Source of the DNA: a virus | Taxonomy: Duplodnaviria > Caudoviricetes | Virus record (IMG/VR): IMGVR_UViG_3300013426_000014 | Location: 160,001-224,000 of that record | DNA length: 64,000 nt | Direction: 5' to 3' (one strand) | Shown: positions 1-64,000 of the stretch, piece after piece | Layout of the letters: each line of letters starts with the position of its first letter | How positions within the stretch are numbered: position 1 is the first letter of the stretch | The notes under the pieces: generated by a model | The model's database searches: none | Seen by the model: only the letters and a program-made list of their open reading frames with translations | Told to the model about the DNA's origin: nothing | Program-made: the position numbers and the translations under genes

Positions 1-3000
1 GTCTTACTGTAAATCTCTGATCATACTGATCACTTGCAGTCTTATTGATATATACATAACCCTTTCTGTCTTCCGCCGCTGTGTTTGCTGTTATCGACAA
101 TGTCACCGAACTATTACCTACGCCGGATGTCTTGTTCGATGTGATCCATGAGTCACTGGTCGTTATCGTTCATCCTCTATTACATGCATCATCTAATGTA
201 ACATAATTACTGATGGCGGAATTATTCTTCAACGACGATCAACTGCTCGATGTAAAATATGGAACGCGCTGTCCGGGCCAGTAAAATATACATGACTGTA
301 GGTACGAACCGGTATTCTTATTACAAAGGGTCAGCGTAAAACTGAAGTCACAGTCTGGATTGGCAGTGTTGCCTGCGCCGATATAAATATTGATTCTCTT
401 GTCGCCTGTCCCGCTTAATATGTTCTGTGTGTCTGGAAGATTTCCACTTGGATCCATGGCGATGTCACCGGTGTCGTCATCACGGACATATATATAACCA
501 CCTGCAGGATCTTCATCAATCCAAGAGTTCGGACCGGATGTCGCGGTGAGCATTACAAACCATCCGACGTTGTCAGGATCTGTGATATTCGCATATATGT
601 CGCCGGCGATGTCCATGTCAAAATCCTCATTTGTCGTTCCGAGATCCCATGACGGCATCACGATGTTGGCGTCCTGCGTCCAATACCAGTTCGGCAATTG
701 GCTGTCTGAACTGGCCTTGTATCCGGAAAATATGGAGTTATATGCAACTCCGCCGTACCTTGTGCTCGTGCCGGTCCACGCCGGCGCGGTGACTGTGAGC
801 ACGTCGCCGTCATACAGGTATCCGCCGGTCCACGCGGATGTCGATCCGTTCCGCGTCAAGGTCGCCGTGTATACATCACCGTAACTCGAATGTGACGTGT
901 ACATGACATAATATACGGAATCATCGCGGTCCGTCACGGTGGATGTAACGCTCCCCGCCGATCCTCCGCCGTATTTCCAGTAATAATATTTCGTCACACT
1001 CGCGTTGACATTCAACGTCCGGGTGTCGCCGCCGGCGGATGACATGTTGGTCATGGAACTGTTTATGGCGTTATAACTGTACTTGCGCTCTATCTTGCCG
1101 TCGCTGCCTGCCTTTTCCACCTTCTCGTCACCGTTCTGTGTCCATGACGCCGTCGCCGTCTTCGTGCCTGTTCCGGCAGAGTCTGTGACGGTCGCGGTCA
1201 GCGACACGGTCCGGGTCGAGGTTGTATTGACGTTCGTCGACGCCATCAGGTAAAGTTTCGATCCGCCCGACGCTGTCGACGATGACGCCGCGCCAGAGCT
1301 CGACGTCGCGGTCGTCCACGCTCCGTTCGATCCTGTTATGCTCGCGGTCACGTTAGAATACGATCCCTCCCCGTTCGACGTCCCCGCCACGGTTCAGTAG
1401 TATACCGGCTTGCGCCGCGCGGTCAGCGTCACGTACGTTCCCGATATGTATCCGCTCGCGTTGCAGGCTATGTTCGCCGTCGATCCCTTCGAGAGCGACA
1501 CGTCATAATAATAGTGATGCGTGTACGTCGTGTCACCGGACTGCGTCACCGACTTCGACGCGGTGAGTCCGGACGTCGAGGACGAGCAGTTGCCCGAATC
1601 GGACGATGATACCGACACCGTCGCGGTCCTGCTCGACGATGTCCCACCGTTCGACGGCACATATAGGTACGCCTCGGTAGATGGCGTCATCGACGTTATC
1701 TTCGTGCCGGACGAGTTCCTGATTTCCGCCCCTGATATGCCGGATACAGATACGGTGAATGACCGCGCACTGTCCGTGTGCGTGGTCGAGCCGTAACTCT
1801 CTACCGTCCCGTCAGAGTTTCATTTCGTGCTCACCGTATACGTGCTGTTCAGCGTCAGTCTGGTGCTGCTGTTCGCCGCGCACGCCGCCGTGGTCGACGA
1901 CGCGGTCAGCGTCGTGGTATGGTTGTTGCACGTGTACGTGCTGTCGGCCGGCTGCGTTCACGATGTTGTTATGCTTGCTTCTTCTCCGCTGCACACATTC
2001 GTAAAGGCGACGTTAATATTAACATTTTTCGCCGACTTATTGTAAGCGTTCGATGTGACGCCGTACAGATAGATCTTCGTGCCGCCGGTCACTTTCGTCA
2101 GTTTCGTGCCGGACGAGTTCGACGGCGTGCATCGGTCGCCGGACACAGAGAATGATGTCGTCGTGTCGGTTACCGCCGTCCCGTAATATGTGGTTCCGGC
2201 GACGTCTCACTGATACTTCGGTGTCCTTTTCACCGTCAGCGTCGCGTATCCGTACGAGCTCGACGCCACTCCGGACGATCCTGTCACTGACGGGTTCCAT
2301 GACGAGCTCGCCTTCGTCAGTGTCGTCCCGTCGTATTTGTAGCAGACGAACGACGCCGTGTCGCCCGACTGCGTGATCGTGACGGATCCGGTCAGGCCGG
2401 CGGAGCTTGACTGACAGTTATCTGACTGCGAATTCGAGAAGCTGACCGTCACGGTCCTGCTCGATGTGGTCCCGCCGTTCGACGGCACGTACAGGTATCC
2501 GGCTGTGCCGCCCGTCAGCGACGTTATCTTCGTTCCGGACGAGTTCCTCAGCTCGGCGCCGGTGACGCCTGAGACGGTTACTGAGTATGTCGGCTGTCAT
2601 GATGATGTCTGACTACGTGAATATGTATTGTCGGAATTTCAATAGTATTTTTTCGTGGCTGAACATCTCGGCGTTATCGTGACGGCGCTGTTCGCCGCGC
2701 ACGCGGTTGTCGTCGACGAGCTTGATACCGTTGTACTGTAATCATAGCATGAATACTCACTATCCGCCTCCTGGGTCCATGACGTGCTCGTCGCATATGT
2801 CGAGCATCCTGTGATGGTCGCGTTAATCTTCACGGTCCTTTCCTGTGTCGTGTGGTTGTTGTCGCCGACCGTCACATAGATGACGTCGCCGTTCTTCGCG
2901 GACGATATCGCCGTCCCGGACGAGTTGACGCACGTGCAGTTCGTGCCGGTCAGCGTCACCGTCCCTTCATTGTCAGTCGAGCACGCCGTCGTGATGTTTC

Positions 3001-6000
3001 CCCCGACTGATCATTTGTAATACCGCATCCTTGTGACGGAAAGCACCGCCTTGTACGTCTCGCTCTTCGACGTCCCGGCACGCGGTATCGCGTTCGTTGA
3101 CGCCGGCTCCAGCTTAATCTCATACTCGTCGCATCTTCATGTCTTCGAGTCCGCCGCCTGCGTCCATGTCACGGACTTCGACGCCGCCGCGCATGTGTCG
3201 GACGGCGCGGTGACGGATATCGAGCATGTCCGTGACGACGCGGAGCATGACGACGTCGATCCCGGGTTGGACGATGCCTTTATGTACGCCTTGCCGCCGT
3301 TCGTGATTGTCGTTATCGCCGTGCCGGACGAGTTCGTGAACGAGCAGTTTGATCCGGACAGCGTCAGTGTCCCGTTGTTGTCCGCCGTCCCGGTGTACGT
3401 CCCGCCGCCGTTGGCGTACACGTATTTCGGCGTGCGCGTCACCGAAGCGGTCACATAATAGTCTTTGTTCGCGGAGATGCCCGCCGCTGGAATATCGGTT
3501 GATAAAGATTTCGTCAGTCCGATGTCATATGTATAGCATGACAGTGACGATGTGTCAGGGTTCTGTGTTCATGACGCGGACGTCGATGTCGACGTGCTGT
3601 CAGCCTGACGGAAATACATCGCGACCGTCCTGCTGCTCAGCGTGTTGTAGTTCGTGCCGACGTGTGCGTATACCTTCGTCCCGTTGGAAAGGCTCGATGA
3701 TGCCGTGTACTGCGTTCCGGATGTCGAGTCTGAACTTCACGCCGTGCAGTTCGTCATGCTGTACACGTTAAACGGCGCGTTCACCGCGGATCCAGTGTAG
3801 CCGGACGAGTAGACCGGCTTGCGGGTCGACGTCACGGTGGCGTAAAACGCGTTCGACCCGCCGACCGCTATGTTCGACGATGACGATTTCGCCGCCGATA
3901 TGGTTCTGCCTGTGTATGACGTCAGCGAATTAGTCGCCGACACGGTCGCGGTCTTGGTCGTGGACGTACTCGACCCGTTTGTGCAGGTCAGCGTGCATGA
4001 TCATGTGCCGGTATTGCTTGTCATGTTAGGCAGCGACAGCGTACACGTGTTCGACGAGCCGGACGCGGATGTCGTGCCTGACAGCGTATACTTCGAGTTA
4101 GCGTCTGACGTCTTCGTCACCGCCGCGGTGTCATACACGGTATGGCTGTTATTCGACGACCCGGATGAATAAAGATCCGACGCCGTGTGATACGCCCGGT
4201 ACGTGACCGTCGCGGACGTGCCGGACGTGCCGGACATGCCCGGACCGATACCGGATCCTATCGAAATCTCGGCGGTGTAATTTGACGGACTGTAGTTCGA
4301 GTTCGTTTTCCTGTTCTCCGCCTGATACGCGGTAAGCGTGTAATAGCAGTTCTTGCCGTTCGCGACTACATAGAATGTGGTTCCGCCGTAATCCCCGCAC
4401 GCCGTGTCAGACACTGTCGTTCCCTTGGACGCGTATGTGATCACGCCGGCCGAAGACAACGACGGCGATCCGGACGGTCGAGTGACATTATTGGTCGTCG
4501 AAGAGCTCCGCCATCCGTCAGGTATCTGGTTGATGTAGACACCGGCGACATACCATGTGACCGGCGCGGACTCAGTCCCCGCCGTTCCGGTAAGGTATCA
4601 GTGACCGATTATCGACGCTCCCGGACCGAATTTAATATACGCCGCGTATGTGCGCCATTCGCCGGCTCCGTCAAGATCAGTCGTGTCCATACCATACGAC
4701 CCGCCTGTTCCCGGGGAATTACCCGCCATATTGAGCCTGTATCCTTTCGGGATCCACGCATTAATCGTTATCTCGATCAGCTTTATTCCGGATGTCGGCA
4801 TCGCCGACGGCTGGCAGTTCGTATAAAACCCGCCAAGTCCCGGGTTCGTGCCGCTCCCGGTGTTCGTTATCTTCAGCGCGTATCCGGAGTTGTTCGGCAG
4901 TCCGGACGGATATCCGGATGACACGCGCGTGACAACTGTCTTGCCAGTTGCGTTGTTGTCATATGTGTATCCGGCAAAGCCGTTGTAGAATTCGGGATCG
5001 GTTCCGGCCCCTGTCGCCAATGACGTGATCGCTTGTGTGAGCCGTCAGTCGGACGCGGATTTCATCTCGTCCTCCGTCAGCGTCACTGTCCCCGTGTCTG
5101 ACGTATATGTTGCCGTCTGATACATGAGATCCCATTTAGGGGTCGCGGACCCGCCCGCCGCCGGGACAATCTTGTCATAACGCAGCCCCTTGAATGACGG
5201 CAGTCCGTACGTCACGGTGTTCGCCGCCTGGCTCGCCGTTCCCGCGCATGACGCGGACGCCGATTTGGTCGCGGTTCTGCCGCTTGTCTGGTAATCAGAT
5301 TTCAGCGTGAACGTCATTACCGCGGTCCTTGTTATGGTCGCGGATCTCGCCGCGCCGGTGACGGTCCCCCTGTCGACGCTCGTGACAGTCAGGCTCGCCG
5401 CGTTAGAGGATGTCAGCGTCGCGACGCCTGAATTCGACGTCGACCATGAATAAATCGGACCGGACCACGAGCCGTATGTCGTGACGCCGGATGTCGTTGT
5501 TGATCCTGAATCGAATACAAGCGTGCACGTCCCGGCGGACGCGGATGTCACGTTGCTGAACGCCTTCGACTGCTTTCCCGCCGAATATGACACGCTCGAC
5601 GTTATTGCGCCGGCGTTCGCGGTCACCGACTGCACGGCGACATGGTTCGCCGCCTGGCTCGCCGTCCCGGAGCATGATCCAGCCGCGGATTTCGTGGATA
5701 CGGACCCGCCGTTATATGACGATTTCAACGAATATGAATATGTCGCGGTCCTTGTTACCGTCGCGGATCTCGCCGACGCCGAATATGTCGTGCCTCTTGA
5801 CACGCTCTTTACAGAAATCGCGTTCGCGTCGGTAGAGGTCAGCGTCATGACATCTGAATTTGACGTCGTCCATGAGTACGACGGTCCGGATAATGTCCCG
5901 TACGTCGAGTAGTTCGCGACGCTCGTCCCCGATGAGAATGTTACAGTGACACCGGATATCGACGCCGCCGTTACGTTCGCGAATGTCTTCGACTCAGCCG

Positions 6001-6748
6001 CGGCCGAATATGACACGCTCGACGTTATCGCGCCGCCGTCAACAGACCCCATCGTGACCGCCGTTATGACATTCTTCGCCTGCGTCACCGTGACCGTTTT
6101 CGACGCCGGACCGGAAAGTGTTCCGGTCGACGGCGTCGCCGGCGAGTACGAGTAAGTTACCGTAAACACGGTCGACCCGTCGTAATAATTGTTCGAGAGT
6201 GACGACACAGTCACCTTGCCGGCGGAGTCTATCGACGCGGATCCCCCTGCCGACCCTGACGTCCGTGCCACCGACTTGGAAGGGGTGAATGTGCCGGATG
6301 TGTTCGCCTTGCCGGATTTTCACGTGTATACGATTGTACCGGCGCCGCCTGACACCTGACATGCGCCGCCCGACGCGGCCACGCTCGCCGGCGAGGCGGT
6401 TAATGTTCCTATTGAGTATGTCGTGGACATGATCCAGTCGCCTTTCTGCACGACGGTCAATGTCGCCTTAACGCCCCGTTTCTTTGTAACCGCGGTGATT
6501 ACGGCGGTCCGTTGCGAGCCCGTGTTCGACGCGATTGTCACCGTTACGGCCGTCGTCCCTTTCGGTCCGGACGTCACGTCGAGCGAACATCACGACTGGT
6601 TGGACGATACCGTCCAGTCCGTGTTCGACGTCACCGTGAACGTGAGTTTGTCCGCCGCCGCGTCCGGCGTGTATGATGTCCGCGATAATGATATCGACGG
6701 GTCGACCCCGCCTCCCGATAGCAGCCTGTGCCTGTTGTTCAATGCCAT
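1..6748 (-). CDS. Giant Ser/Thr/Gly-rich tail/adhesin protein with BACON-like domains; read with TGA=Trp; 3' end runs off the window
   Basis: ATG at 6748. The listed fragments 6320-6577, 5045-6271, 4598-5020, 4001-4459, 3737-3943, 3137-3454, 2639-2959, 2207-2488, 1958-2146, 1394-1690 and 239-1390 share one frame, separated only by TGA (17 in total, no TAA/TAG). BACON-like motifs SNTDWTVSSNQS*CSL and RG*TITTSDSWIT. Confidence 0.9.
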
Positions 6749-6796
6749 CTCTCGCCTGTTTGTTTTCGTTTTTCAGACGGGTATAACCCGTCTTGA

Positions 6797-6804
6797 TATT
6801 TATC
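6797..6804 (-). promoter_or_regulatory. Putative phage late promoter GATAAATA (T4 TATAAATA-like)
   Basis: The same octamer lies roughly 25-65 nt upstream of minus-strand structural starts at 6797, 10243, 12263, 16127, 17860 and 29997. Confidence 0.65.
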
Positions 6805-6974
6805 GAATCCCGGCCGTAATCCAGATCATATGAAAAATTCACACGGGACAAAATAATTTTTCTGTTTCCGCATATAATTTGTGTAAGCAAATTTCGGTTG
6901 GGAATAGATAATATTTTAATATATTAAATTATTAAACTTTAAGAATTTAACTTTCTATATATTATATGTCCAAA

Positions 6975-7011
6975 AAAGAAAAAGATCAGGTGTTTCCTGA
7001 TCTTTTTCTTT
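6975..7011. terminator. Bidirectional intrinsic terminator
   Basis: AAAGAAAAAGATCAGG-tgttt-CCTGATCTTTTTCTTT perfect inverted repeat just after the stop of 7027-10200. Confidence 0.75.
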
Positions 7012-7026
7012 ACTCTATCTGATATA

Positions 7027-10000
7027 TTAGAAAGTCTTAAGCTTTGTCAGTATGCCGTAATTGTCGATGATGCTGAACTCGTACGTCGACCCGGATACAA
7101 TATCCGGCCTGTCTTCGTTCCACATCGTGACACCGGTAAACGTGACGCTGCCTGATCCGGCCGTGAAACGTCCGCAATATTCGTTCACGATTCCGGATAT
7201 CGCTGTGCCCTGGTTGAGTGTCACGTTTCCTGTGAACGGGGAGCTCCACACATACATCGTGTTCGGGTTGAGCGTTATCGTGCCGCTCAGCGCCGCGTCG
7301 GTCTTTTTTCAGAATTTGGTCGCGAAATTTGACAGTCCTCATCCGGACGGGGCGGCCGCCGGGAGTTGCGCGTCTATCGTCTTCCCGCCGATTGTCGCCA
7401 ATGTGACGGTCTGTCCCCACTGCAGTGCGGACGAACCGTCGACCGCCGTCCAGTTCGCGTTGACGACACCGAACTTGCCGGTTCCGTCGCCGATGAGCAT
7501 GTCGCCTTTCTCGAGCGTTTGCGGCGTGCCGGTCGATGATTTCGCCGCGGACAGTGTGAACGCCCCGTTCGCGAAATAAACAGCGCCTTTCGCTGATGAT
7601 GCCAGTCCTGATTCCGACGTCACAACACTTTCGTATTTTAACGCCTTCGCCAGATCCGCGACCGCTGCGTTCACCACCGACGTCACATAATTGACTACCG
7701 CATTGCTGGTCGGAACGTCGTTGTCGCTGGACCACACCGCGGTCGACGCGTCTTTGAACGCGGCGGACTTCAGCGCGCCGGACGCGTGCGGCATGAGCTG
7801 TCCTGACGTGTTCGTCACTACAGGAACGTTATCTGCCGTCCCCAACGCTGCCCCGACAACCGGCACGTTCCCCGCGGCGGGTCCGGCTGTTTTTTCACAG
7901 GCGGACGCCAGCGTATATGTTCCCGCGACCGGCACTCCTCCACTGAAATACACTGGTTTCGTCGCTGATCCGGCGTTCGTGCCGAGCTTGTTCGCAGTCG
8001 TGGCAACTGACGCCGTAGTGGCGGTGGTCGCGTTGCCGTTAAGCGTCACAGTCCCGCTCTCTGATTCAGCCAGGATTCACTTACCGTTTTTGAAATCATA
8101 CAAACCGGCGTTTTTCGACGATGATCCGACGATAAGGCCCATTTTTTGTGTTGACGACGCGTCAACCACGAATCCTTTATCTTTCGACAAGTCCGTCGAT
8201 ATGTACAGGTTGTCTGTCATTATGTCGCCGTTCTTCGATACCGCGTCAGTCAGTCCGTAACCGGATATTGTGGTAGGGGTTGACCCTGCCGTCACGTGTC
8301 CGAGCGCGTTGACGGTCACACTCCGGTATGTCCCAGCCGTCACGCCGGATGTGTTGTGACTCACTGTCGCCTTCGATGTAGTTCCGCCCGACACGGATAT
8401 TCCGGCGCCGCCCGCGATTTCCGTCACGCCGGACGACGTCACGTAACCCTTCCCTTCGACGAATGACTTCACTGCCGCCGCTGAAGGCACATTGACCGAC
8501 GCGTCCGCCGTGAAATCTGACGCGCTGTTCGTGAATCCTTTAATTTTTTTGCTTGTGACGGTGTTGTCCGCTATCGTCGTCGCTATCGACGACGTTCCGG
8601 ATCCGGTTACGTCACCGGTCAGACTTATCACGGAGTTCGTGAGCGTGTCTGTTCACGGCACGCTCACCGCGAGCTTGCCTGACGCGTCGACGCCGACCCC
8701 GTACACCTTTTTAGTCGTGTCGATCGTGAGCTTCGTCGTGTTGCCGAGATTCGCCTTCACCGTGACGTTTGCTGATGATCCGTTCGTGACCGTAATGCCA
8801 TCGCCGTTAGACACTGTGTTCACGATACCTTTATCATTCGCTATCACCTGTGCGGCTGATGCGGCTGCAGCCGCTGCCTTCGCCGCGGTGTTCACCGCGT
8901 TCAGGGCACTTATCGTCGGCACTGTGTACTTCGTGTCGTTCTCCGTGGTGACGGATGAGTCGGTCAACTGGACGATTCCTGCCGCTGATGTCGATGCGGT
9001 CGGCAGCGACGATTCCGCCGCGGCTGTCACATGACCCAACGTGTCGACCGTCAGTCCGGATATGAATTTGCCGCTTGTGTTGAGATTATATGCGGTATGT
9101 GATGGATGTGTGTACACCGTGTTGTCGTTCTGCCACGGCACGCTCACCGCCAGGTATCCGGAAGAGTCGATCCCGACCCCGTACACCTTACCCGTTCCGA
9201 TCTTGCCGACCGCGTTTTTCGTGTCCGACATTTTCAGCGACAGTTTCACATCCTTTCCTGATGTCGTCGCTGTTATTCCTGCGGACGCGTCATTCGCATC
9301 GACTGATTCTATCTTGCCTTTGTTGTTCGCCGTCACCTGTGCGGCTGATGCTGCATCAGCCGCTTTTTTCGCAGCGGTGTTCACCGCGTTCAGAGCGTTT
9401 ATCGTCGGCACTGTGTACTTCGTGTCGTTCTCCGTGGTGACGGATGAGTCGGTCAACTGGACGATTCCTGCCGTCTTATCTGTGGCGGTCGGTAGAGACG
9501 AATTCGTCACAGCTGTCACATGACCGAGACCGTCGACCGTTATACCAGTCAGCCATGTCGACGATTTGTTTATCGCTGTATGGGACGGATGGGTGTATAC
9601 ACTCCAATCCACTTTCACGGCGAGATCACCGTTTTTGTCAACACCAACAGCATAGACGCGGGATGTCGTGCCGCCGACGGAAGCCGATACATCCGTCGCC
9701 TTTGCTTTGACGGAGATTGTTCCATACTTCTTTCCTGACGAATCCGTGTTGTTTGTGACGGTTATGCCCGTCCCGACGGACAGGTAATTGATTACGTCTG
9801 TACCTATCCTGCCGTCCGTTTTTTTCAACGCGGTTGACAGGTCGGATATGCCGCTTTCTGCCGTACTTATCCTGCTTCCCAATGATGTGCTGACCACGCT
9901 CAACGCGTATGGTGTCGCCGCGGCAGAGTCTTTCGCCTTCTCTGTCCCGGCCGTGTCAAACAGCTTCACATGCCCGTATAAATCCGCCGTCGCTCCGCCG

Positions 10001-10200
10001 TATGTGGTTGACCCCGCCGCGTGCGCCTTCGGCGTCGTCGTGTTGCCGCCGAACATAGTGCCGTTCGCGTATATTTGGCCGGTGTCGGCGATGAACGTCA
10101 CCGATGTCGCCGGTATGTTTGATTTTTTCGCGTTGAACTTATCCGTCGTCGGGAAATAAAGGAAAACGGTGTTATCGCCTATTTTGTTTGTGACCGCCAT
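7027..10200 (-). CDS. Tail fibre-like protein, 1057 aa with 3 TGA=Trp
   Basis: Four in-frame ORF pieces joined at TGA 8653, 8077 and 7339. LAVSVP*T matches the internal repeat LAVSVPWQ. Fibre-like repeats ATDKTAGIVQL and YGHVKL. Ends TAA. Confidence 0.85.
8845..9473. repeat. Near-identical ~140-nt direct repeat inside the tail fibre gene (8845-8984 vs 9334-9473)
   Basis: Both copies encode AGIVQLTDSSVTTENDTKYTVPTI(S/N)ALNAVNTAAK with a long identical DNA run. Confidence 0.85.
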
Positions 10201-10304
10201 TATATCTGCTTGTGTATATTTTTCATGATAACCATGTCTTAATATTTATCGGTTCTTCCGCCGTCCGGGCGGATGACGCGATTAATATATGATTATATAA
10301 AAAC

Positions 10305-10331
10305 AAAAAGACGGGTGCCGCCCGTCTTTTT
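10305..10331. terminator. Intrinsic terminator
   Basis: AAAAGACGGG-tgccg-CCCGTCTTTT hairpin flanked by A and T tracts. Confidence 0.7.
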
Positions 10332-10350
10332 CATATCAGTGATGTTCGGA

Positions 10351-12201
10351 TTACTCCTCGACATACCACGCGAGTGACGTCTCGATCGTCGTCACGCGGC
10401 TGGATACCGCGGATACATTCGAATTTGTCGTGGCGAGTGATGCGGATGTCGCGTAATCGCCCGCTTTCTTAAATGCCAGGATGTCTGTTGCATCAAGCCC
10501 CTTGACCGTCACGGTGGTAGTGTCGCCGCCAGTGTTGACACTGATCGTTCCGTTCACCCCGGTACCGGTCGTCACACTCCTTACTGCCGCGTTAGCGTTC
10601 GACACGGCGGTCGAGAGTGCGGTTGTCGCCTTGACAGTTACCTTCTTGCCGGACGCGCTGGCGTCGATGAGCGTGTCGCCTTCCGCCGTCACGGCCACGC
10701 CGGACGCGGCCGAGCTCGCCATCTTTTCCGCGTACTTGCGCACGCCGTACAGGTCGATGCTGCTGTCTGTCGATTTCGAGTCGTCACCGGTGAGCGTTTT
10801 CTTCGCCGCCTCGATCTGTCCTTTCACTGAATTTGCGTTGGTCGATCCATCGGTAAGTGTGCTGATACTTTCCGCGTGTGAACTTACTGTTGTCTCGAGC
10901 TTTCCGATGCTGCTCTCTGCCGTCGATAATCTGCTCTTGACACTGCTTATGCTGTTATCAATCGCGGAAACCTTCGTGTCGTAATCAGTCGTCTTGACGA
11001 AAACGCCATCCTTTACCTTGAATATTGGGTTGTCTCCGGTCTCATCAAGTGTGATTGTCTTCTCATCCGCCTTATATGTATCGATAAACTCTTTTAGCGA
11101 TATCGTGACTGGATCCGTTTTGCCCGAATCAGTATTCCATGTAAACGTTATTGTTTTCGTGCTCGCATCATATTTAACGTCGCTGAGCATGCCGTCCTTG
11201 ATGAACGGATCGGCGCTGACAGTACTGATCGCATTGCCGTCCTTGTCTTTGAGTATGATGTTCTTGTTATCATACACGAGCGACACGGCGGCGGAAAGCA
11301 TACCGTTGGAGTCGAGCGTCAGGATCTTGTCGCCGGTCTTGACGCCTTTCACCGCCTGCTCGCCTTTCACGCGGGCGTCGATCAGGCTCGTGATGTCCGC
11401 CGCCTTGCCGCTTATTGTCGCGGTAAGCGTCGACTCTCCGTCTGAATCGGTCGCCGTCACGCTTTCGATGACATTGACCTGCGCGCCGGCGTTGATGCCG
11501 TCGAGTTTTGTTTTCTCGGCAGATGTATATATGCTGGTGTCGGTTTTGTTCAGCTTGGTGTCGAGCTTCTCGTATATATCGCCGATGCTACCGTCCACGT
11601 TTTTAATGCTCGTGTCAATTGTGGTGAGCTTATCGGAAAGGCCGCTCACCTGACTTTGCCCGATGCTGATCGCCGAGTTGTCGACATACAGGTTCTTGCT
11701 CGAGTCGACCTTAAGCGCGTTGCTTGCCTTAATGTTGAGACTGATCGTCGCGTTTGTCTCCGCGGTCACGGTGCCGTCTTCTGCCGTTTTGAGCGTGCCC
11801 GACGTCACGGTGAGCGGCGTGCCTTCCGCCGCGGTAAGGACGAGTGTCTGCTGGATCGCGATGATAGAGCTTACCGATTTCTCGAGTTTCGCGATTTTGT
11901 TCGCGGCGTCTGTTCCGGTTGATGTTTTGAGATCATTGACCGTGCCTGTCAGCGCAGTGATCGCGTCATTAAGCGCCTTTCCCTGCGCCGCGGTCAACGC
12001 GTTCGTCGTCGACGTTCCGGTCAGGGTGTTCACCAGCCCCGGAATCTTGAACTCGGTGTCGCTTGCCTTGAAATAAATCACGCCGTTTCCCTCACCTTCG
12101 AGGAACGCTATCGCGCCGGCCGGCATGTTTTCTTTCGCCGCGTCAAGAGTCGCACGTTTTTTATAATATTGGAACAGTGATTTTGTCTTATCGCCTGCCA
12201 T
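10351..12201 (-). CDS. Virion structural/tail-associated protein (paralog family)
   Basis: 616-aa ORF sharing the FIKDGML motif with its neighbours; late-promoter octamer upstream. Confidence 0.7.
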   Translation of the reverse strand: MAGDKTKSLFQYYKKRATLDAAKENMPAGAIAFLEGEGNGVIYFKASDTEFKIPGLVNTLTGTSTTNALTAAQGKALNDAITALTGTVNDLKTSTGTDAANKIAKLEKSVSSIIAIQQTLVLTAAEGTPLTVTSGTLKTAEDGTVTAETNATISLNIKASNALKVDSSKNLYVDNSAISIGQSQVSGLSDKLTTIDTSIKNVDGSIGDIYEKLDTKLNKTDTSIYTSAEKTKLDGINAGAQVNVIESVTATDSDGESTLTATISGKAADITSLIDARVKGEQAVKGVKTGDKILTLDSNGMLSAAVSLVYDNKNIILKDKDGNAISTVSADPFIKDGMLSDVKYDASTKTITFTWNTDSGKTDPVTISLKEFIDTYKADEKTITLDETGDNPIFKVKDGVFVKTTDYDTKVSAIDNSISSVKSRLSTAESSIGKLETTVSSHAESISTLTDGSTNANSVKGQIEAAKKTLTGDDSKSTDSSIDLYGVRKYAEKMASSAASGVAVTAEGDTLIDASASGKKVTVKATTALSTAVSNANAAVRSVTTGTGVNGTISVNTGGDTTTVTVKGLDATDILAFKKAGDYATSASLATTNSNVSAVSSRVTTIETSLAWYVEE

Positions 12202-12310
12202 ATCTGGATGTTTTTTTTTTCTGTTTGAAAAAACGGCGGAGCGGATTACCCCGCCGTTATGATATTTATCCGATGTTTCGCGTTATGATGTGAAACACCG
12301 TTGTTTCATT

Positions 12311-13954
12311 TTATTCGCCGGTCACGACGATCCATTCCATCTCTGTTTTCGTCACATAATCGGCCTTGCTCTCGTACGCCATGTCGCCAAGCTTGCCGAC
12401 CGTGGTCACAAGGGATTTTAGCGCGTCCGTCGACGACAGCGTCACCGTGCCTTTTCCGTCGCTTTCCGCCTTGACGAGCGTCTCGCCGTCTGCCGTCTTG
12501 ACGCCCTTCACGAACGTCTCGCCGTCTGACAGGTTCGCCTTCAGCGCGTCGAGCGCCGACTTCGTGTCGGTCGCGGTATTCTCCACCGCGGTCAGCCTTT
12601 CTGTCACGCCGCCTTCGCCTGTCACCTTTGTGTCGAGCGCCGCGAGCGCGTCGCTGACCGTTTTGAGATCCGCCGCGCCGACGATGTCCTTCGTGACGAG
12701 CACGCCGCCCTCTGTGAACTCGAGATGTTTCTCATCTTCCGACAGCCTTATCGAGATCGTCTTGCCGTTGACCGCGACGCCGTTGCCGGCCGTGTACACG
12801 TCGATGAGCGACGTCACGTCGAGATAGATCACCTTATTGCTCTCCGCCGCGTTGAATTTGAACTCGACGAACGTGCCCGATGTCTTTTCGTTGACAGGCT
12901 TCTCCGCCGTCGCGACCACGAGATTGACATCCTCGAGCATGCCGTCCTTGATGAAGTCGGCCGCGTCAAATTCGCTGATTACAGCGTCTCCGGCGCCGAG
13001 AAGTTTCACCTTCTGATCAGCGTATGCGATTTTGATGTTTGACTTGAGACCGTCTGCTGTCTGTGTCAGGACCTTCTCGCCTTCGGCGATGCCGAGTTTG
13101 ATTGTTGTTGTCTCGTCTTCACCGGTGACCACAGACACGGCGTTACCCGTCTCACCCTTGATCTCCTTCGTCTTAGGCGCGGTGACATAAAGCCCGCCTT
13201 CCGCGTCGAGCTTGAGTGCGTTATCCGCGTCCGCCTTGATGTTGACAGACACCGTCCTGCCGTCCGCGCCGATCGTCACGGATTTGTCGCCCGTGATCTT
13301 GACCGCGTCTATCTTGCCGGTAAGCTCAGTCTTCGCCGCCTCGATCTTGTTGTCGACCGATCCGGTAACATCCGCCGCGCCGTTGATTGTGCCGATTTTC
13401 TCATTGATCGCCGCTATTTCGTCCTTGTTCGTCGACACGTCTTTCTTGACGTCAGACACGGACTGCTGCAGATCCGCGATGTCGCCGGCGACATCACCGG
13501 ACGCGGAGCTCTGCGCGAGCTTCATCACCGTCCCGACGCCCGACACGATATACGCGCCGGCGTCATACTTAGTCTCGTCGATCGTCTCCGCAGACTTGAC
13601 GTATATGATCTGACCGACATTGTCCGCCGTCGCGAGACTTATCGCCTCCGTGTAGTTCTCCGCGGTGACGGAGCCGAGCCCTTTGCCGGCGCCGACCTCC
13701 TCGAGCGTGCTGTTGGCGAGGATTTTGTAGATTTTGACCTCGTCGTTCTCGACCACTGATATGATCTGTCCGATATACCGTGTCTTACCGATTCCGCGTT
13801 CGTCGGATCCGTCGCCTTTTGCGTAAGCGACCGCGTCCGCGTAACTGTTGAACCATCCCGACCGGTCGATCGGGAATTTACCGGTACGCTGGAACGACAT
13901 CGCCCAGTCAAGCTTGTTACCGTCGATGATTAAATCTGTTGTATAGTTTGCCAT
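12311..13954 (-). CDS. Virion structural/tail-associated protein (paralog family)
   Basis: 547-aa ORF with DFIKDGMLEDV and YTAGNGV motifs. Confidence 0.7.
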   Translation of the reverse strand: MANYTTDLIIDGNKLDWAMSFQRTGKFPIDRSGWFNSYADAVAYAKGDGSDERGIGKTRYIGQIISVVENDEVKIYKILANSTLEEVGAGKGLGSVTAENYTEAISLATADNVGQIIYVKSAETIDETKYDAGAYIVSGVGTVMKLAQSSASGDVAGDIADLQQSVSDVKKDVSTNKDEIAAINEKIGTINGAADVTGSVDNKIEAAKTELTGKIDAVKITGDKSVTIGADGRTVSVNIKADADNALKLDAEGGLYVTAPKTKEIKGETGNAVSVVTGEDETTTIKLGIAEGEKVLTQTADGLKSNIKIAYADQKVKLLGAGDAVISEFDAADFIKDGMLEDVNLVVATAEKPVNEKTSGTFVEFKFNAAESNKVIYLDVTSLIDVYTAGNGVAVNGKTISIRLSEDEKHLEFTEGGVLVTKDIVGAADLKTVSDALAALDTKVTGEGGVTERLTAVENTATDTKSALDALKANLSDGETFVKGVKTADGETLVKAESDGKGTVTLSSTDALKSLVTTVGKLGDMAYESKADYVTKTEMEWIVVTGE

Positions 13955-13975
13955 GACTTATTCTGTTATGTTAAA

Positions 13976-16066
13976 TTAGGCGATTGTTATTTTATATGTG
14001 TTGGCGCCGAGAGCCGCATCCGGACGGTATACATATGCTGTGTATTCCGCCGCAGCGAATCCGTTCGCGCCTTCGACCTGCACGGATCCTTCTGATTTGA
14101 AAGAATCTTTAATGTCAGTGCCGAATGCGCCGGTGTCTGCCACTTTCGTAATGGTTTTACCGGTCGGAACAACCACATACACAGCATTCGTCCCCTCCGC
14201 GATTGACACGGTGATCTCACCGGTCGTCGGAGCGACATTGTTGCTGAGCGCCCTGACGTTCGCGGAGTTGAGCTCGATCGCCGACGGTTTCGCGCCGAGG
14301 AACCAGTGCCGCTCGCCGGTCACAGTTCTATTATCGCTCTTTGTCGCCGCCGATACGGCCTTGTCTGTTATCGCCGCGATGGCGGTCGTCTTGTGCTCCT
14401 CGCTGAAATGACCGATATTCGAGCATACGTATTTTGACGGGATTCCGTCACATGAGATTGTGTACGCCTCCGACTTCACGTCGATTTTCACGGTGTTCGC
14501 GCCTTCGCCGACAGTCAATCCGGTCTGCGCCGCGATCGACTCGGCCGCCGCCGGAGCAGTAGCGCCGTTGAAACCTGTGTATGTGACAGTGACGTTCGCG
14601 GCCGCGGTCACTGCCGGTGTTCCCCATTCTTTCGTGATAGATTTCGCCGTTGACTTGTTCGTTCCGGCCGCGTCGTCCGCGTATCCGTACGTGATGCCCG
14701 TTACAGCAGATCCGACCTTCTTCCATGTTGCAGACGGCTTCGCGATCGCCGAAAGGTTGACCTTTGTCCCGACCTCGACTTTCGATCCGGCCTTATCGAG
14801 TGCGCCGCCGGATATGGCTGTCGTTATCGACGCCGTTCCTGGTGTGGACGTCGGTACCGGATACTCTTCTTTGCAGAGCAGCTGCGTCAGTATTTCCTGC
14901 AGCGATGTTCCCGCCGGGATCTTGCCGTCGGTGAACATCGACGGCTCCGCTATACCGCCGCCGACCAGAATCTCCTCTGTAGTCACCGTCATCGCGGTGT
15001 CCATGTCCTTGACTGATATCTCGTTAGCGTCACTGATCGCGATGTGATCACCAGCCGTGTATGTCGTCGCGTTGAAATCCGCGAGTGACACGAATGACGT
15101 CTTCTTCTCGCCGGTCGTCTCGCCGTCGATGTTCCATGTGAACTTGAGACCCTTCGCGCCGTCCTGTGTCGTGACCTCAACACTATCAAGCATTCCGTCG
15201 ACGATGAACGGCGTCGCGTCTATTGAACTGCCGATCACCGCGTCATCCTTGCCGGTCAGGCTTATCGTCTTCTTGTCACCATCATACTTAAGCCCGATTA
15301 CGGTCTCGAGCCCGTTCGCGCCGGCCTTGAGCACCTTGTCGTCAGAGTTGAGCTTGAACGACACGGTCGTCTTGTTCTCGACCGTGCTCGCGTCGATCAG
15401 TCCGGATCCGACGACCTCACCGGTCTTCGGCGTCTCGACATAAAGCTTGCCGCTCTCGTCGATCTTAAGCGCGTTGTCGCCTTCCTTGACACTGCCTTTC
15501 GTCAGGATGTCGCCGTCTGTCACCTTCTTGTTGACCGCGTCGACACCGGCCTGCGCCGCGTCTGCCGCCGTCTTGGCCTCTTCCGCCGCAGTCTTTGCCT
15601 CTGCCGCGGCGGTCGAAGCCGCCGACGCGTCGGCCTTTGTCGCGAACTTCTCGTCAGCCGCCGCCACGGTGAGCAACTCTCCCTTTTCGAGCAGCGCCTT
15701 GATGCTCTCTATCATCGAGAACTCGAACGCGTCAAGTTTTGCCTTGTCGTCTTTCGACATCAGTCCGGCGACGCCGTCCGGCGTGCTCGCGTCCTTGTCC
15801 GCCTTGACGTACGGGATATAGATGTAACCTTTGCTGCCGTCCGCCTTGGTGAACTCTATCGCGCCCGCCGCGTTATCCGGCTTGTCCGCGTCCGTGATAC
15901 CCGCAACGTCTGACATGTACGCGAGGTTCTGGATCCCGGAAACCTGCGACGACACGATTTCCTGCCCGTGCATGAACACGGTCGGACGGTCGTTACATAC
16001 ATAGATTCCCGCGCCGTGTGTCTCGGCGTTGTATCCGGCGTATGCGCCGTAAAAGAACTGAATCAT
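13976..16066 (-). CDS. Virion structural/tail-associated protein (paralog family)
   Basis: 696-aa ORF with PFIVDGMLDSV, DGVAGLMSKDDKAKLD fibre motif and a beta-rich C-terminus. Confidence 0.7.
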   Translation of the reverse strand: MIQFFYGAYAGYNAETHGAGIYVCNDRPTVFMHGQEIVSSQVSGIQNLAYMSDVAGITDADKPDNAAGAIEFTKADGSKGYIYIPYVKADKDASTPDGVAGLMSKDDKAKLDAFEFSMIESIKALLEKGELLTVAAADEKFATKADASAASTAAAEAKTAAEEAKTAADAAQAGVDAVNKKVTDGDILTKGSVKEGDNALKIDESGKLYVETPKTGEVVGSGLIDASTVENKTTVSFKLNSDDKVLKAGANGLETVIGLKYDGDKKTISLTGKDDAVIGSSIDATPFIVDGMLDSVEVTTQDGAKGLKFTWNIDGETTGEKKTSFVSLADFNATTYTAGDHIAISDANEISVKDMDTAMTVTTEEILVGGGIAEPSMFTDGKIPAGTSLQEILTQLLCKEEYPVPTSTPGTASITTAISGGALDKAGSKVEVGTKVNLSAIAKPSATWKKVGSAVTGITYGYADDAAGTNKSTAKSITKEWGTPAVTAAANVTVTYTGFNGATAPAAAESIAAQTGLTVGEGANTVKIDVKSEAYTISCDGIPSKYVCSNIGHFSEEHKTTAIAAITDKAVSAATKSDNRTVTGERHWFLGAKPSAIELNSANVRALSNNVAPTTGEITVSIAEGTNAVYVVVPTGKTITKVADTGAFGTDIKDSFKSEGSVQVEGANGFAAAEYTAYVYRPDAALGANTYKITIA

Positions 16067-16192
16067 ATGTTCCTGTTTTTATTTTTCTGTTTTTCTGTTT
16101 CCGGTACGAGCCGGAAATTTCCGCTATATTTATCAAAAAAGACACGCGCGAACACGTGTCTTTACAAATAGATGATATATTCGTTGTTTTGT

Positions 16193-16630
16193 CTATCCGA
16201 TATTCTTTCAATTGAGATTTTCCTCTATCAGATTGACTTTATTCTCGACCGCGGTGAGACGCATGCCGAACGTGTCGAAGTCGCCCACTGACGCGGACCA
16301 CAGGTTTTTCAGGTTCCATTCTTTTTTGCCTTCGGATCCGTCGACATATTTGACCGTCAGCACGCCGTTGTCATAGTCGAGATTAACGTCTTTCACGTAA
16401 TTTTTAAGCACGGCCCGGATTTCCGCGACGCTGTCGTCCAGCGTCTGTATCTTACCCGGCACGCCGGCGAGCTCTGCCTTCAGCGTCTTGCTGATATTTC
16501 CATATGATCCGCCGTTCATCCAGATTTCCTTCGTGTCCGTCGCGAAATACACCGCGTTGGTGTACTTTTCCCTGTTGACCGGGTTCTTGTAATCCTCCAG
16601 CTTGCCCCTGTAAAAATTTAATGTCGCCAT
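16193..16630 (-). CDS. Small structural protein; terminal TGA probably read as Trp
   Basis: ENLN*KNIG then TAG; neighbours end similarly in SLAWYVEE and EMEWIVVTGE. Confidence 0.7.
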
Positions 16631-16654
16631 ATCTTGTAGATCGTTATTCTTGAT

Positions 16655-17833
16655 TTATTCGCCGTCGATCTCGGTGTCCCATCCGCTATCGCCGCTGTCA
16701 TCCTTCCAGCTCATGCTCGAGTCGATTTTCTTGACGACCTCCGTTATCTTCTCCTCGATTTGCGGGTCGGTTGTCACCGTCTCCGACACGATGCTCGTGA
16801 TCGTCTCCTTCGTCGTCTCGGACTTGATTTCGGTGTTGACAATCTCTTTTATCTTGTCGTCCGAAGGCGCCGCGGCCGCGGCTTCCTCCTTCGCTATTGT
16901 CCGGATGTCGTCTGCCGACGGTATTTCCGGCATGTTCGCGTCATGGACCTCTTTCGCGAGATCCTTTATATGATCGTCGGTCGGCACTTCCGGAATGTCA
17001 ATCGCGGCGACGGCGGCGGCGATTGCCTTGTCCGATTCGGATTTAGTGACGAAACCTTTATCCGCGATTATCGTCTCGACTTCATTCGCGTCGACAAGGT
17101 TTTTAACATCGTCTTTGGTCACGAGACTGTCAAGCTCGGCTTTGGTGGCGAGACCGGCGATTTCGTCTTTCGTCGCGAGACCGTCCAGTTCGTCCGCCTT
17201 AACAAAACTTGCAGTTTTCTCGTCGATCTTCTTGTCGACGTCAGACCCCTTCACGAAATCTTTGACATCATCGGCTGACACCAGATTCGCGTTTTGTATC
17301 GCGTCGTTGACCGCGTCGTCGAGCTGATCCTTCGTCACGACGTTGTTCCCGACCGTCTGTTTGACGATTTCGGTAATCGTCTCTTGTATGATTTTGTTAT
17401 TTTGTATCTCAGATATGACAATATCGGATACGGCGCCGGCGGCGATCTGCTCGATTCTTGAATCAATCTCGCGCAACGACGGGATTATCATCGGGTCCTC
17501 CCCGTTCACCCCGCCTATCGCGAGAATCATGTCGTAATGATCTATTTCTTTGAGTTCCTTGCCGTCCTCAACAACATGTACTTCATATGGCACGACCGCC
17601 GGCTCACCCGGTCTGAGCGGCGGGCGTTTCTTCTTTATGATATCGACCGCGTCGTCGAGATCATTCGCGGTGTTCTTATATGCCATAAATTGGATGGCCG
17701 GACGCTCCATCGGACGGCCCGGCTTTTCCGGACACGCGCACATGAAAAAATTATCGGAATAACCCGTATTATTTGCGGATCCGGTTCTCGCCGACATGGC
17801 GGACTCCGGCGTGCCGCAGTTTTTGCAAGCCAT
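16655..17833 (-). CDS. Hypothetical structural protein with short acidic repeats
   Basis: Long ORF with LATKDE-type repeats; late-promoter octamer at 17860. Confidence 0.65.
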   Translation of the reverse strand: MACKNCGTPESAMSARTGSANNTGYSDNFFMCACPEKPGRPMERPAIQFMAYKNTANDLDDAVDIIKKKRPPLRPGEPAVVPYEVHVVEDGKELKEIDHYDMILAIGGVNGEDPMIIPSLREIDSRIEQIAAGAVSDIVISEIQNNKIIQETITEIVKQTVGNNVVTKDQLDDAVNDAIQNANLVSADDVKDFVKGSDVDKKIDEKTASFVKADELDGLATKDEIAGLATKAELDSLVTKDDVKNLVDANEVETIIADKGFVTKSESDKAIAAAVAAIDIPEVPTDDHIKDLAKEVHDANMPEIPSADDIRTIAKEEAAAAAPSDDKIKEIVNTEIKSETTKETITSIVSETVTTDPQIEEKITEVVKKIDSSMSWKDDSGDSGWDTEIDGE

Positions 17834-17982
17834 TATCAACGCGTTTTATGTTTTCTGTATATTTATCATCCGGGACCCGGAATTTGATGAAAAATAAAAC
17901 AGCGACGGACGGTATATAATATTCAGACGGACGGGTTGTTCGTCACGGTTTATAAGTTTAACTTTCTAAAACAGGTTTACAG

Positions 17983-18891
17983 ATGCCTAAAAACAAACTG
18001 ACGCTGCACATGGCGGGATCGTCGTCGCAGTTCGTCAATTACCTCAAGGACTTCCAGAAAATTTCAAGAAGTCTTTTGCTCGAGATTGATCCTTTCAACC
18101 GGCAGTTCATCGCGAAGACGTTCTCTGAGAACAGGAACGCGATCAAGTTCAGCGCGATATCGTTCGACGACTGCAACATGCAGATTTCCGCGCATGACCA
18201 GACGGACGAGCTCAAGGATCTCAAGTACAGGATCAAGCTTGGAATTCTCGTCCAGCTTCCAAAGATTATCAGCATCATCGAGCGTTTCGAGTCCGACGCG
18301 AAGGACGAGAACTCGTTTGACATCATTGTCAATTATGATGTGCTCCGCGACGCGTCCGGCGGCGTGTCAGATTTCATCGCGGAGAATATTCAGTTTAACT
18401 CGTCGTTTCTCACTATGAAGATGGATGGTTTCAGACCGGCGGAGTTCCGGTATCTTCCGGATGACCAGTTCAACAACAGTATATTCAAGCTGACGGATTC
18501 GGTCGATTTCCTTATGCCGTCCGCTGTCATCGCGTCCGTTATCAAGACGTCCGACATCGTCAAGATTGATCCGAACAAGGACACGCTCGTGTTCTATGTC
18601 GACGGCAAGGACGTTTACGTCAAAGACTACACCGGCAAGGATAAGTCTGGCAAGGACAACCAGTCGAATTTCGTCTATAAGATAGGCGAGCTTGACTCCG
18701 AACCCGGATATCCGGTGCGCGTCATGATCTTCAGGAACATGTTCATCCAGTTCCTCGATAAGTCGTCCGACGATTATACTGTGTTCTTCGGTAAGTCGGT
18801 CAACGGCGCGGTCGACAGGTTGTGCATGCAGACAGTGTCAGACAAGGGCGCTGTGTCAAAGGTCGTCATTTCTGTTGTCAACGAGGATTAA
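17983..18891 (+). CDS. Hypothetical protein, possibly DNA sliding clamp (gp45-like)
   Basis: 302-aa ORF; N-terminal YLKDFQKISRSLLLEI loosely resembles gp45 N-termini; weak assignment. Confidence 0.45.
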   Translation: MPKNKLTLHMAGSSSQFVNYLKDFQKISRSLLLEIDPFNRQFIAKTFSENRNAIKFSAISFDDCNMQISAHDQTDELKDLKYRIKLGILVQLPKIISIIERFESDAKDENSFDIIVNYDVLRDASGGVSDFIAENIQFNSSFLTMKMDGFRPAEFRYLPDDQFNNSIFKLTDSVDFLMPSAVIASVIKTSDIVKIDPNKDTLVFYVDGKDVYVKDYTGKDKSGKDNQSNFVYKIGELDSEPGYPVRVMIFRNMFIQFLDKSSDDYTVFFGKSVNGAVDRLCMQTVSDKGAVSKVVISVVNED

Positions 18892-18911
18892 TCTCCAAAT
18901 TGCTTTGAAAC

Positions 18912-20003
18912 ATGAGTAACATTAAAAATATCAAGAGCGACGGCCAGCTCGAATGGTCGAGAAAGGCTGCGGCTGAGTTTGACTGGAGCCTGTATGAAGA
19001 CGGGTGGGACGGAAGTGGATTGCGCGTCAATAAGAAGGTGAAGACCAAATCGAAGAAGGATTTGGTGTTCTGCCATGAGAAATACGCACAGAAGCTTTAC
19101 GATCTGTACGAGAATAACGGCATGCCTGCAGAGGGCGGCGGCAAGGATCTCGGTGTCAACACTGTCGTCATGGCGAAGACGATGACCAGGATTTCTGACC
19201 ATGAAATCAGTCTCGACACCGACGCGGGACTTACTGTCATTGTTGACATGAATAAGGAGAAACAGTTCATCGACGCTTGTAACGGCGCGTCTGTCCGGGA
19301 GTTCATGGATGAGATCGCGAAGCCTGATTCCAAGTTCCGCGACGCGTTGCTTAACCAGGGCGTTTACGCGAAGCAGATTAAAGGCGGCAGGACCTCTATT
19401 TGGGAAGGTCACATCGCGAAGATCCAGTCAGAGTTCGCCGAACAGCTCAAGAATCCGACTTTCGCGTACAAGGCGAAGGTGCTTGACGCGAACAACGGCG
19501 GCTATATCGTCGATGTGCAGGGTATCAGGTGTTTCATGCCGGGATCGCTCGCCGCGGCCGGTGTTATCACGGATTTCTCTGAGCTCATCGGCAAGGAGGT
19601 GCCGGTCATGGTTATCAACTATGTCAAGAACCTTGGCTTCATTGTGTCGTATAAGAAGTATCTTAGTACGATTCTGCCGCATAAGATTGAGACGGAGCTT
19701 GTTATCGGTCAGCAGATTACCGGACGTGTCACCGGCTGCAGCAAGTTCGGTGTATTCGTCCAGTTCCCTGACACCAATGGTGAGTGGGTGTTCTCTGGAC
19801 TTGTTCATACGTCAACGATGAGCAAGGATTTCCGCCGTGATTTCGACGCGCACCGCATCGATACCGGTGACGGGGTCGATCTGTACATCAGCAATATCGT
19901 GTTCGAGCCGAAACGGCAGAGGATTATCCTTACCGATATCAATCCGCTCGACAAGCTCAAAGCGGCATTTGACTCATCCGTGTCTGAAAAAAGACATAAG
20001 TAA
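18912..20003 (+). CDS. Ribosomal protein S1-like RNA-binding protein (at least two S1 domains)
   Basis: AKVLDANNGGYIVDVQGIRCFMPGS and GRVTGCSKFGVFVQF...SGLVHTS are typical S1 repeats. Confidence 0.85.
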   Translation: MSNIKNIKSDGQLEWSRKAAAEFDWSLYEDGWDGSGLRVNKKVKTKSKKDLVFCHEKYAQKLYDLYENNGMPAEGGGKDLGVNTVVMAKTMTRISDHEISLDTDAGLTVIVDMNKEKQFIDACNGASVREFMDEIAKPDSKFRDALLNQGVYAKQIKGGRTSIWEGHIAKIQSEFAEQLKNPTFAYKAKVLDANNGGYIVDVQGIRCFMPGSLAAAGVITDFSELIGKEVPVMVINYVKNLGFIVSYKKYLSTILPHKIETELVIGQQITGRVTGCSKFGVFVQFPDTNGEWVFSGLVHTSTMSKDFRRDFDAHRIDTGDGVDLYISNIVFEPKRQRIILTDINPLDKLKAAFDSSVSEKRHK

Positions 20004-20032
20004 TCTGTCTTCTGACTTATATAATCTGTATT

Positions 20033-20668
20033 ATGAAGATTATAATTTTGGAAGGTGTTGATAATCTTGGCAAGAGCACGGTGGCTCGTGCTCTTGCCGA
20101 TTTTTACACGAAAGAAGGTTACGGCGTCGTGTCGATCCACTGTGTCGCCCGGACGGATTTCAACTGTCTAGCCCGCGAGATTTGCGAGATGGAATATGAA
20201 GAGTACAGGTCGAACAGGGACGGTGAGTTCAGGAATGAGACGCTGTTGATACTGGATCGGTCATGGAAGGACGAATATGTTTATGGTCCGATTTACAGGG
20301 GCAAGACAAAAGGTGAGATGATTAAACGCATACATGACATAGTCGTTCCGATCCGGAAGAAACTGGTCGATTGGCGCGCTAACATGTATGAGGTCCTGCT
20401 TGAGGCGGATCCTGATTTTGCGATTGGCAATGACGATGACAAGTCTTATTATTCCGGGATGGAGTATGACGACAAGGTCAACCGTGTAGAGTATGAGATG
20501 TCGATGTTCCGTGAGGCGATGTCGGTCAATGAGTTCTTTCTTGACGGTGATCATAAGATAAATGTCAAGGTCGATCATGACGGTAAATTCCGTCCATTGT
20601 CCGATATTACCGGCCAAATTACTGGCCGAATTAAATTCAAAAAGTTACAGGATGATACAGTATCTTGA
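20033..20668 (+). CDS. Thymidylate kinase-like P-loop kinase
   Basis: [15 protein letters not shown]-loop and LILDRSW motif; ends TGA with a back-up TAG three codons later (20675). Confidence 0.75.
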
Positions 20669-21479
20669 TCTGCTTAGGGATGTGTTGAAGAACGGCGTTA
20701 AGAAAGAAGACAGGACTGGCACCGGCACGTTGAGTGTGTTCGGCAGGATGGTCAGGTTTGATTTGAATGCCGGTTTCCCGTTGGTCACAACGAAGAAAAT
20801 TCATATGAAATCGGTAATACACGAGCTTCTGTGGATGATTTCTGGAAACACTAATATAAAATATCTGCAAGACAACGGCGTGCGAATATGGAACGAGTGG
20901 GCGGATGGAAATGGTGATCTCGGCCCTGTTTATGGAGCGCAGTGGAGAAATTTCGCCGGTACTGGTGTCGACCAACTTGCTGACGCGGTAAAGACGCTGA
21001 AAGAAAATCCGTCCAGCCGCCGGATCATCGTGTCGGCATGGAATCCAGCTGTGCTTCCGGATGAGTCGTCTAAAGATTTCGCCGCGAACGTCGCCGCCGG
21101 TAATGCTTCACTTCCGCCGTGTCATTGTTTTTACCAGTTTTATGTGTCAGATAACAGGCTGTCATGCATGGTATATCAACGTTCCGCGGATATGTTTCTC
21201 GGTGTGCCGTTCGACATCGCGTCATACTCACTGTTGACGATGATGATGGCGCAGGTCACCGGCCATGAGTTGGGTGAGCTCGTCTATGTGTTCGGCGACA
21301 CGCACATTTACTTAAATCATATCGATCAGGTAAAAGAACAGTTGACGCGTGAGCCGCGTTCACTTCCTGTCATGAATATCAATCCGGACGTCAAGGATTT
21401 GTTCTCGTTCGGTTATGACGACTTCAAATTGGAAGGATATGATCCGTGGCCGGCGATAAAGGCGAAGGTTTCTGTGTAA
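20652..21479 (+). CDS. thyA: Thymidylate synthase
   Basis: [12 protein letters not shown] and [18 protein letters not shown] motifs. Confidence 0.97.
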
Positions 21480-21985
21480 TGATCGGTATGATAGCTTGCG
21501 TGGCGTCCAACGGCGTCATAGGAAAGGACGGCAAGATGCCGTGGGGTAACGGATTCAAGGACGATCTCGCTTTCTTTAAGAAATATACGATGGGGAAGAC
21601 CATAGTTATGGGCAGGAAAACGTATAAGTCATTACCCGGCGGCAAACCGCTTTCTGGAAGGATTAATATCGTCGTGTCGAGACATTCGACGTTGTCCGAT
21701 TATCCGCCCGGTGTCATGTTGTACGACAGTCCCGAATCTGTTGTCGATTATGCTGAGAACGGCGGGCAGTGGATAGCGGTGATAGGCGGCGGCGAGCTGT
21801 ACAGGAGTTTTCTTGACAAAACCGACGAGCTGATGCTGACTGTCATTCGCAAGAAGTATGACGGCGACACGTATTTTCCGGAATGGGAGAATATTGATAA
21901 GATCTTTCCTGTCAGGAAACGGGTCGGCGGCGGCAAGGATGAAAAAATCGGATTATACACAATTTACAAATACACCAGGAAATAA
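21479..21985 (+). CDS. folA: Dihydrofolate reductase
   Basis: NGVIGKDGKMPW, VMGRKTYKSL, IGGGELY, GDTYFP; translationally coupled to thyA (TAATG). Confidence 0.95.
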   Translation: MIGMIACVASNGVIGKDGKMPWGNGFKDDLAFFKKYTMGKTIVMGRKTYKSLPGGKPLSGRINIVVSRHSTLSDYPPGVMLYDSPESVVDYAENGGQWIAVIGGGELYRSFLDKTDELMLTVIRKKYDGDTYFPEWENIDKIFPVRKRVGGGKDEKIGLYTIYKYTRK

Positions 21986-21986
21986 T

Positions 21987-22265
21987 ATGGCGGATATGAA
22001 AATGAAGGCGCCGGCGGTTGGCGCGATAAACCAGACAGAGGTTTTGCTGAACGCGGAGAACGTCAGGTGTTCGGCATGCGGATGCACGGTATTTACACCG
22101 GGCGTCGTGTTTAAGCGGGTCAGCGCGTTGGCCAGCCCGTCCGGCCGGGAGGAAACGGTCCCGATTGATGTGATGCTGTGTCAGAAATGCGGCAAGCCAC
22201 TCAACCTGTTCAAGTCGGAGGATCATTACAATAGAATCCTTGGCGAGGGCGTCGTGAAACTTTAA
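21987..22265 (+). CDS. Small zinc-ribbon protein
   Basis: CSACGC...CQKCG. Confidence 0.7.
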   Translation: MADMKMKAPAVGAINQTEVLLNAENVRCSACGCTVFTPGVVFKRVSALASPSGREETVPIDVMLCQKCGKPLNLFKSEDHYNRILGEGVVKL

Positions 22266-22285
22266 CAAACAAAACGATTTTTTGT

Positions 22286-22510
22286 ATGGAATCATTCGGT
22301 TACTATAAGGTGACGGTGAAAGTCGGTGTCGAGCAGGACAACGGCAAGATAAAGAACCACAAGGAAACTTATCTTGTGATGAACGCCGGATCGCCGCAGG
22401 CCGCGGCGGATCGGGTTCAGGACCTTTTCAAGTCATGCATGGACGAGTGGCGGATTGAGTCGGTCAAGGTCGAGAAGATCGACGATATATTGAACTGCTC
22501 CGTTGATTAG
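22286..22510 (+). CDS. DUF4494-like small protein (Bacteroidota family)
   Basis: YKVTVK...NGKIKNHKETYLV...IESVKVEKIDDI pattern. Confidence 0.65.
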   Translation: MESFGYYKVTVKVGVEQDNGKIKNHKETYLVMNAGSPQAAADRVQDLFKSCMDEWRIESVKVEKIDDILNCSVD

Positions 22511-22528
22511 ACACATGTTGTTACAGCG

Positions 22529-22557
22529 AAGGCGGGAGGTGAGGCTCCCGCCTTTTT
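22529..22557 (+). terminator. Intrinsic terminator
   Basis: AAGGCGGGAG-gtgagg-CTCCCGCCTT followed by Ts. Confidence 0.75.
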
Positions 22558-22612
22558 CATTATAAAAAATGACGTTCAGTATTTATATTATATATAAGAT
22601 TAATTGTGTTCA

Positions 22613-23176
22613 ATGTCAAAAAGAAAAAATAATGACGGCGGATCCGAACGCGCGGAGATGTCGAGCATGATAACGAACGGCGGCAAGATGTCCGCGACGG
22701 GTTTTGTCGGTATGATGTGTGCCGGTGTCGCGCTTGTCGTGTTCTTGTGTTTTTCCGCGTATTTTATTATCCATCCAGACAACGCAGTCAATATATTCGA
22801 GATGATGGATAAGTCGCTGACCATATTGACCATCGCCGCCGCCTTGCTTGGAGTCCGCAAGATATCCGGCGCGATGTCAAGCACGTTCGGCAAGAAGGTC
22901 ATCACCGTCGGCGGTGATGATAATGATTCATGCAACAGACGCGACAACCGTGGGAACAGATATAATAACGGATATAATAACGGATATAATGATGGATATT
23001 ATAACGGTGGGTATGACAACGGTTATAATGACGGTTATAATAATGGAGGTTATAATTCCGGTAATAACGGCGGTTACAATCCACGGTATTCGACAAGGAC
23101 ATCAACCGGATCCGGCATGGACTACACGATGTCGGCGGAGCGGTCAGAATCGGAGTTTGATCAACTTGACGGTTAA
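22613..23176 (+). CDS. Two-TM membrane protein with GYNN low-complexity tail (holin-like?)
   Basis: Two hydrophobic segments followed by tandem YNNG/YNDG repeats. Confidence 0.6.
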   Translation: MSKRKNNDGGSERAEMSSMITNGGKMSATGFVGMMCAGVALVVFLCFSAYFIIHPDNAVNIFEMMDKSLTILTIAAALLGVRKISGAMSSTFGKKVITVGGDDNDSCNRRDNRGNRYNNGYNNGYNDGYYNGGYDNGYNDGYNNGGYNSGNNGGYNPRYSTRTSTGSGMDYTMSAERSESEFDQLDG

Positions 23177-23181
23177 CAGTC

Positions 23182-23553
23182 ATGCCGTTTGTTTATGATT
23201 TCAACAAGGCGTTCACACCGGTCAAGACGGTGGACGTCTGTCCGGATGGGTGGAAACCGGTCACAGTGGAATATGTCACCGGTCAGCCGAATATGTATGA
23301 CACGATGCAGAGTGTGTGCTGGCGGGTCAAGGGGACGACACACACATTCACAATATATGAGCGGCGGCTCAATCAAATTTCACACGGCGATTATGCTGAA
23401 CATTTTAAGGAGGCTCTTGAGGGGTTCAGAAAAGACTACAATAACTGGCAGTCGGATCCAAAATACGCCGGATGCGGGTGGGTCGACGAATATATCAGAC
23501 AGTTCGGCGGGTTCATCTTGCCGGACGGGGGTAATGTCGGCGCGGGTCAATAA
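23182..23553 (+). CDS. Hypothetical protein
   Basis: 123-aa ORF in operon context. Confidence 0.7.
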   Translation: MPFVYDFNKAFTPVKTVDVCPDGWKPVTVEYVTGQPNMYDTMQSVCWRVKGTTHTFTIYERRLNQISHGDYAEHFKEALEGFRKDYNNWQSDPKYAGCGWVDEYIRQFGGFILPDGGNVGAGQ

Positions 23554-23577
23554 TGTAAAAATAGGATAGTAAAATAT

Positions 23578-24447
23578 ATGAAACGTTACTTTCAGTGGAT
23601 AACGGGAGATGATTTCGGTAAGGTCGAGACGCTTGCCGGCATAAGGTATGAGAAAGGCGAGTATTTTCTTGATTTCGATTCCGGTGATTCGATGAACATG
23701 CGTTTTGTCGCGGCGATGACGAATGATCCGAATTCGTTACATAACAGGTTTTTGGTCGAGATTAAGGATCCGTATGATAGGTGGGGCCGGGATGTGAAAA
23801 AACCGAGGGTCGAGACCGTCGGCGACGCGGATGGTAATGATATCACGGTAGAAATTCCGCCGATTGACGATATCGTCGGGGCGACAAGGAATGGCGACGG
23901 CGATTACACAATAGGACAGTCTTCCGTCGGCAAGGTGACGCTGCTACCGCCGAAATTCAGGGGCCCGTTCCTTCCGCTGCCGGATCCAGCCGATTATTTC
24001 GCTGAAGAAAATGAGCGGAAGATAACGGCGATGCGCGAGCGCCGCCGACCGGATGACACGTGTTCCGCCGCGCCGGAGCCGGAAAAAATCGTGGTCCAGA
24101 AGAGTGAGTCCGCCGCGGTCATTGAGCCGCCGGCAGAATTAAAGACTATGGATGGCAGCGGGAAATCTACTGTGATAAAGGCGCCGACTGACGTTATATC
24201 CGAATCAGATCCGGTCTGGATTCTTGTGAACTCGTCGAAGAAGACGGCGGCGAGCATGGACGTCACGATAGAGATCGGACTGCCGTCGAAAGATCTGTAC
24301 AAGCTGGTGTCGACACAGTTCGACGGCGGTGCCGATAAATTTGAAAAAATCATACGGAAATATATTGTCGACTCGCTTACGACCGGCCCGGCGGCGGAGC
24401 AGATCGTTAAATCCGTGATGGAAGAGTACAAATCTGGAAATGAATAA
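23578..24447 (+). CDS. Hypothetical protein
   Basis: 289-aa ORF. Confidence 0.75.
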   Translation: MKRYFQWITGDDFGKVETLAGIRYEKGEYFLDFDSGDSMNMRFVAAMTNDPNSLHNRFLVEIKDPYDRWGRDVKKPRVETVGDADGNDITVEIPPIDDIVGATRNGDGDYTIGQSSVGKVTLLPPKFRGPFLPLPDPADYFAEENERKITAMRERRRPDDTCSAAPEPEKIVVQKSESAAVIEPPAELKTMDGSGKSTVIKAPTDVISESDPVWILVNSSKKTAASMDVTIEIGLPSKDLYKLVSTQFDGGADKFEKIIRKYIVDSLTTGPAAEQIVKSVMEEYKSGNE

Positions 24448-24515
24448 CGGGAGTTCCTGGTAAAGCGTGTTGGGTGATAAATAGTAAAATTTTATCACCC
24501 AACTATTTTGTTATT

Positions 24516-24941
24516 ATGAAGTTATACATGACAATAGAGCCGTTGAGTACATTGAAGCACGTGTTCACGAATCTCCGGTCATTCGAGATAATAGATGTGG
24601 ATTTCATCATCAATGATATCGGGCTTGATGTCACAAAGGAGCGCAATGCGTTTATAGTCAATAATGAGATAGTTGATTTGTTGAAAAATTATTCCCGGAG
24701 CAGACGGACGTCCGGTATAATATACGTCAACAGGAATCTTAATTGTGACGTCATAAACAGTATACGCGACACGCTGTCCGGATATGACAAATCACTTGTT
24801 GACGAGCTTATCCTTATGGATAACAAGGACGTGCCGCGGATTTCCGGATTGTATCCGTGTGTCGATGAGGTGCTTTACTTCACCGCGTTCAAGAAGGTCC
24901 GGATAATAGAATGCAAGCCGCTCCCGAATTTCAACATTTAA
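24516..24941 (+). CDS. Hypothetical protein
   Basis: ORF with A/T-rich start context. Confidence 0.65.
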   Translation: MKLYMTIEPLSTLKHVFTNLRSFEIIDVDFIINDIGLDVTKERNAFIVNNEIVDLLKNYSRSRRTSGIIYVNRNLNCDVINSIRDTLSGYDKSLVDELILMDNKDVPRISGLYPCVDEVLYFTAFKKVRIIECKPLPNFNI

Positions 24942-24944
24942 CAT

Positions 24945-25949
24945 CTAAGGCTGACCCATCAATCCGAAACACTGCTTGCCGGCGAGATTTCATCCCGTCG
25001 CGAGTCACAGGAAAAATCCGAGGTTTTTTCATATAGGAAGCCGCTCGTACTTAGGCAGCGGCTCGACAAGCGGAAGTAACGCGAGCGCGATGTTTATCGC
25101 TTTCAATATCTTTTCCCGTGTGTCATATACGAATGTAGGCGAATCTCATTTAACTGTCGGTTTCGCGGTGTCGATGTCGCCTAATGCTGATTTTGCAGCA
25201 GACATTCCCTTTTTTATAGATGACGCCATCTTTACCGATTTCAGTTTTCCCATCGCGACGACGGGCAGGTCGAGTACAGTGTCTATGGCTTTAATGACTG
25301 GTGTCGGTATAACGCGAACGCACGATTGGTTGAGATTCAATATTTTCGTCTTAACAGGGCGCATAGATTTCGGTGTCAGGAAAAAGGCGATCCCTTCCGG
25401 ATCGATGGTGAATAGTTTCGGTATCGCCTTCAGTAGTGCCGATATGACGCTGAGCACGGCGGCTATTATTTTCAGCACTGCCTGTATCATAATAACAAGC
25501 GTTGAGAACATCGCCTGTAGTACCGGTGCGATTTTTCCTTCTGCCGCGAGCATCAACAAGTTTCGCTTTATTTTGACTATCAATAGTTTCGCGTAAAGGC
25601 TTGCTTTTTTGATCTTAAGTGATAACAGTTCCATTTTGGTCCTGCATCTTTTCTGCATCGCCGCTATCTTGGACGCTGCTTTTTTCGAGATGCCATTGAC
25701 GAATTGGTTGAATATTCTGTTCAGATCGATTCTCCGAATAAAATCCGCGTATTTTTCGATTTTCGTAATGAACTTGTTTATCTTGTCGATTCGTTCCTGC
25801 ATTTTACATAGTCGGGATTCGGTCTCGATATCCGGCGTCTCGACGGTCATGTCGTCATTTATGTATATTCCAGCCTCCACCGATCCGGTATCGGTGTCGG
25901 CTATCATCGCATCCAGCGTGAGTTCAAGATTGTCCGATGTTGTCGCCAT
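24945..25949 (-). CDS. Hypothetical (likely late) protein with 4 TGA=Trp
   Basis: Frame continues past TGA 25146 as ...PLPKYERLPI*KNLGFFL*LATG*NLAGKQCFGLMGQP-TAG, filling the gap to the convergent gene. Confidence 0.8.
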
Positions 25950-26089
25950 AGTAAAATACGCATCTTATTTATTGAAATACAGGATCATCCTTATATTTTC
26001 GCTCCGGAAAAAGTTGTTCTGTTTATATCGGCATTTTGAAAAAGTTGAGCAATGCCTCAATAATATATTAAGACAAATGATTTTTGACT

Positions 26090-26749
26090 ATGCTTGACAA
26101 AGAAACAAGAGAAGTTCTGGACCGGTTGACCGCGCCGGTCATAAAGACGAAACAGAATCCGGTTGACTTTTACAAATGTCGCGATGTGAATGACCCGACA
26201 CGGGCATGGTCTGCCGCCGGCATTGATTTTTATATGCCGCGTTTTCGCGATGGTAAAAATTGGCCGGATGATGATAAGGAATCATGCCCCGCCATCGCCG
26301 ATACAGTCTTTTCTAAAGATTTGCGGGCGAGAAGCGGTAGTGGATGGAAGTCACATATCTTTGGTTATGACCATGATTTCGATCTTAACTATATCGCACT
26401 GCAGCCCGGCGAACGTGTGGCGATACCGTCCGGTATTAAAGCAAGGTTCAATATAAAAGACATTGCGCTTATCGCGTTCAATAAATCTGGTGTCGCGACG
26501 AAAAAAGGACTTATCGTCGGGGCGTGTGTTGTCGATGAAGACTATCTCGGCGAGATTCATATCTCGTTGATGAATACATCAAACACTGATCAGATTCGTC
26601 TGTATGAAAATGAGAAGCTTGTACAATTTCTGGCAATTCCGCTTGTTCGGCCGTGTTTCGGTATGCTCACCGAAAATGAGTGGAATGAATATGTCAATGA
26701 GTCTGATTCACTCCGCGGCGCGGGATGGCAGGGATCAAGTAACAAATAA
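26090..26749 (+). CDS. dut: dUTPase (trimeric type)
   Basis: AAGIDF, NKSGVA, VVDEDYLGEI, KLVQF, RGAGWQGSS motifs. Confidence 0.9.
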   Translation: MLDKETREVLDRLTAPVIKTKQNPVDFYKCRDVNDPTRAWSAAGIDFYMPRFRDGKNWPDDDKESCPAIADTVFSKDLRARSGSGWKSHIFGYDHDFDLNYIALQPGERVAIPSGIKARFNIKDIALIAFNKSGVATKKGLIVGACVVDEDYLGEIHISLMNTSNTDQIRLYENEKLVQFLAIPLVRPCFGMLTENEWNEYVNESDSLRGAGWQGSSNK

Positions 26750-26758
26750 TCAGGTATT

Positions 26759-27256
26759 ATGAGTTTGGATCTTTATATAATTTCACCTGAGCCAATTAAG
26801 AAGAAAACAACAGGCGTATTTTACCGCAAAGACGGTAGGACGCTTGAATGTGAGACGATTGAGCAGGTCAAGACTGCGTTTCCTGATTGTGATCTTTCAG
26901 AAATTACAGTTCATGAATATGAGACCGATGAGTACTGGCATGGCAATCTGACACATAACCTTACCCAAATGGCGGCGGAGGTCAAGGCGGACGGATACAC
27001 ATTGTATGATTTGATGTGGCATCCAGATGATCACGGATTCGTTTATGTGACATATGAGTACGTTGAGCTTGTAAACAGGATGGTTGATATACTCGATGAT
27101 CTTGATCCGGAAGTCATTATAAAAACGACACCAGAAAATGGGTGGGGAACATATGATCTGCTTCTTAGTGTCGCCGGCGATTTCGCCGATCAGCTTATGG
27201 ATCTTTACAATTCTGTCGAGAATTACGAGGATTACAAGGTTGTCGCCGATACATAG
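26759..27256 (+). CDS. Hypothetical phage protein
   Basis: MSLDLY...NLTHNLTQMA...PENGWGTY, a common phage hypothetical pattern. Confidence 0.75.
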   Translation: MSLDLYIISPEPIKKKTTGVFYRKDGRTLECETIEQVKTAFPDCDLSEITVHEYETDEYWHGNLTHNLTQMAAEVKADGYTLYDLMWHPDDHGFVYVTYEYVELVNRMVDILDDLDPEVIIKTTPENGWGTYDLLLSVAGDFADQLMDLYNSVENYEDYKVVADT

Positions 27257-27286
27257 CGGCTACATCAAATTTGTTATAAAAACCCA

Positions 27287-27317
27287 AAACCGGGCGGTTA
27301 ATTCCGTCCGGTTTTTT
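27287..27317. terminator. Bidirectional terminator between convergent genes
   Basis: AAAACCGGGCGG-ttaatt-CCGTCCGGTTTT. Confidence 0.7.
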
Positions 27318-27344
27318 GTTGTAATGGTCGGTTCCGACCCGTTC

Positions 27345-29048
27345 TTATACGGTTTGTGACCACATGACGCCGAATCCGTCGACAATGCTGTATCTGTATG
27401 TTCCTGCCGTGAATTCCGCGGGTTGTCCTGACATTGTCAGTTCGTCCCCGCCATATAAGAATTTGACCGTCGCGGAGGTTTTCAGTCTGAACTGACCTCT
27501 GTATTCGGTCGAGCCATTCGCCGGCATGCTGATCCGGATGACAGCGCCGTCTATATTGTCGAACACGTACATCTTGCCGTCCGTGATAGTGACATTCTTC
27601 GTCTCGTCTGGAAAATATGTCGTATCGGACAAGTCGATATGCTTTACTGCCGTCTGCCCGCACAGGTTGAGCAGGTTAAGATACATCTCGCACGCCGAAT
27701 CCTGTGACAACGCGGCGGAGTCGTCTTCCGCCGGCGTCATGTAGTCGCCGACGCATTTGACATGACCGTACTGCTTCGCGGTCCCGGCGCCGTGTGTCGT
27801 CAGCGGCGACGCGTGGTTATCTTCCGCGTACTTGACCGCCGACCCGTCCGATATCGCCGACAGCACAGTGTCGACTTTCACGGTCAGCGCGTCATACTTG
27901 TCGTTCAGCGATCTGTTGAATTTGATGTTCGACCGCATGAGATCCAGCGCCTTGTTCAAGTTCGCCGTTACGTTCGCGAAATCTGCCGTTATCTCCGACT
28001 CGCCAGTCGACCAGTCCGATATCTCCGCCGTCGTGTCATCCGTTATCGAGCTTGTTTTGAGGTTCAGCCTGAAAGAGTATCCGTTACCGAATCCGGCGGC
28101 GTTGCTTTTCTTCTTCGTTAGCGACGGAATTGTGAAACTCCCGGACGTCCCGTTCGGCGCGTCAAGAAACAATACGCCGAAAAGATTTGTCGCCAGTATG
28201 TTGTTGCTTGCGCTGTCGTATATCGAGTAATACACGAGCACTGTGTTGAACGTGTATTCCGCCACCGGCTTTATGCCGAGCTTGTCGACGCCTATCGCGA
28301 GATCATCCATCGACAGCGAATGCGCGTCTGCCGCGTTGGTATATGTCCCGTATATATCGCGCAACCCGTTTATGTCGAGCTCCATCGACATGCAGTCGTC
28401 ATCACTTACCGTGTACGCCTCCAGTCCGGACTCGTCGTAATATGGAGACGCGTCGCCTGTCTCCTGAGCGAAGGTCGACCCGGTTTTTCAGTTGTCGTCC
28501 TCTACCTTCTTGAAATATGCGGTCATGCCGCCGAATGACGACGGCACCTGTACATATATCTCGTTGTATATTGTCCGGTCATCCGTCCTGTAGTTCGCCG
28601 CTGCGACTTTGCCGAATCCCCTGACGATTTCCGATCCGGCTTTCTCCTTGTAATATGTCGAGCCGGACGGTGTTGTCACCTTCTCTGATATGTCGATCAG
28701 CCCCTCATGTCGCAGCCATTTTCAGAACGCGCGTTCGGATACGGTCAGGTTCGCGGAGTAGTCATAACCAGTCTCGTTCCGTGCTGCCGTCTCGAGATTC
28801 ATCATATAGTGCTGCAGCTCGTCCTTTATCATGACGCCGGGATTGTCTGACCCGGATCCGCGGTTTTTCCACGCCGTCGTGTTGTCCTTTGTCCCCGGCA
28901 GGTCGAGCAGCGCGTAATGTGACACGCCGACTTTGTTTCCCCTTTCGTTTATGTTGAGCCCTACGTCCTCCGTCGCCGACGGCATTGTATAGAATGTGCC
29001 GCCTTGCGTTCGCATCGCGTTCAGAACGGGTGTCTTGAATTTCGCCAT
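27345..29048 (-). CDS. Virion structural (baseplate/tail-like) protein with 2 TGA=Trp
   Basis: Three in-frame pieces joined at TGA 28722 (SERAF*KWL) and 28488; ends TAA; C-terminal YGHVK motif shared with 7027-10200. Confidence 0.82.
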
Positions 29049-29052
29049 TGCC

Positions 29053-29970
29053 TTATGCCTTTTCTATTTTGCCGGACGCCGATATGATTCTGAGATCACA
29101 TCTGCCGTCTTCGTCTGTCCCGGCGCAGACGAGCGTCAGCTGTGTCACCTCCGCGTCGGATTTCATCACTTTCACGCTGATGCCATCATTAAGCCTAACA
29201 ACGAAATCGGATTCCGTTTTTGGGTTGAATATCAGGCTGACCGTGTCACCCTTCGACATCCCCCGCGGGCAGGCCGGTAGTTCGTTGTCTATCTTCAGAT
29301 ATCTCGCGCCGCCGACCTCATAATACCTGAACTTCTCGCCCTTCACCGTATCGGCATAATCGGCCTTGCGGCGGAACTTGTCCGGATCATAAGACACTTT
29401 CGTCATGTAGTATTTGAGCGGATATGTATATGACACATCGGCGTCGAGCGCGGCGAGGTATCTGTTCGCGTCCGCCGCCGTCAGCGTCGCCGGCGTCGTC
29501 GACACCGCGACCACCGTGGATTTCTGCTGCTCCACCGTCACCGGCCTTGCCGTTCTCATCGACTGGCCGGACGTCCCGCCTGTGCCGTCGTTGAATAGAT
29601 GTGCGAGCGTCAGCGCTTTGTACAGCTCGCCGATGCTCGAGTCCATCGCGGTCATTACGTCCTTCAGAGATCTGCCAGTCCCGTCGTCATATGTTACGTT
29701 GCCGATTCCCACCGTTATGTTGTCTGTGTTCTTGATAGTCAGCTGACCATCACAGATTAAATTTTTGAACTTACCGGTGTCACCCTCCACCTTGCCTTCT
29801 GTGTGTACTGGCACTTTCACGTATCCGTCCGTCCCGTCCGACCCATATGACAACACCGCGTCGAGCAGCGCCATCAACGCGTCGTTATTGCCATTGCTTA
29901 TCGACGGGAGCTCGCCGATCAGCGTCGACTGGTGAAGCTGTTTCAATTCCGGTCTTGTAAAATTAGGCAT
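29053..29970 (-). CDS. Hypothetical late protein
   Basis: 305-aa ORF downstream of GATAAATA at 29997. Confidence 0.7.
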   Translation of the reverse strand: MPNFTRPELKQLHQSTLIGELPSISNGNNDALMALLDAVLSYGSDGTDGYVKVPVHTEGKVEGDTGKFKNLICDGQLTIKNTDNITVGIGNVTYDDGTGRSLKDVMTAMDSSIGELYKALTLAHLFNDGTGGTSGQSMRTARPVTVEQQKSTVVAVSTTPATLTAADANRYLAALDADVSYTYPLKYYMTKVSYDPDKFRRKADYADTVKGEKFRYYEVGGARYLKIDNELPACPRGMSKGDTVSLIFNPKTESDFVVRLNDGISVKVMKSDAEVTQLTLVCAGTDEDGRCDLRIISASGKIEKA

Positions 29971-30063
29971 TTGTCATTGACCTGTTTACGTTTGTATATT
30001 TATCGGTCCGGAATAAAACCGCCGGCGTCCTAATAAAATATTTGATTTGATAAAATCTTGCGT

Positions 30064-31539
30064 ATGATTATAAACAGAGAGATACTGACGGGTTGCGACC
30101 CGGACGGGAACGTGACGAAGACAGAGCTTATCAGCTATGTCGGTGCTGACGGGACCGTCAAGTTCCTTAACTATCCGATACCGAAGGACTGGTGGTTCAA
30201 TTGGAGCTACTCGAAATACGGCGACAGATCCGCGGATCCGTACTACCGGTCATGGGACGGCAAGCCGGTGACGAAACGGTTCCTCGACGACAACAGAGAT
30301 ATATGCGAGAACAGGGAACATGAGATACTGTGCTCGATGGTGAAGGCTTATCCGCAGATGTCTGTCTTGTACGATATGAACATACCGACCACCGCGTTCA
30401 TAGATATTGAGGTCGAAGTCGACGGGACCGGTTTCCCTGAGCCGTCGAAAGCTCAGTCACCGGTGACGACGATATCTTACGTTGTCGGCAACGTCGTGAC
30501 AGTATTCGGCCGCGCCGTCTTGACCGACGACCAGATATCTGGCATCGCGAAGAAGGTGAAGGAACACACGGAGCGTTTCGGTGTCGACTACACATTTATA
30601 TATAAGTATTACCGGAACGAGTATGACATGCTGGAGGATTTCTTCTTTAATTATGTGAAGAATATTCCGGGGTTGACCGGTTGGAACCTGTTCGGTTTCG
30701 ACTGGCCGTATCTGTATAACAGGTGCAAGAACATCGGACTGAACATAAAGAATATTTCGCCGACCGGCAAGTGGACGAAGCACAAGGTGCTGAAATCTGA
30801 GATAACGGCGGAGATACCGATGCACAAGGTCATATACGACTATCTTGAGATATACAAGAAATGGGACAGGACTGTCGAGGTGAAGGAGAACTCAACGCTT
30901 GATTTCGTCGCTTCCGCCGCACTTGGCGTTACAAAAGTGAAGCATAGTCTCGGCTTTCAGGATATGTGGGAGCAGGAACCAGACAACTATGTGTTTTATA
31001 ATGCGATAGACTCGGTTCTTGTTGCGGAGCTCGATAAGAAGATCAAGACGTCGAAAACTATGTACGCGCTCGCAAATCTGACGCATGTCGATCTGCTGAA
31101 CAATATATCGCCTGTACGTACAATCGAGATTGTTCAGTGTGAGTATGCTTGGATGGACGGCAAGGTTTTTCCCAACGTCAAGAACAACGCGGTGAAACAG
31201 GATTATGAAGGCGCGTATGTGTATCCGACGATACCGGGTATTTACAGGAACATCCTTGCCCTTGATTTTAACTCTCTGTATCCGACTACTCAAAGACAGT
31301 TCAACATTTCCCCTGATACGTTCATCAAGAAAGACAAGTCGTACACGCCGGAAGCGGACGAGATCAAGACTGTTTCCGGCGCCGTGTATAAGCGGAACGA
31401 GAAGGGACTGCTGCCTAAGATACTGACCGACTTTTACGCGAAAAGAAAGGGGTTCAAGAAAGTCATGATGGCGGCGGACGACGAGATCAATTATCTCGAG
31501 AACGTTTATGAGCGGCGCACAAGCAAAGCGATGTCATAA
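30064..31539 (+). CDS. Family B DNA polymerase, N-terminal part only (3'-5' exonuclease + motif A)
   Basis: FIDIE, GWNLFGFDWPY, YNAID, YEGAYV and LDFNSLYP present; ends before motif B (KxxxNSxYG) and motif C (YGDTDS). Confidence 0.9.
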   Translation: MIINREILTGCDPDGNVTKTELISYVGADGTVKFLNYPIPKDWWFNWSYSKYGDRSADPYYRSWDGKPVTKRFLDDNRDICENREHEILCSMVKAYPQMSVLYDMNIPTTAFIDIEVEVDGTGFPEPSKAQSPVTTISYVVGNVVTVFGRAVLTDDQISGIAKKVKEHTERFGVDYTFIYKYYRNEYDMLEDFFFNYVKNIPGLTGWNLFGFDWPYLYNRCKNIGLNIKNISPTGKWTKHKVLKSEITAEIPMHKVIYDYLEIYKKWDRTVEVKENSTLDFVASAALGVTKVKHSLGFQDMWEQEPDNYVFYNAIDSVLVAELDKKIKTSKTMYALANLTHVDLLNNISPVRTIEIVQCEYAWMDGKVFPNVKNNAVKQDYEGAYVYPTIPGIYRNILALDFNSLYPTTQRQFNISPDTFIKKDKSYTPEADEIKTVSGAVYKRNEKGLLPKILTDFYAKRKGFKKVMMAADDEINYLENVYERRTSKAMS

Positions 31540-33149
31540 TGACTGATCCGGGAACAGACGAAAAGATTATCGGTTACATCACCGGTAAGGACGGCGGTAT
31601 TGTTCGGCAGCGCTGCTCAAAAACAGCGCTGTTGAATCATGGTTATTTTGACTATATCACAGCCCGGTATCCGGATATTGACTGGACCGACGAGAAGTCC
31701 GCGCTGAAGGAGTCTCTGTATAGATTGCGAAACGGTATAGAGATATGTCCGGTTTGCCCGGTGTGCGGCAAGCCCGTCAGGTTTGACACCGGCAACAAGA
31801 TGTATCCGAAATGGTGCTCCCCTAAATGCAGGAACAATGATCTGTCCGTTAAGGAAAAGAATTCCGCCGGCGTTTCTGCCGCGCTCAGGACGGCGTATTC
31901 TGAACACGGCGGTGATATAAAAGCGAAACGTGCCGTCACATTGGGCGAAAGATACGGCGCCGTGACGTCATCCCCGTTTTCCGCCGAATCCGTGCGGAAG
32001 AAGGCGGAGCGAACGATGATCGAGCGGCACGGCGTCGCGAACGCGTTTCAGATGCCGGATCACCGCGCGTCCGCCGTAAGTTCGGTACGGAAGAATTCGG
32101 TGGATATGTGGAAGGACCGTGGGCTCGATATTGAATATACGGATAACGATACCGTCATCATCAAGAACGGATGCCCGGTCCATGGTGATATTGAGCTCGA
32201 CGTCAAGACGTTCAATAACAGGACAAAACCTGAGCGGATCAATGTGTCGTCGGTTTGCCCTGTGTGTAATCCGCTTGACAGTTATTCCGGTCCGGAAATA
32301 GAGATAAAGAACAATCTTGATTTGTTCGGTATCGAATATGTCATGAACGACAGGTCCATAATAAAGCCGTATGAGCTTGATTTTTATATTCCCGACAAGA
32401 AAATAGCGGTGGAGTTCAACGGTGTTTATTTTCATAGTGATAGATCCGGCAAGCCGATCGATTACCATAAGATGAAATCTGACATGTGTGCGGCGAAAGG
32501 AATAGAGCTCATCCATATATGGGAAAACGAGTGGTCGTCGAAAAAATCATTGATTTTGTCGATGTTGAGATACAAGCTCGGTATACATACCGCCGTCGCG
32601 TACGCGCGTAATTGTGTCGTCAGGAATATATCCGCTGCCGAATCGAGACGGTTCTTCGAGTGCAACCATCTGCAGGGTAATGTGGGCGCGTCGTATAGGT
32701 ACGGCCTTTTTTATGACGGGAATCTCGTCGCCGCGATGACATTCGGCCCGACCCGTCGGATGCTTGGCGCCGACGGGAAGGATTGCGAGCTTTACCGGTT
32801 CTGTGTTATGAACGGGGTATCTGTTCCGGGCGGGGCGTCGAAACTGTTCGTTGCCGCTCTGCCGGATTTGCGATCCGCCGGGTTCAGGAAAATCATCACA
32901 TACGCGAGGAGAGACTGGTCATCGGGTAACTTGTATAAAAAATTAGGCTTTACTTTCATACAATATACAAGTCCCGGTTATTTTTGGGCGGACGGCAGGG
33001 GAACGACATTGAGCCGGTATTCGTGCAGGAAGAATCTTCTCGTCAAGGCTGGAGCGGACCCGAACATGACGGAGACGGAGATCATGACCGCCCGCGGGTT
33101 TTACAAGTGTCATGATTCCGGCAACATGAAATTTGAATATATTCTGTAA
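31539..33149 (+). mobile_element. Free-standing homing endonuclease (Hef/Vsr-like PD-(D/E)XK with Zn fingers)
   Basis: CPVCG..CSPKC, ERHGVANAFQ repeats, ELDFYIPDKKIAVEFNGVYFH, IHIWENEW, NHLQG; overlaps the pol stop codon. Confidence 0.8.
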
Positions 33150-34000
33150 TGAAGTTTTTTAATAAGGACATAGATTTGCGCTCGCGTTTTTTCAGTTCGG
33201 TATACGCGTGCGGTGACATACACGGGTCGTTTGATACGTTCATATTTGATCTCAAACGGAAGAAAATCAAGAACGCCGTGGTTATAATATGCGGTGATAT
33301 ATCACTTGGCTTTAGCAAACCGGCATATTACGAGCAGGTGTTCAAGTCGATGCAGGCGAAACTATACGATCTGAATGTCACAGTTCTGATGTTCCGTGGC
33401 AATCATGACGATCCGGACTGGTTCAAGTTCAACGATTCCGGGTTTGATTATGACTATACGAACATTGTGGTGCTCGATGATTATTCGGTCGTCCGGTTGA
33501 AGGACGATCTGTCGGTTCTTGTCATCGGCGGCGCCGTGTCGATCGACCGGAAACTTCGCGAGTTGAACGGGTACAAGTATTGGACAGGTGAGGAGGTTTG
33601 TCTGCCGGAGAAGAACATGATAAAGAAATTCTGTTCGCTGCCCGGTCGGCATATCGTGTGTAGTCACACTGCCCCGGATTTTGTGAACGCGACCGCGGGT
33701 AATGCTCCGGCGGACGTGCTGGAGAATTTTATTTCATTGGGTGATAAGAATCTGCGTGACGACATAGACAAGGACCGGAAAACGTTGACCGAATGTCGGA
33801 AACTTATGGATCCGGCGCCGGAGTTGTGGCTATACGGTCATTTTCACGCGCACGCTGAAGAGACGACTGACGGGATCAAATATGTGATGCTTGATCGTCT
33901 CAGGGATAACATATCGCATACCCGTCATGACATGACAATTCCGGATTCGGATTTCTGGCTAAAGCGAGATGACATATGTGATTGGTATAAGGTATTATAA
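33149..34000 (+). CDS. Calcineurin-like metallophosphoesterase
   Basis: GDIHG, GD, RGNHD, GHFH motifs. Confidence 0.9.
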   Translation: MKFFNKDIDLRSRFFSSVYACGDIHGSFDTFIFDLKRKKIKNAVVIICGDISLGFSKPAYYEQVFKSMQAKLYDLNVTVLMFRGNHDDPDWFKFNDSGFDYDYTNIVVLDDYSVVRLKDDLSVLVIGGAVSIDRKLRELNGYKYWTGEEVCLPEKNMIKKFCSLPGRHIVCSHTAPDFVNATAGNAPADVLENFISLGDKNLRDDIDKDRKTLTECRKLMDPAPELWLYGHFHAHAEETTDGIKYVMLDRLRDNISHTRHDMTIPDSDFWLKRDDICDWYKVL

Positions 34001-34023
34001 GAGGTATTATAAATTTCAAAAAT

Positions 34024-34569
34024 ATGAGAGTCAGGATGAACGGGAACGACAGGTTCGATGAGTATTATTCAGAAGATAATTGGCGCGGGGGACGTCCCGG
34101 CCGGGATTTCGGCGGGAACAAGAACATGTATGGGAAATGGGATCACAAGACGCATTATTACGAGTTTTACACTACCGGCGGGAGGGGACTCAAAGAATGT
34201 ACGTTTGATTTCCTTAAGAAAAATTTCGACGTCAAGGCCGCGCCGAAGTTCGCGGACGGCGAGTTTTATTTCGTCGCGAACAGGGGGAATAGGGAGATGG
34301 TCATAATGTCGTTCCCGTCGGCCGGCGTCATATATAACCACATGACGAGCTCGTATACGTACATCACGCCGTATGGCGAGGTCCCGATGGATTCATGCTT
34401 CAAGACGGCGGATGACGCGATGAAGTGGATCAAGAAGAATGAGGACGCGTCACGAGGCGAGATCATCGCGATAAAGACAAAGGAGCAGGTCGCGGCGGAG
34501 GACGCGGCGAGACATGTCAATTTCGGTCCGGGAGGACCGGGAGGCCAGACTTTCAGTTTTACATTTTAA
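34024..34569 (+). CDS. Hypothetical protein
   Basis: 181-aa ORF. Confidence 0.7.
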   Translation: MRVRMNGNDRFDEYYSEDNWRGGRPGRDFGGNKNMYGKWDHKTHYYEFYTTGGRGLKECTFDFLKKNFDVKAAPKFADGEFYFVANRGNREMVIMSFPSAGVIYNHMTSSYTYITPYGEVPMDSCFKTADDAMKWIKKNEDASRGEIIAIKTKEQVAAEDAARHVNFGPGGPGGQTFSFTF

Positions 34570-34579
34570 TTAAATCTGT

Positions 34580-35419
34580 ATGGACGAGATATACCAGAAA
34601 ATAGTTGTGTACGCGAATAATAAGCTGTATAGGGTCGAGCCGATATCCGATCTTAGTAAGAAGCCTCCGCGGGTGACTGTAAGGTCACTCGCGCGGACGT
34701 ATTATCCAGTACACGGCTGGCTGAAGTGTCTGAACGCGCCGGTCGTGTATATTGGTGATTTGTTTATCGACATAGCAGCTGAGAACGACGCGCAGATGGA
34801 GGATCCGGATGTTCAAACCCCGTACGTGTATGACGAATGGCTTTGTAATGATGACAATTACAAAATGCTGGCGGGGAAGATAGGGATGATTTACCAGCCA
34901 TTGAATGGATCGGGAGGCGAGCTCAAGGAAAACCAGCTTTTGACAAACTTGTACAATATAGATCATTTTGCCGCTGATGATGTAGTTGTGTTTGTCGATC
35001 CGGAACAGATGCGGACGAGGAATATATGCGGGAAGGATGAGTATGACATGTTTTACAAACGTGTCGCTTATATATGCGGGTCATTGTCTAAGGTGTATTG
35101 GGAGCAGAAGCGGGCAGACAATCCGAAAGTTGTGCCGCCGGATCCGAACGAGACGGAGACGCGGAGTTATCCCGCGGAGGTTGAGTATGTGACGTCGCCG
35201 TCGACGTCATATACAATAAAGAATGGTGACGAGATTGTCGATGCTGTGGACGGTTTGTTGTATTCGGATGGTGATAACACCAACATCGCGGTTAAGACGA
35301 AAGACGGCGCATATATGGTCAGAACCGTCCCGGGCGCGTTCGTCGTGTATGATGAGAGTTCCGCCAGGATTTCGGTGTTCCCGTCCGATCCGTTGACAGC
35401 GAAAGGAAAATCAAGTTAG
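34580..35419 (+). CDS. Hypothetical protein
   Basis: 279-aa ORF. Confidence 0.7.
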   Translation: MDEIYQKIVVYANNKLYRVEPISDLSKKPPRVTVRSLARTYYPVHGWLKCLNAPVVYIGDLFIDIAAENDAQMEDPDVQTPYVYDEWLCNDDNYKMLAGKIGMIYQPLNGSGGELKENQLLTNLYNIDHFAADDVVVFVDPEQMRTRNICGKDEYDMFYKRVAYICGSLSKVYWEQKRADNPKVVPPDPNETETRSYPAEVEYVTSPSTSYTIKNGDEIVDAVDGLLYSDGDNTNIAVKTKDGAYMVRTVPGAFVVYDESSARISVFPSDPLTAKGKSS

Positions 35420-35429
35420 CCGTCAATAA

Positions 35430-36239
35430 ATGGAATCTAAGATATACAGCGAGACAGAACTTAAGGATTTATTATCCAATAAGTTAGGTGTAGATAAAGA
35501 AGAAGCGAGATCATGTGTCACCACAGTCAGCAAGACACTTGATTCTATGGCTTCGCCGTTTGATGCGGAGGCGACGGCACGCAAGTGTTACGAGAAGGCG
35601 CAGCGGATGGGTCCGGAATATAAGTATCACGGCATGTCAGTTCAGGATATTCTCGATTGCTGGGACAGGAAAAACAAAGACGCGTGCGAATGTGGTAGGC
35701 TGGTCGACGATTTCATCGGTTCGATGCTCGATAAATCGGCGATGACGCCGGATGATTTCACCGGACTGAATGACAGGCTGAACGCGGCGAAGACAGAATG
35801 GCGTCGGAAAGTGGAATGCGCGGGGAAGACATTGGATACGCTCGCCGCAGCCGGGTATGAGTTTATGTCAAGGGAGCGTGACCTGTGTGATCCATTGAAG
35901 CGGATCCGCGGCAGGTTCGACGCGATTTATTACAAGGACGGCGCGGTGTGGCTGTTCGACTGGAAGTCCAACGATGAAATCACGGTCGAGAACAAGTACG
36001 AGAATTTTCACGGGCCGATGATGGGTTTCCCTGAATGTAAGTATTATCGGTATTCGATGCAATTGTATATATATAAGTACATATTGCGGATGTATTACGG
36101 TATCGGTAATGACATCAAGACCGCGTTCATTCAGATGACAGAGAACGATCCGGTTATATATAATACGGCGAATCTTCCGTACAGTGACGAATTCGTCAAT
36201 TCGGTTATAGAGTATGGTGCTATGCGCGCCGCCCGATAA
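35430..36239 (+). CDS. PD-(D/E)XK (RecB/Cas4-like) nuclease
   Basis: E...IRGRFDAI...LFDWKS...YSMQLYIY. Confidence 0.8.
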   Translation: MESKIYSETELKDLLSNKLGVDKEEARSCVTTVSKTLDSMASPFDAEATARKCYEKAQRMGPEYKYHGMSVQDILDCWDRKNKDACECGRLVDDFIGSMLDKSAMTPDDFTGLNDRLNAAKTEWRRKVECAGKTLDTLAAAGYEFMSRERDLCDPLKRIRGRFDAIYYKDGAVWLFDWKSNDEITVENKYENFHGPMMGFPECKYYRYSMQLYIYKYILRMYYGIGNDIKTAFIQMTENDPVIYNTANLPYSDEFVNSVIEYGAMRAAR

Positions 36240-36260
36240 ATATTCAAATAGAAATTCAGC

Positions 36261-36941
36261 GTGATGAGTGTTGTCATGTTAAGGAAACGGTCAGGCGTCA
36301 ATGAAGAAGAAATGGTTAATGTGCAGGTGTCTGATCCGAACATACAGAAACAGATAGCGCAGCTGAACGACGCGATTGCCAGGGCGGAGAAACAGTACAA
36401 CGACACGGTTACGCCGCTCAAGCAGAAGATAGCGGCGTTGCAGAAACAGGACGCGGCGAAGCAAGCGCAGTCAAGCGATCAACAGGGTCAAAGTCAACAG
36501 AACAATCAGCAGGACACGAACGAGTCATTGAAACGGGTTTACGCCGAATCGATCAGACGCTCGCGGAAACTGTACGAGTCTGTCAAATCGCGACGTGACG
36601 ACCTGACAGATTTGTTGATCGACATGTTCGCTGATATGGATCTGTCGTATTCTGTGTCTGATAAGGAATGTAAGAATATCGCGAGGAAGATGATCGGCGT
36701 GCTTGACGGTTTTGACGTCGAGGACGGTGATGTCTGGCCGGACGTCGAGGACGAGATACGGCTATATTTCAAGAATAATGGAATCAGCCTTTCCGGAAGG
36801 GAGAAAGACGACGTCATCGACAGCATACGCGAATGTATAAAGTCGATGCCGGAATACGAGTGGGTGTTCGGTGATAATAATGACGCGCTTGCGGATGACA
36901 TCGCGACGTTTTCAGACGGTGATGATATGGTCGTATTGTAG
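36261..36941 (+). CDS. Hypothetical protein, possible internal head protein
   Basis: GATAAATA at 36235; several (V/L/T)xE motifs; coiled-coil segment. Confidence 0.6.
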   Translation: MMSVVMLRKRSGVNEEEMVNVQVSDPNIQKQIAQLNDAIARAEKQYNDTVTPLKQKIAALQKQDAAKQAQSSDQQGQSQQNNQQDTNESLKRVYAESIRRSRKLYESVKSRRDDLTDLLIDMFADMDLSYSVSDKECKNIARKMIGVLDGFDVEDGDVWPDVEDEIRLYFKNNGISLSGREKDDVIDSIRECIKSMPEYEWVFGDNNDALADDIATFSDGDDMVVL

Positions 36942-36980
36942 TCATGTATCCATACTACCGTAAAAAATCGATAATGACAT

Positions 36981-37148
36981 ATGGCGTTTTGGGATAATAT
37001 ATTCAAGGATGACGATTCGGACATAGACGGGTTGCTTCGTGACGATGAAGACGATTTCGATATCGGATCAGATGATGACGATATTGACGACGGCGTTGAT
37101 GATGAACCGGATGATGACTCCGGTATGGACGACGAATGGGATTATTAA
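36981..37148 (+). CDS. Tiny hyper-acidic protein (55 aa)
   Basis: MAFWDNIFKDDDSDIDGLLRDDEDDFDIGSDDDDIDDGVDDEPDDDSGMDDEWDY; below the ORF-track cutoff; fills the intergenic gap. Confidence 0.6.
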   Translation: MAFWDNIFKDDDSDIDGLLRDDEDDFDIGSDDDDIDDGVDDEPDDDSGMDDEWDY

Positions 37149-37161
37149 TTTCTGACATTTT

Positions 37162-37422
37162 ATGAGTAAGTCATACAAAAAGGCCGTTTTTAAGGACAAC
37201 GGCATGGGCAAGGATATATTGCGCCGGCAGATCCGGAGCTCTCAGAAGAACTACATAAGATCTAATATTGACAAATTCCTTGATGACGGCGACGCGAACA
37301 TCCCGGACGGGAAGACGATAATGAATGATTACAACTGGTGCGACTACCGGTTTTATCATGAACACGCGAACAAGAAAAACCGTGACAATGATGAGTGGTA
37401 TAAGTTATTCAGACGGAAGTAA
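37162..37422 (+). CDS. Small basic hypothetical protein
   Basis: MSKSYKK...WYKLFRRK, a common phage small-protein pattern. Confidence 0.7.
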   Translation: MSKSYKKAVFKDNGMGKDILRRQIRSSQKNYIRSNIDKFLDDGDANIPDGKTIMNDYNWCDYRFYHEHANKKNRDNDEWYKLFRRK

Positions 37423-37825
37423 AGCGGAGATATTGTCACGTGTGTATAAGATAAATGTTGTTGAGCCGGAGTCGCTTGATACAGACAAGCTCATCGAAGA
37501 CATTCTTCTCACCGACACCGCGCTGTATGACTATATCGAGTTTTCTGGCAGTCCGCGGAATTGCATCTGGGTCGGTCGGATATGTCGGAATATGATAAAC
37601 GTAATGCGTCCCGAAATCAGGCCGGTGTTCGTGATCCGGTTCCCGTATGTCACGGCGAAGGACAAGGCGGATGTCGCGCGCGTTCCGCGTTATGATCTAT
37701 GGCCGTGGGATTATATCATCATAGATGACGGGTCTGGGACGGATCAGATACACAAGGTGTCTGTTTACGGCGGCACGTTTGTCGATCATGTCATGACAGA
37801 GAAAACAGACAAGATTGAAGTATAA
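37388..37825 (+). CDS. Hypothetical protein
   Basis: ORF coupled to the previous gene. Confidence 0.6.
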   Translation: MMSGISYSDGSKAEILSRVYKINVVEPESLDTDKLIEDILLTDTALYDYIEFSGSPRNCIWVGRICRNMINVMRPEIRPVFVIRFPYVTAKDKADVARVPRYDLWPWDYIIIDDGSGTDQIHKVSVYGGTFVDHVMTEKTDKIEV

Positions 37826-37919
37826 TTATTAAATATTTGTATTTCAGTTAGTTAAATATAAATATGAATTTCAGGTGAAAATTTTTCATCTGAAATTTTT
37901 TTATTTGAATAATTTGATA

Positions 37920-37927
37920 TATCTTTG
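37920..37927 (+). promoter_or_regulatory. Bacteroidota primary-sigma -7 element TAnnTTTG
   Basis: Same motif in AT-rich intergenic DNA at 37920, 40242, 43196, 45153, 45714 and 59162; TATATTCG variants at 52259 and 57553. Confidence 0.7.
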
Positions 37928-37978
37928 TGTTGTTAAAATTAACACAGTAAAGTTTAACATACAAAAACAACAGTTATT

Positions 37979-38611
37979 ATGGAAGCAAGAACATCAAGAA
38001 TCGAACTCACTAAAGCCGATGTTATCGGCATCACCGCGGCAATCATGACATGCAAGGTCAAGAGAATTGACGTCACGACACCGGTAAAGGCAAGGAAGTT
38101 TTTCAACCAGCTATTTACCGCCGCGCCGGCAATCAGTCCGTCTGTTCGCCCTTTGTGGAACAAGGCTGTCGCGAAGCACAGGTTAACGAACGAAACGACC
38201 GTCATGAACTTTTTCAAGGCGGCGGAGGTCAGGTCCGCGATACACGCCGACGCCGTCGGCCGTGGTTTAGAGTTCGTCGAGACGAAGGTTGAGAAGAATG
38301 AGAGAATCATCAAGAAAATCAAGGATGATCTTAAGGGACTGTACACGTTCGACGAGATAGAGATCACCAACCCGGATAATACGTTTGTCGTCCGCAACGC
38401 CGACGGTCTCGGCGATCCGATGTTTGTTGACGGCGGAGAGGAGTTTATTTCCGACCACATGCACGAGCTTAGCATGTTGTACAAGGCGATGACCGGCACG
38501 CCGTATTATGATGCTCGTCCGATCAGGTACACGACATGGCTTGCCAATCCGGAAAAACGCGATCGTACAAGAACCGTTGAGATTGATGTAAATGACATCG
38601 ACATCGATTAA
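37979..38611 (+). CDS. Hypothetical early protein
   Basis: 210-aa ORF after a host-type promoter. Confidence 0.75.
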   Translation: MEARTSRIELTKADVIGITAAIMTCKVKRIDVTTPVKARKFFNQLFTAAPAISPSVRPLWNKAVAKHRLTNETTVMNFFKAAEVRSAIHADAVGRGLEFVETKVEKNERIIKKIKDDLKGLYTFDEIEITNPDNTFVVRNADGLGDPMFVDGGEEFISDHMHELSMLYKAMTGTPYYDARPIRYTTWLANPEKRDRTRTVEIDVNDIDID

Positions 38612-38668
38612 AATTAAATGAAAATACGGGCAAGATTATTGATTGTTTTTACAAATATATAAAATCCA

Positions 38669-38908
38669 ATGAAAAAGTCTGAATTGTGTGATATGCTCAC
38701 GACCGATATCAAGAAGATCGGTGAGATGCATGAAAGATGGATGAACGTTCTGTATGAGGGGACGCCGGCGAAGGACCATATTGATGATCTTCCGAAAGCG
38801 GAACGGATTGCGATAGACCGCGCCTGCTTCTCGCTCAGTATTTTGTACACTTCATTTGATTATCTCGCGGATGTCATCGAGTTAAAACGTAGAAATTCAC
38901 TGCAATAG
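38669..38908 (+). CDS. Hypothetical protein
   Basis: 79-aa ORF. Confidence 0.6.
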   Translation: MKKSELCDMLTTDIKKIGEMHERWMNVLYEGTPAKDHIDDLPKAERIAIDRACFSLSILYTSFDYLADVIELKRRNSLQ

Positions 38909-38918
38909 AATTTTAGAT

Positions 38919-39327
38919 ATGACAGTATTGGTGTATATAATTGTGTATATGCTGACTGGCGTCATACTTGCGTCGGCGATTTATACGATAGAAAAGAGAT
39001 CTTAATTTCTGGCACAAAAAAATATTTGCTTTCGTTGATGATGAAAGATACCATCTGCAGAGTGAGGTCAATGATGCGGAGTCCGATGCGGAGTCCGTAA
39101 ACGTGATATTCACTGTGTTGTCTGCGTTCATATGGCCGCTGCCGATTTTCATCATCATCCTGTATGGATTGCTGATGCTAGTTAGAAAGATAACAGTATG
39201 TTGTGTCAACGGCATTATCGACATTTTTATCAAGGCTGACGGCAAAGATAACACGAAAGCAACGGTGAAAAAGAGCGTCGATTGTGAAAAAGAAGAAGAC
39301 ACAAAAGAAGAAGACACATGGTTTTAA
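38919..39327 (+). pseudogene. Membrane protein gene with apparent frameshift
   Basis: Hydrophobic start MTVLVYIIVYMLTGVILASAIY stops at TAA ~39003; another frame continues from ~38992 into the 39103-39327 TM segment. Confidence 0.45.
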
Positions 39328-39527
39328 TGATTAATTCTACCGGGAATGATCAGTAAAGTTTATTATGTCAGGGTCGGCATATATTGTGGTACCGCCATGA
39401 CATTACGAGACGCGGAAGAGATGGAGAAGCATTTCACCCGCATGACGGACGAGCTTGATCACAGGTTTGATGTCAATACCGGATATGTAGTCGGTAAAAA
39501 ATCTGAATCGTGAACAGTATAATTTAT

Positions 39528-40043
39528 ATGGAGAACAAAAGTAACAATTTAGATAAGATCAGACAAGCGCGCCGCGCGGGTAACGGCGGGACGCAGGAGT
39601 ATTTTACACCGCGGCCGCTTGTCGACATGATGCTTGACAAGCTTCCCGACGATGTGTTCACTGATTTCGGCAAGACGATATTGGAGCCGTCCGCCGGTAA
39701 TGGTAATTTTGTTATCGCGATACTCGAACGGAGATTCGAGAATATCAATCATATAACGGAAATTACGATGGCGTTGTCCACCGTTTACGCGGTTGAGTTG
39801 ATGCCGGATAATGTCAACGAGATGAAAGATCGGATCAAGGACATTGTTTATAAAAAATGTAGGGAACTGTATGCCGCGCTGAACGCGCCGGATGACGTCG
39901 CCGTGAAAGAGATTGACGACATGTGGAGCAGCACGTTCAAACCGGTGATTGATCATAACATCGTTTGTCATGATTTCTTCACATGGGATTTTGAGAGGTG
40001 GGAACCCCTTTCTGTCGGGGAGAAGGCACCGGCGCTGTTCTAA
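39528..40043 (+). CDS. Amino-methyltransferase N-terminal (SAM-binding) module
   Basis: EYFTPRPLVDMML and ILEPSAGNGNF motifs; no NPPY. Confidence 0.8.
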   Translation: MENKSNNLDKIRQARRAGNGGTQEYFTPRPLVDMMLDKLPDDVFTDFGKTILEPSAGNGNFVIAILERRFENINHITEITMALSTVYAVELMPDNVNEMKDRIKDIVYKKCRELYAALNAPDDVAVKEIDDMWSSTFKPVIDHNIVCHDFFTWDFERWEPLSVGEKAPALF

Positions 40044-40271
40044 CGTCGGATAAATACAAAGAACAAGATTGATTGGTTAATTTCATCATTTTTTGCTTTC
40101 ATACAATAATACAAGTTTTTAGGGATTAGAGATGCCGCGAGGCCGTCGCGAGACGGCGCGGACGGAAAGATTCCGGATCCGGTGTGAACCGCATCCGGAT
40201 ATTTTTTATATGAAATGTTTTCATATTTGAAATATTACTGCTATATTTGCTGTAACAAAAATACGTGCGAT

Positions 40272-42200
40272 ATGAAAATAATGAAATCATTTGATCTTGT
40301 AAATAACATTGTGACTGACATTGTTCCGTCTGATTGGGGTGAATACCGGCATGATCCGATGTGGATATACGTCTTGACGACAAATGAGCTTGAACGCGAG
40401 GGGATCGTCAAGATCGGGGAGTCTCATAACCCAGAAAGCCGTGTCGTTCAGCTGTGCAATGCGAATGCCGGCAAGCCCGCGCTGCTGCCAGACGAACGGT
40501 GGTTTACAAAATATAAAGTGCTGGTGCCGGAGTCATACACAGGGTACGTGAATGATAAAGGCAAGTACAAGACACGTATATCTGGGTTTGATCATGAAGT
40601 TCATTCGTATCTTGTCAAAAGGCATGGAATAATACGTGTAGAGAATCATCCGAAATATCCGGATAACACCGAACTTTTCCGGATAAGTCCGGAGACGGCG
40701 CATGACATGATCTGTGAATATTTCGGCGCGGAACCGGATAACCGCCGTGTTCGCAGGCCGAACGATGTCAAGATTGTTTACACACCGGCCGATTGCGTGA
40801 AGACGATGTTTGACCGGTATATGTTCAAGATGCGGCCGGGATGTGTGTCGCCTGATCATAAGATGGCCGATAATTTTGATTTGTCGCAAAGGAGCAGAAA
40901 GGAACCGTTTACCATCTGCACGATGATAGCGAAAAACGCGGTGTTCATCAACGCGGCCATCGACAGGTTTGTCAAATGCACAAAAGGAATGGGAAAGGCA
41001 GAGATAATAAAGCGGTGCCTGGCTGATAACATATACGCGTATTGTTATACAGAGAATTGTAAGAACGCGGTAAAAGAGCAGATCCGCAATCATATAATAT
41101 ATGAGCTTAATATAAAGATGGACGGCAGGATTATCGATGAGCTTGTCGACAACGGAAACATACGCGCGATTTATTCAATGGAAGACAGCAGAAAAGAAAT
41201 GGAAAGCAAAATCGCCGATTGCATCGGCGGCAGACGATTCGACGCGGTGGTGATGAATCCGCCGTATGACAGCGGGCTTCATTTGAAGTTTTTGAGAAAG
41301 GCGCTGGAGATATCGGATCAGTATGTGTTGACTATACAGCCGGCGGCATGGCTTGTCGGGTGTCAGACATCGAATGATGATACGAAGGCGATCGTGAAAG
41401 CAGCCGACATGTATCATACCGTTGTCGACAGCGTCCACGGGACGACGATGTTCAACAACGACGCGATGATCGCCGGCGAGATCACTATCGATTTCTTTGA
41501 CAAGAAAGATCCGGACAGATGCCTGATGTTCAACGGGAACAGGTATGACCGGTGCGCCGATGTTGATTTGTATAAACATTCGGACAAGTATGTGAATTTC
41601 ATAAAGTTTATAGATGAACTTGTACAAAAGAACGGTAGTGTAGAAAGTCATATATTGCGTAGTCCGAACGCGAAGTCAAAGATTTTCAGTAAGAACTGTA
41701 TTGATTATGATAATACCGACTCACCTGTTATACGAATGACTGGCTTCGCTGGTGATAAAAAAATAAGGTCTAAATCGAACGGTGATTTTTGGACACTTGG
41801 TTTGGGAAAAGGTGACGGTAAGAGCGCAAAATCTGTTATATGTCGGAATATATCGGAGTTTAATAAAACGGATAAAAATGAAGACCGACTTGATGTTTAT
41901 ATTCGTTTTTATGACAAATTAAATCGGGATAATTGCTATAATTATTTCAAGACGGACTTCGCCAGAATATGTGTCAAGCGCAAAAAACATAATGAACATT
42001 TGGATGCCGGTCCATTGCGTTATGTTCCGTTCTTTGACTTCTCCGATAAAAGGTTTTCCGGTTCCCCGACTGATATAGATAACGTGATATTCAGTATGTA
42101 CACAGATTGGTGTGTCCAGCATCTGATCGAGCCGGATACAGATATCGTTCGTTATTATATCGAAGACGAGCTTCCAGATTTCTATAAAATCAGAAAATAA
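40272..42200 (+). CDS. T5orf172/GIY-YIG-like domain fused to a methyltransferase-like region
   Basis: WIYVL...VKIGES...RV.QL...ELF N-terminus; FDAVVMNPPY; degenerate SAM motif. Confidence 0.75.
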   Translation: MKIMKSFDLVNNIVTDIVPSDWGEYRHDPMWIYVLTTNELEREGIVKIGESHNPESRVVQLCNANAGKPALLPDERWFTKYKVLVPESYTGYVNDKGKYKTRISGFDHEVHSYLVKRHGIIRVENHPKYPDNTELFRISPETAHDMICEYFGAEPDNRRVRRPNDVKIVYTPADCVKTMFDRYMFKMRPGCVSPDHKMADNFDLSQRSRKEPFTICTMIAKNAVFINAAIDRFVKCTKGMGKAEIIKRCLADNIYAYCYTENCKNAVKEQIRNHIIYELNIKMDGRIIDELVDNGNIRAIYSMEDSRKEMESKIADCIGGRRFDAVVMNPPYDSGLHLKFLRKALEISDQYVLTIQPAAWLVGCQTSNDDTKAIVKAADMYHTVVDSVHGTTMFNNDAMIAGEITIDFFDKKDPDRCLMFNGNRYDRCADVDLYKHSDKYVNFIKFIDELVQKNGSVESHILRSPNAKSKIFSKNCIDYDNTDSPVIRMTGFAGDKKIRSKSNGDFWTLGLGKGDGKSAKSVICRNISEFNKTDKNEDRLDVYIRFYDKLNRDNCYNYFKTDFARICVKRKKHNEHLDAGPLRYVPFFDFSDKRFSGSPTDIDNVIFSMYTDWCVQHLIEPDTDIVRYYIEDELPDFYKIRK

Positions 42201-42466
42201 CGTTTTTTTTGATTTCTTGTGAATAAATAAAAAAATGAATGACCATTCATATATAATATATGTAGGTTGTTTTATTGGAATATGAGAAAATTTGAGAACA
42301 TATTTAATTCATGGCCGCTGAATAAACGGTTTGAATCATTGTATCTCGGTGTTTCCATTAAACGATATAATATGGATGACATAGAAGAATAAGGCTATTC
42401 TCATAATTGTATAATTTTTTGAGTTTCCGAATTCTTCGATAAGTTGAATCCGGAAATTTTTTATAA

Positions 42467-42540
42467 GCGTCCGTCGCCCAATCGGATAGAGCGCCGCACT
42501 ACGGATGCGGAGGTTCGGGGTTCGAATCCTCGCGGACGCG
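42467..42540 (+). tRNA. tRNA-Arg(ACG)
   Basis: Cloverleaf; CCGCA-CT ACG GA-TGCGG. Confidence 0.93.
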
Positions 42541-42547
42541 CGAATAT

Positions 42548-42631
42548 GGCCCGGTGATGAAATGGAAGCCATAACTGATTTAAGTCCAGTCGGGCCGCAG
42601 GCCCATGCGGGTTCGAATCCCGCCCGGGCTA
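42548..42631 (+). tRNA. tRNA-Leu(TAA)
   Basis: ACTGA-TT TAA GT-CCAGT; long variable arm. Confidence 0.85.
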
Positions 42632-42647
42632 CGAGAAAATAATGTAT

Positions 42648-42735
42648 GGGGAGGCTGCTCAGACGGCGGATGGGCGCCGGACTGTAAATCCGGTACAATG
42701 ACACGCAGCGGGTTCGAATCCCGCCTTCCCCACCA
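42648..42735 (+). tRNA. tRNA-Tyr(GTA)
   Basis: CCGGA-CT GTA AA-TCCGG; encoded CCA. Confidence 0.92.
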
Positions 42736-42743
42736 GATATAAT

Positions 42744-42829
42744 GGAAGGGTCGCATAGTTGGCTTAGTGCGCCGGTCTTGAAAACCGGAGGCCTTGATGG
42801 GTCCGCGGGTTCGAATCCCGCCCTTTCCG
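42744..42829 (+). tRNA. tRNA-Ser(TGA)
   Basis: CCGGT-CT TGA AA-ACCGG; long variable arm. Confidence 0.92.
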
Positions 42830-42835
42830 CGGTAC

Positions 42836-42906
42836 GCCCCTGTCGCTAATGGTGAAGCAGACAGTCTCCAAAACTGTTAATGCCTGTTCGAGTCGGGCCG
42901 GGGGTG
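42836..42906 (+). tRNA. tRNA-Trp(CCA)
   Basis: ACAGT-CT CCA AA-ACTGT; compact D arm; G discriminator. Confidence 0.85.
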
Positions 42907-42922
42907 CGAAATATTGGAAGTT

Positions 42923-43150
42923 ATGGATTTGAGTTTTGATGATTTCAGGGCGGATGTCATGTCCGCGGCGGCGGAGCGTCCGTCATACATAAGGTTCGGA
43001 CAGGCGGTGTTCAACTACATAGACGAGATGTACGGTGTCGCGAGGGACGTACAGTTCGTCGACGGTATAGATTGCTTTTACAATGATAATGACGCCGACA
43101 TGTTCATGGTGGCGGCGTGGAGACGGGTTACCGCGACCGGCGGAAAATAA
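42923..43150 (+). CDS. Hypothetical protein
   Basis: RFGQAVFN...DCFYND, a common phage small-protein pattern. Confidence 0.7.
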   Translation: MDLSFDDFRADVMSAAAERPSYIRFGQAVFNYIDEMYGVARDVQFVDGIDCFYNDNDADMFMVAAWRRVTATGGK

Positions 43151-43258
43151 AGTGAAAAAAGTTCGCGAAAAATTTTTTGTTTAGAAAATATTCGTTATCT
43201 TTGCATTGTTGATTGTAACGGCATAATAATTTACGGCCTCCGAAAGGGGGTCAATGAC

Positions 43259-43335
43259 AGGGAGCTGGCGCAACGGTCGAGCGCGCGTGCCTGATACGCA
43301 TGAGGTTCCGGGTTCGAATCCCGGGTTCCCTACCA
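43259..43335 (+). tRNA. tRNA-Ile(GAT)
   Basis: CGTGC-CT GAT AC-GCATG; encoded CCA. Confidence 0.9.
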
Positions 43336-43345
43336 GAAAATAAAA

Positions 43346-43417
43346 GGGCCTTTCGTATAACGGTCATTACGGCGGACTGTTAATCCGTTTATCCGGGTTC
43401 GAATCCCGGTTGGCCCG
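43346..43417 (+). tRNA. tRNA-Asn(GTT)
   Basis: GCGGA-CT GTT AA-TCCGT. Confidence 0.9.
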
Positions 43418-43426
43418 CGAAAGGAT

Positions 43427-43500
43427 GCGCTTGTAGCTCAGTTGGTAGAGCACGTGACTTTTAATCACGGGGTCGCAGGGTTCGAGTCCCGCCGGGCGTA
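43427..43500 (+). tRNA. tRNA-Lys(TTT)
   Basis: CGTGA-CT TTT AA-TCACG. Confidence 0.92.
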
Positions 43501-43516
43501 CGATGATCTTTGACAC

Positions 43517-43685
43517 AACAGCGGCCGGGTCGGGAAGAGCAAGGCACAGCCAAAAACTAAGTATGATGACGGGCGGCAGCATGCGGCCGTGGCCGCAATT
43601 AGAAAAGTTTGAGGTGATGCACGTAGGACCACGCTTCCGATCATGACGGATGCAGTTCTAACGTATGGTAATGACGGCCGCTGTT
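43517..43685 (+). ncRNA. Unidentified structured RNA between tRNAs
   Basis: 11-bp perfect closing stem AACAGCGGCCG/CGGCCGCTGTT plus inner helices. Confidence 0.55.
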
Positions 43686-43696
43686 CGCACAATGAT

Positions 43697-43770
43697 GCCT
43701 GGGTGACGGAACTGGTATACGTACGCCGCTCAAACCGGCGGTTCTGCAGGTTCGATTCCTGCCCTGGGCA
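43697..43770 (+). tRNA. tRNA-Leu(CAA), short variable loop
   Basis: CGCCG-CT CAA AC-CGGCG. Confidence 0.9.
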
Positions 43771-43934
43771 CGCATTAGTCAGTTGAAGTCGACGCTAAGA
43801 AACTGACAACCTGACGCGGCAAGTCGGCGTCGTCGGTCAGGGGGCGATGACACATGAGGACTGCCGTCTTTGACACGGCAGAATGTCATGAGGGGTGACG
43901 CCCGGGATTAACAACCATGAAGATCACCCAATAT

Positions 43935-44005
43935 ATCCATGTCGTTCAGCGGAAGGACCGGACGCTTCTAACGTCCAGACGGGGGTTCGAATCCTCCCTT
44001 GGGTA
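43935..44005 (+). tRNA. tRNA-Arg(TCT)
   Basis: GGACG-CT TCT AA-CGTCC. Confidence 0.85.
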
Positions 44006-44018
44006 CAGGATATACGTC

Positions 44019-44092
44019 GCCCCGGTGGTGAAATTGGCAGACACGTCTGACTTAGGATCAGAAGGTTCAGGGTTCGAGTCCCTGCTGGGGCA
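44019..44092 (+). tRNA. tRNA-Leu(TAG), short variable loop
   Basis: TCTGA-CT TAG GA-TCAGA. Confidence 0.9.
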
Positions 44093-44106
44093 CAAAATAT
44101 TGATAC

Positions 44107-44178
44107 GCCGCCGTCATCTAACGGTCAGGATTCCGGATTTTCATTCCGGCAACCCGGGTTCGAGTCCCGGCGGCGGTG
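44107..44178 (+). tRNA. tRNA-Glu(TTC)
   Basis: CCGGA-TT TTC AT-TCCGG. Confidence 0.92.
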
Positions 44179-44183
44179 CGAAT

Positions 44184-44256
44184 GGGGAGGTGGCAGATGA
44201 GGTCATTGCGCCGGTCTGAAAAACCGGAGGAGCCGGATCGTTACCGGCCCGCCCCA
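44184..44256 (+). tRNA. tRNA-Phe(GAA)
   Basis: CCGGT-CT GAA AA-ACCGG; atypical T loop ATCGTTA. Confidence 0.82.
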
Positions 44257-44340
44257 CGATACGTTATTAAGCAGCCGAAATTGCTGTCCCGTAACCACGT
44301 AAATCGGGCGCGACGAAAGGGCGGTTGAAACAGCCCGTAC

Positions 44341-44412
44341 GGTTCTATAGGTCAACGGTCAGACTAAGTGCCTCTTAAGCATTGGATCCGGGTTCGAGTC
44401 CCGGTGGAACCA
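44341..44412 (+). tRNA. tRNA-Lys(CTT)
   Basis: AGTGC-CT CTT AA-GCATT. Confidence 0.9.
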
Positions 44413-44504
44413 CAGGGCGGGATACAACTGAATCTGTCATAACAGCAGGGTTGGAATACCCTGTGTATGTGTGAAGGATATGAGTGGTTCCTGCCTGAAT
44501 GATA

Positions 44505-44632
44505 AGTCGGTTCGTTTAATCGGAAAAGGACAGCGCGTTGTTTGTTCAGGCTTCCCGATAAAGTCTGCAACCGGTTGGTATCGGGATCAACCGTTTGACG
44601 TGAAAATCATGGTTCGAGTCCATGCCCGGCTT
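44505..44632 (+). ncRNA. tRNA-like RNA with ~57-nt structured insert replacing the anticodon loop
   Basis: Acceptor AGTCGGT/CCCGGCT, D arm, CGCGTT/GACGTG stem, T arm CATGG-TTCGAGT-CCATG. Confidence 0.65.
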
Positions 44633-44743
44633 CTGCATCTAAAAGTTAATACGTATTGTCAATTGTCATAGGACATGAGCCTGTGACGACCGACGGGGCA
44701 GCTTTCGCCGCGATGCCCGGCAACAGAAATTCGCGGCGGGTAT

Positions 44744-44816
44744 ATCCCTGTCGAATAGACGGCAAGTTCACCGCCCTCTCACGGCGGAAACCCGGGTTCG
44801 AGTCCCGGCGGGGATA
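44744..44816 (+). tRNA. tRNA-Glu(CTC)
   Basis: CCGCC-CT CTC AC-GGCGG. Confidence 0.9.
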
Positions 44817-44835
44817 CATTGAATGTTTATAGATT

Positions 44836-45039
44836 ATGACACCTGTTGTTATATTGATATTATTGCTCGCTGCCTGCTTCGCCACAGCTTTCGTCTCAAT
44901 CGCAAGGATGATACAGAGACAGTCCGATGCCAATATGTATGTTCATCCGGATATGATCCGCAAGTTGCGACTGTCTTTTGTTTTTATGGTTATATGCGCG
45001 GCGGTCGCGGCGACATTGATTTTGTTCTTTGGATCATAA
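44836..45039 (+). CDS. Small two-TM membrane protein
   Basis: Two hydrophobic helices. Confidence 0.6.
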   Translation: MTPVVILILLLAACFATAFVSIARMIQRQSDANMYVHPDMIRKLRLSFVFMVICAAVAATLILFFGS

Positions 45040-45182
45040 AGTTGCTTATTACTCATTTTTTTCATAATTTATAATTTTTTTATAATCGGATCCGTCGTGA
45101 GATGTGTCCGATTATTTTTTGTATAAAAATTCCATATGTCAAACATAATGCTTATATTTGTACTGTTAAAAACGTAATAAGT

Positions 45183-45671
45183 ATGAGAACAAAAATTAAC
45201 ATATTGATTGACAATATCAAAGATAGTTATGCACATATTCCGTATACGATCCGTCATCGACGTGTGTTCAGAATTGTTGAGCGGGAGTTCACCGGCAAGG
45301 TGACACACTGGTTCCATGATATGGACAAACTTGCTCTTTACACGTTCGCGCCGTGGCTTGGCACGCAAAGGATAAGCGATATCCATTGCCGCCGCACCGG
45401 CCATCATCCGAAATACAAAGATAATACCGGTAAGATCGTATATAAAGAAAATATCACTGATGACAATATCGCGGAGATGTTGATTGACTGGGAATCCGCG
45501 CGGTTTACTAAGCCGGATAAGCCGTTGGACATGTACGGCACGCTGATACGGTATTATCCGGAGCTCACTGCCCGGGCGTGTAAAGTCATAAGGGAACGGT
45601 TCCGTCCCGAAACACGGGTGCATGATCCCGCCGATATAATACAGGCGATGAGAATCGGGATGTTCTGGTGA
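45183..45671 (+). CDS. DUF5662-like HD-type protein
   Basis: HDMDKL...H...HHP...EMLIDWESA; stop is TGA immediately followed by TAA. Confidence 0.65.
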   Translation: MRTKINILIDNIKDSYAHIPYTIRHRRVFRIVEREFTGKVTHWFHDMDKLALYTFAPWLGTQRISDIHCRRTGHHPKYKDNTGKIVYKENITDDNIAEMLIDWESARFTKPDKPLDMYGTLIRYYPELTARACKVIRERFRPETRVHDPADIIQAMRIGMFW

Positions 45672-45843
45672 TAATTTTTTATTTTGAAAATTTTTTATTT
45701 ACGAAATATTCACTATCTTTGCGATACAAAAAAAATGAAAGTTGTTTTGTTTTATTTGCCATGATTGTATAAACCCGTGTCCCGGCCGGGACGGTACCAG
45801 ACGCGGGTTCATTAAAAGATTATGAAAAATTTCGGTCCGTCTG

Positions 45844-45857
45844 ATATATAATATATG
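45844..45857 (+). promoter_or_regulatory. Phage-specific promoter-like motif ATATATAATATATG
   Basis: Recurs upstream of tRNAs/genes at ~42249, 45844, 54861, 56753 and 62229; variants at ~17913, 46574, 55917, 57065 and 63135. Confidence 0.6.
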
Positions 45858-45869
45858 AATGACGGAAAC

Positions 45870-45940
45870 GCGGTGTTAGTATAACGGTATTATACCGGCT
45901 TCCCAAGCCGGGGACGGGGGTTCGACTCCCCTACGCCGCT
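45870..45940 (+). tRNA. tRNA-Gly(CCC)
   Basis: CCGGC-TT CCC AA-GCCGG. Confidence 0.92.
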
Positions 45941-45969
45941 CAAAGAATGCTCATTGAAATACAGTTAAT

Positions 45970-46043
45970 TGAGGCGTGATGTAATGGTAGCATTACTGAT
46001 TTTGGTTCAGTCCGTTCGGGTTCGAATCCAGACGTCTCAACCA
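45970..46043 (+). tRNA. tRNA-Gln(TTG)
   Basis: ACTGA-TT TTG GT-TCAGT; encoded CCA. Confidence 0.9.
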
Positions 46044-46236
46044 CAGATAAGCGGCCATTGCCAGGCCGCGGGATCCTGAAGGGTATATGTGTGGATCGGG
46101 CCGGGCAGGAAGGCAATACCACCGGTTATCGGATCGCTATACAGCTCTGCTTTCGGCGGCGGATGTCCGGATGATAAAAAGCGCCATTCGCGGAATAGCG
46201 GTTGCAAAGAAGAGATGACCCCTGCAGGATCAATTT

Positions 46237-46325
46237 GGAAAGGTGTGATAATTGGTAGTCGGCCGCTCTCGAAAAGCGGTGGTCGGGTAACCGGCTTGCG
46301 GGTTCGAGCCCCGCCCTTTCCGCCA
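46237..46325 (+). tRNA. tRNA-Ser(CGA)
   Basis: CCGCT-CT CGA AA-AGCGG; long variable arm; CCA. Confidence 0.9.
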
Positions 46326-46461
46326 GAATGATGTCCGGCCTTCCTCCGGGAAAACACGGAAATGAGTTACGGTCAAGACTCACGTTAATCAAAATTGTAT
46401 CGGGACGGTCGCGTCCTGTAGTTGGATGTCATTTGTTTTCATAACTGTGTTTTTGTTGGTT

Positions 46462-46533
46462 GCGGGTATAGCACAACGGTTAGTGTGTCAGCTTGCCATG
46501 CTGGAAATGCCGGTTCGATTCCGGCTACCCGCT
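46462..46533 (+). tRNA. tRNA-Gly(GCC)
   Basis: TCAGC-TT GCC AT-GCTGG. Confidence 0.9.
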
Positions 46534-46608
46534 CAAAATTTTGAAAAAAGTTTGAAAAAAGTTTGGCAGTTACATATATAATTTATGTTGATTGTCAATA
46601 AGATAAAT

Positions 46609-46680
46609 AGCGGGGTAGAGCAGAGGCAGCTCATCAGGCTCATAACCTGAAGGTCAGGGGTTCGAATCCCTTTCCCGCTA
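46609..46680 (+). tRNA. tRNA-Met(CAT), initiator-like
   Basis: TCAGG-CT CAT AA-CCTGA; fMet-like body. Confidence 0.88.
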
Positions 46681-46688
46681 CGAGACAT

Positions 46689-46761
46689 GCGGATATGGTG
46701 TAATGGATAACATTCTTGATTCCGGTTCAAGCGATTTCAGGTTCGAGTCCTGATATCCGTA
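46689..46761 (+). tRNA. tRNA-Arg(CCG)
   Basis: CTTGA-TT CCG GT-TCAAG. Confidence 0.88.
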
Positions 46762-46774
46762 CAAGCAGAAATTT

Positions 46775-46849
46775 TGTGGGATAGAGCAGAGGTAGCTCAT
46801 CAGGCTCATAACCTGAAGGTCGGGGGTTCGAATCCCCCTCCCGCTACCA
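46775..46849 (+). tRNA. tRNA-fMet(CAT), second copy
   Basis: Near-duplicate of 46609; 1:72 mismatch; CCA. Confidence 0.88.
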
Positions 46850-46859
46850 AAACCGTGAT

Positions 46860-47224
46860 GCCTTCGTAGTTTAACGGTAGAACAATGGTCTTTGAGAATG
46901 TTGAATACAGTTTGTATATGATGTGTATGAATGCTAGCATTCATCCAGATCTTTATATAGAGTGTATTTGACACAATTGGAGCTTGCAAATCGAAAGGTT
47001 TGCAATGGACATGATGATAACGTTGAACCCGTAACAGGTCACGCTGACGGTAACGACGTCGGAACGGTAGATTTGCCGGCCGCGAGAGAGTAGATAATCA
47101 TGCACCTGTAGCGATTGATTTCGTATGGTGAATACGTACTCCAGACCACAACGATTTTTGTCGGCATGGTAACATGCGTGGTAAGCAAAACCATTAAGTG
47201 TGGGTTCGAATCCTACCGAAGGTG
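46860..47224 (+). tRNA. Opal-decoding tRNA-Trp(TCA), split by a group I intron (exons 46860-46892 and 47186-47224)
   Basis: Spliced sequence GCCTTCG TA GTTT AACGGTA GAAC A ATGGT CT TCA AA ACCAT TAAGT GTGGG TTCGAAT CCTAC CGAAGGT G: canonical cloverleaf, tRNA-Trp-like body, G73. Confidence 0.9.
46893..47185 (+). mobile_element. Group I self-splicing intron, 293 nt, no ORF
   Basis: Follows U, ends in G. IGS TTGGAG (46977-46982); P2 GAAA hairpin (46984-47005); P3 CATGAT/ATCATG; P4 ACGTTG/CGACGT; P6 CGG/CCG; P7 G(A)GAGTA/TACTCC; P8 CACC/GGTG; 3' ACCAC/GTGGT helix with GCATG-GTAA-CATGC. Confidence 0.9.
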
Positions 47225-47258
47225 CGAATATTAACAGACAGAATTAGATTTATTGATT

Positions 47259-48053
47259 ATGACAGAAACAAAGATGAATACGCTGCTGGCCAGGACAGAT
47301 CATGCTGCGGCGAGTGTGAACAAGATGTTTGCCGATTACGGCGCTTTCTTCAAGACGAAGCAGGGCGCATTCAGAGGCGAGAAGAAGACTTTCGAGCCAA
47401 GGGCCGGATATTTTGAGGATCCGTCTAAAATTGGCAATACTAAGGTTGTCACCACGGTCGGAGAGAAACTCGATTGGTTCAATGATCGTCTTAAGAAATA
47501 TCTTAAGGACGTGTTCACAGTTGAGGAGACGAATTCCGCTGGCGCGAACAGAGTGGAGCTTGTCGTCAACGGCAGGTCATTCGGAAAGTTTACCGCGCTT
47601 GAGCTTATGCGTCTCAAGTCATTGCTGACCAACTCCTCGCTTTCCACCGTATATGAAAACATTCCTGTCCGATCAGATGCGGAGGTGTGGAGTCCTGTGA
47701 CTGATCCTGAGTACGCCGGACGTGAGGTGTTCCAGACGGAGCTCGTCAAGGGCGTTACCCGTACAACAGAGAATGAGGAGGTGATCCTTAAGGATCCGAA
47801 TCTCGATCCTGCTCATCTTCCTTCAAACTATTCGGCGAAAGTGACGGTTAAACGCAAGACCGTCGAGACTGGTGATTACACGCAACAGAAGTTTACCGGC
47901 GAGTGGACACAGCGTCAGCGCGCCGAACTGCTCAAGCGTAAGTCAGATCTTCTCGCCGCCGTTATTGCCGCGCTTAAGGAGGTCAATGACACCGATGTGC
48001 AGCTACCGGAGTTCGACGTTGATTCCATTGTTGACTATATTACCGAAGGGTAA
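47259..48053 (+). CDS. Conserved hypothetical protein (DUF7873-like, from recollection)
   Basis: KMNTLLA...FRGEKKTFEP...LELMRLK...GDYTQQKFTGEW...ALKEVN resembles a widespread phage/bacterial hypothetical family. Confidence 0.7.
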   Translation: MTETKMNTLLARTDHAAASVNKMFADYGAFFKTKQGAFRGEKKTFEPRAGYFEDPSKIGNTKVVTTVGEKLDWFNDRLKKYLKDVFTVEETNSAGANRVELVVNGRSFGKFTALELMRLKSLLTNSSLSTVYENIPVRSDAEVWSPVTDPEYAGREVFQTELVKGVTRTTENEEVILKDPNLDPAHLPSNYSAKVTVKRKTVETGDYTQQKFTGEWTQRQRAELLKRKSDLLAAVIAALKEVNDTDVQLPEFDVDSIVDYITEG

Positions 48054-48170
48054 TTGACAATAAGAGACAGACGCCTTCTCTGATTGGCGTTCAGTAGCAC
48101 TGATCAAGGATCTGAGCGTGACGCGAAACACCTGGATTGATTTTTTCTTTGACATAATAATTTTTATATA

Positions 48171-48490
48171 TTGACAAAAGCTTCAGCTTAAGCATCAACG
48201 TTAACAAGATCCTGGACGATCAAGTTTTAGTGTTGTGTCAATAGCTTTGGCTTTACAGTCAATGTCTTGATGTCAGCGTTTTGATCTATACACTTCAAGA
48301 CCGCGGTTTCGCGGGTTCGATTCCCGCATCCCCCTCTACTTTTATTGAATATACGGGGGATTGCTGAAGTGGTTAACAGCGCGGTTTCAGATTTTCACAT
48401 GAATGAATATCGATAAAGCTTCAGTATAAATACGTTGAACACATCAGACAAAATTTGGGGCGGTTTTTTGAGGATATTTGGATTATCGCC
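48171..48490 (+). ncRNA. Structured RNA containing a circularly permuted tRNA-like domain (48300-48385)
   Basis: T arm and 3' acceptor strand (48311-48334) precede the 5' acceptor strand and D arm (48355-48380); enclosed by long-range helices. Confidence 0.75.
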
Positions 48491-48492
48491 CT

Positions 48493-48566
48493 GGCCGGAT
48501 AGCTCAGTTTGGCAGAGCGCAAGCCTTGTAAGCATGAAGTCTATAGTTCGAATCTATATCCGGCCG
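48493..48566 (+). tRNA. tRNA-Thr(TGT)
   Basis: CAAGC-CT TGT AA-GCATG; GGCCGGA/TCCGGCC acceptor stem. Confidence 0.8.
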
Positions 48567-48575
48567 CGAGAATAT

Positions 48576-48683
48576 AACGGGTTGGCGGAATGGTATACGC
48601 GCGCCGCGTGAATTATTTTGCGGTGTATTGTTTCCGGAAAATTCCAGGGTTCCGGATTGATGGTTCGAGTCCATCACCCGTTG
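48576..48683 (+). ncRNA. Atypical tRNA-like RNA (no canonical anticodon loop, very long variable arm)
   Basis: AACGGGT/ACCCGTT acceptor, Leu-like D arm, 7-bp stem with 10-nt loop TGAATTATTT, canonical T arm. Confidence 0.65.
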
Positions 48684-48690
48684 CAAGTTT

Positions 48691-48764
48691 GGTCCCTTAA
48701 CTCAGTTGGTCAGAGTAACTGACTCATAATCAGTAAGTCGGGGGTTCAAGGCCCTCAGGGACCA
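48691..48764 (+). tRNA. tRNA(CAT), probably Ile2 (lysidine)
   Basis: ACTGA-CT CAT AA-TCAGT; body resembles Ile2 rather than Met. Confidence 0.8.
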
Positions 48765-48771
48765 CAAAAAT

Positions 48772-48847
48772 CGGGATGTAGCGCAGTTGGCAGCGCGCCG
48801 CGTTCGGGACGCGGAGGTCGGAGGTTCGAGTCCTCTCATCCCGACCA
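48772..48847 (+). tRNA. tRNA-Pro(CGG)
   Basis: CCGCG-TT CGG GA-CGCGG; CCA. Confidence 0.93.
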
Positions 48848-48851
48848 GTTC

Positions 48852-48924
48852 GGGCTTTTGGTGATAACGGTCAGCACAGCGGCTTCGCATGCCGCAGGTA
48901 CGAGTTCGATTCTCGTAAAGTCCA
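48852..48924 (+). tRNA. tRNA-Ala(CGC)
   Basis: GCGGC-TT CGC AT-GCCGC; G3:U70. Confidence 0.9.
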
Positions 48925-48940
48925 CTTTATTTTTACGGAT

Positions 48941-49354
48941 ATGTCAAAAAACAGGAAAGATATTTCAGCGGTGGTTTCTATTGGTGATCATATCGAATAT
49001 GCGAATTCATCCGATGCGGTTGACGCGGTTCTGATGATATTGGAGAAGAATGGAGAGAAGATGACGTAGAAAGAGCTTTCCGACATCATTTTTGCCGCGG
49101 TGGAAAATATGCAGAAATCTCCGGTCGATGTTATATATTCGCTTATCCAGAATCTGGTGAATGACAAGGATCTTGTTATGGTGCAGTCTGCAATTACGTC
49201 ACATGATGTTGTCAATGATTCTGATATGGCATATAAGATTTGGTCTGCTGTCACTAAGATGTTCCAGTCTTGTTTCGCGCCGACCGATCTTCTGAACAAG
49301 ATGCTTAACCTGGTAAAGGCCATGTATAAAGAACTGTACAGGTCAAGTTGGTAA
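48941..49354 (+). pseudogene. Hypothetical gene with a single in-frame TAG
   Basis: ATG 48941 is in frame with 49100-49354; EKMT*KELSDII at TAG 49067. Confidence 0.5.
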
Positions 49355-49591
49355 TATCTGTAATTTTGGATTTTACGAACTTTTTATAATGAATTTTTCA
49401 TAATTGTTTTTTGGTTTCTCCGCGGCAGTGACGTCCCGGAGTTTTTTTATTATAAATAATTATATGAAACGTTTTTATAAAGTACAAGAAGAGTTTGACA
49501 TGTCGGAGATATCCGACACGGACTGCACTGATACGGATATGTCCGTTTTTTGAAAGTATATTGAATTATTGGATTTTATAACTTAAATACA

Positions 49592-50059
49592 ATGAACCAT
49601 ATTAACGAAGATTTTGATTTGTCTAATATGTCAGATATAGACTATATTGATATATTTGCTGACATTGATCAGGATGCAGAAATTGTTAATAATTTCACCA
49701 ATGCATTAAGGCGAGATTTGTATCTTACCAATACAGCAATTCCAGATAATTTTGATGTCGGCGGGGTTGATTTAATCAAAATAGATGACGATTGCATCGT
49801 TGGGAAGATTTTGACATGGGACGCGGAAAAAGTAATGCATCATTTTGGATTATACAGATTGTTTTGTTCGATTATATTATATCCTGGCAAAGACGGGCAG
49901 ATAGAGTTCAATAGGCGGATAGGTCTTCCATGACGGATTGTGTCAAAAACCGAAGCATGTAATGTCAGAATCGTTACAAGTAATTTTATGATGACAGACG
50001 GCGCGCCATTTTCCGTTGACGGCGAGGTGACAACCGTGGTCAGGTCGTGATGAAATTAA
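49592..50059 (+). CDS. Paralog 1 of acidic-leader family (TGA read-through)
   Basis: INEDFDLSNMSDIDY leader; frame continues through TGA 49931, 50048 and 50051 to TAA. Confidence 0.6.
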
Positions 50060-50119
50060 ATGATAATATATAGGTGTTGCATTGTATTATTAAAAGATAA
50101 GCAAATATATAGAAAGTCA

Positions 50120-51184
50120 ATGAGTAACCAGATTAAAATACAAAAAAATCAATACCTGAACGATTTTTTAGTAACAGAAGATTTTGATTTCAGCGACATG
50201 TCAGATGTCGACTACACTGACACTTTCAGTGATATGGATCAAGCAGCGGAGGAAATGTTTGATTTCACGGCATGCCTCCGGAAATCCATTCTTATACGCG
50301 CACAGACACAAGAGAAGAAAGGATTTATCCGTGGTTCAGATCCGGCATTTGACTCGCTTTTCGCCACTGCTGTATCTGGTTCTGCTGCAGACGGATGAAA
50401 TGTAGATATCAAATCCACATCAGAAGCAATTCTTCTTAATATATTTGGTGGAACATCTGTGGATAATAATGGTTTCCATACTATTTGTATTGTGCTAGAT
50501 TTAGCGTCCGCCACTGCATCGTGAGTGAAAACTGCGCGATGACGTCTATTATCCTCACCAGAATCCAATACACGATATATTTTGTATATCCGCCCTGCCG
50601 GACCGGGGACTGGAAAAAGAAACGGATCGATGATTGGATCACCGGAATATGTGTTCGGCGATGTCATTGCTGGTGATCCCGTTATTGAGCCGATGGTCGG
50701 GCTTAAACCGATAACATTGCGTACTTTAATCGGCTCGCCTGTGGAAGTGACCGGAGATTTTATCTGTACTATGGATCCCGCTGGTCCGTTTGTCCCGGGT
50801 TTTTTGAACGGAGCGCCGGAACGGATCGGTCAAAACTTCGCGGTCCATGTGACTGGAGAAGAACGCATGTCACGTTCCATGACATCATTTTTGTGGGACG
50901 GAAAAGGAAATATTATTCCGGCTTTCACTGATGGTATCAGACGGGTGGTGAAAGGTTTTTTTGTATACCCACCGCATCCTGGCGCCCGTTCTGTGGAACG
51001 GCGGAAATCTGAATGTGACCTTATTGTGATTGGAACCTCATCATCGCAGCGGAGACTGCCTCCGAGTCTTGTCGGCAAAACGCTTCCGGATATGGAAGTT
51101 TCGACCGGTAATGTGGTTGTATACGGTGATCCGGTGGTATGTGTCAAATGATTGGCAAAGGTCAACGGCGTGTACGTTGAATAA
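50120..51184 (+). CDS. Paralog 2 of acidic-leader family, 4 TGA=Trp
   Basis: 50060-50398 and 50582-51151 share a frame; only TGA at 50396, 50522, 50540 and 51149 before TAA; GSPxxVxGDF repeats. Confidence 0.75.
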
Positions 51185-51223
51185 AATTAGACAGAAAGAA
51201 TAACGGTAGTTAAAAAATATTGT

Positions 51224-52189
51224 TTGACTGAAGAATTTGATCTGACTGGAATGTCCGAAGTCGACTACACCAACACGTTTTCTGATATTGACGAGAAAGA
51301 ACAAAAGAAATACACAGAGGAGTCCATATTGCGCTCGCATATATTGACATGATACGGCGAGTCGACCATACCGGATTTCATCTGGAATGATGAATGCACA
51401 CATGTCGATTTGAAATTTCCTTCGCATTGCGATTTCTCGCATGACAATATGAATTTGTATCTTTTTGCTGACGGTGTCGCACTCGCCGAAATTGTCCGAA
51501 ATAATATCAGTTATACGATTGATCCATTGTACCAGATAATCGTCAAATTGACCGCGGCCGGACATGGAGACGGCGGAAATATGATTTATACAGGGAACAT
51601 GGACATCGATTTGACTGGATGTCCTGATAAATGTGGAAGGCTTACCATTCAGTTAGATGAGCCGTTTAATACATTTTCTTTCACCGGCTCCCCGCGGGAG
51701 GTCGACGGAGATTTTATCGTCCGTGATATGTGGGCGGACGTCAATGACATGACTGGCGGTCCAGACAGGATCACCGGGTCGTTTTATTGGTATGCAAAGG
51801 CGAATATTCCAGGCAGGCTGAAGTCATTGTTGGGATGCCCGTTCGAAATTATGGGCAATATGTCGGTTGTGAATTCACCGTGCGCTCGATTTCCGTTGAA
51901 TGCAGGGCATAAAGTAAAAATCGGTGGATTACTAAATGCCGGCTATCTTTCTCAAGATACGATTCCGGATATGATCAAAAAACGGGGATACACTGTATTG
52001 TCAGACGGTGCGGTTTTGGAAATGACCACAGGAGGAAAATCTGCTTGATCACACGTAATTAAAGGTGACGACCGTGAACGAGCCGCGCCGGATTTCAAAG
52101 TTGATGGAGATATATATTCCGCCGTATACATCGCATGGAACGATGAGATCGGAGATAAGACTTATATATGGCAGCTGCCGAATTCATAA
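51224..52189 (+). CDS. Paralog 3 of acidic-leader family, 2 TGA=Trp; start uncertain
   Basis: LTEEFDLTGMSEVDY leader in frame with 51410-52048 across TGA 51350; continues past TGA 52046 to TAA; GSPREVDGDF repeats. Confidence 0.72.
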
Positions 52190-52286
52190 GTAAAGACCGT
52201 TAAAATAACATAATATAAAAAAGTTCCGGAAATATTTTCATGTTTCCGGAACTTTCGCTATATTCGTGCTACAAAAATAACAGGTT

Positions 52287-54113
52287 ATGGAAAAGATAAA
52301 TGATAACGTGATGAAATCGACATATATCTATATAGCGACGACCGATCAGTTGCGTAAGCAGCGTAAGCAGAACGTGTTTAAGGTCGGATACGCAGATGAC
52401 GTCGAGCGAAGGATGAAAGAGCTGCGCGGATATGCGAGTTCCAGGAATGACAGGTGGTACGCCATGCATGTGTATGAGGTCGTCAAAAATCCCGGAAAGA
52501 ATCCGGATCACGAGTTTCATGTATGGTATGAGATAAAGCATGGTGTCAAACTTATGACCGATGACGAGATCCGCGCGGTCATTGGGTTGGGGCAAAACGA
52601 CAAGATAAGTGAGAAGGAATTATACCGCGGCATATCGACAGACAGTGACGTTTCTGTCACAGAACTTGACAGTAAGGTACGGGAATTCCTCCGCATCGGC
52701 AAAACAAGTAAGACCGTCAGGACGAACTGGTGCATCCCGGCGAGCAGGACCCCGCGTGAGATCGCGGACATGATGGTTGATAAACTGACGGCGATCAATC
52801 CGAGATTTTTTGATTTCGATTCCAATAAGAATCTGAAAGTTTGCGATTTCGCGTGCAAGGACACATCGTTCGTGAACGCGCTGTTGGACGCGATGTTCAC
52901 TTATAATAACGGAATGTCAATGTCGAAGTCTAAAGCGAAATCACTTATAGAAGATATCCTGTCTGAACATATTTTCGCGTATTGCCTTGATTCTGAACGT
53001 GAAAACATTATGAATGGAGTAAAACGACATATAACGAGTAATCCAGACATATATAAAAAGATGGACGGAAACAAACTGAACGATAAAATATTCCGAAATT
53101 TCACAGTAGAATATATGGAAGAATATAACAGAGATACGATGGACAGCAAACTGGATATGTTGAGTGGCGGTGGAAGAAGGTTCGACGCGGTTGTAATGAA
53201 CCCGCCGTACAGTACGACCGGCGGCGGCAATCTTCACCTTGATTTCACGAAAGCCGCGCTCGAGATAGCGGACAATGTCGTGTCACTGTTTCCGTTCAGC
53301 TTTATCAAAAGGACAAGCAAGCAGTATGAGAAATACAATGTCGCATTCGACGACAGATTGTTGTCAGTGGAGGAGATTTCATCGAAAATGTTCTCAGGGA
53401 CGAACATGCAGAACGTCGGCATATACAATTTCGTGCCGTATAACGACAGTGTGATAACTGTGACCGATTTGACAGGTTCGACGAAAACAGTAAGGTCTTT
53501 GTCAGAGTCGGATGTCGTCAAAGAAGAGTCTGAACTTTTCGACGCGATGAAATCGGTCGGTCATATAAATCATGTCGCGCTATTACGTGATGGCCGAAAC
53601 ATAAGGAAAATGAATCCAAATTTATCTGCCGCCGATGCGCAAATAATCAAATGTAATGAATTAGCAGCCAAACAATCCAGTAAATTCGACAATAAAAAGG
53701 TTTGTCTTGTCGCTTCCGCAATAAGCGGAACGAATACTAAATTTAACGGCAAAATAATATCACAAAGTTCTGGACAAATTTGTGATACAGTTGAATCGTT
53801 GAATGATGCGCTTGTACATATGACCGCGCATAATTATTGCGGGCTATTCGTTAATTCGGTAAAGGCTGCGAAACAGCTCAAACAGTCGTGTCAGGGAAAT
53901 CTTATTCGTTTTTTGATTTACCGGTCACAAAAAGATAGACGTATAACGGCAAGGACGCTTGATTCGATTCCCAACATCGACTGGTCAGATTCGAAGGCGA
54001 AGACAGATCAGGGAATACTTGAACTTTGCGGCATGACACCGGACCGCGCGAGATATTGGGCGGAATACTGCGCCGACAAGATTTATCAGGTTGATCACGG
54101 CAAACTGGTGTAA
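52287..54113 (+). CDS. T5orf172-like domain fused to amino-methyltransferase-like region; paralog of 40272-42200
   Basis: YIYIA...FKVGYA..VERRMKEL; TPREIADMM; VCDFACKD; GGRRFDAVVMNPPY shared with the paralog. Confidence 0.78.
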   Translation: MEKINDNVMKSTYIYIATTDQLRKQRKQNVFKVGYADDVERRMKELRGYASSRNDRWYAMHVYEVVKNPGKNPDHEFHVWYEIKHGVKLMTDDEIRAVIGLGQNDKISEKELYRGISTDSDVSVTELDSKVREFLRIGKTSKTVRTNWCIPASRTPREIADMMVDKLTAINPRFFDFDSNKNLKVCDFACKDTSFVNALLDAMFTYNNGMSMSKSKAKSLIEDILSEHIFAYCLDSERENIMNGVKRHITSNPDIYKKMDGNKLNDKIFRNFTVEYMEEYNRDTMDSKLDMLSGGGRRFDAVVMNPPYSTTGGGNLHLDFTKAALEIADNVVSLFPFSFIKRTSKQYEKYNVAFDDRLLSVEEISSKMFSGTNMQNVGIYNFVPYNDSVITVTDLTGSTKTVRSLSESDVVKEESELFDAMKSVGHINHVALLRDGRNIRKMNPNLSAADAQIIKCNELAAKQSSKFDNKKVCLVASAISGTNTKFNGKIISQSSGQICDTVESLNDALVHMTAHNYCGLFVNSVKAAKQLKQSCQGNLIRFLIYRSQKDRRITARTLDSIPNIDWSDSKAKTDQGILELCGMTPDRARYWAEYCADKIYQVDHGKLV

Positions 54114-54115
54114 TT

Positions 54116-54589
54116 ATGGAATCCATGAAATCATACGGCAATTATTCTCGCGTCTCGAACATTTCGATCCCGCCATATTGCGCGGCCGCGCGGGAATATG
54201 ACACGGCGATATGCTATCATCTGAGATACATGAACTATATCGCGCATCCGAATTATTTTAACCGCGGAACCGGATCAAAGATATGCCGTGTCTGCCCGCA
54301 CTGTGTCGGCAGATATTCGGTTTACCCTAAAATTGTGCACGGTTTCTTGTGGAGTATAATGCGCCGGTCGGAATCATATTCTGTTCATGTAGAAGATCAG
54401 CTTGCCAATATTGACGATTACGTGTCGTATACCCGTTACGCGTCGTATCTTGCCGGGCTAACGGATGATACATATTATGACTGCAACAGTATCACATATT
54501 CATTCCATATTGTCAGACTGTATATAAACAAGTGGCACGCTGGCAGACATGCCGAATATGATGTAAATGACATAAACAGTACAGACTAA
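54116..54589 (+). CDS. Hypothetical protein
   Basis: 157-aa Tyr-rich ORF with CxxC. Confidence 0.55.
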   Translation: MESMKSYGNYSRVSNISIPPYCAAAREYDTAICYHLRYMNYIAHPNYFNRGTGSKICRVCPHCVGRYSVYPKIVHGFLWSIMRRSESYSVHVEDQLANIDDYVSYTRYASYLAGLTDDTYYDCNSITYSFHIVRLYINKWHAGRHAEYDVNDINSTD

Positions 54590-54846
54590 TGACAGTTAAT
54601 TTACAAACGCCGATACGTGATTTCACACAAGGTCCGGCGCCGGGACAAAATATGCTTGATTTTAAGCGAGACCTGACACCGGCGCAAAAGTACATGCTTA
54701 CGAGAATAAATGTCATGTCGGCGGTCAAGATGTATATGATGTATCATCTTGATCTCAAACTACCAGTGAAGAGAATGACGCCTCCTGTCGATATTAATGA
54801 CACGTTCGATCCATTCCATCCGTTCCATATGATTTCTTTGAAATAA
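54589..54846 (+). CDS. Hypothetical protein
   Basis: TAATG-coupled ORF. Confidence 0.55.
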   Translation: MTVNLQTPIRDFTQGPAPGQNMLDFKRDLTPAQKYMLTRINVMSAVKMYMMYHLDLKLPVKRMTPPVDINDTFDPFHPFHMISLK

Positions 54847-54878
54847 TGCGTCAGTGAGCGATATATAATATATGAAAC

Positions 54879-54951
54879 GGTCGTATGGTTGAATGGTAAC
54901 AATGCCGGCTTGTCACGCCGCGCGGTCCGGGTTCGAATCCCGGTATGACCG
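54879..54951 (+). tRNA. tRNA-Asp(GTC)
   Basis: CCGGC-TT GTC AC-GCCGC. Confidence 0.88.
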
Positions 54952-55116
54952 CAAATAAAATAATAACATGTCCAGGGATCAGTGGGACGGCAAGCGCGGG
55001 TCGGCGTGTCTGTAAGGTGCACACTTAGTAACGGCCTTATGGTGTGTGAAGTCCCGGGTTATAGATGTCCGGAAGATCAGATACCCTATGAAACCGTCCG
55101 GACATGTTTTTTGTAT

Positions 55117-55902
55117 ATGTCTTTTTCGGTCAATGAATATATCAGGTCCGGCGGACGTTCACTTGACGCGGGGATTCGCGCGGGCAGGCGGTATTCCGTG
55201 CTTGAGTCGTTTTACCCGCGGGGAATTGTGCCGGCGGATGTACGGAACAGGTTTGGCGCCGATCCACGGTTCGATTTTATCAATGAGAATCTGAACACGC
55301 ATGATTATAATATCATGATGAAGGCGGTGGAGCGGTATCTCGGTGATCATCTTGACGGATGAAATCCGCTGTTCGGAAAAGACAGGGAGCTTGACATGAT
55401 AGAGCTGCGGTTTCCGTCGTTCATCATGTCGGAAATATATGAGGACGACCCCGGGCTTAGGGATATACTTGACTTTTATGGGTATTACGTCACCCATATT
55501 GAGGATAATGTCATTCAGGTCGAGCCGAAATATTCCAGGAATATGAGTTCATACATATACGGCGAATGCCGTGGGATTGTGTTCCATATGACAGATGTCA
55601 ATAATATTCCATCAATAATGCGGAATGGGCTGAGAACGAAAACGGCGAGGTATCGTATTTTTCCGCGGCGTGTGTATGTGTTCGCCGATCCAGATATCAT
55701 GGATGTTAATGACGATATATTCGCTGAATACGCGCCGGAATTGATGGAGCGTCCAGAGAATTTGTCCGTCCTTAAGCTTGACGTCCGCGGGATGGGTGTC
55801 GATTTTTATCAAGATCTCGCGATGGACAGGGACGGTGTGTTCTTCACGTATACGAATTTGCCAGCGGCGTGTATTGTCGGATGCAGTCGCGTGTTGAAAT
55901 AA
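55117..55902 (+). CDS. ADP-ribosyltransferase-fold-like protein, 1 TGA=Trp
   Basis: Upstream piece is in frame with 55396-55902 across TGA 55360; VFHMTDVNNIPSIMRNGL...RVYVF...LKLD resembles ART/KptA-like folds. Confidence 0.6.
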
Positions 55903-55930
55903 AATATATCAGAATCATATATAATTTAAT

Positions 55931-56125
55931 ATGGATAATAATCTTAGGAAATTCGGATGGATCGCGTTTGTAATGGTATCAGTCCTGCTGTTGGTGATCA
56001 CGTCTTCCGGCGTGTGGAACGCGGTTGCGCTTAAGTCAGTTGATCCTTTTTATGGATGGATTGCCGGAGCGAATTTCATTGTTTCTGCATTTTTTATCTG
56101 GAGATATTTCAAAGACAAACTGTAG
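55931..56125 (+). CDS. Small two-TM membrane protein
   Basis: Two hydrophobic helices. Confidence 0.65.
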   Translation: MDNNLRKFGWIAFVMVSVLLLVITSSGVWNAVALKSVDPFYGWIAGANFIVSAFFIWRYFKDKL

Positions 56126-56157
56126 TCAATACAGTAAAAAACAAAATATTGTGTGTT

Positions 56158-56319
56158 ATGAAGAAATTCATTTCATTCATTCTCGCCGCCGCGATGCTGG
56201 TTTGCGTCATGTCATGCGGTAATAACAAAAAGGCGGATGTCACGGATCAGGACAATGTGACTGTAATCGCGTCCTCTGCTGATTCGACCGCCACGGCGGA
56301 TTCGGTAGTAGTTGAATAA
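56158..56319 (+). CDS. Small lipoprotein
   Basis: MKKFISFILAAAMLVCVMSC signal peptide II. Confidence 0.7.
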   Translation: MKKFISFILAAAMLVCVMSCGNNKKADVTDQDNVTVIASSADSTATADSVVVE

Positions 56320-56357
56320 TTTTTACCGGCATAACGGGTGTTTACCCGTTTTTTTAA

Positions 56358-56428
56358 GGCTCTGTAGTTAAACGGTATAATCTCTGTTTTGTACTCAGAT
56401 GTTGTCGGTTCGATTCCGGCCGGAGCCT
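56358..56428 (+). tRNA. tRNA-Thr(TGT), second
   Basis: TCTGT-TT TGT AC-TCAGA. Confidence 0.8.
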
Positions 56429-56451
56429 CTAAATTTATTATTCAGACAGAA

Positions 56452-56724
56452 ATGAAACAACGTATTATCGCGATTCTGCTCGCTTTGTTCCTTGGCACAT
56501 TGGGCGTGCATGCGTTTTATCTTAACGATAAGAAACATGGTCAGACGCTGCTTATACTGACATTGGTCGGATGGTTCACGTCATTCCTTCTTATCGGGTT
56601 CATCCCGCTTGTTGTGACAGCGGTATGGGCATTTGTTGATTTCGTCAAACTGTGTCTTATGTCCGACCGGGAGTTTGAACGCAAGTATACCTGTCCGGAA
56701 GAAATTATCGACATATCAGAATAG
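56452..56724 (+). CDS. TM2 domain membrane protein
   Basis: IAILLALFLGTLGVHAFYL ... MSDREFERKY. Confidence 0.85.
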   Translation: MKQRIIAILLALFLGTLGVHAFYLNDKKHGQTLLILTLVGWFTSFLLIGFIPLVVTAVWAFVDFVKLCLMSDREFERKYTCPEEIIDISE

Positions 56725-56789
56725 ACATATTAGAATAATTTCTTTCGTCTCGATATATAATATATGAAACGGGTTATAAGACCCGAAAT

Positions 56790-56862
56790 GCCACTTTAGC
56801 TCAGTCGGTAGAGCAGCGCATTCGTAACGCGCAGGTCGTCAGTTCGAACCTGATGAGTGGCT
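56790..56862 (+). tRNA. tRNA-Thr(CGT)
   Basis: GCGCA-TT CGT AA-CGCGC. Confidence 0.9.
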
Positions 56863-56874
56863 CAGAGAGTTGAT

Positions 56875-56948
56875 GGGCGTGTGGGATGAGCGGTTTAGTC
56901 CACGGTCTGCAAAACCGTTTGACGCCGGTTCGAATCCGGCCTCGCCCT
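56875..56948 (+). tRNA. tRNA-Cys(GCA)
   Basis: ACGGT-CT GCA AA-ACCGT. Confidence 0.88.
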
Positions 56949-57077
56949 CGGATTTGGATATTTAATGTGATATATACAATACACATAGATTTAATAGATT
57001 TAAGTTTTTGATTACACCTCTTTTTTGGTCCCGGATTTGTTGTGAAATAAGTTCGGGACATTTTATATATAATAATC

Positions 57078-57512
57078 ATGGATAACACACGGTTTGAACA
57101 TTATTATGAGAAAGTTGACGAGGAACGCGACATGCGACGTATCGGATTCGTTCTCACATTGTATTATGCCAGGCGGTTCGAGATAGTGACGTCGAACATC
57201 CGGACCGCGATGAAGGATTTCGACACGGTGTTCCGTCCGTCTGCAGAGCCGACAGTAAAGAAGTATAAGATGCTGTCAACATATTCAACGCGAAACGCGC
57301 ATAATGTCGATGAGAACGGAAAGTCAATATTGTGTAAAGGCATAAGAAATTCGCTGCTGAAAAATGATTATATAAACGTCATTGATCTTGACCGCCGTAT
57401 AACCGGAAAAAAATATGCTGTGGAACAGTTTTCTGTCGGTTATATACGTTTATTGTCGTCGATTTCAGAACAGCAAGGATGTATAATGAAGCATTGCAGG
57501 ATTATCAGGTAA
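57078..57512 (+). CDS. Hypothetical protein
   Basis: 144-aa ORF. Confidence 0.6.
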   Translation: MDNTRFEHYYEKVDEERDMRRIGFVLTLYYARRFEIVTSNIRTAMKDFDTVFRPSAEPTVKKYKMLSTYSTRNAHNVDENGKSILCKGIRNSLLKNDYINVIDLDRRITGKKYAVEQFSVGYIRLLSSISEQQGCIMKHCRIIR

Positions 57513-57609
57513 TAATTTTTTGAAAATATTTTTCTGTTACGGAAAAAACTCTTATATTCGCATTGTCATTCTTGATGACATATTGTTTAACCTTTTAATT
57601 TACAAAGTT

Positions 57610-58014
57610 ATGGCTAAATTGAAGAAGAATCAGTTCCAGAGCGATCTGATGCGTAATTACAAACAGCTGCGTGATTCCAAGGCGCAGGCCGTCGTCACGA
57701 ACTGTGAGAAGGTCTACCGCCGTAAGATCGAGGATCTCGTCGAGAGGTGCCGTCAGGTCGAGATGGACAGACAGGATATCATCAACGAGCTTGTTCCGTC
57801 CGGGTTGGGTCAAACCAATGTCGTGCCATCGGACTTTTCCGCTGAGTCACTCTACCAGAAGGACATTGAGATGGGCAAGGTTGAGCGACGCGCGAAAATC
57901 GAGCTCGAGGTCGCATGCGACCGTTATCAGAAGCTGTTCGGCCCGTTGAAGGAAGCTGAGTCGATCAAAGAGATCCTTCCTGATCTCACGGTTTACGAGT
58001 TCGAGGAGGAATAA
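57610..58014 (+). CDS. Hypothetical coiled-coil protein coupled to the vWA gene
   Basis: ATG 57610; TAATG overlap with the next gene. Confidence 0.7.
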   Translation: MAKLKKNQFQSDLMRNYKQLRDSKAQAVVTNCEKVYRRKIEDLVERCRQVEMDRQDIINELVPSGLGQTNVVPSDFSAESLYQKDIEMGKVERRAKIELEVACDRYQKLFGPLKEAESIKEILPDLTVYEFEEE

Positions 58015-58919
58015 TGGGTTGCGGCACATATAGCTCCGCCGCACGGGAGATCCGTGCGGCGGAGAATGGTTATCGCGACAAATCCGCACGTGAGATATTC
58101 ACGGAGCGGTCATTGAATTCAGAGATGTCGCCGTACGGGCTTGACGTCAGGGAGTCTCGCGATTCAGCGGAACATCCGGATTCGTTCCCGATCATCATCG
58201 CGCTTGACGTCACCGGATCGATGGGCTCAATCCCCACGTATCTTGTCAAGAGGGGATTGCCCGCCATCATGGACAAGATCATAAAGTCCGGCATTAAGGA
58301 TCCACAGGTTCTTTTCCTTGGCATCGGTGATCATGAGTGGGACGATGCGCCGCTGCAGGTCGGACAGTTCGAATCGTCTGACGAACTTCTCGATCACTGG
58401 CTCACGAAAGTATACATCGAAGGGGGCGGCGGCGGTAATGACGGTGAGTCATACCTGCTCGCGTGGGATGTCGCTGCGAGGCATACGTCGACCGACGCGT
58501 GGGAAAAACGCAAAAAGAAAGGATTGTGCGTCACAATTGGTGACGAGAAGACCCTTGAAACCGTACCGCTTTCCGATATGAAGAGATTATACGGTCCGGA
58601 TTGCGCCGGTCAGTCCGCGGGTGACGCGAACATGTTGTTTGTGGCGGCGTCTGAAAAATGGGAATGCTTTCATATCAACCTGACATCCACATATTCCGGA
58701 AAACGCCCTTCCGTTCAGTCGTTCTGGAAGCAGCTATGCGGTGATCATTGCGTTATCGTTGACGACAAGGAGAAAGTCGCGGATGTGATTGCGGATCTCG
58801 CCATAAAGACATACGGTGAAGTCAAGCCTGAAACTGTCGGGCTGGATGACGATGATAATTTCACGATCAAGCCGGCGGGCACAAAGCGGGCCGTTCCGGA
58901 TGACGACTGGGACGATTAA
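58014..58919 (+). CDS. von Willebrand factor A domain protein
   Basis: IIIALDVTGSMG MIDAS motif, GGGGNDGESY, IGDE. Confidence 0.85.
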   Translation: MGCGTYSSAAREIRAAENGYRDKSAREIFTERSLNSEMSPYGLDVRESRDSAEHPDSFPIIIALDVTGSMGSIPTYLVKRGLPAIMDKIIKSGIKDPQVLFLGIGDHEWDDAPLQVGQFESSDELLDHWLTKVYIEGGGGGNDGESYLLAWDVAARHTSTDAWEKRKKKGLCVTIGDEKTLETVPLSDMKRLYGPDCAGQSAGDANMLFVAASEKWECFHINLTSTYSGKRPSVQSFWKQLCGDHCVIVDDKEKVADVIADLAIKTYGEVKPETVGLDDDDNFTIKPAGTKRAVPDDDWDD

Positions 58920-59190
58920 AAATCAGCAACATCAAAATAATTACATAAAAATATGGGATGTATCAATTACGGGACAGCTCCGATTGAGGTCGAGAAGCAG
59001 GAACAGGTGAAGTCTGATACCGAAAACAAAGAGCATCAGAATAACGACGCGGCGGAAGAATCTTAGTTCGGCGCCGGAAGTGAATGATTCAGCGGATCCG
59101 TTTTTTACAGGCGGATCCGCGTTTTTTATTATAAAAATTTCCATATGTGAAAATAAAGCGTTATATTTGTGTTGTTAATTGAATTGGATT

Positions 59191-60690
59191 ATGGTAGAGA
59201 CAACACATGTAAAAACAAATATCGTTATCGGTATGGGATTCGGTGACGAGGGAAAAGGCAGAGTCACCGCATGGCTCGCCGATAAAATGGCGCGGACAAC
59301 GTCGGCGCCGTACAGAGACAAGGCGGCGTGTGTCGTCAGGTTTTCCGGCGGGCAGCAGGCGGGACATACCGTCGTGTCGAAACTTGACGGGATGATACCG
59401 TACACGTTCGAGTCAGACAAGTACAGTCATCAAATCCGTCATGTGTTCTCGACCCTCGGTTCCGGGACGCTTTCGGACTTTAATACGTATGTCTCGAAAT
59501 ACTGCGTGTTCGATCCGCAATGCGCTGTGAACGAGTTCCGTGCCATCGGGAATGAGATTGAGAACGAGCTGGTCGGAGTCCCGGTCAAGGGTTTTGATAT
59601 GATCATGCCAGATGACGCCGCTCATGACATGTGCGGAAAATATTGGATGTATCTTCCGAAATGCGTCATCGACCCCCGCGTCCCGTTGACCACACCGTAT
59701 GAGGTGTACGCAAACCAACATTCGGGTGACACCATTTCGGACGGCACGTGCGGGATGGGCGTGTGGGCGACGCGCGTCCGTGAGACGGCGGGTATCTCGA
59801 TCACCGCCGGCGATATGCGGTATCCCGTCGTCTTACGGACCAAACTGAAATCACTCGCCGGCTGGTACCGCAAATCCGGCGTCTTGCCGGCAGATATCGA
59901 TCTCGAGCTCGACAGATGGCTTTCCGCCGTCGATTTGATCATCAGGGACAGCAGACATTTTTCAATCGGTCCGCTTCCCGCATGTTCGGACGGATTGATA
60001 TTCGAAGGGTCACAGGGACTGTTGCTTGACCAGACGCATGGTTTCGCGCCGAACACGACGCCGTCCGATACCGGACTGTCCAACCTCACCGCGTTCGATA
60101 ACGATCTTGGTTTCGGTAAACGTCCGATTAACATGCTCAACGACATATTCTTACGAAACAACGGCGAAGACATGCGCGACATTGTGTTCTCTTCTGACAT
60201 ATATCTCGTCACCCGCGCGTATCAGACGCGGCACGGCGCCGGTTTCATGACGAACGAGACGCTGCCGCACAATATCGCGGATGATCCGGACGAGACAAAT
60301 GTGATGAACGAGTGGCAGAAAGATTTCAGAAAATCAATTCTTGACGTCGATCTGCTCAATTACGCGCTCGACCGCCACATGATATGCGAGACGGTGAACG
60401 GCACGAAGTCGAGACTTCATCTCGTTGTGACATGTGTCGATCATGTGCGTGACGCGTTGTGCTTCACTGAGAACGGGAAGATGCGGCAGTTTTCTGACAC
60501 AGACGAGTTCATCGCGGAAATCGGATCGGCGCTGTTTGACCACAGGACGATCACCAGTGAGGTAAAGCTGCATTATAGCGATTCGCCGTCCGGCCAGATA
60601 AAGGATGCGATGTCGAAACAGGAATATATGCGCCGTAACTACGTGAGATATGCGAGCACATATGATTCGAATTGCGTCGCGATAGGTTAA
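59191..60690 (+). CDS. Adenylosuccinate synthetase-like protein
   Basis: GFGDEGKG, RFSGGQQAGHTV, IFEGSQGLLLD, VTRAYQTRHGAG, DETN motifs. Confidence 0.85.
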   Translation: MVETTHVKTNIVIGMGFGDEGKGRVTAWLADKMARTTSAPYRDKAACVVRFSGGQQAGHTVVSKLDGMIPYTFESDKYSHQIRHVFSTLGSGTLSDFNTYVSKYCVFDPQCAVNEFRAIGNEIENELVGVPVKGFDMIMPDDAAHDMCGKYWMYLPKCVIDPRVPLTTPYEVYANQHSGDTISDGTCGMGVWATRVRETAGISITAGDMRYPVVLRTKLKSLAGWYRKSGVLPADIDLELDRWLSAVDLIIRDSRHFSIGPLPACSDGLIFEGSQGLLLDQTHGFAPNTTPSDTGLSNLTAFDNDLGFGKRPINMLNDIFLRNNGEDMRDIVFSSDIYLVTRAYQTRHGAGFMTNETLPHNIADDPDETNVMNEWQKDFRKSILDVDLLNYALDRHMICETVNGTKSRLHLVVTCVDHVRDALCFTENGKMRQFSDTDEFIAEIGSALFDHRTITSEVKLHYSDSPSGQIKDAMSKQEYMRRNYVRYASTYDSNCVAIG

Positions 60691-60715
60691 ACAATCAAAA
60701 TAAAATCATAGGGTC

Positions 60716-61351
60716 ATGGAGATATTGACAGATTTTGATTATACATTCGAGAGCGGTGACAGACTGTTCTTTACTTCAGACACGCATTTCGGGCATGAAC
60801 GGATAATACAATACTGCAATCGTCCGTTCAGGGACGCGGTTGAAATGAACGAGGCGCTGATCCGGAACTGGAACGCCGTCGTGCCGTCGGACGGAATTGT
60901 GTTTCATCTTGGCGACTTCGCGATGGGGATGGATCAGGACAGAATCGCCGGGATCATATCACGGCTCAACGGGACGGTGTATCTTGTTGCCGGGAATCAT
61001 GACAGGCATTCACTTTCCCCATCGGTGCAGGACATGTTCAAGGATGTCATATATCAGACATTGATTAAGGTCGGCAGGAAAAAGCTGTTGCTCTCGCATT
61101 TTCCGCTGCTGTGCTACACGGGTCAGGACAAGGGAGTCGACGATACAGTCATCCAGCTGTACGGGCATGTTCACTCTGGCCCGTCGTCAGACGGCTCTGA
61201 TTCTGAACGGGTCAGGATGTGCTGTTTCCCGGGGCAGTATGACGTCGGCGTCGACAATAATAGTTACGCGCCGGTGTCTTACGCGGATGTTATCGGCAAA
61301 GTCATCCCGGCGCTGGAGAAACATGACAGACATAAAAGAAAGGATTTATAA
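60716..61351 (+). CDS. Calcineurin-like metallophosphoesterase
   Basis: SDTHFGH, HLGDF, GNHD, GHVH, DVGVD. Confidence 0.9.
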   Translation: MEILTDFDYTFESGDRLFFTSDTHFGHERIIQYCNRPFRDAVEMNEALIRNWNAVVPSDGIVFHLGDFAMGMDQDRIAGIISRLNGTVYLVAGNHDRHSLSPSVQDMFKDVIYQTLIKVGRKKLLLSHFPLLCYTGQDKGVDDTVIQLYGHVHSGPSSDGSDSERVRMCCFPGQYDVGVDNNSYAPVSYADVIGKVIPALEKHDRHKRKDL

Positions 61352-61669
61352 ATGGAGAATAAGGAAAGAAAAATCATCCGGTACGAAGTGACATGGCCGG
61401 CAGGGATGAATCCGTCATACAGGATGACGTTCCCACCGGATCAGTTCAAGGACAGGCTCGCCGCCGGTTTTGTTGTCGATTTTCAGCGGACGCTTAACTC
61501 GATGCGGAAAGGCGGGAAGACTGTCACGATCAATCTCAGTGACTGTGATGTTTACCGGGTTGAACGCACAGTGACAGTGACTAAATCAAAGGTCGACATC
61601 CCCAATATGGAGGAAAGGTTTATTGACAGGGACATCAGAGACAACGACGACACATTGCTGACAGATTAA
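61352..61669 (+). CDS. Hypothetical protein
   Basis: 105-aa ORF in operon. Confidence 0.6.
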   Translation: MENKERKIIRYEVTWPAGMNPSYRMTFPPDQFKDRLAAGFVVDFQRTLNSMRKGGKTVTINLSDCDVYRVERTVTVTKSKVDIPNMEERFIDRDIRDNDDTLLTD

Positions 61670-61686
61670 TTCAATTCAAAATTACA

Positions 61687-62139
61687 ATGGAAGAGATTCA
61701 TAATGAAATCAAAGACGCGAGACCGGTGAAGCAGGTCATCGTGTTCAGGAAGGATTTGCTCAAGGGGCAGGACGCGATAAGGAAAGGGAAGTTCGCCGGT
61801 CAGGTCGCGCACGCGTCGACGGCCGCGCTGCTGTCGTGTTTCCGTAAAAGGGAGGCCGGCGGCATGTGCTGTTATGACGTCGAGTTCAAGAAAGGAACGT
61901 ATCTTGACACATGGCTGAACGGTATATTCACGAAGGTTGTTGTATCTGTGCCGGACGACGACACGTTGAGGGACCTGTACAATCAGATCCAGATGGACGC
62001 ACCGGAGATTCCTGTGGCGCTTATAACGGATTGCGGTCGGACGGAGTTTCACGACATGCCGACGAATACCTGTATCGGGATTGGCCCGTATTACGCGGAT
62101 GAAATCGACAAGTTCACCGCTGGTCTGCCGTTGTTGTAA
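61687..62139 (+). CDS. Peptidyl-tRNA hydrolase, Pth2 family
   Basis: KQVIVFRKDL...KGKFAGQVAHAS...TKVVV...ITDCGRTEF...TCIGIGP...LPLL. Confidence 0.92.
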   Translation: MEEIHNEIKDARPVKQVIVFRKDLLKGQDAIRKGKFAGQVAHASTAALLSCFRKREAGGMCCYDVEFKKGTYLDTWLNGIFTKVVVSVPDDDTLRDLYNQIQMDAPEIPVALITDCGRTEFHDMPTNTCIGIGPYYADEIDKFTAGLPLL

Positions 62140-62255
62140 TATAGGATTCGTTTATTTGACCCGTGACGAACGTCTGGACAAAAGATGCAGTATTTATCGG
62201 TTTTATATGAATAATCGTCCAGGGGACGATATATAATATATAGAATTGATATTAA

Positions 62256-62344
62256 GGAAAGTTACCCAAGTCGGTGAAGGGGACGGTTTGCTAAACCGTT
62301 AGGTCGCGTCAAGCGGCGCGGGAGTTCGAGCCTCCCACTTTCCG
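62256..62344 (+). tRNA. tRNA-Ser(GCT)
   Basis: ACGGT-TT GCT AA-ACCGT; long variable arm. Confidence 0.92.
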
Positions 62345-62352
62345 CGCATTAT

Positions 62353-62424
62353 GTTCCTGTGGCGCAATGGAAGCGCATTTCGGTCCTAACGAAAGGGTTG
62401 CGTGTTCGAGTCACGCCAGGAATA
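62353..62424 (+). tRNA. tRNA-Arg(CCT)
   Basis: TTTCG-GT CCT AA-CGAAA. Confidence 0.85.
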
Positions 62425-62664
62425 CGGATCATCCCATGTCCTTCTTCGGTGCAAGGACCTTGCCAGCGGGAACGGCCTTGTAAATCGCGGTTAAAGCGTG
62501 CGCGTTTTGGATCTCGCTGTATTGAGCTTCGGGTAGGCTAGACCGGATATAATACATAAACCGGCGAATACGCGCGGCGTGACGGCGGGTGGATATAATC
62601 ACCCGCGTACGTGGAAAGACCGCGATGCAGCGGGATGATTTTTTTGATTATAATTTTAATAGAT

Positions 62665-63057
62665 ATGGTTGTATTGAAATCTATTTTGTTTGTGATCGGA
62701 GCAATTATTGCTCTGATTGCGATTGCCGGGACAGTGATGATGTTGTTTCACGTGCTATCGATGTGTGCGCATGACAAAGATTGTGATAATCTTGCGGCGG
62801 CAAATGATGTCGACATACCAGAATCGGCGGAGGAATACAGGATCGGGACGGAAGAGCCGTATGATGTTATCAATCCGGTGCTGGTAAACAAAACAGTCGG
62901 TAATGTCGTTACGAATCCGAATGATGACGGTCAGGATTCCGACGGCAATACGATGACAGTGTCGCCTGATGATAGCACAACAACAGTGGAGCCGGAGCCG
63001 CCTGTGAAAAAGAAAACCATGCGGAAGAAAAAGACAAGTGTCAATCCGGTCGAATAG
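62665..63057 (+). CDS. Single-pass membrane protein
   Basis: N-terminal TM helix, acidic linker, Lys-rich tail. Confidence 0.6.
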   Translation: MVVLKSILFVIGAIIALIAIAGTVMMLFHVLSMCAHDKDCDNLAAANDVDIPESAEEYRIGTEEPYDVINPVLVNKTVGNVVTNPNDDGQDSDGNTMTVSPDDSTTTVEPEPPVKKKTMRKKKTSVNPVE

Positions 63058-63162
63058 CCGGTTTCACAATGCCATTTTGATCCGGGACCGTGTGTTCCGG
63101 ATTTTTATTAATATGCGGTCGGATAGATATTTTCATATAATATACAGCAGACTTTTAATTTT

Positions 63163-63621
63163 ATGTTCAGGACAGAGAAAGGCGGCAGGGTAGAGGATCC
63201 GGCCGCATATGTCAAGGAATACATCAAATCCCGTCGGGGAACACCGGTACAGGTCATAATAGGCAGTGATTCACAGAATTACGGTCCTGTAACTTCATAT
63301 GCTACCGTCATTGTGCTGTATGTTCCGGGTCATGGCGGTCATGTGCTGTATGAGCGCGACCGCAAGAAAAGAGAGATTTCCAACGCGGCTCGGCTGCTGA
63401 ACGAGGTGTCGAGAAGCATCACGACGGCGGATATGCTGAAGGCGGGCGGCGTCGGAAAGGTTGACTACATCGATATCGATATCAATCCGGATGACAGGTA
63501 CAAGTCGAACGGCGTGTACGCCGCGGCGGTCGGTATGGTCCGCGGCATGGGGTATGAGTGTAGGTGTAAGACGCTGGGCGCCGCGGCGACGTATTGCGCC
63601 GACCGGGCAGCGAGACGTTAA
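63163..63621 (+). CDS. RNase H-like YkuK family protein
   Basis: IIGSDSQ...YATVIV...GGHVLY...RLLNEV..S...IDIN...KSN...ATYCAD. Confidence 0.85.
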   Translation: MFRTEKGGRVEDPAAYVKEYIKSRRGTPVQVIIGSDSQNYGPVTSYATVIVLYVPGHGGHVLYERDRKKREISNAARLLNEVSRSITTADMLKAGGVGKVDYIDIDINPDDRYKSNGVYAAAVGMVRGMGYECRCKTLGAAATYCADRAARR

Positions 63622-63635
63622 AATCGGATGACCGA

Positions 63636-64000
63636 ATGAACAGCAAACTATCTTCTGAATCTTTTGTTGTTTCCGGCCCGTCGTTTCGTTCGGGCGCGCG
63701 GCCGTCGTGGTGCCGAGTGAAATACCCGTTTAATTCGGCTCCGTATCTCGACAATCATTTCTTGCGGATCGATACGGACGGATCGTTTCCTGATACAAAT
63801 TGTCTGAAATGGCCGCAGTCGTTGCGTTTCGCCGCCAGCAGGTTTCATTATAACATGCGGACGGAGCATCATGCGCGGCTGACGGAAGACGTCCGGCTGT
63901 ATCAGAGCACATGCATGAACTGTGTCTATTATGTCAGTAAATTCAATTATTCGCCGAAAGCGGTGATGCATCGCGCGAATCATCTGCTGAACGAGCTTGA
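63636..64000 (+). CDS. Hypothetical protein, truncated by window end
   Basis: Open frame from ATG 63636 to the end of the window. Confidence 0.5.
   Translation, partial: MNSKLSSESFVVSGPSFRSGARPSWCRVKYPFNSAPYLDNHFLRIDTDGSFPDTNCLKWPQSLRFAASRFHYNMRTEHHARLTEDVRLYQSTCMNCVYYVSKFNYSPKAVMHRANHLLNEL

Follow-up and report, generated by a model that had tools for sequence, protein, structure and literature searches.

In-frame TGA as a tryptophan codon biased towards late genes, with an intron-split candidate decoder tRNA, in a T4-like jumbo phage of the gut

How some genes of a phage can be interrupted many times by TGA, while a long block among them is essentially free of it, is the question raised by a 64,000-nucleotide stretch of phage DNA (positions 160,001 to 224,000 of IMG/VR record IMGVR_UViG_3300013426_000014; here the window). 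The source is a 269-kb, T4-like jumbo phage from gut metagenomes, with a GC content of 50% (GC3 65%) and identifiable T4-like virion and packaging genes. With TGA taken as sense, the number of genes called in the whole genome falls from 342 to 239 and coding density rises from 0.81 to 0.88. Compared region by region, as the initial annotation had proposed, the two readings differ in density over the first 10 kb of the window (0.82, rising to 0.97 with TGA as sense) and agree at 10-20 kb and at 30-40 kb. In-frame TGAs number 260 in the genome, 96 of the 239 genes (40%) contain at least one, and no gene depends on TGA as its sole stop. From the perspective of annotation, some 100 genes of this phage are fragmented under the standard code, and public protein clusters from other samples, some with nearly 200 members, begin just past these TGAs.

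Every in-frame TGA listed in the initial annotation was re-derived from the sequence at its place. The list of TGA-bearing ORFs held up in all its entries but lacked 37039-37422(+), and in the 1057-aa fibre-like gene, for which 3 TGAs had been given, there are 4 (8653, 8077, 7339 and 7309). Coordinates are collected in Table 1. The giant BACON-domain gene, taken whole, encodes 2626 aa with 20 in-frame TGAs, and its product is probably an adhesin or fibre. That of 7027-10200 is a distant paralog of the adjacent fibre-like genes, in one of which (10351-12201) Pfam Phage_fiber_rpt is found. For the 145-aa gene the product is nearly unchanged whether its TGA acts as a stop or specifies tryptophan. 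The gene for the predicted membrane protein is oriented opposite to its neighbours. With the 27345-29048 product, the resemblance of the C-terminal domain to phage spike or tailspike domains (VIA, Z 6-7) is only suggestive; the AlphaFold model has a mean pLDDT of 72, its best Foldseek match, a phage capsid spike at E 2.8e-3, is sub-threshold like the VIA matches, and a sequence profile search of the PDB gave nothing. Pfam and PHROGs yielded nothing useful for most TGA-bearing genes of the window, half being without assignable function, and among them 24945-25949, the 49592-52189 family and 55117-55902 are not proven virion genes.

Table 1. Features of the window, in window coordinates
Feature	Position	Strand	Remark
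Giant BACON-domain protein, window part	2-6742	-	17 in-frame TGAs; gene ends beyond window
Late-type motif, BACON gene	6803		
Fibre-like paralog, 1057 aa	7027-10200	-	4 TGAs
Late-type motif, 7027-10200	10249		
Three fibre-like late genes	10351-12201, 12311-13954, 13976-16066	-	Zero TGA
Late-type motifs, fibre-like genes	12269, 16133		
145-aa gene	16193-16630	-	Single TGA at 16208-16210, 5 codons ahead of TAG
Early/metabolic block: S1-domain, thymidylate-kinase-like, thyA, folA, small ORFs	17983-24941	+	No internal TGA
Predicted membrane protein, 334 aa	24945-25949	-	4 TGAs, no TGG
Late-type motif	25972		23 nt upstream of 24945-25949
dUTPase and small ORF	26084-27256	+	Both TGA-free
Two-gene opposite-strand unit	27345-29970	-	TGA only in 27345-29048
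Spike- or fibre-like protein, 567 aa	27345-29048	-	TGAs at 28722, 28488
Other gene of this unit	29053-29970	-	No TGA
Late-type motif	30003		Precedes unit 27345-29970
Replication block: family B DNA polymerase pieces, phosphoesterase, PD-(D/E)XK-like nuclease	30058-36239	+	All TGA-free
127-aa ORF	37039-37422	+	One TGA at 37153-37155; downstream of late-type motif at 36236
Late-type boxes in tRNA array	42223, 46603, 48426		
Phage tRNA-Trp(CCA)	42836-42907	+	tRNA calling
tRNA(UCA), intron-split	46860-47225	+	ARAGORN -i
Exon 1 of tRNA(UCA)	46860-46892	+	Ends in U34
Intron, 293 nt	46893-47185	+	Between anticodon nucleotides 34 and 35
Exon 2 of tRNA(UCA)	47186-47224	+	C35 to discriminator G73
TATAAATA	49451-49458		Precedes 49592-52189 family
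Three fast-evolving paralogs	49592-52189	+	In-frame TGAs 1+2, 4, 2
261-aa ORF	55117-55902	+	One TGA at 55360-55362

The meaning of the codon can be read directly from homologs, and on that comparative evidence TGA is tryptophan in this phage. Alignment of the TGA columns, a check that had been suggested, finds tryptophan or aromatic residues opposite. In four independent assemblies (L216-L219), ~85% identical to 17.4-38.6 kb of the window, the window's TGAs correspond to TGG 22 times, to TGA 6 times and to other residues 8 times, these last confined to two sites, of which one precedes the real start and the other is 3 codons away from a stop. All four TGAs of 24945-25949 are TGG in these relatives, and the one at 37153 is still TGA in all of them. 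Among homologs of the 27345-29048 product, TGA109 is matched by W in 117 of 120 and TGA187 by Y (110), F (6) or W (1), and both codons swap between TGG and TGA in relatives. For the terminase, W stands opposite TGA264 in all 120 homologs, and Y, F or W opposite TGA468. The TGAs of two relatives with 61-68% terminase identity face W of the present phage 33 times, its TGA 14 times, F 4 times and other residues 6 times (the terminase of JS_HB1_S134_scaffold_565796 is 68% identical). Simple ORF statistics in two distant relatives (35-37% GC) gave no information on the code.

Repeats and paralogs within the window tell the same story, much as initially described: TGA at 3569 and 1958 takes the place of tryptophan in the repeat SXTQ, which is SWTQ or TWTQ at 2777, 1142 and 3164; SVPX at 8653 in 7027-10200 is the counterpart of SVPW at 9133; and in every BACON copy the two tryptophans of a W-x7-W pair are encoded once by TGG and once by TGA. 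All four TGAs of 50060-51184, and TGA114 of 49592-50059, are opposite TGG-encoded tryptophan in the closest paralogs, public homologs of this family being few and mostly fragments that end at TGAs. (An all-against-all tally across internal paralogs of 20-30% identity, with W plus TGA at 8 of 59 positions, was too noisy.) These alignments contradict assembly error, pseudogene readthrough, selenocysteine and glycine as explanations. Also counting against them are the number of in-frame TGAs in the genome, the recurrence of the same TGAs in independent assemblies from other samples, and the clusters from other samples that begin just past them. ARAGORN does label the relevant phage tRNA ‘SeC’, though owing to its anticodon; with a 7/5 acceptor/T arm and a 5-nt variable loop it is unlike tRNA-Sec, and opposite TGA the aligned sequences have W or aromatic residues instead of G or C. 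Error, pseudogene lesion, selenocysteine or glycine can accordingly be accorded a probability close to nil.

At the other extreme are the early blocks. Pfam confirms thyA, folA, dUTPase, PolB, S1, Adenylsucc_synt and PTH2, and the claim that these genes (thyA, folA, dut, PolB, S1, PurA-like and Pth2) have no internal TGA and stop at TAA or TAG was borne out. The genes of 17983-24941 all stop at TAA or TAG, a TGA at 20666 being 3 codons ahead of TAG. With neither an internal TGA nor a TGA stop, the early genes would be read alike under both codes, as is directly evident from their sequences. Their orthologs in the four ~85% identical relatives are likewise TGA-free.

The unevenness is quantitative as well. 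TGA as a proportion of TGA plus TGG is 33/113 (29%) in the late-type units of the window and 7/115 (6%) in the rest (Fisher p 3.5e-6); genome-wide it is 0.305 in the block at 11-170 kb and 0.119 elsewhere (Fisher p 8e-13). Directly apparent from the sequence counts, too, is that this is a property of the reading frame, as in the window out-of-frame TGA is, if anything, more frequent in early genes (76 vs 50 per 1000 codons) and it is equal between the genome blocks (65.6 vs 65.0 per 1000 codons). The structural genes with TGA, as assigned by PHROGs and Pfam, include terminase, portal, head-closure, baseplate and prohead-protease genes. However, the initial statement that recoding is confined to late or virion genes was too strong: exceptions run in both directions, and the enrichment in structural and late genes, though strong, is not absolute. 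Outside the window in the same genome, a gp47-like phosphoesterase gene carries 2 TGAs and a RecA/UvsX-like gene 1, and in relatives the orthologs of replication genes carry TGA where this phage has none.

Frame-specific depletion in early genes counts against an account in which the pattern reflects history and not regulation, with TGG having drifted to TGA in long-resident modules, the decoder active throughout infection, and the TGA-free block owing its character to other ancestry or to stronger purifying selection on conserved enzymes. Such drift could accommodate the exceptions (the gp47-like and RecA-like genes with TGA, the fibre-like genes without), the TGAs in replication genes of relatives, the fast TGA/TGG turnover between relatives 85% identical, and the different GC of the early block in the window (0.48 vs 0.56). 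It does not predict that early genes never have TGA as their sole stop, and also counting against it are the absence of TGA from the same early genes in relatives and the occurrence of the same bias in unrelated recoded phage clades (bioRxiv 10.1101/2021.08.26.457843). This historical account is considered improbable.

A bearing on lateness itself is provided by a promoter-like motif, [G/A/T]ATAAATA, of whose 73 sites 40 fall within the 5-120 nt preceding a gene on the same strand (3.7 expected), an enrichment of the motif in upstream zones of ~11 times. It resembles the late promoter of T4, TATAAATA, which is read by gp55. Parallels to it are the position of the putative box here, mostly 23-49 nt upstream of structural-gene starts, and the T4-like nature of the virion and packaging genes; it differs in that the first base of the box is mostly G or A here, and that the sigma-like genes of this phage are at most possible gp55 homologs. 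(A sigma70-region-2 protein is encoded by the phage, in a gene free of TGA.) In the window a late-type motif is upstream of every minus-strand late unit and of both opposite-strand islands, and none was found upstream of 55117-55902. Genome-wide, genes downstream of a motif in a same-strand run use TGA at 0.241, vs 0.232 for the others (p 0.77), so that the motif-defined late class fails to separate TGA use, a further point in keeping with drift. The link between motif and TGA holds in the window and is not established genome-wide. A Bacteroidota-type box, TAnnTTTG, was also considered; with mild upstream enrichment (18 vs 6.3 expected), it was set aside.

A phage tRNA for TGA had been postulated, and a tRNA(UCA) gene does exist, only in an intron-split form missed by default tRNA calling. 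(What default calling reports at 47154-47225, a ‘tRNA-Cys(gca)’, is an artefact that makes use of its 3′ half.) The exact join is given directly by comparison with relatives, the joined exons matching exactly a continuous 73-nt tRNA that L222 and L223 have at this locus, and because this intron-free allele fixes them, the intron boundaries are unambiguous. Joined, the exons fold into a canonical cloverleaf, accepted by ARAGORN at 120% of threshold; the phage tRNA-Trp(CCA) passes up to 110% only. Identity elements of bacterial tRNA-Trp are discriminator G73 and anticodon C35 A36, and tRNA(UCA), with G73 and U34-C35-A36, has them. G1.U72, C2-G71, C3-G70 and G73 are common to it and tRNA-Trp(CCA). 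The tRNA(UCA) is probably charged with tryptophan by the host enzyme; the whole record contains neither an RF1/RF2 domain nor a gene of class I TrpRS type.

The intron is strongly structured (fold z-score -5.7) and is kept in relatives L220, L221 and L224; the four sequences show 17 compensatory pairs, and conservation of the intron reaches relatives down to 68% terminase identity. It was not found in five distant relatives, and scanning viral contigs for exact patterns of the tRNA exons gave no hit. As L222 and L223 lack it, the recoding system can do without the intron. Group I introns, which have a conserved catalytic core (P3-P8) and self-splice with a guanosine cofactor, occur in bacterial and plastid tRNA anticodon loops, e.g. 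that of tRNA-Leu(UAA). Features shared with these are the insertion between nucleotides 34 and 35, following a U and ending in G, the compact structured RNA with GNRA hairpins and no ORF, and the patchy presence among close relatives. In contrast, P1 guide pairing amounts to just 3 bp here, an Rfam search of 46885-47195 returned no intron or ribozyme family (and no Intron_gpI match even at E up to 10), and constrained folding gave no convincing group I helix map. The intron is presumed to be spliced out.

The host is probably a member of the Bacteroidota, as judged from sequence affinities, and would thus use the standard code. BACON domains, the nearest thyA homologs (Bacteroidota, 64-71% identity) and the hosts of related phages all point this way indirectly, though no link by spacer or culture turned up; of the GenBank phages in which 27345-29048 has a homolog, all but Sphingomonas phage PAU and three uncultured ones have Bacteroidota hosts. 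The alternative is a host itself using code 4, as Mollicutes do, with the phage matching it and no switch involved. In Mollicutes UGA is read as tryptophan by tRNA-Trp(UCA) beside tRNA-Trp(CCA), and the pair is paralleled in this phage, though there the reassignment is cellular and genome-wide, and here it would apply to part of a virus genome and be imposed on the host during infection. A matching host would account for TGA as tryptophan, for no gene stopping on TGA alone and for the lack of a phage release factor. It would leave unexplained why the phage supplies its own tRNA(UCA), why just 40% of genes have in-frame TGA with a long block essentially free of it, and why TGA directly adjoins TAA or TAG at gene ends 5 times when ~0.8 are expected. 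Given in addition the genome GC of 50% and the Bacteroidota signals, a code-4 host is very unlikely.

With TGA a second tryptophan codon of late bias and the early genes code-neutral, what is considered likely is that synthesis of late protein awaits the phage tRNA(UCA). TGA supplies ~30% of tryptophan codons in the structural and late part, the BACON giant and two opposite-strand islands within the early region of the window included. Early genes, free of TGA, would be translated correctly by standard-code host ribosomes with or without suppression, and TGA-bearing mRNAs would give full-length protein only after tRNA(UCA) had been made, spliced and charged. The arrangement would then delay late-protein synthesis, amounting to a switch from early decoding in the host code to late decoding with the phage tRNA.

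Such a late-gene TGA recoding strategy has already been described for gut phages, of which this is a further example, and the general model is published (bioRxiv 10.1101/2021.08.26.457843). The TGA-recoded (code 4) gut phages reported by Borges et al. include the Jade, Sapphire and Agate clades, with 26-71% of their genes recoded and a low-GC route to recoding proposed (bioRxiv 10.1101/2021.08.26.457843). Common to them and the present phage are a large gut-phage genome, TGA as tryptophan concentrated in dispersed structural modules, partial recoding (40% of genes here), variable recoding of replication genes and involvement of a suppressor tRNA. Here, however, the moderate GC and GC3 are at odds with the low-GC route, the suppressor tRNA gene is intron-interrupted and invisible to default calling, genes for RF1 and TrpRS were not detected, and the host signal is Bacteroidota. 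In phages matched to a code-4 or code-25 host nearly all genes would contain in-frame TGA (~90% in code-25 phages; Borges et al., bioRxiv 10.1101/2021.08.26.457843), against 96/239 here; under code 25 TGA means Gly, and the residues aligned with it here are W or aromatic.

TAG-to-Gln (code 15) recoding in crAss-like and Lak phages has been validated by metaproteomics (PMC9523058). It too combines late genes with a reassigned stop, early genes readable by a standard-code Bacteroidota host and a phage tRNA; codon and amino acid differ, and the present phage is known from sequence alone. (Lak phages have the nearest GenBank homologs of its terminase and of 27345-29048.) With the host code as it presumably is, the phage represents a well-documented case of viral stop-codon reassignment in a standard-code cell.

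That its sole UGA decoder is intron-split, that the split is conserved and that late-type boxes occur in the tRNA array suggest a further possibility, that the timing of the code switch is set at the RNA level, with the timing of tRNA(UCA) transcription or the rate of its splicing gating translation of late mRNAs. This is doubtful. Were it true, split genes may explain part of the ~65% of code-4 phage genomes without a detected suppressor tRNA. From a practical perspective, default tRNA searches can overlook a key decoder if an intron splits its gene, and the intron-plus and intron-minus alleles of near-identical phages offer a natural comparison of tRNA processing with late-protein timing.

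Re-derivation of each in-frame TGA position from the sequence bore out every ORF that the initial annotation had listed as TGA-bearing (table below), with the three TGAs counted in 7027-10200 becoming four and a further ORF, at 37039-37422, joining the list. The internal-repeat comparisons also held, SXTQ (X being the in-frame TGA) facing SWTQ or TWTQ and SVPX facing SVPW, as did the Trp positions of the BACON domains, where each of two copies has a W-x7-W pair with one TGG and one TGA. Across the record (269,322 bp; 50% GC; CheckV completeness estimate 87%; the window being bases 160001-224000), 260 in-frame TGAs are spread over 96 of 239 genes, including the T4-like packaging and virion genes for large terminase (4 TGAs), portal (2), head closure (5), baseplate wedge (1) and prohead protease (1), and those for the giant amidase-containing (5) and BACON (20) proteins.

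The closest comparison is with four independent metagenome assemblies having ~85% DNA identity to window 17.4-38.6 kb. In these relatives TGG stands at each of the four TGA positions of 24945-25949; in 27345-29048, TGA109 is TGG or TGA and TGA187 is TGG, and, reciprocally, W111 of the present phage is TGA. With independent assemblies compared, assembly error is excluded as the source of the TGAs. Of 120 homologs of the 27345-29048 product, 117 have W at position 109, and at position 187 the residue is Y, F or W; terminase TGA264 stands opposite W in 120 of 120, and in the 49592-51184 genes W is opposite five TGAs in the closest paralogs. In two relatives with 61-68% terminase identity, which themselves use TGA for Trp, the TGA columns carry in the present phage W 33 times, TGA 14 times, F four times and six other residues. 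Glycine, cysteine and selenocysteine at TGA are excluded, aligned residues being W or aromatic. Together with the re-derived TGAs, such alignment of TGA columns confirms the recoding and, at the level of sequence comparison, establishes its meaning as Trp. Public protein clusters start directly after TGAs of these genes, which shows gene truncation by standard-code calling.

No called gene has TGA as its sole stop. TGA directly precedes TAA or TAG five times, against ~0.8 expected by our estimate, which suggests that a few are former stops with a second, back-up stop. Genome-wide, 11 TGAs lie at most five codons ahead of a gene's final TAA or TAG, versus 4 expected; the one at 20666 is Arg in relatives.

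Gene calling by codon log-odds, with a simple caller for which long ORFs were the training set, gives 342 genes at a coding density of 0.81 when TGA is a stop and 239 genes at 0.88 when it is sense. The gain in density is region-dependent, being seen in window 1-10 kb (0.82 to 0.97) and not in 10-20 kb or 30-40 kb. Of the Trp codons, 30.5% are TGA in genome block 11-170 kb versus 11.9% elsewhere (p 8e-13) and, in the window, 29% in late-type units versus 6% in the rest (p 3.5e-6). Out-of-frame TGA is equally frequent in that block and elsewhere, and so the depletion is reading-frame-specific and not compositional. The genes put forward as early, namely thyA, folA, dUTPase, family B polymerase, S1-domain protein, adenylosuccinate-synthetase-like protein and PTH2, have Pfam-confirmed identities and are all TGA-free; early genes are TGA-free in the ~85%-identical relatives also, and by their codon content the predicted early genes are code-neutral. 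Of the proposed confinement of TGA to virion genes, what stands is a strong bias toward late or structural genes, with no strict rule: TGA is absent from three fibre-like late genes at window 10351-16066, a gp47-like phosphoesterase gene has two TGAs and a RecA/UvsX-like gene one, and replication genes that are TGA-free here carry TGA in relatives. Such exceptions match the published variability of alternative-code use in replication genes of recoded gut phages (bioRxiv 10.1101/2021.08.26.457843). A temporal code switch, putative as it is, is the best-supported mechanism.

Upstream of genes, ATAAATA is the word with the strongest enrichment; the base ahead of it is as a rule G or A (also T), and most copies lie 23-49 nt before start codons. 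Of its 73 sites, 40 are in upstream zones versus 3.7 expected, an enrichment of about 11-fold genome-wide. The T4 late promoter is TATAAATA, which this [G/A/T]ATAAATA box resembles. The motif is not found upstream of 55117-55902, and a crude genome-wide late class built from it fails to divide genes by TGA use (p 0.77), so it is taken as local support, within the window, only. Two sigma70-region-2-like ORFs are candidate late transcription factors.

As for the decoder, default tRNA calling gives 33 genes, all within window 42.4-62.4 kb and none with anticodon UCA. The phage tRNA invoked by the initial annotation is nonetheless present, as an intron-split gene which default calling missed and ARAGORN's intron search recovered, with the insertion between anticodon nucleotides 34 and 35. 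The 'tRNA-Cys(gca)' called by default is an artefact on its 3' half, unmatched by the Rfam tRNA model and failing at the 105% ARAGORN threshold. Spliced in silico, tRNA(UCA) forms a canonical cloverleaf scoring above the phage tRNA-Trp(CCA), with which it shares G1.U72, C2-G71, C3-G70 and the Trp-type discriminator G73. Close relatives at this locus have a neighbouring DUF7873 protein 97% identical to that of the present phage. Two of them have an uninterrupted gene identical to the predicted exon join, a comparison that is decisive for that join; two others have a longer intron at the same site. A distant relative (terminase 68% identical) has a homologous intron in a homologous tRNA; there ARAGORN placed the boundaries wrongly and gave the anticodon as tta.

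Across the intron-bearing sequences the core of the intron is conserved: 17 base pairs are altered on both sides yet still paired, and long unpaired stretches are invariant. Precursor folding has a z-score of -5.7 against shuffles. With U as the last base of the 5' exon and G as that of the intron, the boundaries are like those of group I introns; no Rfam model matched the intron, and the proposed guide pairing has three base pairs only. It is thus a conserved structured intron, probably of group I type. Since there are alleles without it, the intron is not required, and it may be a mobile passenger. In close relatives, ARAGORN's intron mode also reports short insertions, of 42-67 nt, in tRNA-Arg(tcg) and tRNA-Ser(tga), which may be false calls.

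The host is likely a standard-code Bacteroidota, judging from the closest thyA homologs, which are of that phylum, from BACON domains, which point likewise, and from the hosts of GenBank phages with a 27345-29048 homolog (Prevotella, Tenacibaculum, Chryseobacterium or Flavobacterium; exceptions are Sphingomonas phage PAU and three uncultured phages). Neither a release-factor nor a TrpRS-type gene was found in the record. Both pattern and interpretation have precedents in the literature on gut phages recoded at TAG or TGA (bioRxiv 10.1101/2021.08.26.457843), and protein-level validation is described for TAG recoding (PMC9523058). The phage adds another case, in which the split decoder gene is notable. 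It differs from the gut phages of the former study in the absence of RF1 and TrpRS genes, in moderate GC (GC3 0.65) where a low-GC route was proposed for recoding, and, from its code-4 phages, in the intron-split suppressor gene; suppressors were detected there in only 35% of code-4 genomes, with detection failures suspected. For recoded jumbo phages in general, a later survey mentions intron-containing tRNAs (PMC13037316).

Coordinates of features (window-based unless marked genome or L, the latter being contigs of relatives around the tRNA(UCA) locus or, for L004, a stretch of the same genome)
Feature	Position	Strand	Remark
BACON giant protein, window part	2-6742	-	17 TGAs; 2626 aa in full
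TGA-bearing ORF	7027-10200	-	4 TGAs
TGA-bearing ORF	16193-16630	-	1 TGA, five codons ahead of TAG
TGA-bearing ORF	24945-25949	-	4 TGAs
TGA-bearing ORF	27345-29048	-	2 TGAs
TGA-bearing ORF	37039-37422		
TGA-bearing ORFs	49592-52189	+	three paralogs
TGA-bearing ORF	55117-55902	+	1 TGA
Near-terminal TGAs	16208, 20666, 39346-39522, 45264-45674		
Motif	6803, 10249, 12269, 16133, 17866	-	before structural units
Motif	25972, 30003	-	before both opposite-strand islands
Motif	49452	+	before 49592-52189 family
Motif	42223, 46603, 48426	+	before and inside tRNA arrays
Motif	24477, 36236, 37858, 40050	+	other sites
tRNA(UCA) exons	46860-46892, 47186-47224		293-nt insertion
Default tRNA-Cys(gca) call	47154-47225		artefact
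Uninterrupted tRNA(UCA)	L222:5890-5962, L223:1536-1608		73 nt
Intron-bearing tRNA(UCA)	L220:4031-4436, L221:5405-5810		333-nt intron
Distant homologous tRNA	L224:5358-5642		~212-nt intron
Short tRNA insertions	L220:1436-1568, 6216-6346; L221:2827-2959, 7588-7731		ARAGORN intron mode
Sigma70-region-2-like ORF	genome 41735-42493	-	above Pfam cut-off, TGA-free
Sigma70-region-2-like ORF	genome 77666-78073	-	sub-threshold, one TGA, 84% identical in a relative
Family B polymerase pieces	30058-33149; genome 11184-12497		
T5orf172-domain proteins	40215-42200, 52287-54113		TGA-free
Terminase ORF	genome 72296-74407; L004:12296-14407		
49592-52189 paralogs elsewhere	genome 29-32 kb, 47 kb, 228-232 kb, 255-260 kb, 265-267 kb		

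Some further features of gene content may be added. The family B polymerase is in separate pieces at distant loci, and in the piece outside the window two TGAs, at codons 10 and 12, may precede the true start. On either side of the tRNA arrays lies a gene for a large T5orf172-domain protein. The first ~150 aa of the terminase ORF are unmatched by terminase profiles, and TGA102 lies in this part, at a variable column; many terminase homologs have an intein-splicing Pfam match. The 27345-29048 product has an N-terminal domain, a long helix and a C-terminal beta domain which resembles, at sub-threshold scores, phage spike or tailspike domains. Members of the multi-copy 49592-52189 family have their N-terminal ~40 aa in common, and the family is very fast-evolving, with 59% identity between phages whose neighbour gene is 97% identical.

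Follow-up and report, generated by a model that had tools for sequence, protein, structure and literature searches.

Group I introns in the anticodon loops of bacterial tRNA genes are represented by the cyanobacterial and plastid tRNA-Leu(UAA) intron, listed as 'Leu.3Ug' (Williams, 2020, bioRxiv 10.1101/2020.01.27.920355), and by the introns of the fMet, Ile and Arg genes (IC3). Among phages, the Lak megaphages have introns in the tRNAs for Tyr, Thr and others, which were called enigmatic and were assigned to no class (Devoto et al., 2019, PMC6784885). For genomes that use code 4, an opal suppressor was detectable in only 35% of cases, and in the others it was suspected to have been missed (Borges et al., bioRxiv 10.1101/2021.08.26.457843). 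Our study reports on a phage tRNA(UCA) gene, predicted to encode an opal suppressor, which is split within its anticodon by an apparent group I intron. The gene lies in the window, by which we mean the whole stretch of 64,000 nucleotides that was analysed; the record from which it is taken measures 269 kb and is 87% complete, and all 33 of its tRNAs fall inside the window. We found no publication describing an intron-split suppressor tRNA.

The window intron occupies the same insertion point in the loop as the Leu(UAA) intron, after U34 (CUU|NAA), and shares with it U(-1) and the terminal G; in one relative, L010, an intron of 617 nt is inserted precisely at the Leu(UAA) site. The name of the L010 scaffold (JS_HB1_...) follows the style of the study of Borges et al. 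A compact core, a GAAA loop on P2, a GNRA loop on P9 and an exon P1 of three pairs are features held in common with the Leu(UAA) and other bacterial tRNA introns. Unlike these, the window intron resides in a phage, interrupts the gene for a putative stop-codon suppressor tRNA and has a large insertion in L1, and the primary sequence of its P4, P6 and P7 has diverged beyond the reach of RF00028 scoring. The likeness to Lak lies in the presence of introns in the tRNAs of alternatively coded gut phages, in their variability among relatives and in the need for intron-aware settings to find them; the Lak introns differ in that they are not reported in a suppressor tRNA, and Lak recodes TAG rather than TGA. 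The phages of Borges et al. (the Jade and Agate clades and others) combine a mosaic of genes with TGA = Trp and a phage-encoded suppressor, as is the case here, but their suppressors are ordinary unsplit genes, whereas the gene in the window is split and hidden from default tools.

Joining the two exons (Table 1) produces a 72-nt cloverleaf with the anticodon UCA. Exon 1 starts 10 nt past the preceding tRNA-Met of the tRNA array, and its 3' end reads ATGGTCTT; exon 2 starts with CAAAACCAT and has no encoded CCA, and the insert between them begins with T and ends with G. ARAGORN returns a tRNA with anticodon tca when it is given the joined exons or when introns are allowed, in the latter case as i(34,293). 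With default settings it instead places a low-quality 'tRNA-Cys(gca)' at 47154-47225, while the Rfam tRNA model reaches only 17.4 bits, on the 3' half of the split gene. The same tRNA is unsplit at the same locus in the collinear relatives L005 and L006, whose flanks are 85-89% identical to the window; these alleles (L005:5890-5962 and L006:1536-1608) consist of exactly the two joined exons, and when aligned to the window they are interrupted at 46892|47186. Both splice sites are thereby fixed: a U precedes the 5' site, and the intron closes with G. The 5' exon sequence is identical in L003-L006. A first-pass annotation of this DNA, made from the sequence alone, had proposed a tRNA(UCA) gene split after U34 that standard scans could miss, and the spliced cloverleaf, the unsplit alleles and the default calls agree with it on each of these points.

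Table 1. Features of the split tRNA(UCA) gene, its intron and related genes; positions are those of the window.
Feature	Position	Strand	Description
Ordinary tRNA-Trp(CCA)	42836..42907	+	68% identity; best alignment score to spliced UCA tRNA among the 32 others
tRNA(UCA) 5' exon	46860..46892	+	Acceptor, D arm, anticodon stem 5' strand, then C32 U33 U34
Group I intron	46893..47185	+	293 nt, no ORF, IC3-like architecture
L1 long hairpin in P1 loop	46899..46973	+	MFE fold; peripheral, variable element
Internal guide TTGGAG	46977..46982	+	Read from sequence
P2	46984..47005	+	9-bp helix capped by GAAA tetraloop; 98.8% of cells paired, 7/9 pairs compensatory
P3 5' strand	47010..47015	+	Pairs with 47097-47102; 100% paired, 3/6 pairs compensatory
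P4	47020-47025 with 47054-47059 (region 47020..47059)	+	Invariant, 100% paired
P5 hairpin	47029-47050	+	Inside P4, with J4/5 (AAC) and J5/4 (UAA); 88% paired
P6/P6a hairpin	47060..47082	+	99.3% paired, 5/8 pairs compensatory
P7 5' strand GAGAGUA	47086..47092	+	Bulged A at 47087; 100% paired, 2/6 pairs compensatory
P3 3' strand	47097..47102	+	Crosses P7, giving a pseudoknot
P8	47103..47130	+	Outer 4 bp 100% paired, 2 compensatory
J8/7 (AAUACG), then P7 3' strand UACUCC	47131..47142	+	Sequence and covariation alignment
P9	47146..47181	+	Outer helix CCAC/GUGG, two inner hairpins, the second with GUAA tetraloop
Terminal G (omega-G)	47185	+	G at every one of ~27 homologous loci
tRNA(UCA) 3' exon	47186..47224	+	C35 A36, remainder of anticodon arm, 5-nt variable loop, T arm, acceptor 3' strand, G73
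Gene needing TGA = Trp	50060..51184	+	Four in-frame TGAs; paralog at genome 257002-260022(-)

The insert has a minimum free energy of -97.8 kcal/mol (z = -5.2), with none of 200 shuffles as good. The GAG of the guide (46980-46982) pairs with the exon CUU (46890-46892), which gives an exon P1 of only three pairs and sets a U(-1).G pair at the 5' splice site; the TTG of the guide is able to pair with CAA of the 3' exon as P10. The GGAGC of the guide is invariant in 18 of 18 relatives, as is the G-C pair after the P7 bulge, where the bulged base itself is A in 12 and C in 6; G47088 with C47141 would form this pair in the window copy and is the predicted guanosine-binding site. The GAAA loop of L2 is likewise invariant among the relatives, and P8 holds a variant, CCUGUAG/UAUGG, of the 11-nt GAAA-tetraloop receptor that most relatives have in the canonical form CCUAAG...UAUGG. 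Further departures of the window copy are the GUAA loop of L9, which is GAAA at the same place in the relatives, and one position of P5, which is G-C in the window and U/U in 15 relatives. Compact tRNA introns typically make tetraloop-receptor contacts between L2 and P8 and between L9 and P5, for which these loops and the P8 receptor would be candidates. The L1 hairpin is 40 nt longer in L003 and L004 and absent from the relatives of 210-216 nt, while the same position in the relatives of 605-675 nt is taken by an endonuclease ORF of 160-173 codons.

This fold is conserved in an alignment of 18 distinct homologous introns drawn from about 27 phage loci, all of which insert at ...GGTCTT|...G|CAAAACC... 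with U(-1) and the terminal G present throughout. Across helices P2-P9 and the P3/P7 pseudoknot, 98.0% of the aligned cells are paired, whereas slid controls reach 29-53%, and compensatory (double) changes occur in 20 of the 50 pairs, a number that 0 of 500 shuffles reach. The pseudoknot shows covariation in both arms, and the outer helix of P9 is 100% paired with one compensatory pair; the inner hairpins of P8 and P9 were excluded from the test because MAFFT misaligns them. The group I fold that had been read from the single sequence, with its bulged-nucleotide P7, its guide U.G at the 5' splice site and its last base G, is supported. Of the proposed pairing of the guide TTGGAG with both joined exons, the GAG/CUU part with its U.G is conserved, but the TTG/CAA pairing of P10 is not conserved in the relatives. 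A survey of related phages for the same split gene had also been suggested, and roughly 27 homologous loci have an intron at the same site.

The Rfam group I model misses this phage intron subfamily. A search of 46893-47185 with group I models had been put forward as a check on the intron, and RF00028 gave no match there at E ≤ 10; nor did it report a group I match in the window, in a 501-nt region, in the core alone or in the whole genome (gathering score and E ≤ 10), or in the compact homologue in L010 (E ≤ 10). At E ≤ 0.1 on 66 kb the same model also missed clear relatives, which it found only when given about 230-440 nt, and its silence was therefore not counted against group I identity. 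A subfamily model, R1, built only from UCA-tRNA introns, scores the window intron at 219 bits as the sole copy found in the genome, and matches the tRNA-Ser(UGA) intron L007:11347-11549 over its full length (105.9 bits, E = 2e-20). RF00028 in turn matches this Ser intron over its full length with 48.4 bits (E = 1e-11), just below the 50-bit gathering score, and so ties the window intron indirectly to the curated group I introns; a tRNA-Lys intron in L015 is matched full length with 44.8 bits. Two matches to the pattern GAAGACGTACTCCAGAC, L019 and L020, were rejected as introns since they lie within coding DNA, and of 70 metagenome loci that contain the 17-mer some 55 were likewise chance matches and not introns. 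An exact 17-mer of exon 1 had 0 matches in viral contigs. With blastn the locus had no match in the GenBank phage collection, and a search for related loci with a single DUF7873 protein led to no confirmed relative.

The homologous introns range from 210 to 675 nt. The long forms, of 605-675 nt, carry ORFs in L1 of either the PD-(D/E)XK type (PF11645, E = 1e-13 to 2e-16) or an HNH/EndoVII-like type; one PF11645 endonuclease of a long form lies at L106:4606-5109. In the PDB, the PD-(D/E)XK type finds a match in 2ost (E = 7e-6), which we take to be I-Ssp6803I of the cyanobacterial tRNA-fMet intron. The copy in the window lacks an ORF, and a search of the genome for PF11645 identified no such gene. 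In viral contigs, unsplit tRNA(UCA) genes that share the anticodon arm occur frequently, with at least 33 among 80 of at least 119 matches. At all but one matching locus the intron subfamily sits in UCA tRNAs, whose bodies differ widely from one another. The intron-less alleles, the abundance of unsplit UCA tRNAs and the endonuclease-bearing long forms together lead us to read the intron as mobile: judged by sequence comparison, it is best read as a facultative, selfish element from a subfamily that has the tRNA(UCA) anticodon arm as its target, the window copy having apparently lost its endonuclease gene. The restriction of the subfamily to UCA tRNAs could reflect selection rather than homing specificity.

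In this phage TGA is read as tryptophan. The gene at 50060..51184 has a paralog of 50% identity in which all four of its in-frame TGAs align to W, and across paralog pairs W is the commonest residue opposite TGA. ORFs of 2,600-2,900 codons are open only with TGA as sense, and past a TGA the frame continues without a stop for at least 60 codons in 43% of cases, against 16-22% after TAA or TAG; stop-to-stop ORF coverage does not tell the codes apart at 50% GC. Pfam and PHROGs searches with many code-4 ORFs returned almost nothing, and the amidase domain had no PDB match, which made it unusable for checking TGA positions against outside homologues. No other stop-reading tRNA occurs among the 33 tRNAs of the 87%-complete genome; a second UGA reader may lie in the remainder. 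Searches of the genome turned up neither an RF1 nor a TrpRS gene. TGA is absent from the genes for NrdD, NAD-ligase, a DnaB-like helicase, the gp23-type major capsid and the tail sheath. We thus regard the phage as TGA-recoded (code 4), a mosaic of TGA-containing and TGA-free genes on a presumed standard-code host. The first-pass annotation had the TGA = Trp assignment right, and its statement that the split gene is the only UGA reader to be found stands for the 32 other tRNAs; its view that putative virion genes need UGA applies in part, since TGA does not occur in the genes for the gp23-type major capsid and the tail sheath. The spliced product would be a class I, Trp-like opal suppressor, an identity suggested by G73 and G1.U72, both common to it and the phage tRNA-Trp(CCA), by the 68% similarity of the two and by the meaning of TGA.

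The same annotation had also suggested a code switch gated by splicing, and this part was not borne out. In such a switch splicing would be slow or regulated, so that the suppressor matures late and TGA genes are translated only afterwards; the near-exclusive association with UCA would be kept by selection, and splicing, or its dependence on guanosine, Mg2+ or a phage factor, would time the suppressor. If true, splicing would time the translation of the TGA genes, including the TGA-containing endonuclease of the long intron forms. A single UGA reader found in the genome, the many genes with in-frame TGA beside replication-type genes without it (NrdD, NAD-ligase, DnaB-like) and an intron subfamily almost confined to UCA tRNAs of very different bodies speak for such timing, as does the proposal of Borges et al. 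(bioRxiv 10.1101/2021.08.26.457843) of a delay of late genes through recoding. We nevertheless consider a timing role unlikely: the collinear relatives, with identical exons and flanks of 85-89% identity, lack the intron, unsplit UCA tRNAs that share the anticodon arm are frequent, and the homing endonucleases of the long relatives explain the site specificity by themselves. Moreover, TGA is missing from the most abundant late genes, those for the gp23 capsid and the tail sheath, which would be ungated. No dedicated promoter or terminator stands out at the gene, a scan around the tRNA array having found no more sites than shuffled sequence, and regulation of the group I introns of bacterial tRNAs is not known.

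That the gene is dead, with an intron that no longer splices, a tRNA pseudogene, and UGA decoding supplied from elsewhere (the missing 13% of the genome, a tRNA of the host or another phage in the same cell), we regard as very unlikely. The 84-nt insertion in L1, the variant receptor in P8 and the want of an Rfam match for the window intron might suggest decay, and the record is 87% complete, but none of the core helices is disrupted, the copy retains all positions that are invariant in the family, and its R1 score is 219 bits. L1 is a tolerated insertion site throughout the intron family, the exons are identical to the unsplit alleles, and the many in-frame TGAs in long ORFs need a reader. 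As for the amino acid, a residue other than Trp (e.g. Gly, Cys or Arg), in which case the code would not be code 4, has in its favor a body just 68% identical to the phage tRNA-Trp and barely above several others, a phage TrpRS that was not found, and the change to U of the anticodon base C34, which is part of the bacterial TrpRS identity set. It is highly improbable in view of the 4/4 TGAs opposite W at 50% identity, of W as the top TGA partner in the paralog alignments and of the G73 and G1.U72 common to phage tRNA-Trp. The explanation that we favor, and consider probable as a whole, is an opal suppressor tRNA(UCA) gene interrupted by an ORF-less group I intron between U34 and C35, the intron being a selfish passenger that splices efficiently.

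These observations suggest a model for the maturation of the tRNA. As it sits in a long tRNA array, the split tRNA is probably co-transcribed with its neighbours. The intron, judging from its fold, would adopt a standard group I core and splice itself: the guide GAG would pair with the exon CUU by way of the U.G wobble, the 5' site would be cut by an external guanosine docked on the G-C pair beside the P7 bulge, and the terminal G would then occupy that site while the exons ligate to give ...CUUCAAA.... End processing, addition of CCA and charging, most likely by the host TrpRS, would follow, and the mature tRNA would read the in-frame TGA codons in many, though not all, phage genes. We propose that the intron is neutral and tolerated because splicing is efficient, and not because it times a change of code.

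The split gene, with its roughly 27 homologous loci, provides one concrete cause for the 'missing' suppressors of code-4 genomes, namely a group I intron that divides the gene and goes unseen by default tRNA finders and by Rfam. An intron-aware tRNA search combined with a model like R1 should recover such genes, and with them better code calls and gene prediction in phage metagenomes. The range of tRNAs with a group I intron in the anticodon loop now extends to a stop-codon suppressor, and the natural pairs of intron-plus and intron-less sibling phages permit a direct test of the effect of the intron on the timing of recoded genes.

Of the 33 tRNA genes in the source IMG/VR record (269,322 bp, linear, 87% complete by CheckV), all of which lie inside the window (record bases 160001-224000), one is split. 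Its 5' half ends in ...ATGGTCTT and its 3' half starts with CAAAACCAT, separated by an insert of 293 nt whose first base is T and whose last is G; the joined halves form a 72-nt cloverleaf with the anticodon UCA. This is the product proposed in the first-pass annotation, and ARAGORN with introns allowed recovers it from both halves as tRNA(tca) i(34,293). The same annotation anticipated that standard scans could miss the gene, as they do: the Rfam tRNA model reaches only 17.4 bits, and default ARAGORN calls a tRNA-Cys(gca) at 47154-47225. This call is false, being made of the intron 3' end and exon 2 with a mostly unpaired acceptor stem, and automated annotation would list a Cys tRNA that does not exist here and overlook the suppressor. 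None of the remaining 32 tRNAs of this 87%-complete record reads a stop codon according to ARAGORN, leaving tRNA(UCA) the sole UGA reader found, as claimed. The gene, carried by a phage whose capsid gene is of gp23 type, gives a plain class I tRNA, does not encode the CCA end and follows a tRNA-Met by 10 nt within a tRNA array, around which no promoter or terminator signal rose above chance.

The splice junction was examined in relatives, contigs taken around some of the hundreds of homologues of the DUF7873 gene directly downstream. In two of these (L003 and L004) the same tRNA is split at the same position by a longer, 333-nt form of the intron, while in two others (L005 and L006) it is unsplit and identical to exon 1 plus exon 2, a sequence that one-base shifts of the boundary fail to reproduce. 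Alignments of L005 and L006 to the window break precisely at 46892|47186, with flanks that are 85-89% identical. The unsplit alleles and the alignment breaks fix the insert as 46893-47185, with U immediately before it and G as its last base, and thus confirm the junction and UCA anticodon first read from the sequence alone.

Features of the split tRNA locus, the phage genome and related loci (window coordinates unless marked genome or L; intron elements threaded by hand)
Feature	Coordinates	Remarks
tRNA(UCA) 5' half	46860-46892(+)	
L1 hairpin	46899-46973	long insertion within P1 loop
Guide TTGGAG	46977-46982	GAG pairs with exon CUU; U.G at splice site
P2	46984-47005	GAAA loop
P3	47010-47015 with 47097-47102	
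P4	47020-47025 with 47054-47059	A-rich J4/5 and J5/4 flank P5
P6	47060-47082	
P7	47086, 47088-47092 with 47137-47142	A47087 bulged
P8	47103-47130	
J8/7	47131-47136	6 nt
P9	47146-47181	GUAA loop on one inner hairpin
Terminal G	47185	
tRNA(UCA) 3' half	47186-47224(+)	
DUF7873 gene	47259-48050	
FDFSDMSDVDYTDT family	50060-51184; genome 257002-260022(-), 229121-230599, 255379-256992(-), 265465-266961(-), 29228-31201(-)	
gp23-type major capsid gene	genome 24426-26243(-) (L126)	606 codons
Tail sheath gene	genome 5487-7994(-) (L120)	836 codons
TGA-needing endonuclease ORFs	L067:421-900; L106:4606-5109; L101:3216-3716(-); L094:1454-1972	inside long introns
Split tRNAs with long variable arm	L018:10971-11273; also L111, L110, L106, L094, L108	
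Other tRNA introns in relatives	L010:2617-3233; L013:3089-3679; L007:11344-11543; L015:3152-3560 region	

The insert has a minimum free energy of -97.8 kcal/mol (z = -5.2 against shuffled sequence). Homologous introns, sought by blastn of the core against relative loci, by exact-motif scans of viral and metagenome contigs and by a search for matching exon halves, were found at about 27 loci, all inserted between ...GGTCTT and CAAAACC.... In an alignment of 18 distinct cores (A3), where P7 was treated as a pseudoknot in the pairing test, standard pairs occupy 98.0% of cells, against 29-53% after sliding the 3' partners by 1-3 columns, and 20 of 50 pairs change on both sides (compensatory pairs: P2 7, P3 3, P6 5, P7 2, P8 2, P9 1); none of 500 shuffles reached the observed pairing and covariation values. 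The group I fold put forward earlier, with its bulged P7 and a U.G pair at the splice site, is upheld by these data. P4 is invariant and therefore uninformative for or against the fold, and at one P5 position the window lineage has G-C where 15 relatives have U/U. No variation was seen in the GGAGC guide, the GAAA loop of L2 or the G-C pair that follows the P7 bulge; at the bulge itself 12 sequences have A and 6 have C, and the P8 tetraloop receptor has the canonical 11-nt form (CCUAAG...UAUGG) in most relatives and a variant form in the window copy.

A search with group I models had been suggested as a check on 46893-47185; the existing Rfam model, RF00028, gave no match at E <= 10 to the window intron, its core or a compact 212-nt homologue from L010. 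A covariance model built from A3 (R1) finds a single copy in the phage genome, the window locus, at 219 bits. A full-length match (105.9 bits, E = 2e-20) also falls on an intron that follows U34 of a tRNA-Ser(UGA) in the relative L007, and a weaker match (31.5 bits) on a tRNA-Lys intron in L015. Run on these short stretches alone, RF00028 matches both over its full length (48.4 bits for L007, E = 1e-11; 44.8 bits for L015, E = 3e-10), slightly under its 50-bit gathering score and far above the 18-20 bits on which Williams (bioRxiv 10.1101/2020.01.27.920355) relied. Given the fold, its conservation and this chain from R1 through L007 and L015 to RF00028, we class the insert among group I introns of the tRNA anticodon-loop type, in a diverged subfamily missed by the curated model. 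Further group I introns follow U34 in genes of relatives for tRNA-Leu(UAA), where this is the classical cyanobacterial site, tRNA-Lys(UUU) and tRNA-Ser(UGA), and one tRNA-Lys intron apparently follows U36; tRNA introns seem common in the group of the window phage.

Introns of the family range from 210 to 675 nt, with all added length within L1, which in the 605-675-nt forms holds an ORF of 160-173 codons. ORFs of one type match PF11645 (PD-(D/E)XK endonuclease; E = 1e-13 to 2e-16) and PDB 2ost (E = 7e-6), the tRNA-fMet intron endonuclease I-Ssp6803I; those of the other type weakly resemble HNH nucleases or endonuclease VII. Several of the ORFs can be read through from the first ATG only with TGA as sense, and an endonuclease encoded in the suppressor's intron would thus depend on the suppressor for its own synthesis. 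The window copy contains no ORF, and no PF11645 gene was found in the 87%-complete record. The 15-mer CGGTCTTCAAAACCG, which corresponds to the unsplit UCA anticodon arm, was matched in at least 119 stretches of viral contigs, and ARAGORN called 33 unsplit tRNA(tca) genes among the 80 of these loci examined; set beside the roughly 27 split loci, this means that both forms are common. The intron is evidently facultative, and its family evidently mobile.

The reading of TGA as Trp, also proposed at first pass, agrees with the coding sequences. All four TGAs of the ORF at 50060-51181 lie opposite W in a paralog of 50% identity, and W is the residue most often opposite TGA over the paralog pairs. 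Frames stay open for at least 60 codons past a long ORF behind 43% of TGAs, against 16-22% behind TAA or TAG, and three ORFs, of 2,645, 2,839 and 2,872 codons, are uninterrupted only if TGA counts as sense. TGA is therefore a sense codon for Trp, and tRNA(UCA) is needed. The genes for NrdD, an NAD-dependent ligase, a DnaB-like helicase, the major capsid protein and the tail sheath are free of TGA, and an amidase-domain protein of 1,374 codons has five in-frame TGAs; recoding is a mosaic, with no simple division of early from late. Many other large genes, unlike capsid and sheath, contain in-frame TGA. It is also frequent in a large paralog family with an acidic FDFSDMSDVDYTDT motif, present in as many as three copies in one member, a family for which no Pfam or PHROG match was found. 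A 608-codon TGA-free ORF at 52287-54113, with a paralog at genome 200110-202197, carries a T5orf172 domain at its N terminus and weakly matches DNA-methyltransferase-like PHROGs. The relative L015, which shares the DUF7873 neighbourhood, has at 5227-5304 a tRNA with the amber-suppressor anticodon CTA in place of UCA, and sister phages may recode TAG instead of TGA.

The spliced tRNA is nearest, by a small margin, to the phage tRNA-Trp(CCA) among the 32 other tRNAs (68% identity), and shares G1.U72 and G73 with it. Neither an RF1 gene nor a class Ib synthetase gene was found in the 87%-complete record, and in view of the latter charging would depend on host TrpRS, as proposed for such recoded phages by Borges et al. 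(bioRxiv 10.1101/2021.08.26.457843). A long variable arm with the 7-nt loop CUCCAAA, absent from the window tRNA, is present in many of the homologous split tRNA(UCA) genes; this loop is the anticodon loop of ordinary tRNA-Trp(CCA), and the arm looks like a second, Trp-like anticodon arm. Other unusual calls come from the phage-like contig L007: a match to Rfam tmRNA_permuted at 10889-11107 (48.7 bits, gathering 47), beside tRNA genes and overlapped by a 'tRNA-Phe(aaa)' call (ARAGORN, introns allowed), and at 7322-7411, as in L008 and L009, an ARAGORN call with the four-base anticodon gttc in an enlarged loop, which scores 40 bits with the Rfam tRNA model.

The most likely course is that the split tRNA would be transcribed within the tRNA array, the intron would self-splice by the standard two-step guanosine pathway, the ends would be processed and CCA added, and the tRNA would then be charged with Trp and read UGA. 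That splicing also times or licenses the code switch, as first suggested, would give the intron a regulatory role; the present data lend this no support. The subfamily was met almost exclusively in UCA tRNAs, a near-restriction most simply explained by endonuclease target specificity. Since the sibling phages L005 and L006 manage without the intron, the family behaves as a homing intron and the abundant late structural genes for capsid and tail sheath lack TGA, we consider such a role improbable.

Introns in phage tRNAs were first reported from Lak phages, where their class was not assigned (PMC6784885), and recoded phages with their suppressor tRNAs are already known (bioRxiv 10.1101/2021.08.26.457843). 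Full-text literature searches, incomplete in coverage and so not proof, turned up no account of a suppressor tRNA split by an intron. For this family the window locus supplies natural unsplit alleles, a covariation-tested structure and, in R1, a working search model.

What the first reader, a model, noticed from the sequence alone, without database searches (positions are those of the whole stretch)
47259..48490. Circularly permuted tRNA-mimic RNA (YrlA-like topology) paired with a conserved unknown protein instead of Ro60
Seen, in order: ACCGC (48300), T arm GCGGG-TTCGATT-CCCGC, ATCCCCC, ~20-nt linker, GGGGGAT (48355), D arm CTG-AAGTGGTTAA-CAG, GCGGT (48381-48385). The tRNA 3' half thus precedes the 5' half, with the acceptor stem closed by a loop. 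The anticodon stem opens into long helices: TGTCT(T)GATGT 48263-48273 pairs with ACATCAGACA 48441-48450, and CAGCGT with ACGTTG. An upstream domain is closed by TTGACA/TGTCAA, and AAAGCTTCAG occurs twice (48177, 48415) in unpaired bulges. Established: bacterial YrlA Y RNAs have this permuted topology but lie beside Ro60/Rsr genes; none is in this window. Inference: a new RNP in which the upstream 265-codon protein binds the repeated motif, possibly a decoy for anticodon nucleases. The 7 nt before ACCGC read CTTCAAG, a UCA-anticodon-like loop containing the same CTTCAA as the spliced suppressor junction, but YTTCAR recurs in this RNA, so this may be coincidence.
Basis: partly seen in the sequence, partly recalled or inferred. 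Interest (0 to 1): 0.8.

Follow-up and report, generated by a model that had tools for sequence, protein, structure and literature searches.

The report
Megaphage tRNA-mimic RNA with docking partner
This giant-phage stretch encodes a conserved ~320-base folded RNA built around a back-to-front tRNA look-alike; it matches no catalogued RNA family, usually follows one unknown protein gene, and base-pairs with a second tRNA-shaped RNA encoded nearby.

Summary
Window 48300-48385 is a complete cloverleaf in permuted order: 3' half, 20-nt linker, 5' half, with no anticodon loop. It is the core of a ~320-nt non-coding RNA (48171-48492). I found more than 30 distinct relatives in Lak-like megaphage contigs. 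All four stems covary (99.4% of cells paired; 19 of 20 pairs show compensatory changes). The outer helices and the closing helix TTGACN/N'GTCAA also covary.

The RNA reaches no Rfam 15 threshold (YrlA 16 bits, tmRNA 23 bits). It has no Ro60 gene, no Ro60-binding motif and no conserved tag frame. The CTTCAAG "anticodon loop" is not conserved.

New here: a hairpin loop in the 5' domain (CCUGGA, 48211-48216) is exactly complementary to a loop (UCCAGG, 48643-48648) of the odd tRNA-shaped gene two genes downstream. This holds in 32 of 32 relatives that have the hairpin, across five compensating sequence states.

The DUF7873 gene lies directly upstream in most lineages but about 360 kb away in Lak phages. 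It is predicted to form a homodimer. Protein-RNA binding and function remain untested.

The scan has noted this DUF7873/tRNA-mimic RNA family before on other DNA. I found no published description.

The parts
47259..48053 (+). Gene for a 264-aa protein of Pfam family DUF7873 (unknown function), predicted to be a symmetric homodimer
   Evidence: Pfam PF25283 scores 118.5 bits against a cut-off of 27. There are 502 homologues and 248 clusters at 50% identity. No fold match: Foldseek PDB/BFVD E>0.006, VIA Z<=6.7. Homodimer model: ipSAE 0.74 against a best control of 0.00.
48171..48492 (+). Whole non-coding RNA gene (~320 nt), from the 5' strand of the closing helix to the base before the next tRNA
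   Evidence: Conserved at 70-93% nucleotide identity downstream of DUF7873 in relatives. More than 30 distinct members were aligned. No Rfam family reaches threshold.
48171..48241 (+). 5' domain closed by helix TTGACA (48171-48176) / TGTCAA (48236-48241)
   Evidence: The helix covaries across the family: TTGACT/AGTCAA 11, TTGACC/GGTCAA 11, TTGACA/TGTCAA 3, TCGACT/AGTCGA 3.
48177..48197 (+). First run of six-base repeats (AAAGCT TCAGCT TAAGCA ...). Further copies lie at 48244-48258 and 48415-48427.
   Evidence: Sequence identity at lag 6 is 0.40 against about 0.22 at other lags. AGC-AGC neighbours spaced 6 or 12 nt: 59 observed against a mean of 0.4 in shuffles, over 20 members.
48203..48226 (+). 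Docking hairpin: AAC-AA-GATC [CUGGAC] GATC-AA-GUU. The hexamer CCUGGA is at 48211-48216.
   Evidence: The stem covaries: AAATC/GATTT, CTAAAT/ATTTAG, GACGA/TCGTC. The hexamer is exactly complementary to 48643-48648 in the window and to the corresponding loop in 32 of 32 relatives with this hairpin, across five compensating states.
48263..48279 (+). 5' strands of the two long-range helices, pairing with 48432-48450
   Evidence: RNAalifold on 9 sequences gives 13 pairs, most with compensatory changes, for example AU:5 GC:4 and GC:6 UA:2 AU:1.
48300..48385 (+). Circularly permuted tRNA-like domain. In order: anticodon-stem 3' strand 48300-48304; variable loop 48305-48310; T arm 48311-48327; acceptor 3' strand 48328-48334; U73 at 48335; CUA 48336-48338; linker 48339-48354; acceptor 5' strand 48355-48361; U8 G9; D arm 48364-48379; anticodon-stem 5' strand 48381-48385.
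   Evidence: Model R1 scores 89.7 bits. Covariation was measured. U8, A14, G18G19, the T-loop UUCGAWU and C48 are conserved. ARAGORN finds nothing here.
48335..48354 (+). Discriminator U, then C-U-A, then a non-conserved linker that closes the acceptor stem
   Evidence: U-C-N-A is invariant in the family, and is UCCA in several members. The linker is 16-129 nt long and not conserved. 19 of the window's 32 tRNA genes carry the same C-N-A trailer.
48390..48411 (+). Hairpin after the 5' half (GATTTTCA / TGAATATC)
   Evidence: Relatives have different paired sequences here: ACTAAATA/TATTTAGT, TATTAT/ATAATA, GTTAT/ATAAC. Indels in L014 break any reading frame.
48432..48450 (+). 3' strands of the long-range helices (ACGTTG, AACAC bulge, ACATCAGACA)
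   Evidence: see 48263-48279.
48457..48492 (+). 3' hairpin (GGGGCG...CGCCCT) that ends exactly where the next tRNA begins
   Evidence: The stem covaries: GGACCAA/TTGGTCT, GGGAAGT/ACTTCC, GAGATG/CATCTC. In most members ARAGORN places a tRNA start directly after it; in four loci ARAGORN called none and I set the end by hand.
48493..48567 (+). tRNA-Thr(UGU) abutting the RNA. Its 5' processing would define the RNA's 3' end.
   Evidence: ARAGORN and Rfam tRNA, 61.8 bits. Homologues at this position carry many different anticodons.
48576..48683 (+). Companion tRNA-shaped RNA. It has a 7-bp acceptor stem AACGGGU/ACCCGUU, a D arm, an extra arm, a T arm, and a hairpin UCCGGAA [AAUUCCAGGG] UUCCGGA. The loop hexamer UCCAGG is at 48643-48648.
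   Evidence: The fold shows the acceptor stem, the T arm and the exposed 10-nt loop. The hexamer is the exact complement of 48211-48216. ARAGORN does not call it a tRNA.

Best explanation
The region holds a protein gene (DUF7873) followed by the gene for a ~320-nt structured non-coding RNA. The RNA belongs to a conserved family that is absent from Rfam 15 and was not found in the papers searched here.

Shown:
- The RNA contains a circularly permuted tRNA-like domain with acceptor, T, D and anticodon stems and the usual tertiary-contact nucleotides, but no anticodon loop. The open anticodon stem continues into covarying long-range helices.
- A 5' domain carries six-base NAG-NNN repeats and a hairpin.
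- That hairpin's loop is exactly complementary to a loop of a separate tRNA-shaped RNA encoded two genes downstream. The two loops have changed together at least four times.

Inferred:
- The two RNAs dock through a 5-6-bp loop-loop kiss. This gives a particle with two tRNA-shaped heads, one built in and one recruited.
- The built-in head has a 7-bp acceptor stem, U73, a C-N-A trailer and a dispensable linker. It is probably cut by RNase P at G48355 and matured at its 3' end like the neighbouring tRNAs. That would give a two-piece RNA held together by its helices, as reported for M. smegmatis YrlA.
- DUF7873, predicted to be a symmetric dimer, is the likely protein partner, perhaps binding the repeat track or the two heads.

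Guessed:
- The particle engages or diverts factors that recognise the acceptor/elbow end of tRNAs during infection, in a manner like Y RNAs but without Ro60.
For: Reality and family:
- The element is conserved downstream of DUF7873 in all protein-first loci that have downstream sequence: L014-L027 and 11 of 11 genome-contig loci.
- It was also found independently with a DNA pattern. Of 130 pattern hits, 23 have 7/7 acceptor pairing and most of the rest 0-5 pairs (eight have 5 or 6).

Structure:
- 98.8% of cells pair and 15 of 20 pairs are compensatory on an unfitted alignment; 99.4% and 19 of 20 on 32 sequences (fitted). None of 500 shuffles reach this, and slid controls give about 43%.
- The long-range helices and the closing helix covary.

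Docking:
- The reverse complement of each RNA's own loop hexamer occurs in the anticodon-position loop of a tRNA-like gene downstream in 30 of 30 members, plus L164 and L160.
- There are five matched states: CCUAGA/UCUAGG, CCGAGA/UCUCGG, CCUGGA/UCCAGG, CCUGGU/ACCAGG and UCUAGU/ACUAGA.
- Hexamers belonging to other states are rare (8 of 120 cells).
- The DUF7873 tree needs at least 4-5 switches.
- A distant relative, L176 (27% protein identity; R1 62.8 bits), has a complementary pair with the partner directly abutting the RNA.

Processing (inference):
- U-C-N-A is invariant and the linker is 16-129 nt and not conserved.
- 19 of the window's 32 tRNA genes have C-N-A trailers.
- M. smegmatis YrlA, which has a 7-bp acceptor stem, is cut by RNase P and receives CCA in vivo (PMC4201824).

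Protein:
- Synteny.
- The RNA and DUF7873 are both kept in Lak genomes although unlinked there.
- Homodimer test: the model supports binding but does not show it. The score is 0.74 against 0.00 for the best of 3 controls. That mark was reached by 20 of 30 proteins solved as pairs of one chain and 1 of 23 solved as single chains. The runs agree in at least 95% of contacts, and partner pLDDT is at least 87.
Against: - There is no transcript, end-mapping, binding or processing datum for any member.
- In Lak-A2 and Lak-C1 the RNA lies about 360 kb from the DUF7873 gene, and Lak-B4 has no DUF7873 match beside its RNA. Adjacency is therefore not required, and synteny elsewhere could be inherited gene order.
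- One sublineage (L166-L175, about 53% protein identity) has a different 5'-domain hairpin, and I found no complementary partner there.
- Part of the docking hexamer (the first C) lies in the hairpin stem in the window, so the kiss may be only 5 bp.
- The loop-loop complementarity could act only within a long precursor transcript.
- DUF7873 has no recognisable RNA-binding fold.
- The family members are related, so counts of sequences overstate the number of independent events.
Confidence: 0.6

Rival explanations
1. The RNA is real and docks the companion tRNA-like RNA, but it works without DUF7873. On this view the gene adjacency is only conserved gene order in one phage lineage. The RNA would be, for example, a regulator or sponge of tRNA-binding factors, or an RNA-only assembly built through its self-complementary AAGCUU repeats.
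For: In Lak-A2 and Lak-C1 the RNA is about 360 kb from DUF7873 and has its own AT-rich upstream region. DUF7873 shows no known RNA-binding fold. AAAGCUUU is palindromic, so the repeats could pair with each other.
Against: The adjacency persists from 97% down to 27% protein identity, inside tRNA arrays whose other content turns over. Lak genomes keep both genes.
Confidence: 0.2
2. The element acts in cis during processing. A tRNA-like structure in the 3' region of the DUF7873 transcript would recruit RNase P to separate the mRNA from the downstream tRNAs, or to order tRNA-array maturation. It would have no role as a free RNA.
For: It sits between a protein gene and tRNAs. Its 3' hairpin ends exactly at the next tRNA. 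Its trailer is like those of the tRNA genes.
Against: An ordinary tRNA would be enough for punctuation. About 300 nt of covarying extra structure, the six-base repeats and a co-evolving trans partner are not needed for that job. The RNA persists without the gene beside it in Lak.
Confidence: 0.1
3. It is a YrlA-type Y RNA that uses the host's Ro60/Rsr protein. Bacteroidota often encode Ro60.
For: It has the permuted T arm / closed acceptor / D arm topology. Weak Rfam YrlA hits exist: 16.1 bits here and 25.7 bits for a different element in L004. The Bacteroides thetaiotaomicron control genome has a TROVE protein.
Against: The score is far below the gathering score of 69. The GNCGAAN0-1G motif occurs in only 1 of 31 members. 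No Ro60 lies within 4 kb or anywhere in the 269-kb record. The RNA is three times the size of Y RNAs.
Confidence: 0.05
4. It is a permuted or split tRNA gene, or a permuted intron-exon arrangement, that matures into a decoding tRNA such as a UCA opal reader. Alternatively it is a two-piece tmRNA.
For: The cloverleaf body is perfect. CTTCAAG precedes the 3' half in the window. The phage reads TGA as Trp according to earlier notes. Rfam gives weak hits to tmRNA (23 bits) and tmRNA_permuted (16.5 bits).
Against: No 7-nt anticodon loop can be assembled in relatives, and the junction sequences are not conserved. There is no conserved G at a possible 3' splice site. There is no G3:U70 pair. The frame after the D arm is broken by indels in L014, which is 93% identical. 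The relative L025 and Lak-A2 encode a standard tmRNA.
Confidence: 0.03

Closest known systems
YrlA Y RNAs with Ro60/Rsr (Rfam RF02553; Chen et al. 2014, PMC4201824)
   Same: Both have a circularly permuted tRNA-like module (T arm, acceptor-like stem closed by a loop, D arm, variable region) with the RNA ends emerging from the anticodon-stem side. Both are encoded next to a partner protein gene and are found in phages. The M. smegmatis member, which has a 7-bp acceptor stem, is cut by RNase P and receives CCA.
   Different: This RNA has no Ro60 gene and no GNCGAA Ro60-binding motif, and it is about 320 nt rather than 80-130 nt. It has an extra 5' domain with six-base repeats. The neighbouring protein is a different one (DUF7873). 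It has a co-evolving loop-loop partner RNA. It scores 16 bits against a gathering score of 69.
Two-piece (permuted) tmRNA (Rfam RF04321, RF01851)
   Same: The gene order is T arm, acceptor 3' strand, intervening segment, acceptor 5' strand. The expected product is a two-piece RNA held together by helices. The T arm is nearly identical to the tmRNA consensus.
   Different: There is no G3:U70 alanine identity pair, no conserved tag reading frame and no pseudoknot set. A true D stem is present. Related phages carry a normal tmRNA as well.
T-box leader RNAs (established knowledge)
   Same: Both are structured RNAs that capture a tRNA-shaped molecule by base pairing with its anticodon-position loop. 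The paired triplet is followed by a purine.
   Different: This RNA has no terminator/antiterminator switch and is not a leader of an aminoacyl-tRNA-related gene. The pairing is 5-6 bp to a dedicated, often non-canonical tRNA-like RNA. The resemblance is functional only.
Permuted tRNA genes of Cyanidioschyzon merolae, some green algae and some archaea (established knowledge; reviewed in PMC4238349)
   Same: The 3' half lies upstream of the 5' half, with a short linker joining the acceptor strands.
   Different: Those genes mature into decoding tRNAs through a bulge-helix-bulge junction at the anticodon loop. Here there is no anticodon loop and no such junction, and the host is bacterial.
DUF7873-linked tRNA-mimic RNAs noted earlier in this scan (unpublished AI notes e1-2703945, e1-3266146, e1-5633710, e1-5345856)
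   Same: The DUF7873 gene lies upstream. There is a permuted, anticodon-less tRNA-like head, a track of six-base repeats and loop-to-loop docking of a head. No Ro60 is present, and the RNA often sits inside phage tRNA clusters.
   Different: Most of those are described as single RNAs with two built-in heads. Here the second head is a separate gene in ordinary tRNA order, separated from the main RNA by a real tRNA gene.

Membership tests
YrlA (RF02553) | Reaches the Rfam gathering score (69 bits) | tested here: not met
   16.1 bits over model positions 23-86 at window 48301-48385. It was not listed at E<=10 in the local scan.
YrlA (RF02553) | Permuted tRNA-like module (T arm, loop-closed acceptor stem, D arm) | tested here: met
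YrlA (RF02553) | GNCGAAN0-1G motif near the 5' end (Ro60 recognition; PMC4201824) | tested here: not met
   Present in 1 of 31 family members, and there only inside the closing helix. Absent from the window RNA.
YrlA (RF02553) | Encoded within about 4 kb of a Ro60/TROVE gene on the same strand | tested here: not met
   No PF05731 match at E<=1 in the 269-kb record, although the controls matched. The record is estimated to be 87% complete.
Two-piece tmRNA | G3:U70 pair and A73 in the acceptor stem (alanine identity) | tested here: not met
   G3-C70 and U73 in the window. Position 3:70 is a Watson-Crick pair in nearly all members, with a rare U-G.
Two-piece tmRNA | Conserved tag reading frame ending in a stop codon | tested here: not met
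   The frame GCG GTT ... TAA in the window is broken by indels in L014 and is absent in other members.
Two-piece tmRNA | Reaches the Rfam gathering score | tested here: not met
   tmRNA 23 bits and tmRNA_permuted 16.5 bits, against 47. ARAGORN finds none.
Decoding tRNA (permuted gene) | A 7-nt anticodon loop with U33 that can be assembled from the two halves | tested here: not met
   The sequences flanking the anticodon stem are not conserved and give no consistent loop.
Pfam DUF7873 (PF25283), for the protein | Full-length match above the curated cut-off | tested here: met
   118.5 bits against 27, residues 4-262 on profile positions 2-242 of 244.
DUF7873-linked tRNA-mimic RNA family (scan-internal, unpublished) | DUF7873 gene immediately upstream on the same strand | tested here: met
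   The gene ends at 48053 and the RNA starts at 48171. The same arrangement holds in 14 of 17 RNA-first loci and in all protein-first loci.
DUF7873-linked tRNA-mimic RNA family (scan-internal, unpublished) | Anticodon-less permuted tRNA-like head on a track of six-base repeats | tested here: met
   A member at 27% protein identity (L176) scores 62.8 bits with the core model.
DUF7873-linked tRNA-mimic RNA family (scan-internal, unpublished) | A second tRNA-like head docked by loop-loop pairing | tested here: met
   Met in trans: 48211-48216 pairs with 48643-48648, and the pairing covaries in 32 of 32 relatives with the hairpin. Pairing is inferred from sequence and has not been measured.

The most novel reading that the evidence does not exclude
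This is a two-part, Ro60-independent ribonucleoprotein of a kind not yet described. A scaffold RNA carries one built-in, RNase P-processed tRNA mimic. It captures a second, separately encoded tRNA mimic through a co-evolving kissing loop. A DUF7873 dimer reads the NAG-NNN repeat track or the two heads. Giant phages, and bacteria with related systems, would use this two-headed particle to engage the tRNA-handling machinery or tRNA-directed defences.
Probability: 0.35. Interest if true: 0.85.

Novelty: new variant of a known kind. Interest (0 to 1): 0.75.

Why it matters
tRNA mimicry by non-coding RNAs is known from tmRNA, Y RNAs and viral tRNA-like ends, and each case revealed a new way of using the tRNA machinery. 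This family is conserved and structurally well defined, is absent from Rfam 15, and has its own candidate protein partner. It sits in the tRNA arrays of the largest known gut phages.

The co-evolving loop-loop contact gives a specific hypothesis that can be tested by mutation: two tRNA-shaped RNAs assembled into one particle. It also explains the odd "tRNA without a usable anticodon" next door. If the protein partnership holds, DUF7873 would gain its first functional context, and Ro60/Y RNA would no longer be the only RNP of this design.

Tried and rejected
1. Permuted group I intron-exon arrangement that would give a circular, then mature, tRNA. A neighbouring intron claim prompted this. Rejected: there is no conserved G before a possible 3' exon, no consistent anticodon loop, and no Rfam group I hit at E<=10 in 47900-48700.

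2. Two-piece tmRNA with the tag AVSDFHMNEYR. Rejected: the frame is not conserved.

3. Regulation of the amber suppressor through CUA pairing. Rejected as a general role. The window's partner loop reads CCA in a non-canonical body. Lak-A2 has two canonical tRNA(CUA) genes elsewhere whose loops lack UUCUAGG. The Lak partner is not called a tRNA by ARAGORN.

4. The L004 neighbour (495 aa, weak VWA hit) as a divergent Ro60. No PDB sequence match and no relative in the own genome. Left open.

5. Fold searches for DUF7873 against PDB (Foldseek), the wide VIA search and BFVD gave nothing above background.

6. A single-protein scan of viral contigs found no relatives. The DNA pattern scan succeeded instead.

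7. A bulge in the alternative 5' hairpin of sublineage L166-L175 was tested as a docking site. No consistent complement was found downstream.

8. MAFFT misaligned the members with long linkers. I therefore used segment-wise alignment and a covariance model.

Full report
**Context.** The window is bases 160001-224000 of a 269-kb IMG/VR virus record. It carries 33 ARAGORN tRNA calls. Its DUF7873 gene is about 65% identical at the DNA level to Prevotella Lak megaphages. Earlier notes on this genome report that TGA is read as Trp; I did not retest that.

**The observation.** Read in tRNA numbering, 48300-48385 gives:
- anticodon-stem 3' strand ACCGC;
- a 6-nt variable loop ending in C48;
- T arm GCGGG-UUCGAUU-CCCGC;
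- acceptor 3' strand AUCCCCC;
- U73, then CUA;
- a 16-nt linker;
- acceptor 5' strand GGGGGAU;
- U8 G9;
- D arm CUG-AAGUGGUUAA-CAG;
- N26;
- anticodon-stem 5' strand GCGGU.

ARAGORN finds nothing here. Rfam 15 gives only sub-threshold hits: tmRNA 23 bits, tmRNA_permuted 16.5 bits and YrlA 16.1 bits. These come mostly from the T arm. The YrlA model scores tandem tRNAs in the same genome higher (27.6 bits), so these hits are noise.

**Relatives.** Contigs fetched through homologues of the upstream protein all carry the element downstream. The homologues are 97% to 65% identical to the window's protein.

A DNA pattern that ignores the protein (T loop, N10, TCNA, N17-40, TGNTGNAGTGG) gave 130 hits in viral and metagenome collections. 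Of these, 23 have 7/7 pairing between the putative acceptor strands. Most of the rest, which are tandem tRNAs, have 0-5 pairs and eight have 5 or 6.

A covariance model of the core (R1) finds exactly one strong hit in the window's genome (89.7 bits; next best 31.6). It also finds exactly one in each of Lak-A2, Lak-B4 and Lak-C1 (74-87 bits). It hits 11 of 11 further DUF7873 loci from genome assemblies. It also hits a locus whose protein is only 27% identical (L176, 62.8 bits).

**Structure.**
- On an unfitted 13-sequence alignment, 98.8% of cells pair and 15 of 20 pairs show compensatory changes. None of 500 shuffles reach this, and slid controls give 40-47%.
- On 32 sequences aligned to the model, the figures are 99.4% and 19 of 20. 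That alignment leans towards the structure.
- The acceptor stem alone takes more than a dozen different sequences.
- The outer helices (48263-48279 with 48432-48450) covary.
- The helix closing the 5' domain covaries: TTGACT/AGTCAA, TTGACC/GGTCAA, TTGACA/TGTCAA, TCGACT/AGTCGA.
- The hairpin at 48390-48411 and the 3' hairpin also covary.
- In most members ARAGORN places a tRNA start directly after the 3' hairpin; in four loci it called none and I set the end by hand. RNase P processing of that tRNA would set the RNA's 3' end.
Identity at lag 6 is 0.40 against about 0.22 elsewhere. AGC-AGC spacings of 6 or 12 number 59, against 0.4 in shuffles.

**What it is not.**
- It is not a decoding tRNA. 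The sequence next to the anticodon stem is not conserved and no 7-nt loop can be assembled, so CTTCAAG is a coincidence.
- It is not a tmRNA. There is no G3:U70 pair. The frame after the D arm is broken in the 93%-identical L014. Relatives carry a normal tmRNA.
- It is not a YrlA member. It falls below threshold. The Ro60-binding motif occurs in 1 of 31 members. There is no TROVE or RtcB gene in the record. It is three times the size of Y RNAs.

**A new contact.** The 5' domain holds a conserved hairpin whose loop carries CCUAGA in most lineages. The variants are CCGAGA, CCUGGA (window), CCUGGU and UCUAGU.

In 30 of 30 members, the exact reverse complement of the member's own hexamer occurs once in the 110-560 nt after the RNA. 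It always lies in a hairpin loop 10-25 nt upstream of a T arm, which is the anticodon position of a tRNA-like gene. L164 and Lak-B4 add two more cases. Hexamers belonging to other states are rare (8 of 120 cells). On a DUF7873 tree the five states need at least 4-5 changes, each matched in the partner.

In the window the pair is 48211-48216 with 48643-48648. The predicted duplex is -11.7 kcal/mol if the flanking bases join in.

The window's partner (48576-48683) has a 7-bp acceptor stem, D and T arms and two extra arms. The loop sits exposed on a 7-bp stem.

Some relatives' partners are called tRNA(CUA) or tRNA(CUC) by ARAGORN, but many are not called at all. Lak-A2 has two canonical tRNA(CUA) genes elsewhere, while its partner is not recognised as a tRNA. 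I therefore read the partner as a dedicated second head and not as the suppressor tRNA.

In L176 the partner abuts the RNA directly and its loop is complementary over 5 nt. The window's lineage appears to have a real tRNA gene inserted between the body and the second head.

One sublineage (L166-L175) has a different hairpin, and I found no partner for it.

**Processing (inference).**
- U73-C-N-A follows the acceptor strand in every member, and is UCCA in several.
- The linker ranges from 16 to 129 nt without conservation.
- In the window's own tRNA genes, 28 of 32 have C74 and 19 of 32 have C-N-A. The head therefore carries a normal tRNA trailer.
- M. smegmatis YrlA, which has a 7-bp acceptor stem, is cut by RNase P and receives CCA in vivo (PMC4201824).
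- I therefore expect cleavage at G48355 and a two-piece RNA. The phage record has no CCA-adding enzyme, so host enzymes would act.

**The protein.** DUF7873 matches Pfam at 118.5 bits. It has 248 clusters at 50% identity. Its model is confident (pLDDT 83), but I found no informative fold match.

A two-copy test passed. The model supports binding but does not show it. The score was 0.74 against 0.00 for the best of 3 controls. That mark was reached by 20 of 30 proteins solved as pairs of one chain and 1 of 23 solved as single chains. The runs agree in at least 95% of contacts, and pLDDT is at least 87.

Linkage to the RNA is strong but not absolute. In Lak-A2 and Lak-C1 the RNA lies about 360 kb from the DUF7873 gene, with an AT-rich upstream region of its own. 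Lak-B4 likewise has no DUF7873 match beside its RNA. The RNA is therefore its own gene, and both genes are kept in these genomes. Binding is a hypothesis.

**Verdict.** This is a real, conserved and structurally well-supported RNA family. It works in the manner of Y RNAs but fails every YrlA membership test except topology. It has a candidate protein partner and a newly seen co-evolving RNA partner.

The scan has met the DUF7873/tRNA-mimic family before on other DNA. Those notes are unverified, but they agree with what I tested here. I found no description in Rfam 15 or in the papers searched. The function is unknown. My best guess, held with low confidence, is that the particle engages tRNA-end-recognising factors during infection.

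Noticed in passing
window 48493-48567 and homologous positions in L014-L148: The tRNA that abuts the RNA's 3' hairpin changes its anticodon between close relatives. It is UGU in the window and CUC in L014, which is 93% identical in nucleotides. Elsewhere it is UUU, CAU, CCA, AUU, GAU, CUG or CUU, on an otherwise homologous tRNA body.
   Followed up: partly
L022:4822-4910 and L004:3168-3224: A second class of permuted tRNA-like element occurs in phage tRNA arrays. In L022 the acceptor GGGGCAU/GUGCUCC has G3.U70 and A73 (alanine-like), so it may be a two-piece tmRNA-like RNA. The core model scores about 33 bits, and Rfam YrlA gives 25.7 bits for L004.
   Followed up: no
An Rfam scan at E<=1 finds no group I match, only a 17-bit tRNA fragment. 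ARAGORN calls 47154-47225 tRNA-Cys(GCA).
   Followed up: partly
L026:3985-4113 and L027:4016-4071: The linker between the two acceptor strands tolerates insertions of about 129 nt and 60 nt that contain their own hairpins.
   Followed up: no
window, 32 of the 33 ARAGORN tRNA calls: 28 of 32 tRNA genes have C at position 74, and 19 of 32 have C-N-A after the discriminator (CGA 7, CAA 6, CCA 5, CUA 1). The record has no CCA-adding enzyme gene. This points to an unusual shared 3'-end rule in this phage's tRNA array.
   Followed up: partly
L166-L175 (Bacteroidales MAG-binned contigs): This sublineage of the RNA family has a longer, different hairpin in place of the docking hairpin. I found no complementary downstream partner.
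   Followed up: partly
Lak-A2 MK250019.1, 135-146 kb (loci L185-L186): In Lak-A2 the RNA (135577-135674, minus strand), its partner loop (135149), a tmRNA (142605-142997) and two canonical tRNA(CUA) genes (144866 and 145771) all cluster within about 11 kb. The DUF7873 gene lies at about 496 kb.
   Followed up: partly
L004:3985-5472: A 495-aa protein with a weak VWA hit lies next to a YrlA-like permuted element. It could be a very divergent Ro60-like protein. It has no PDB sequence match.
   Followed up: partly
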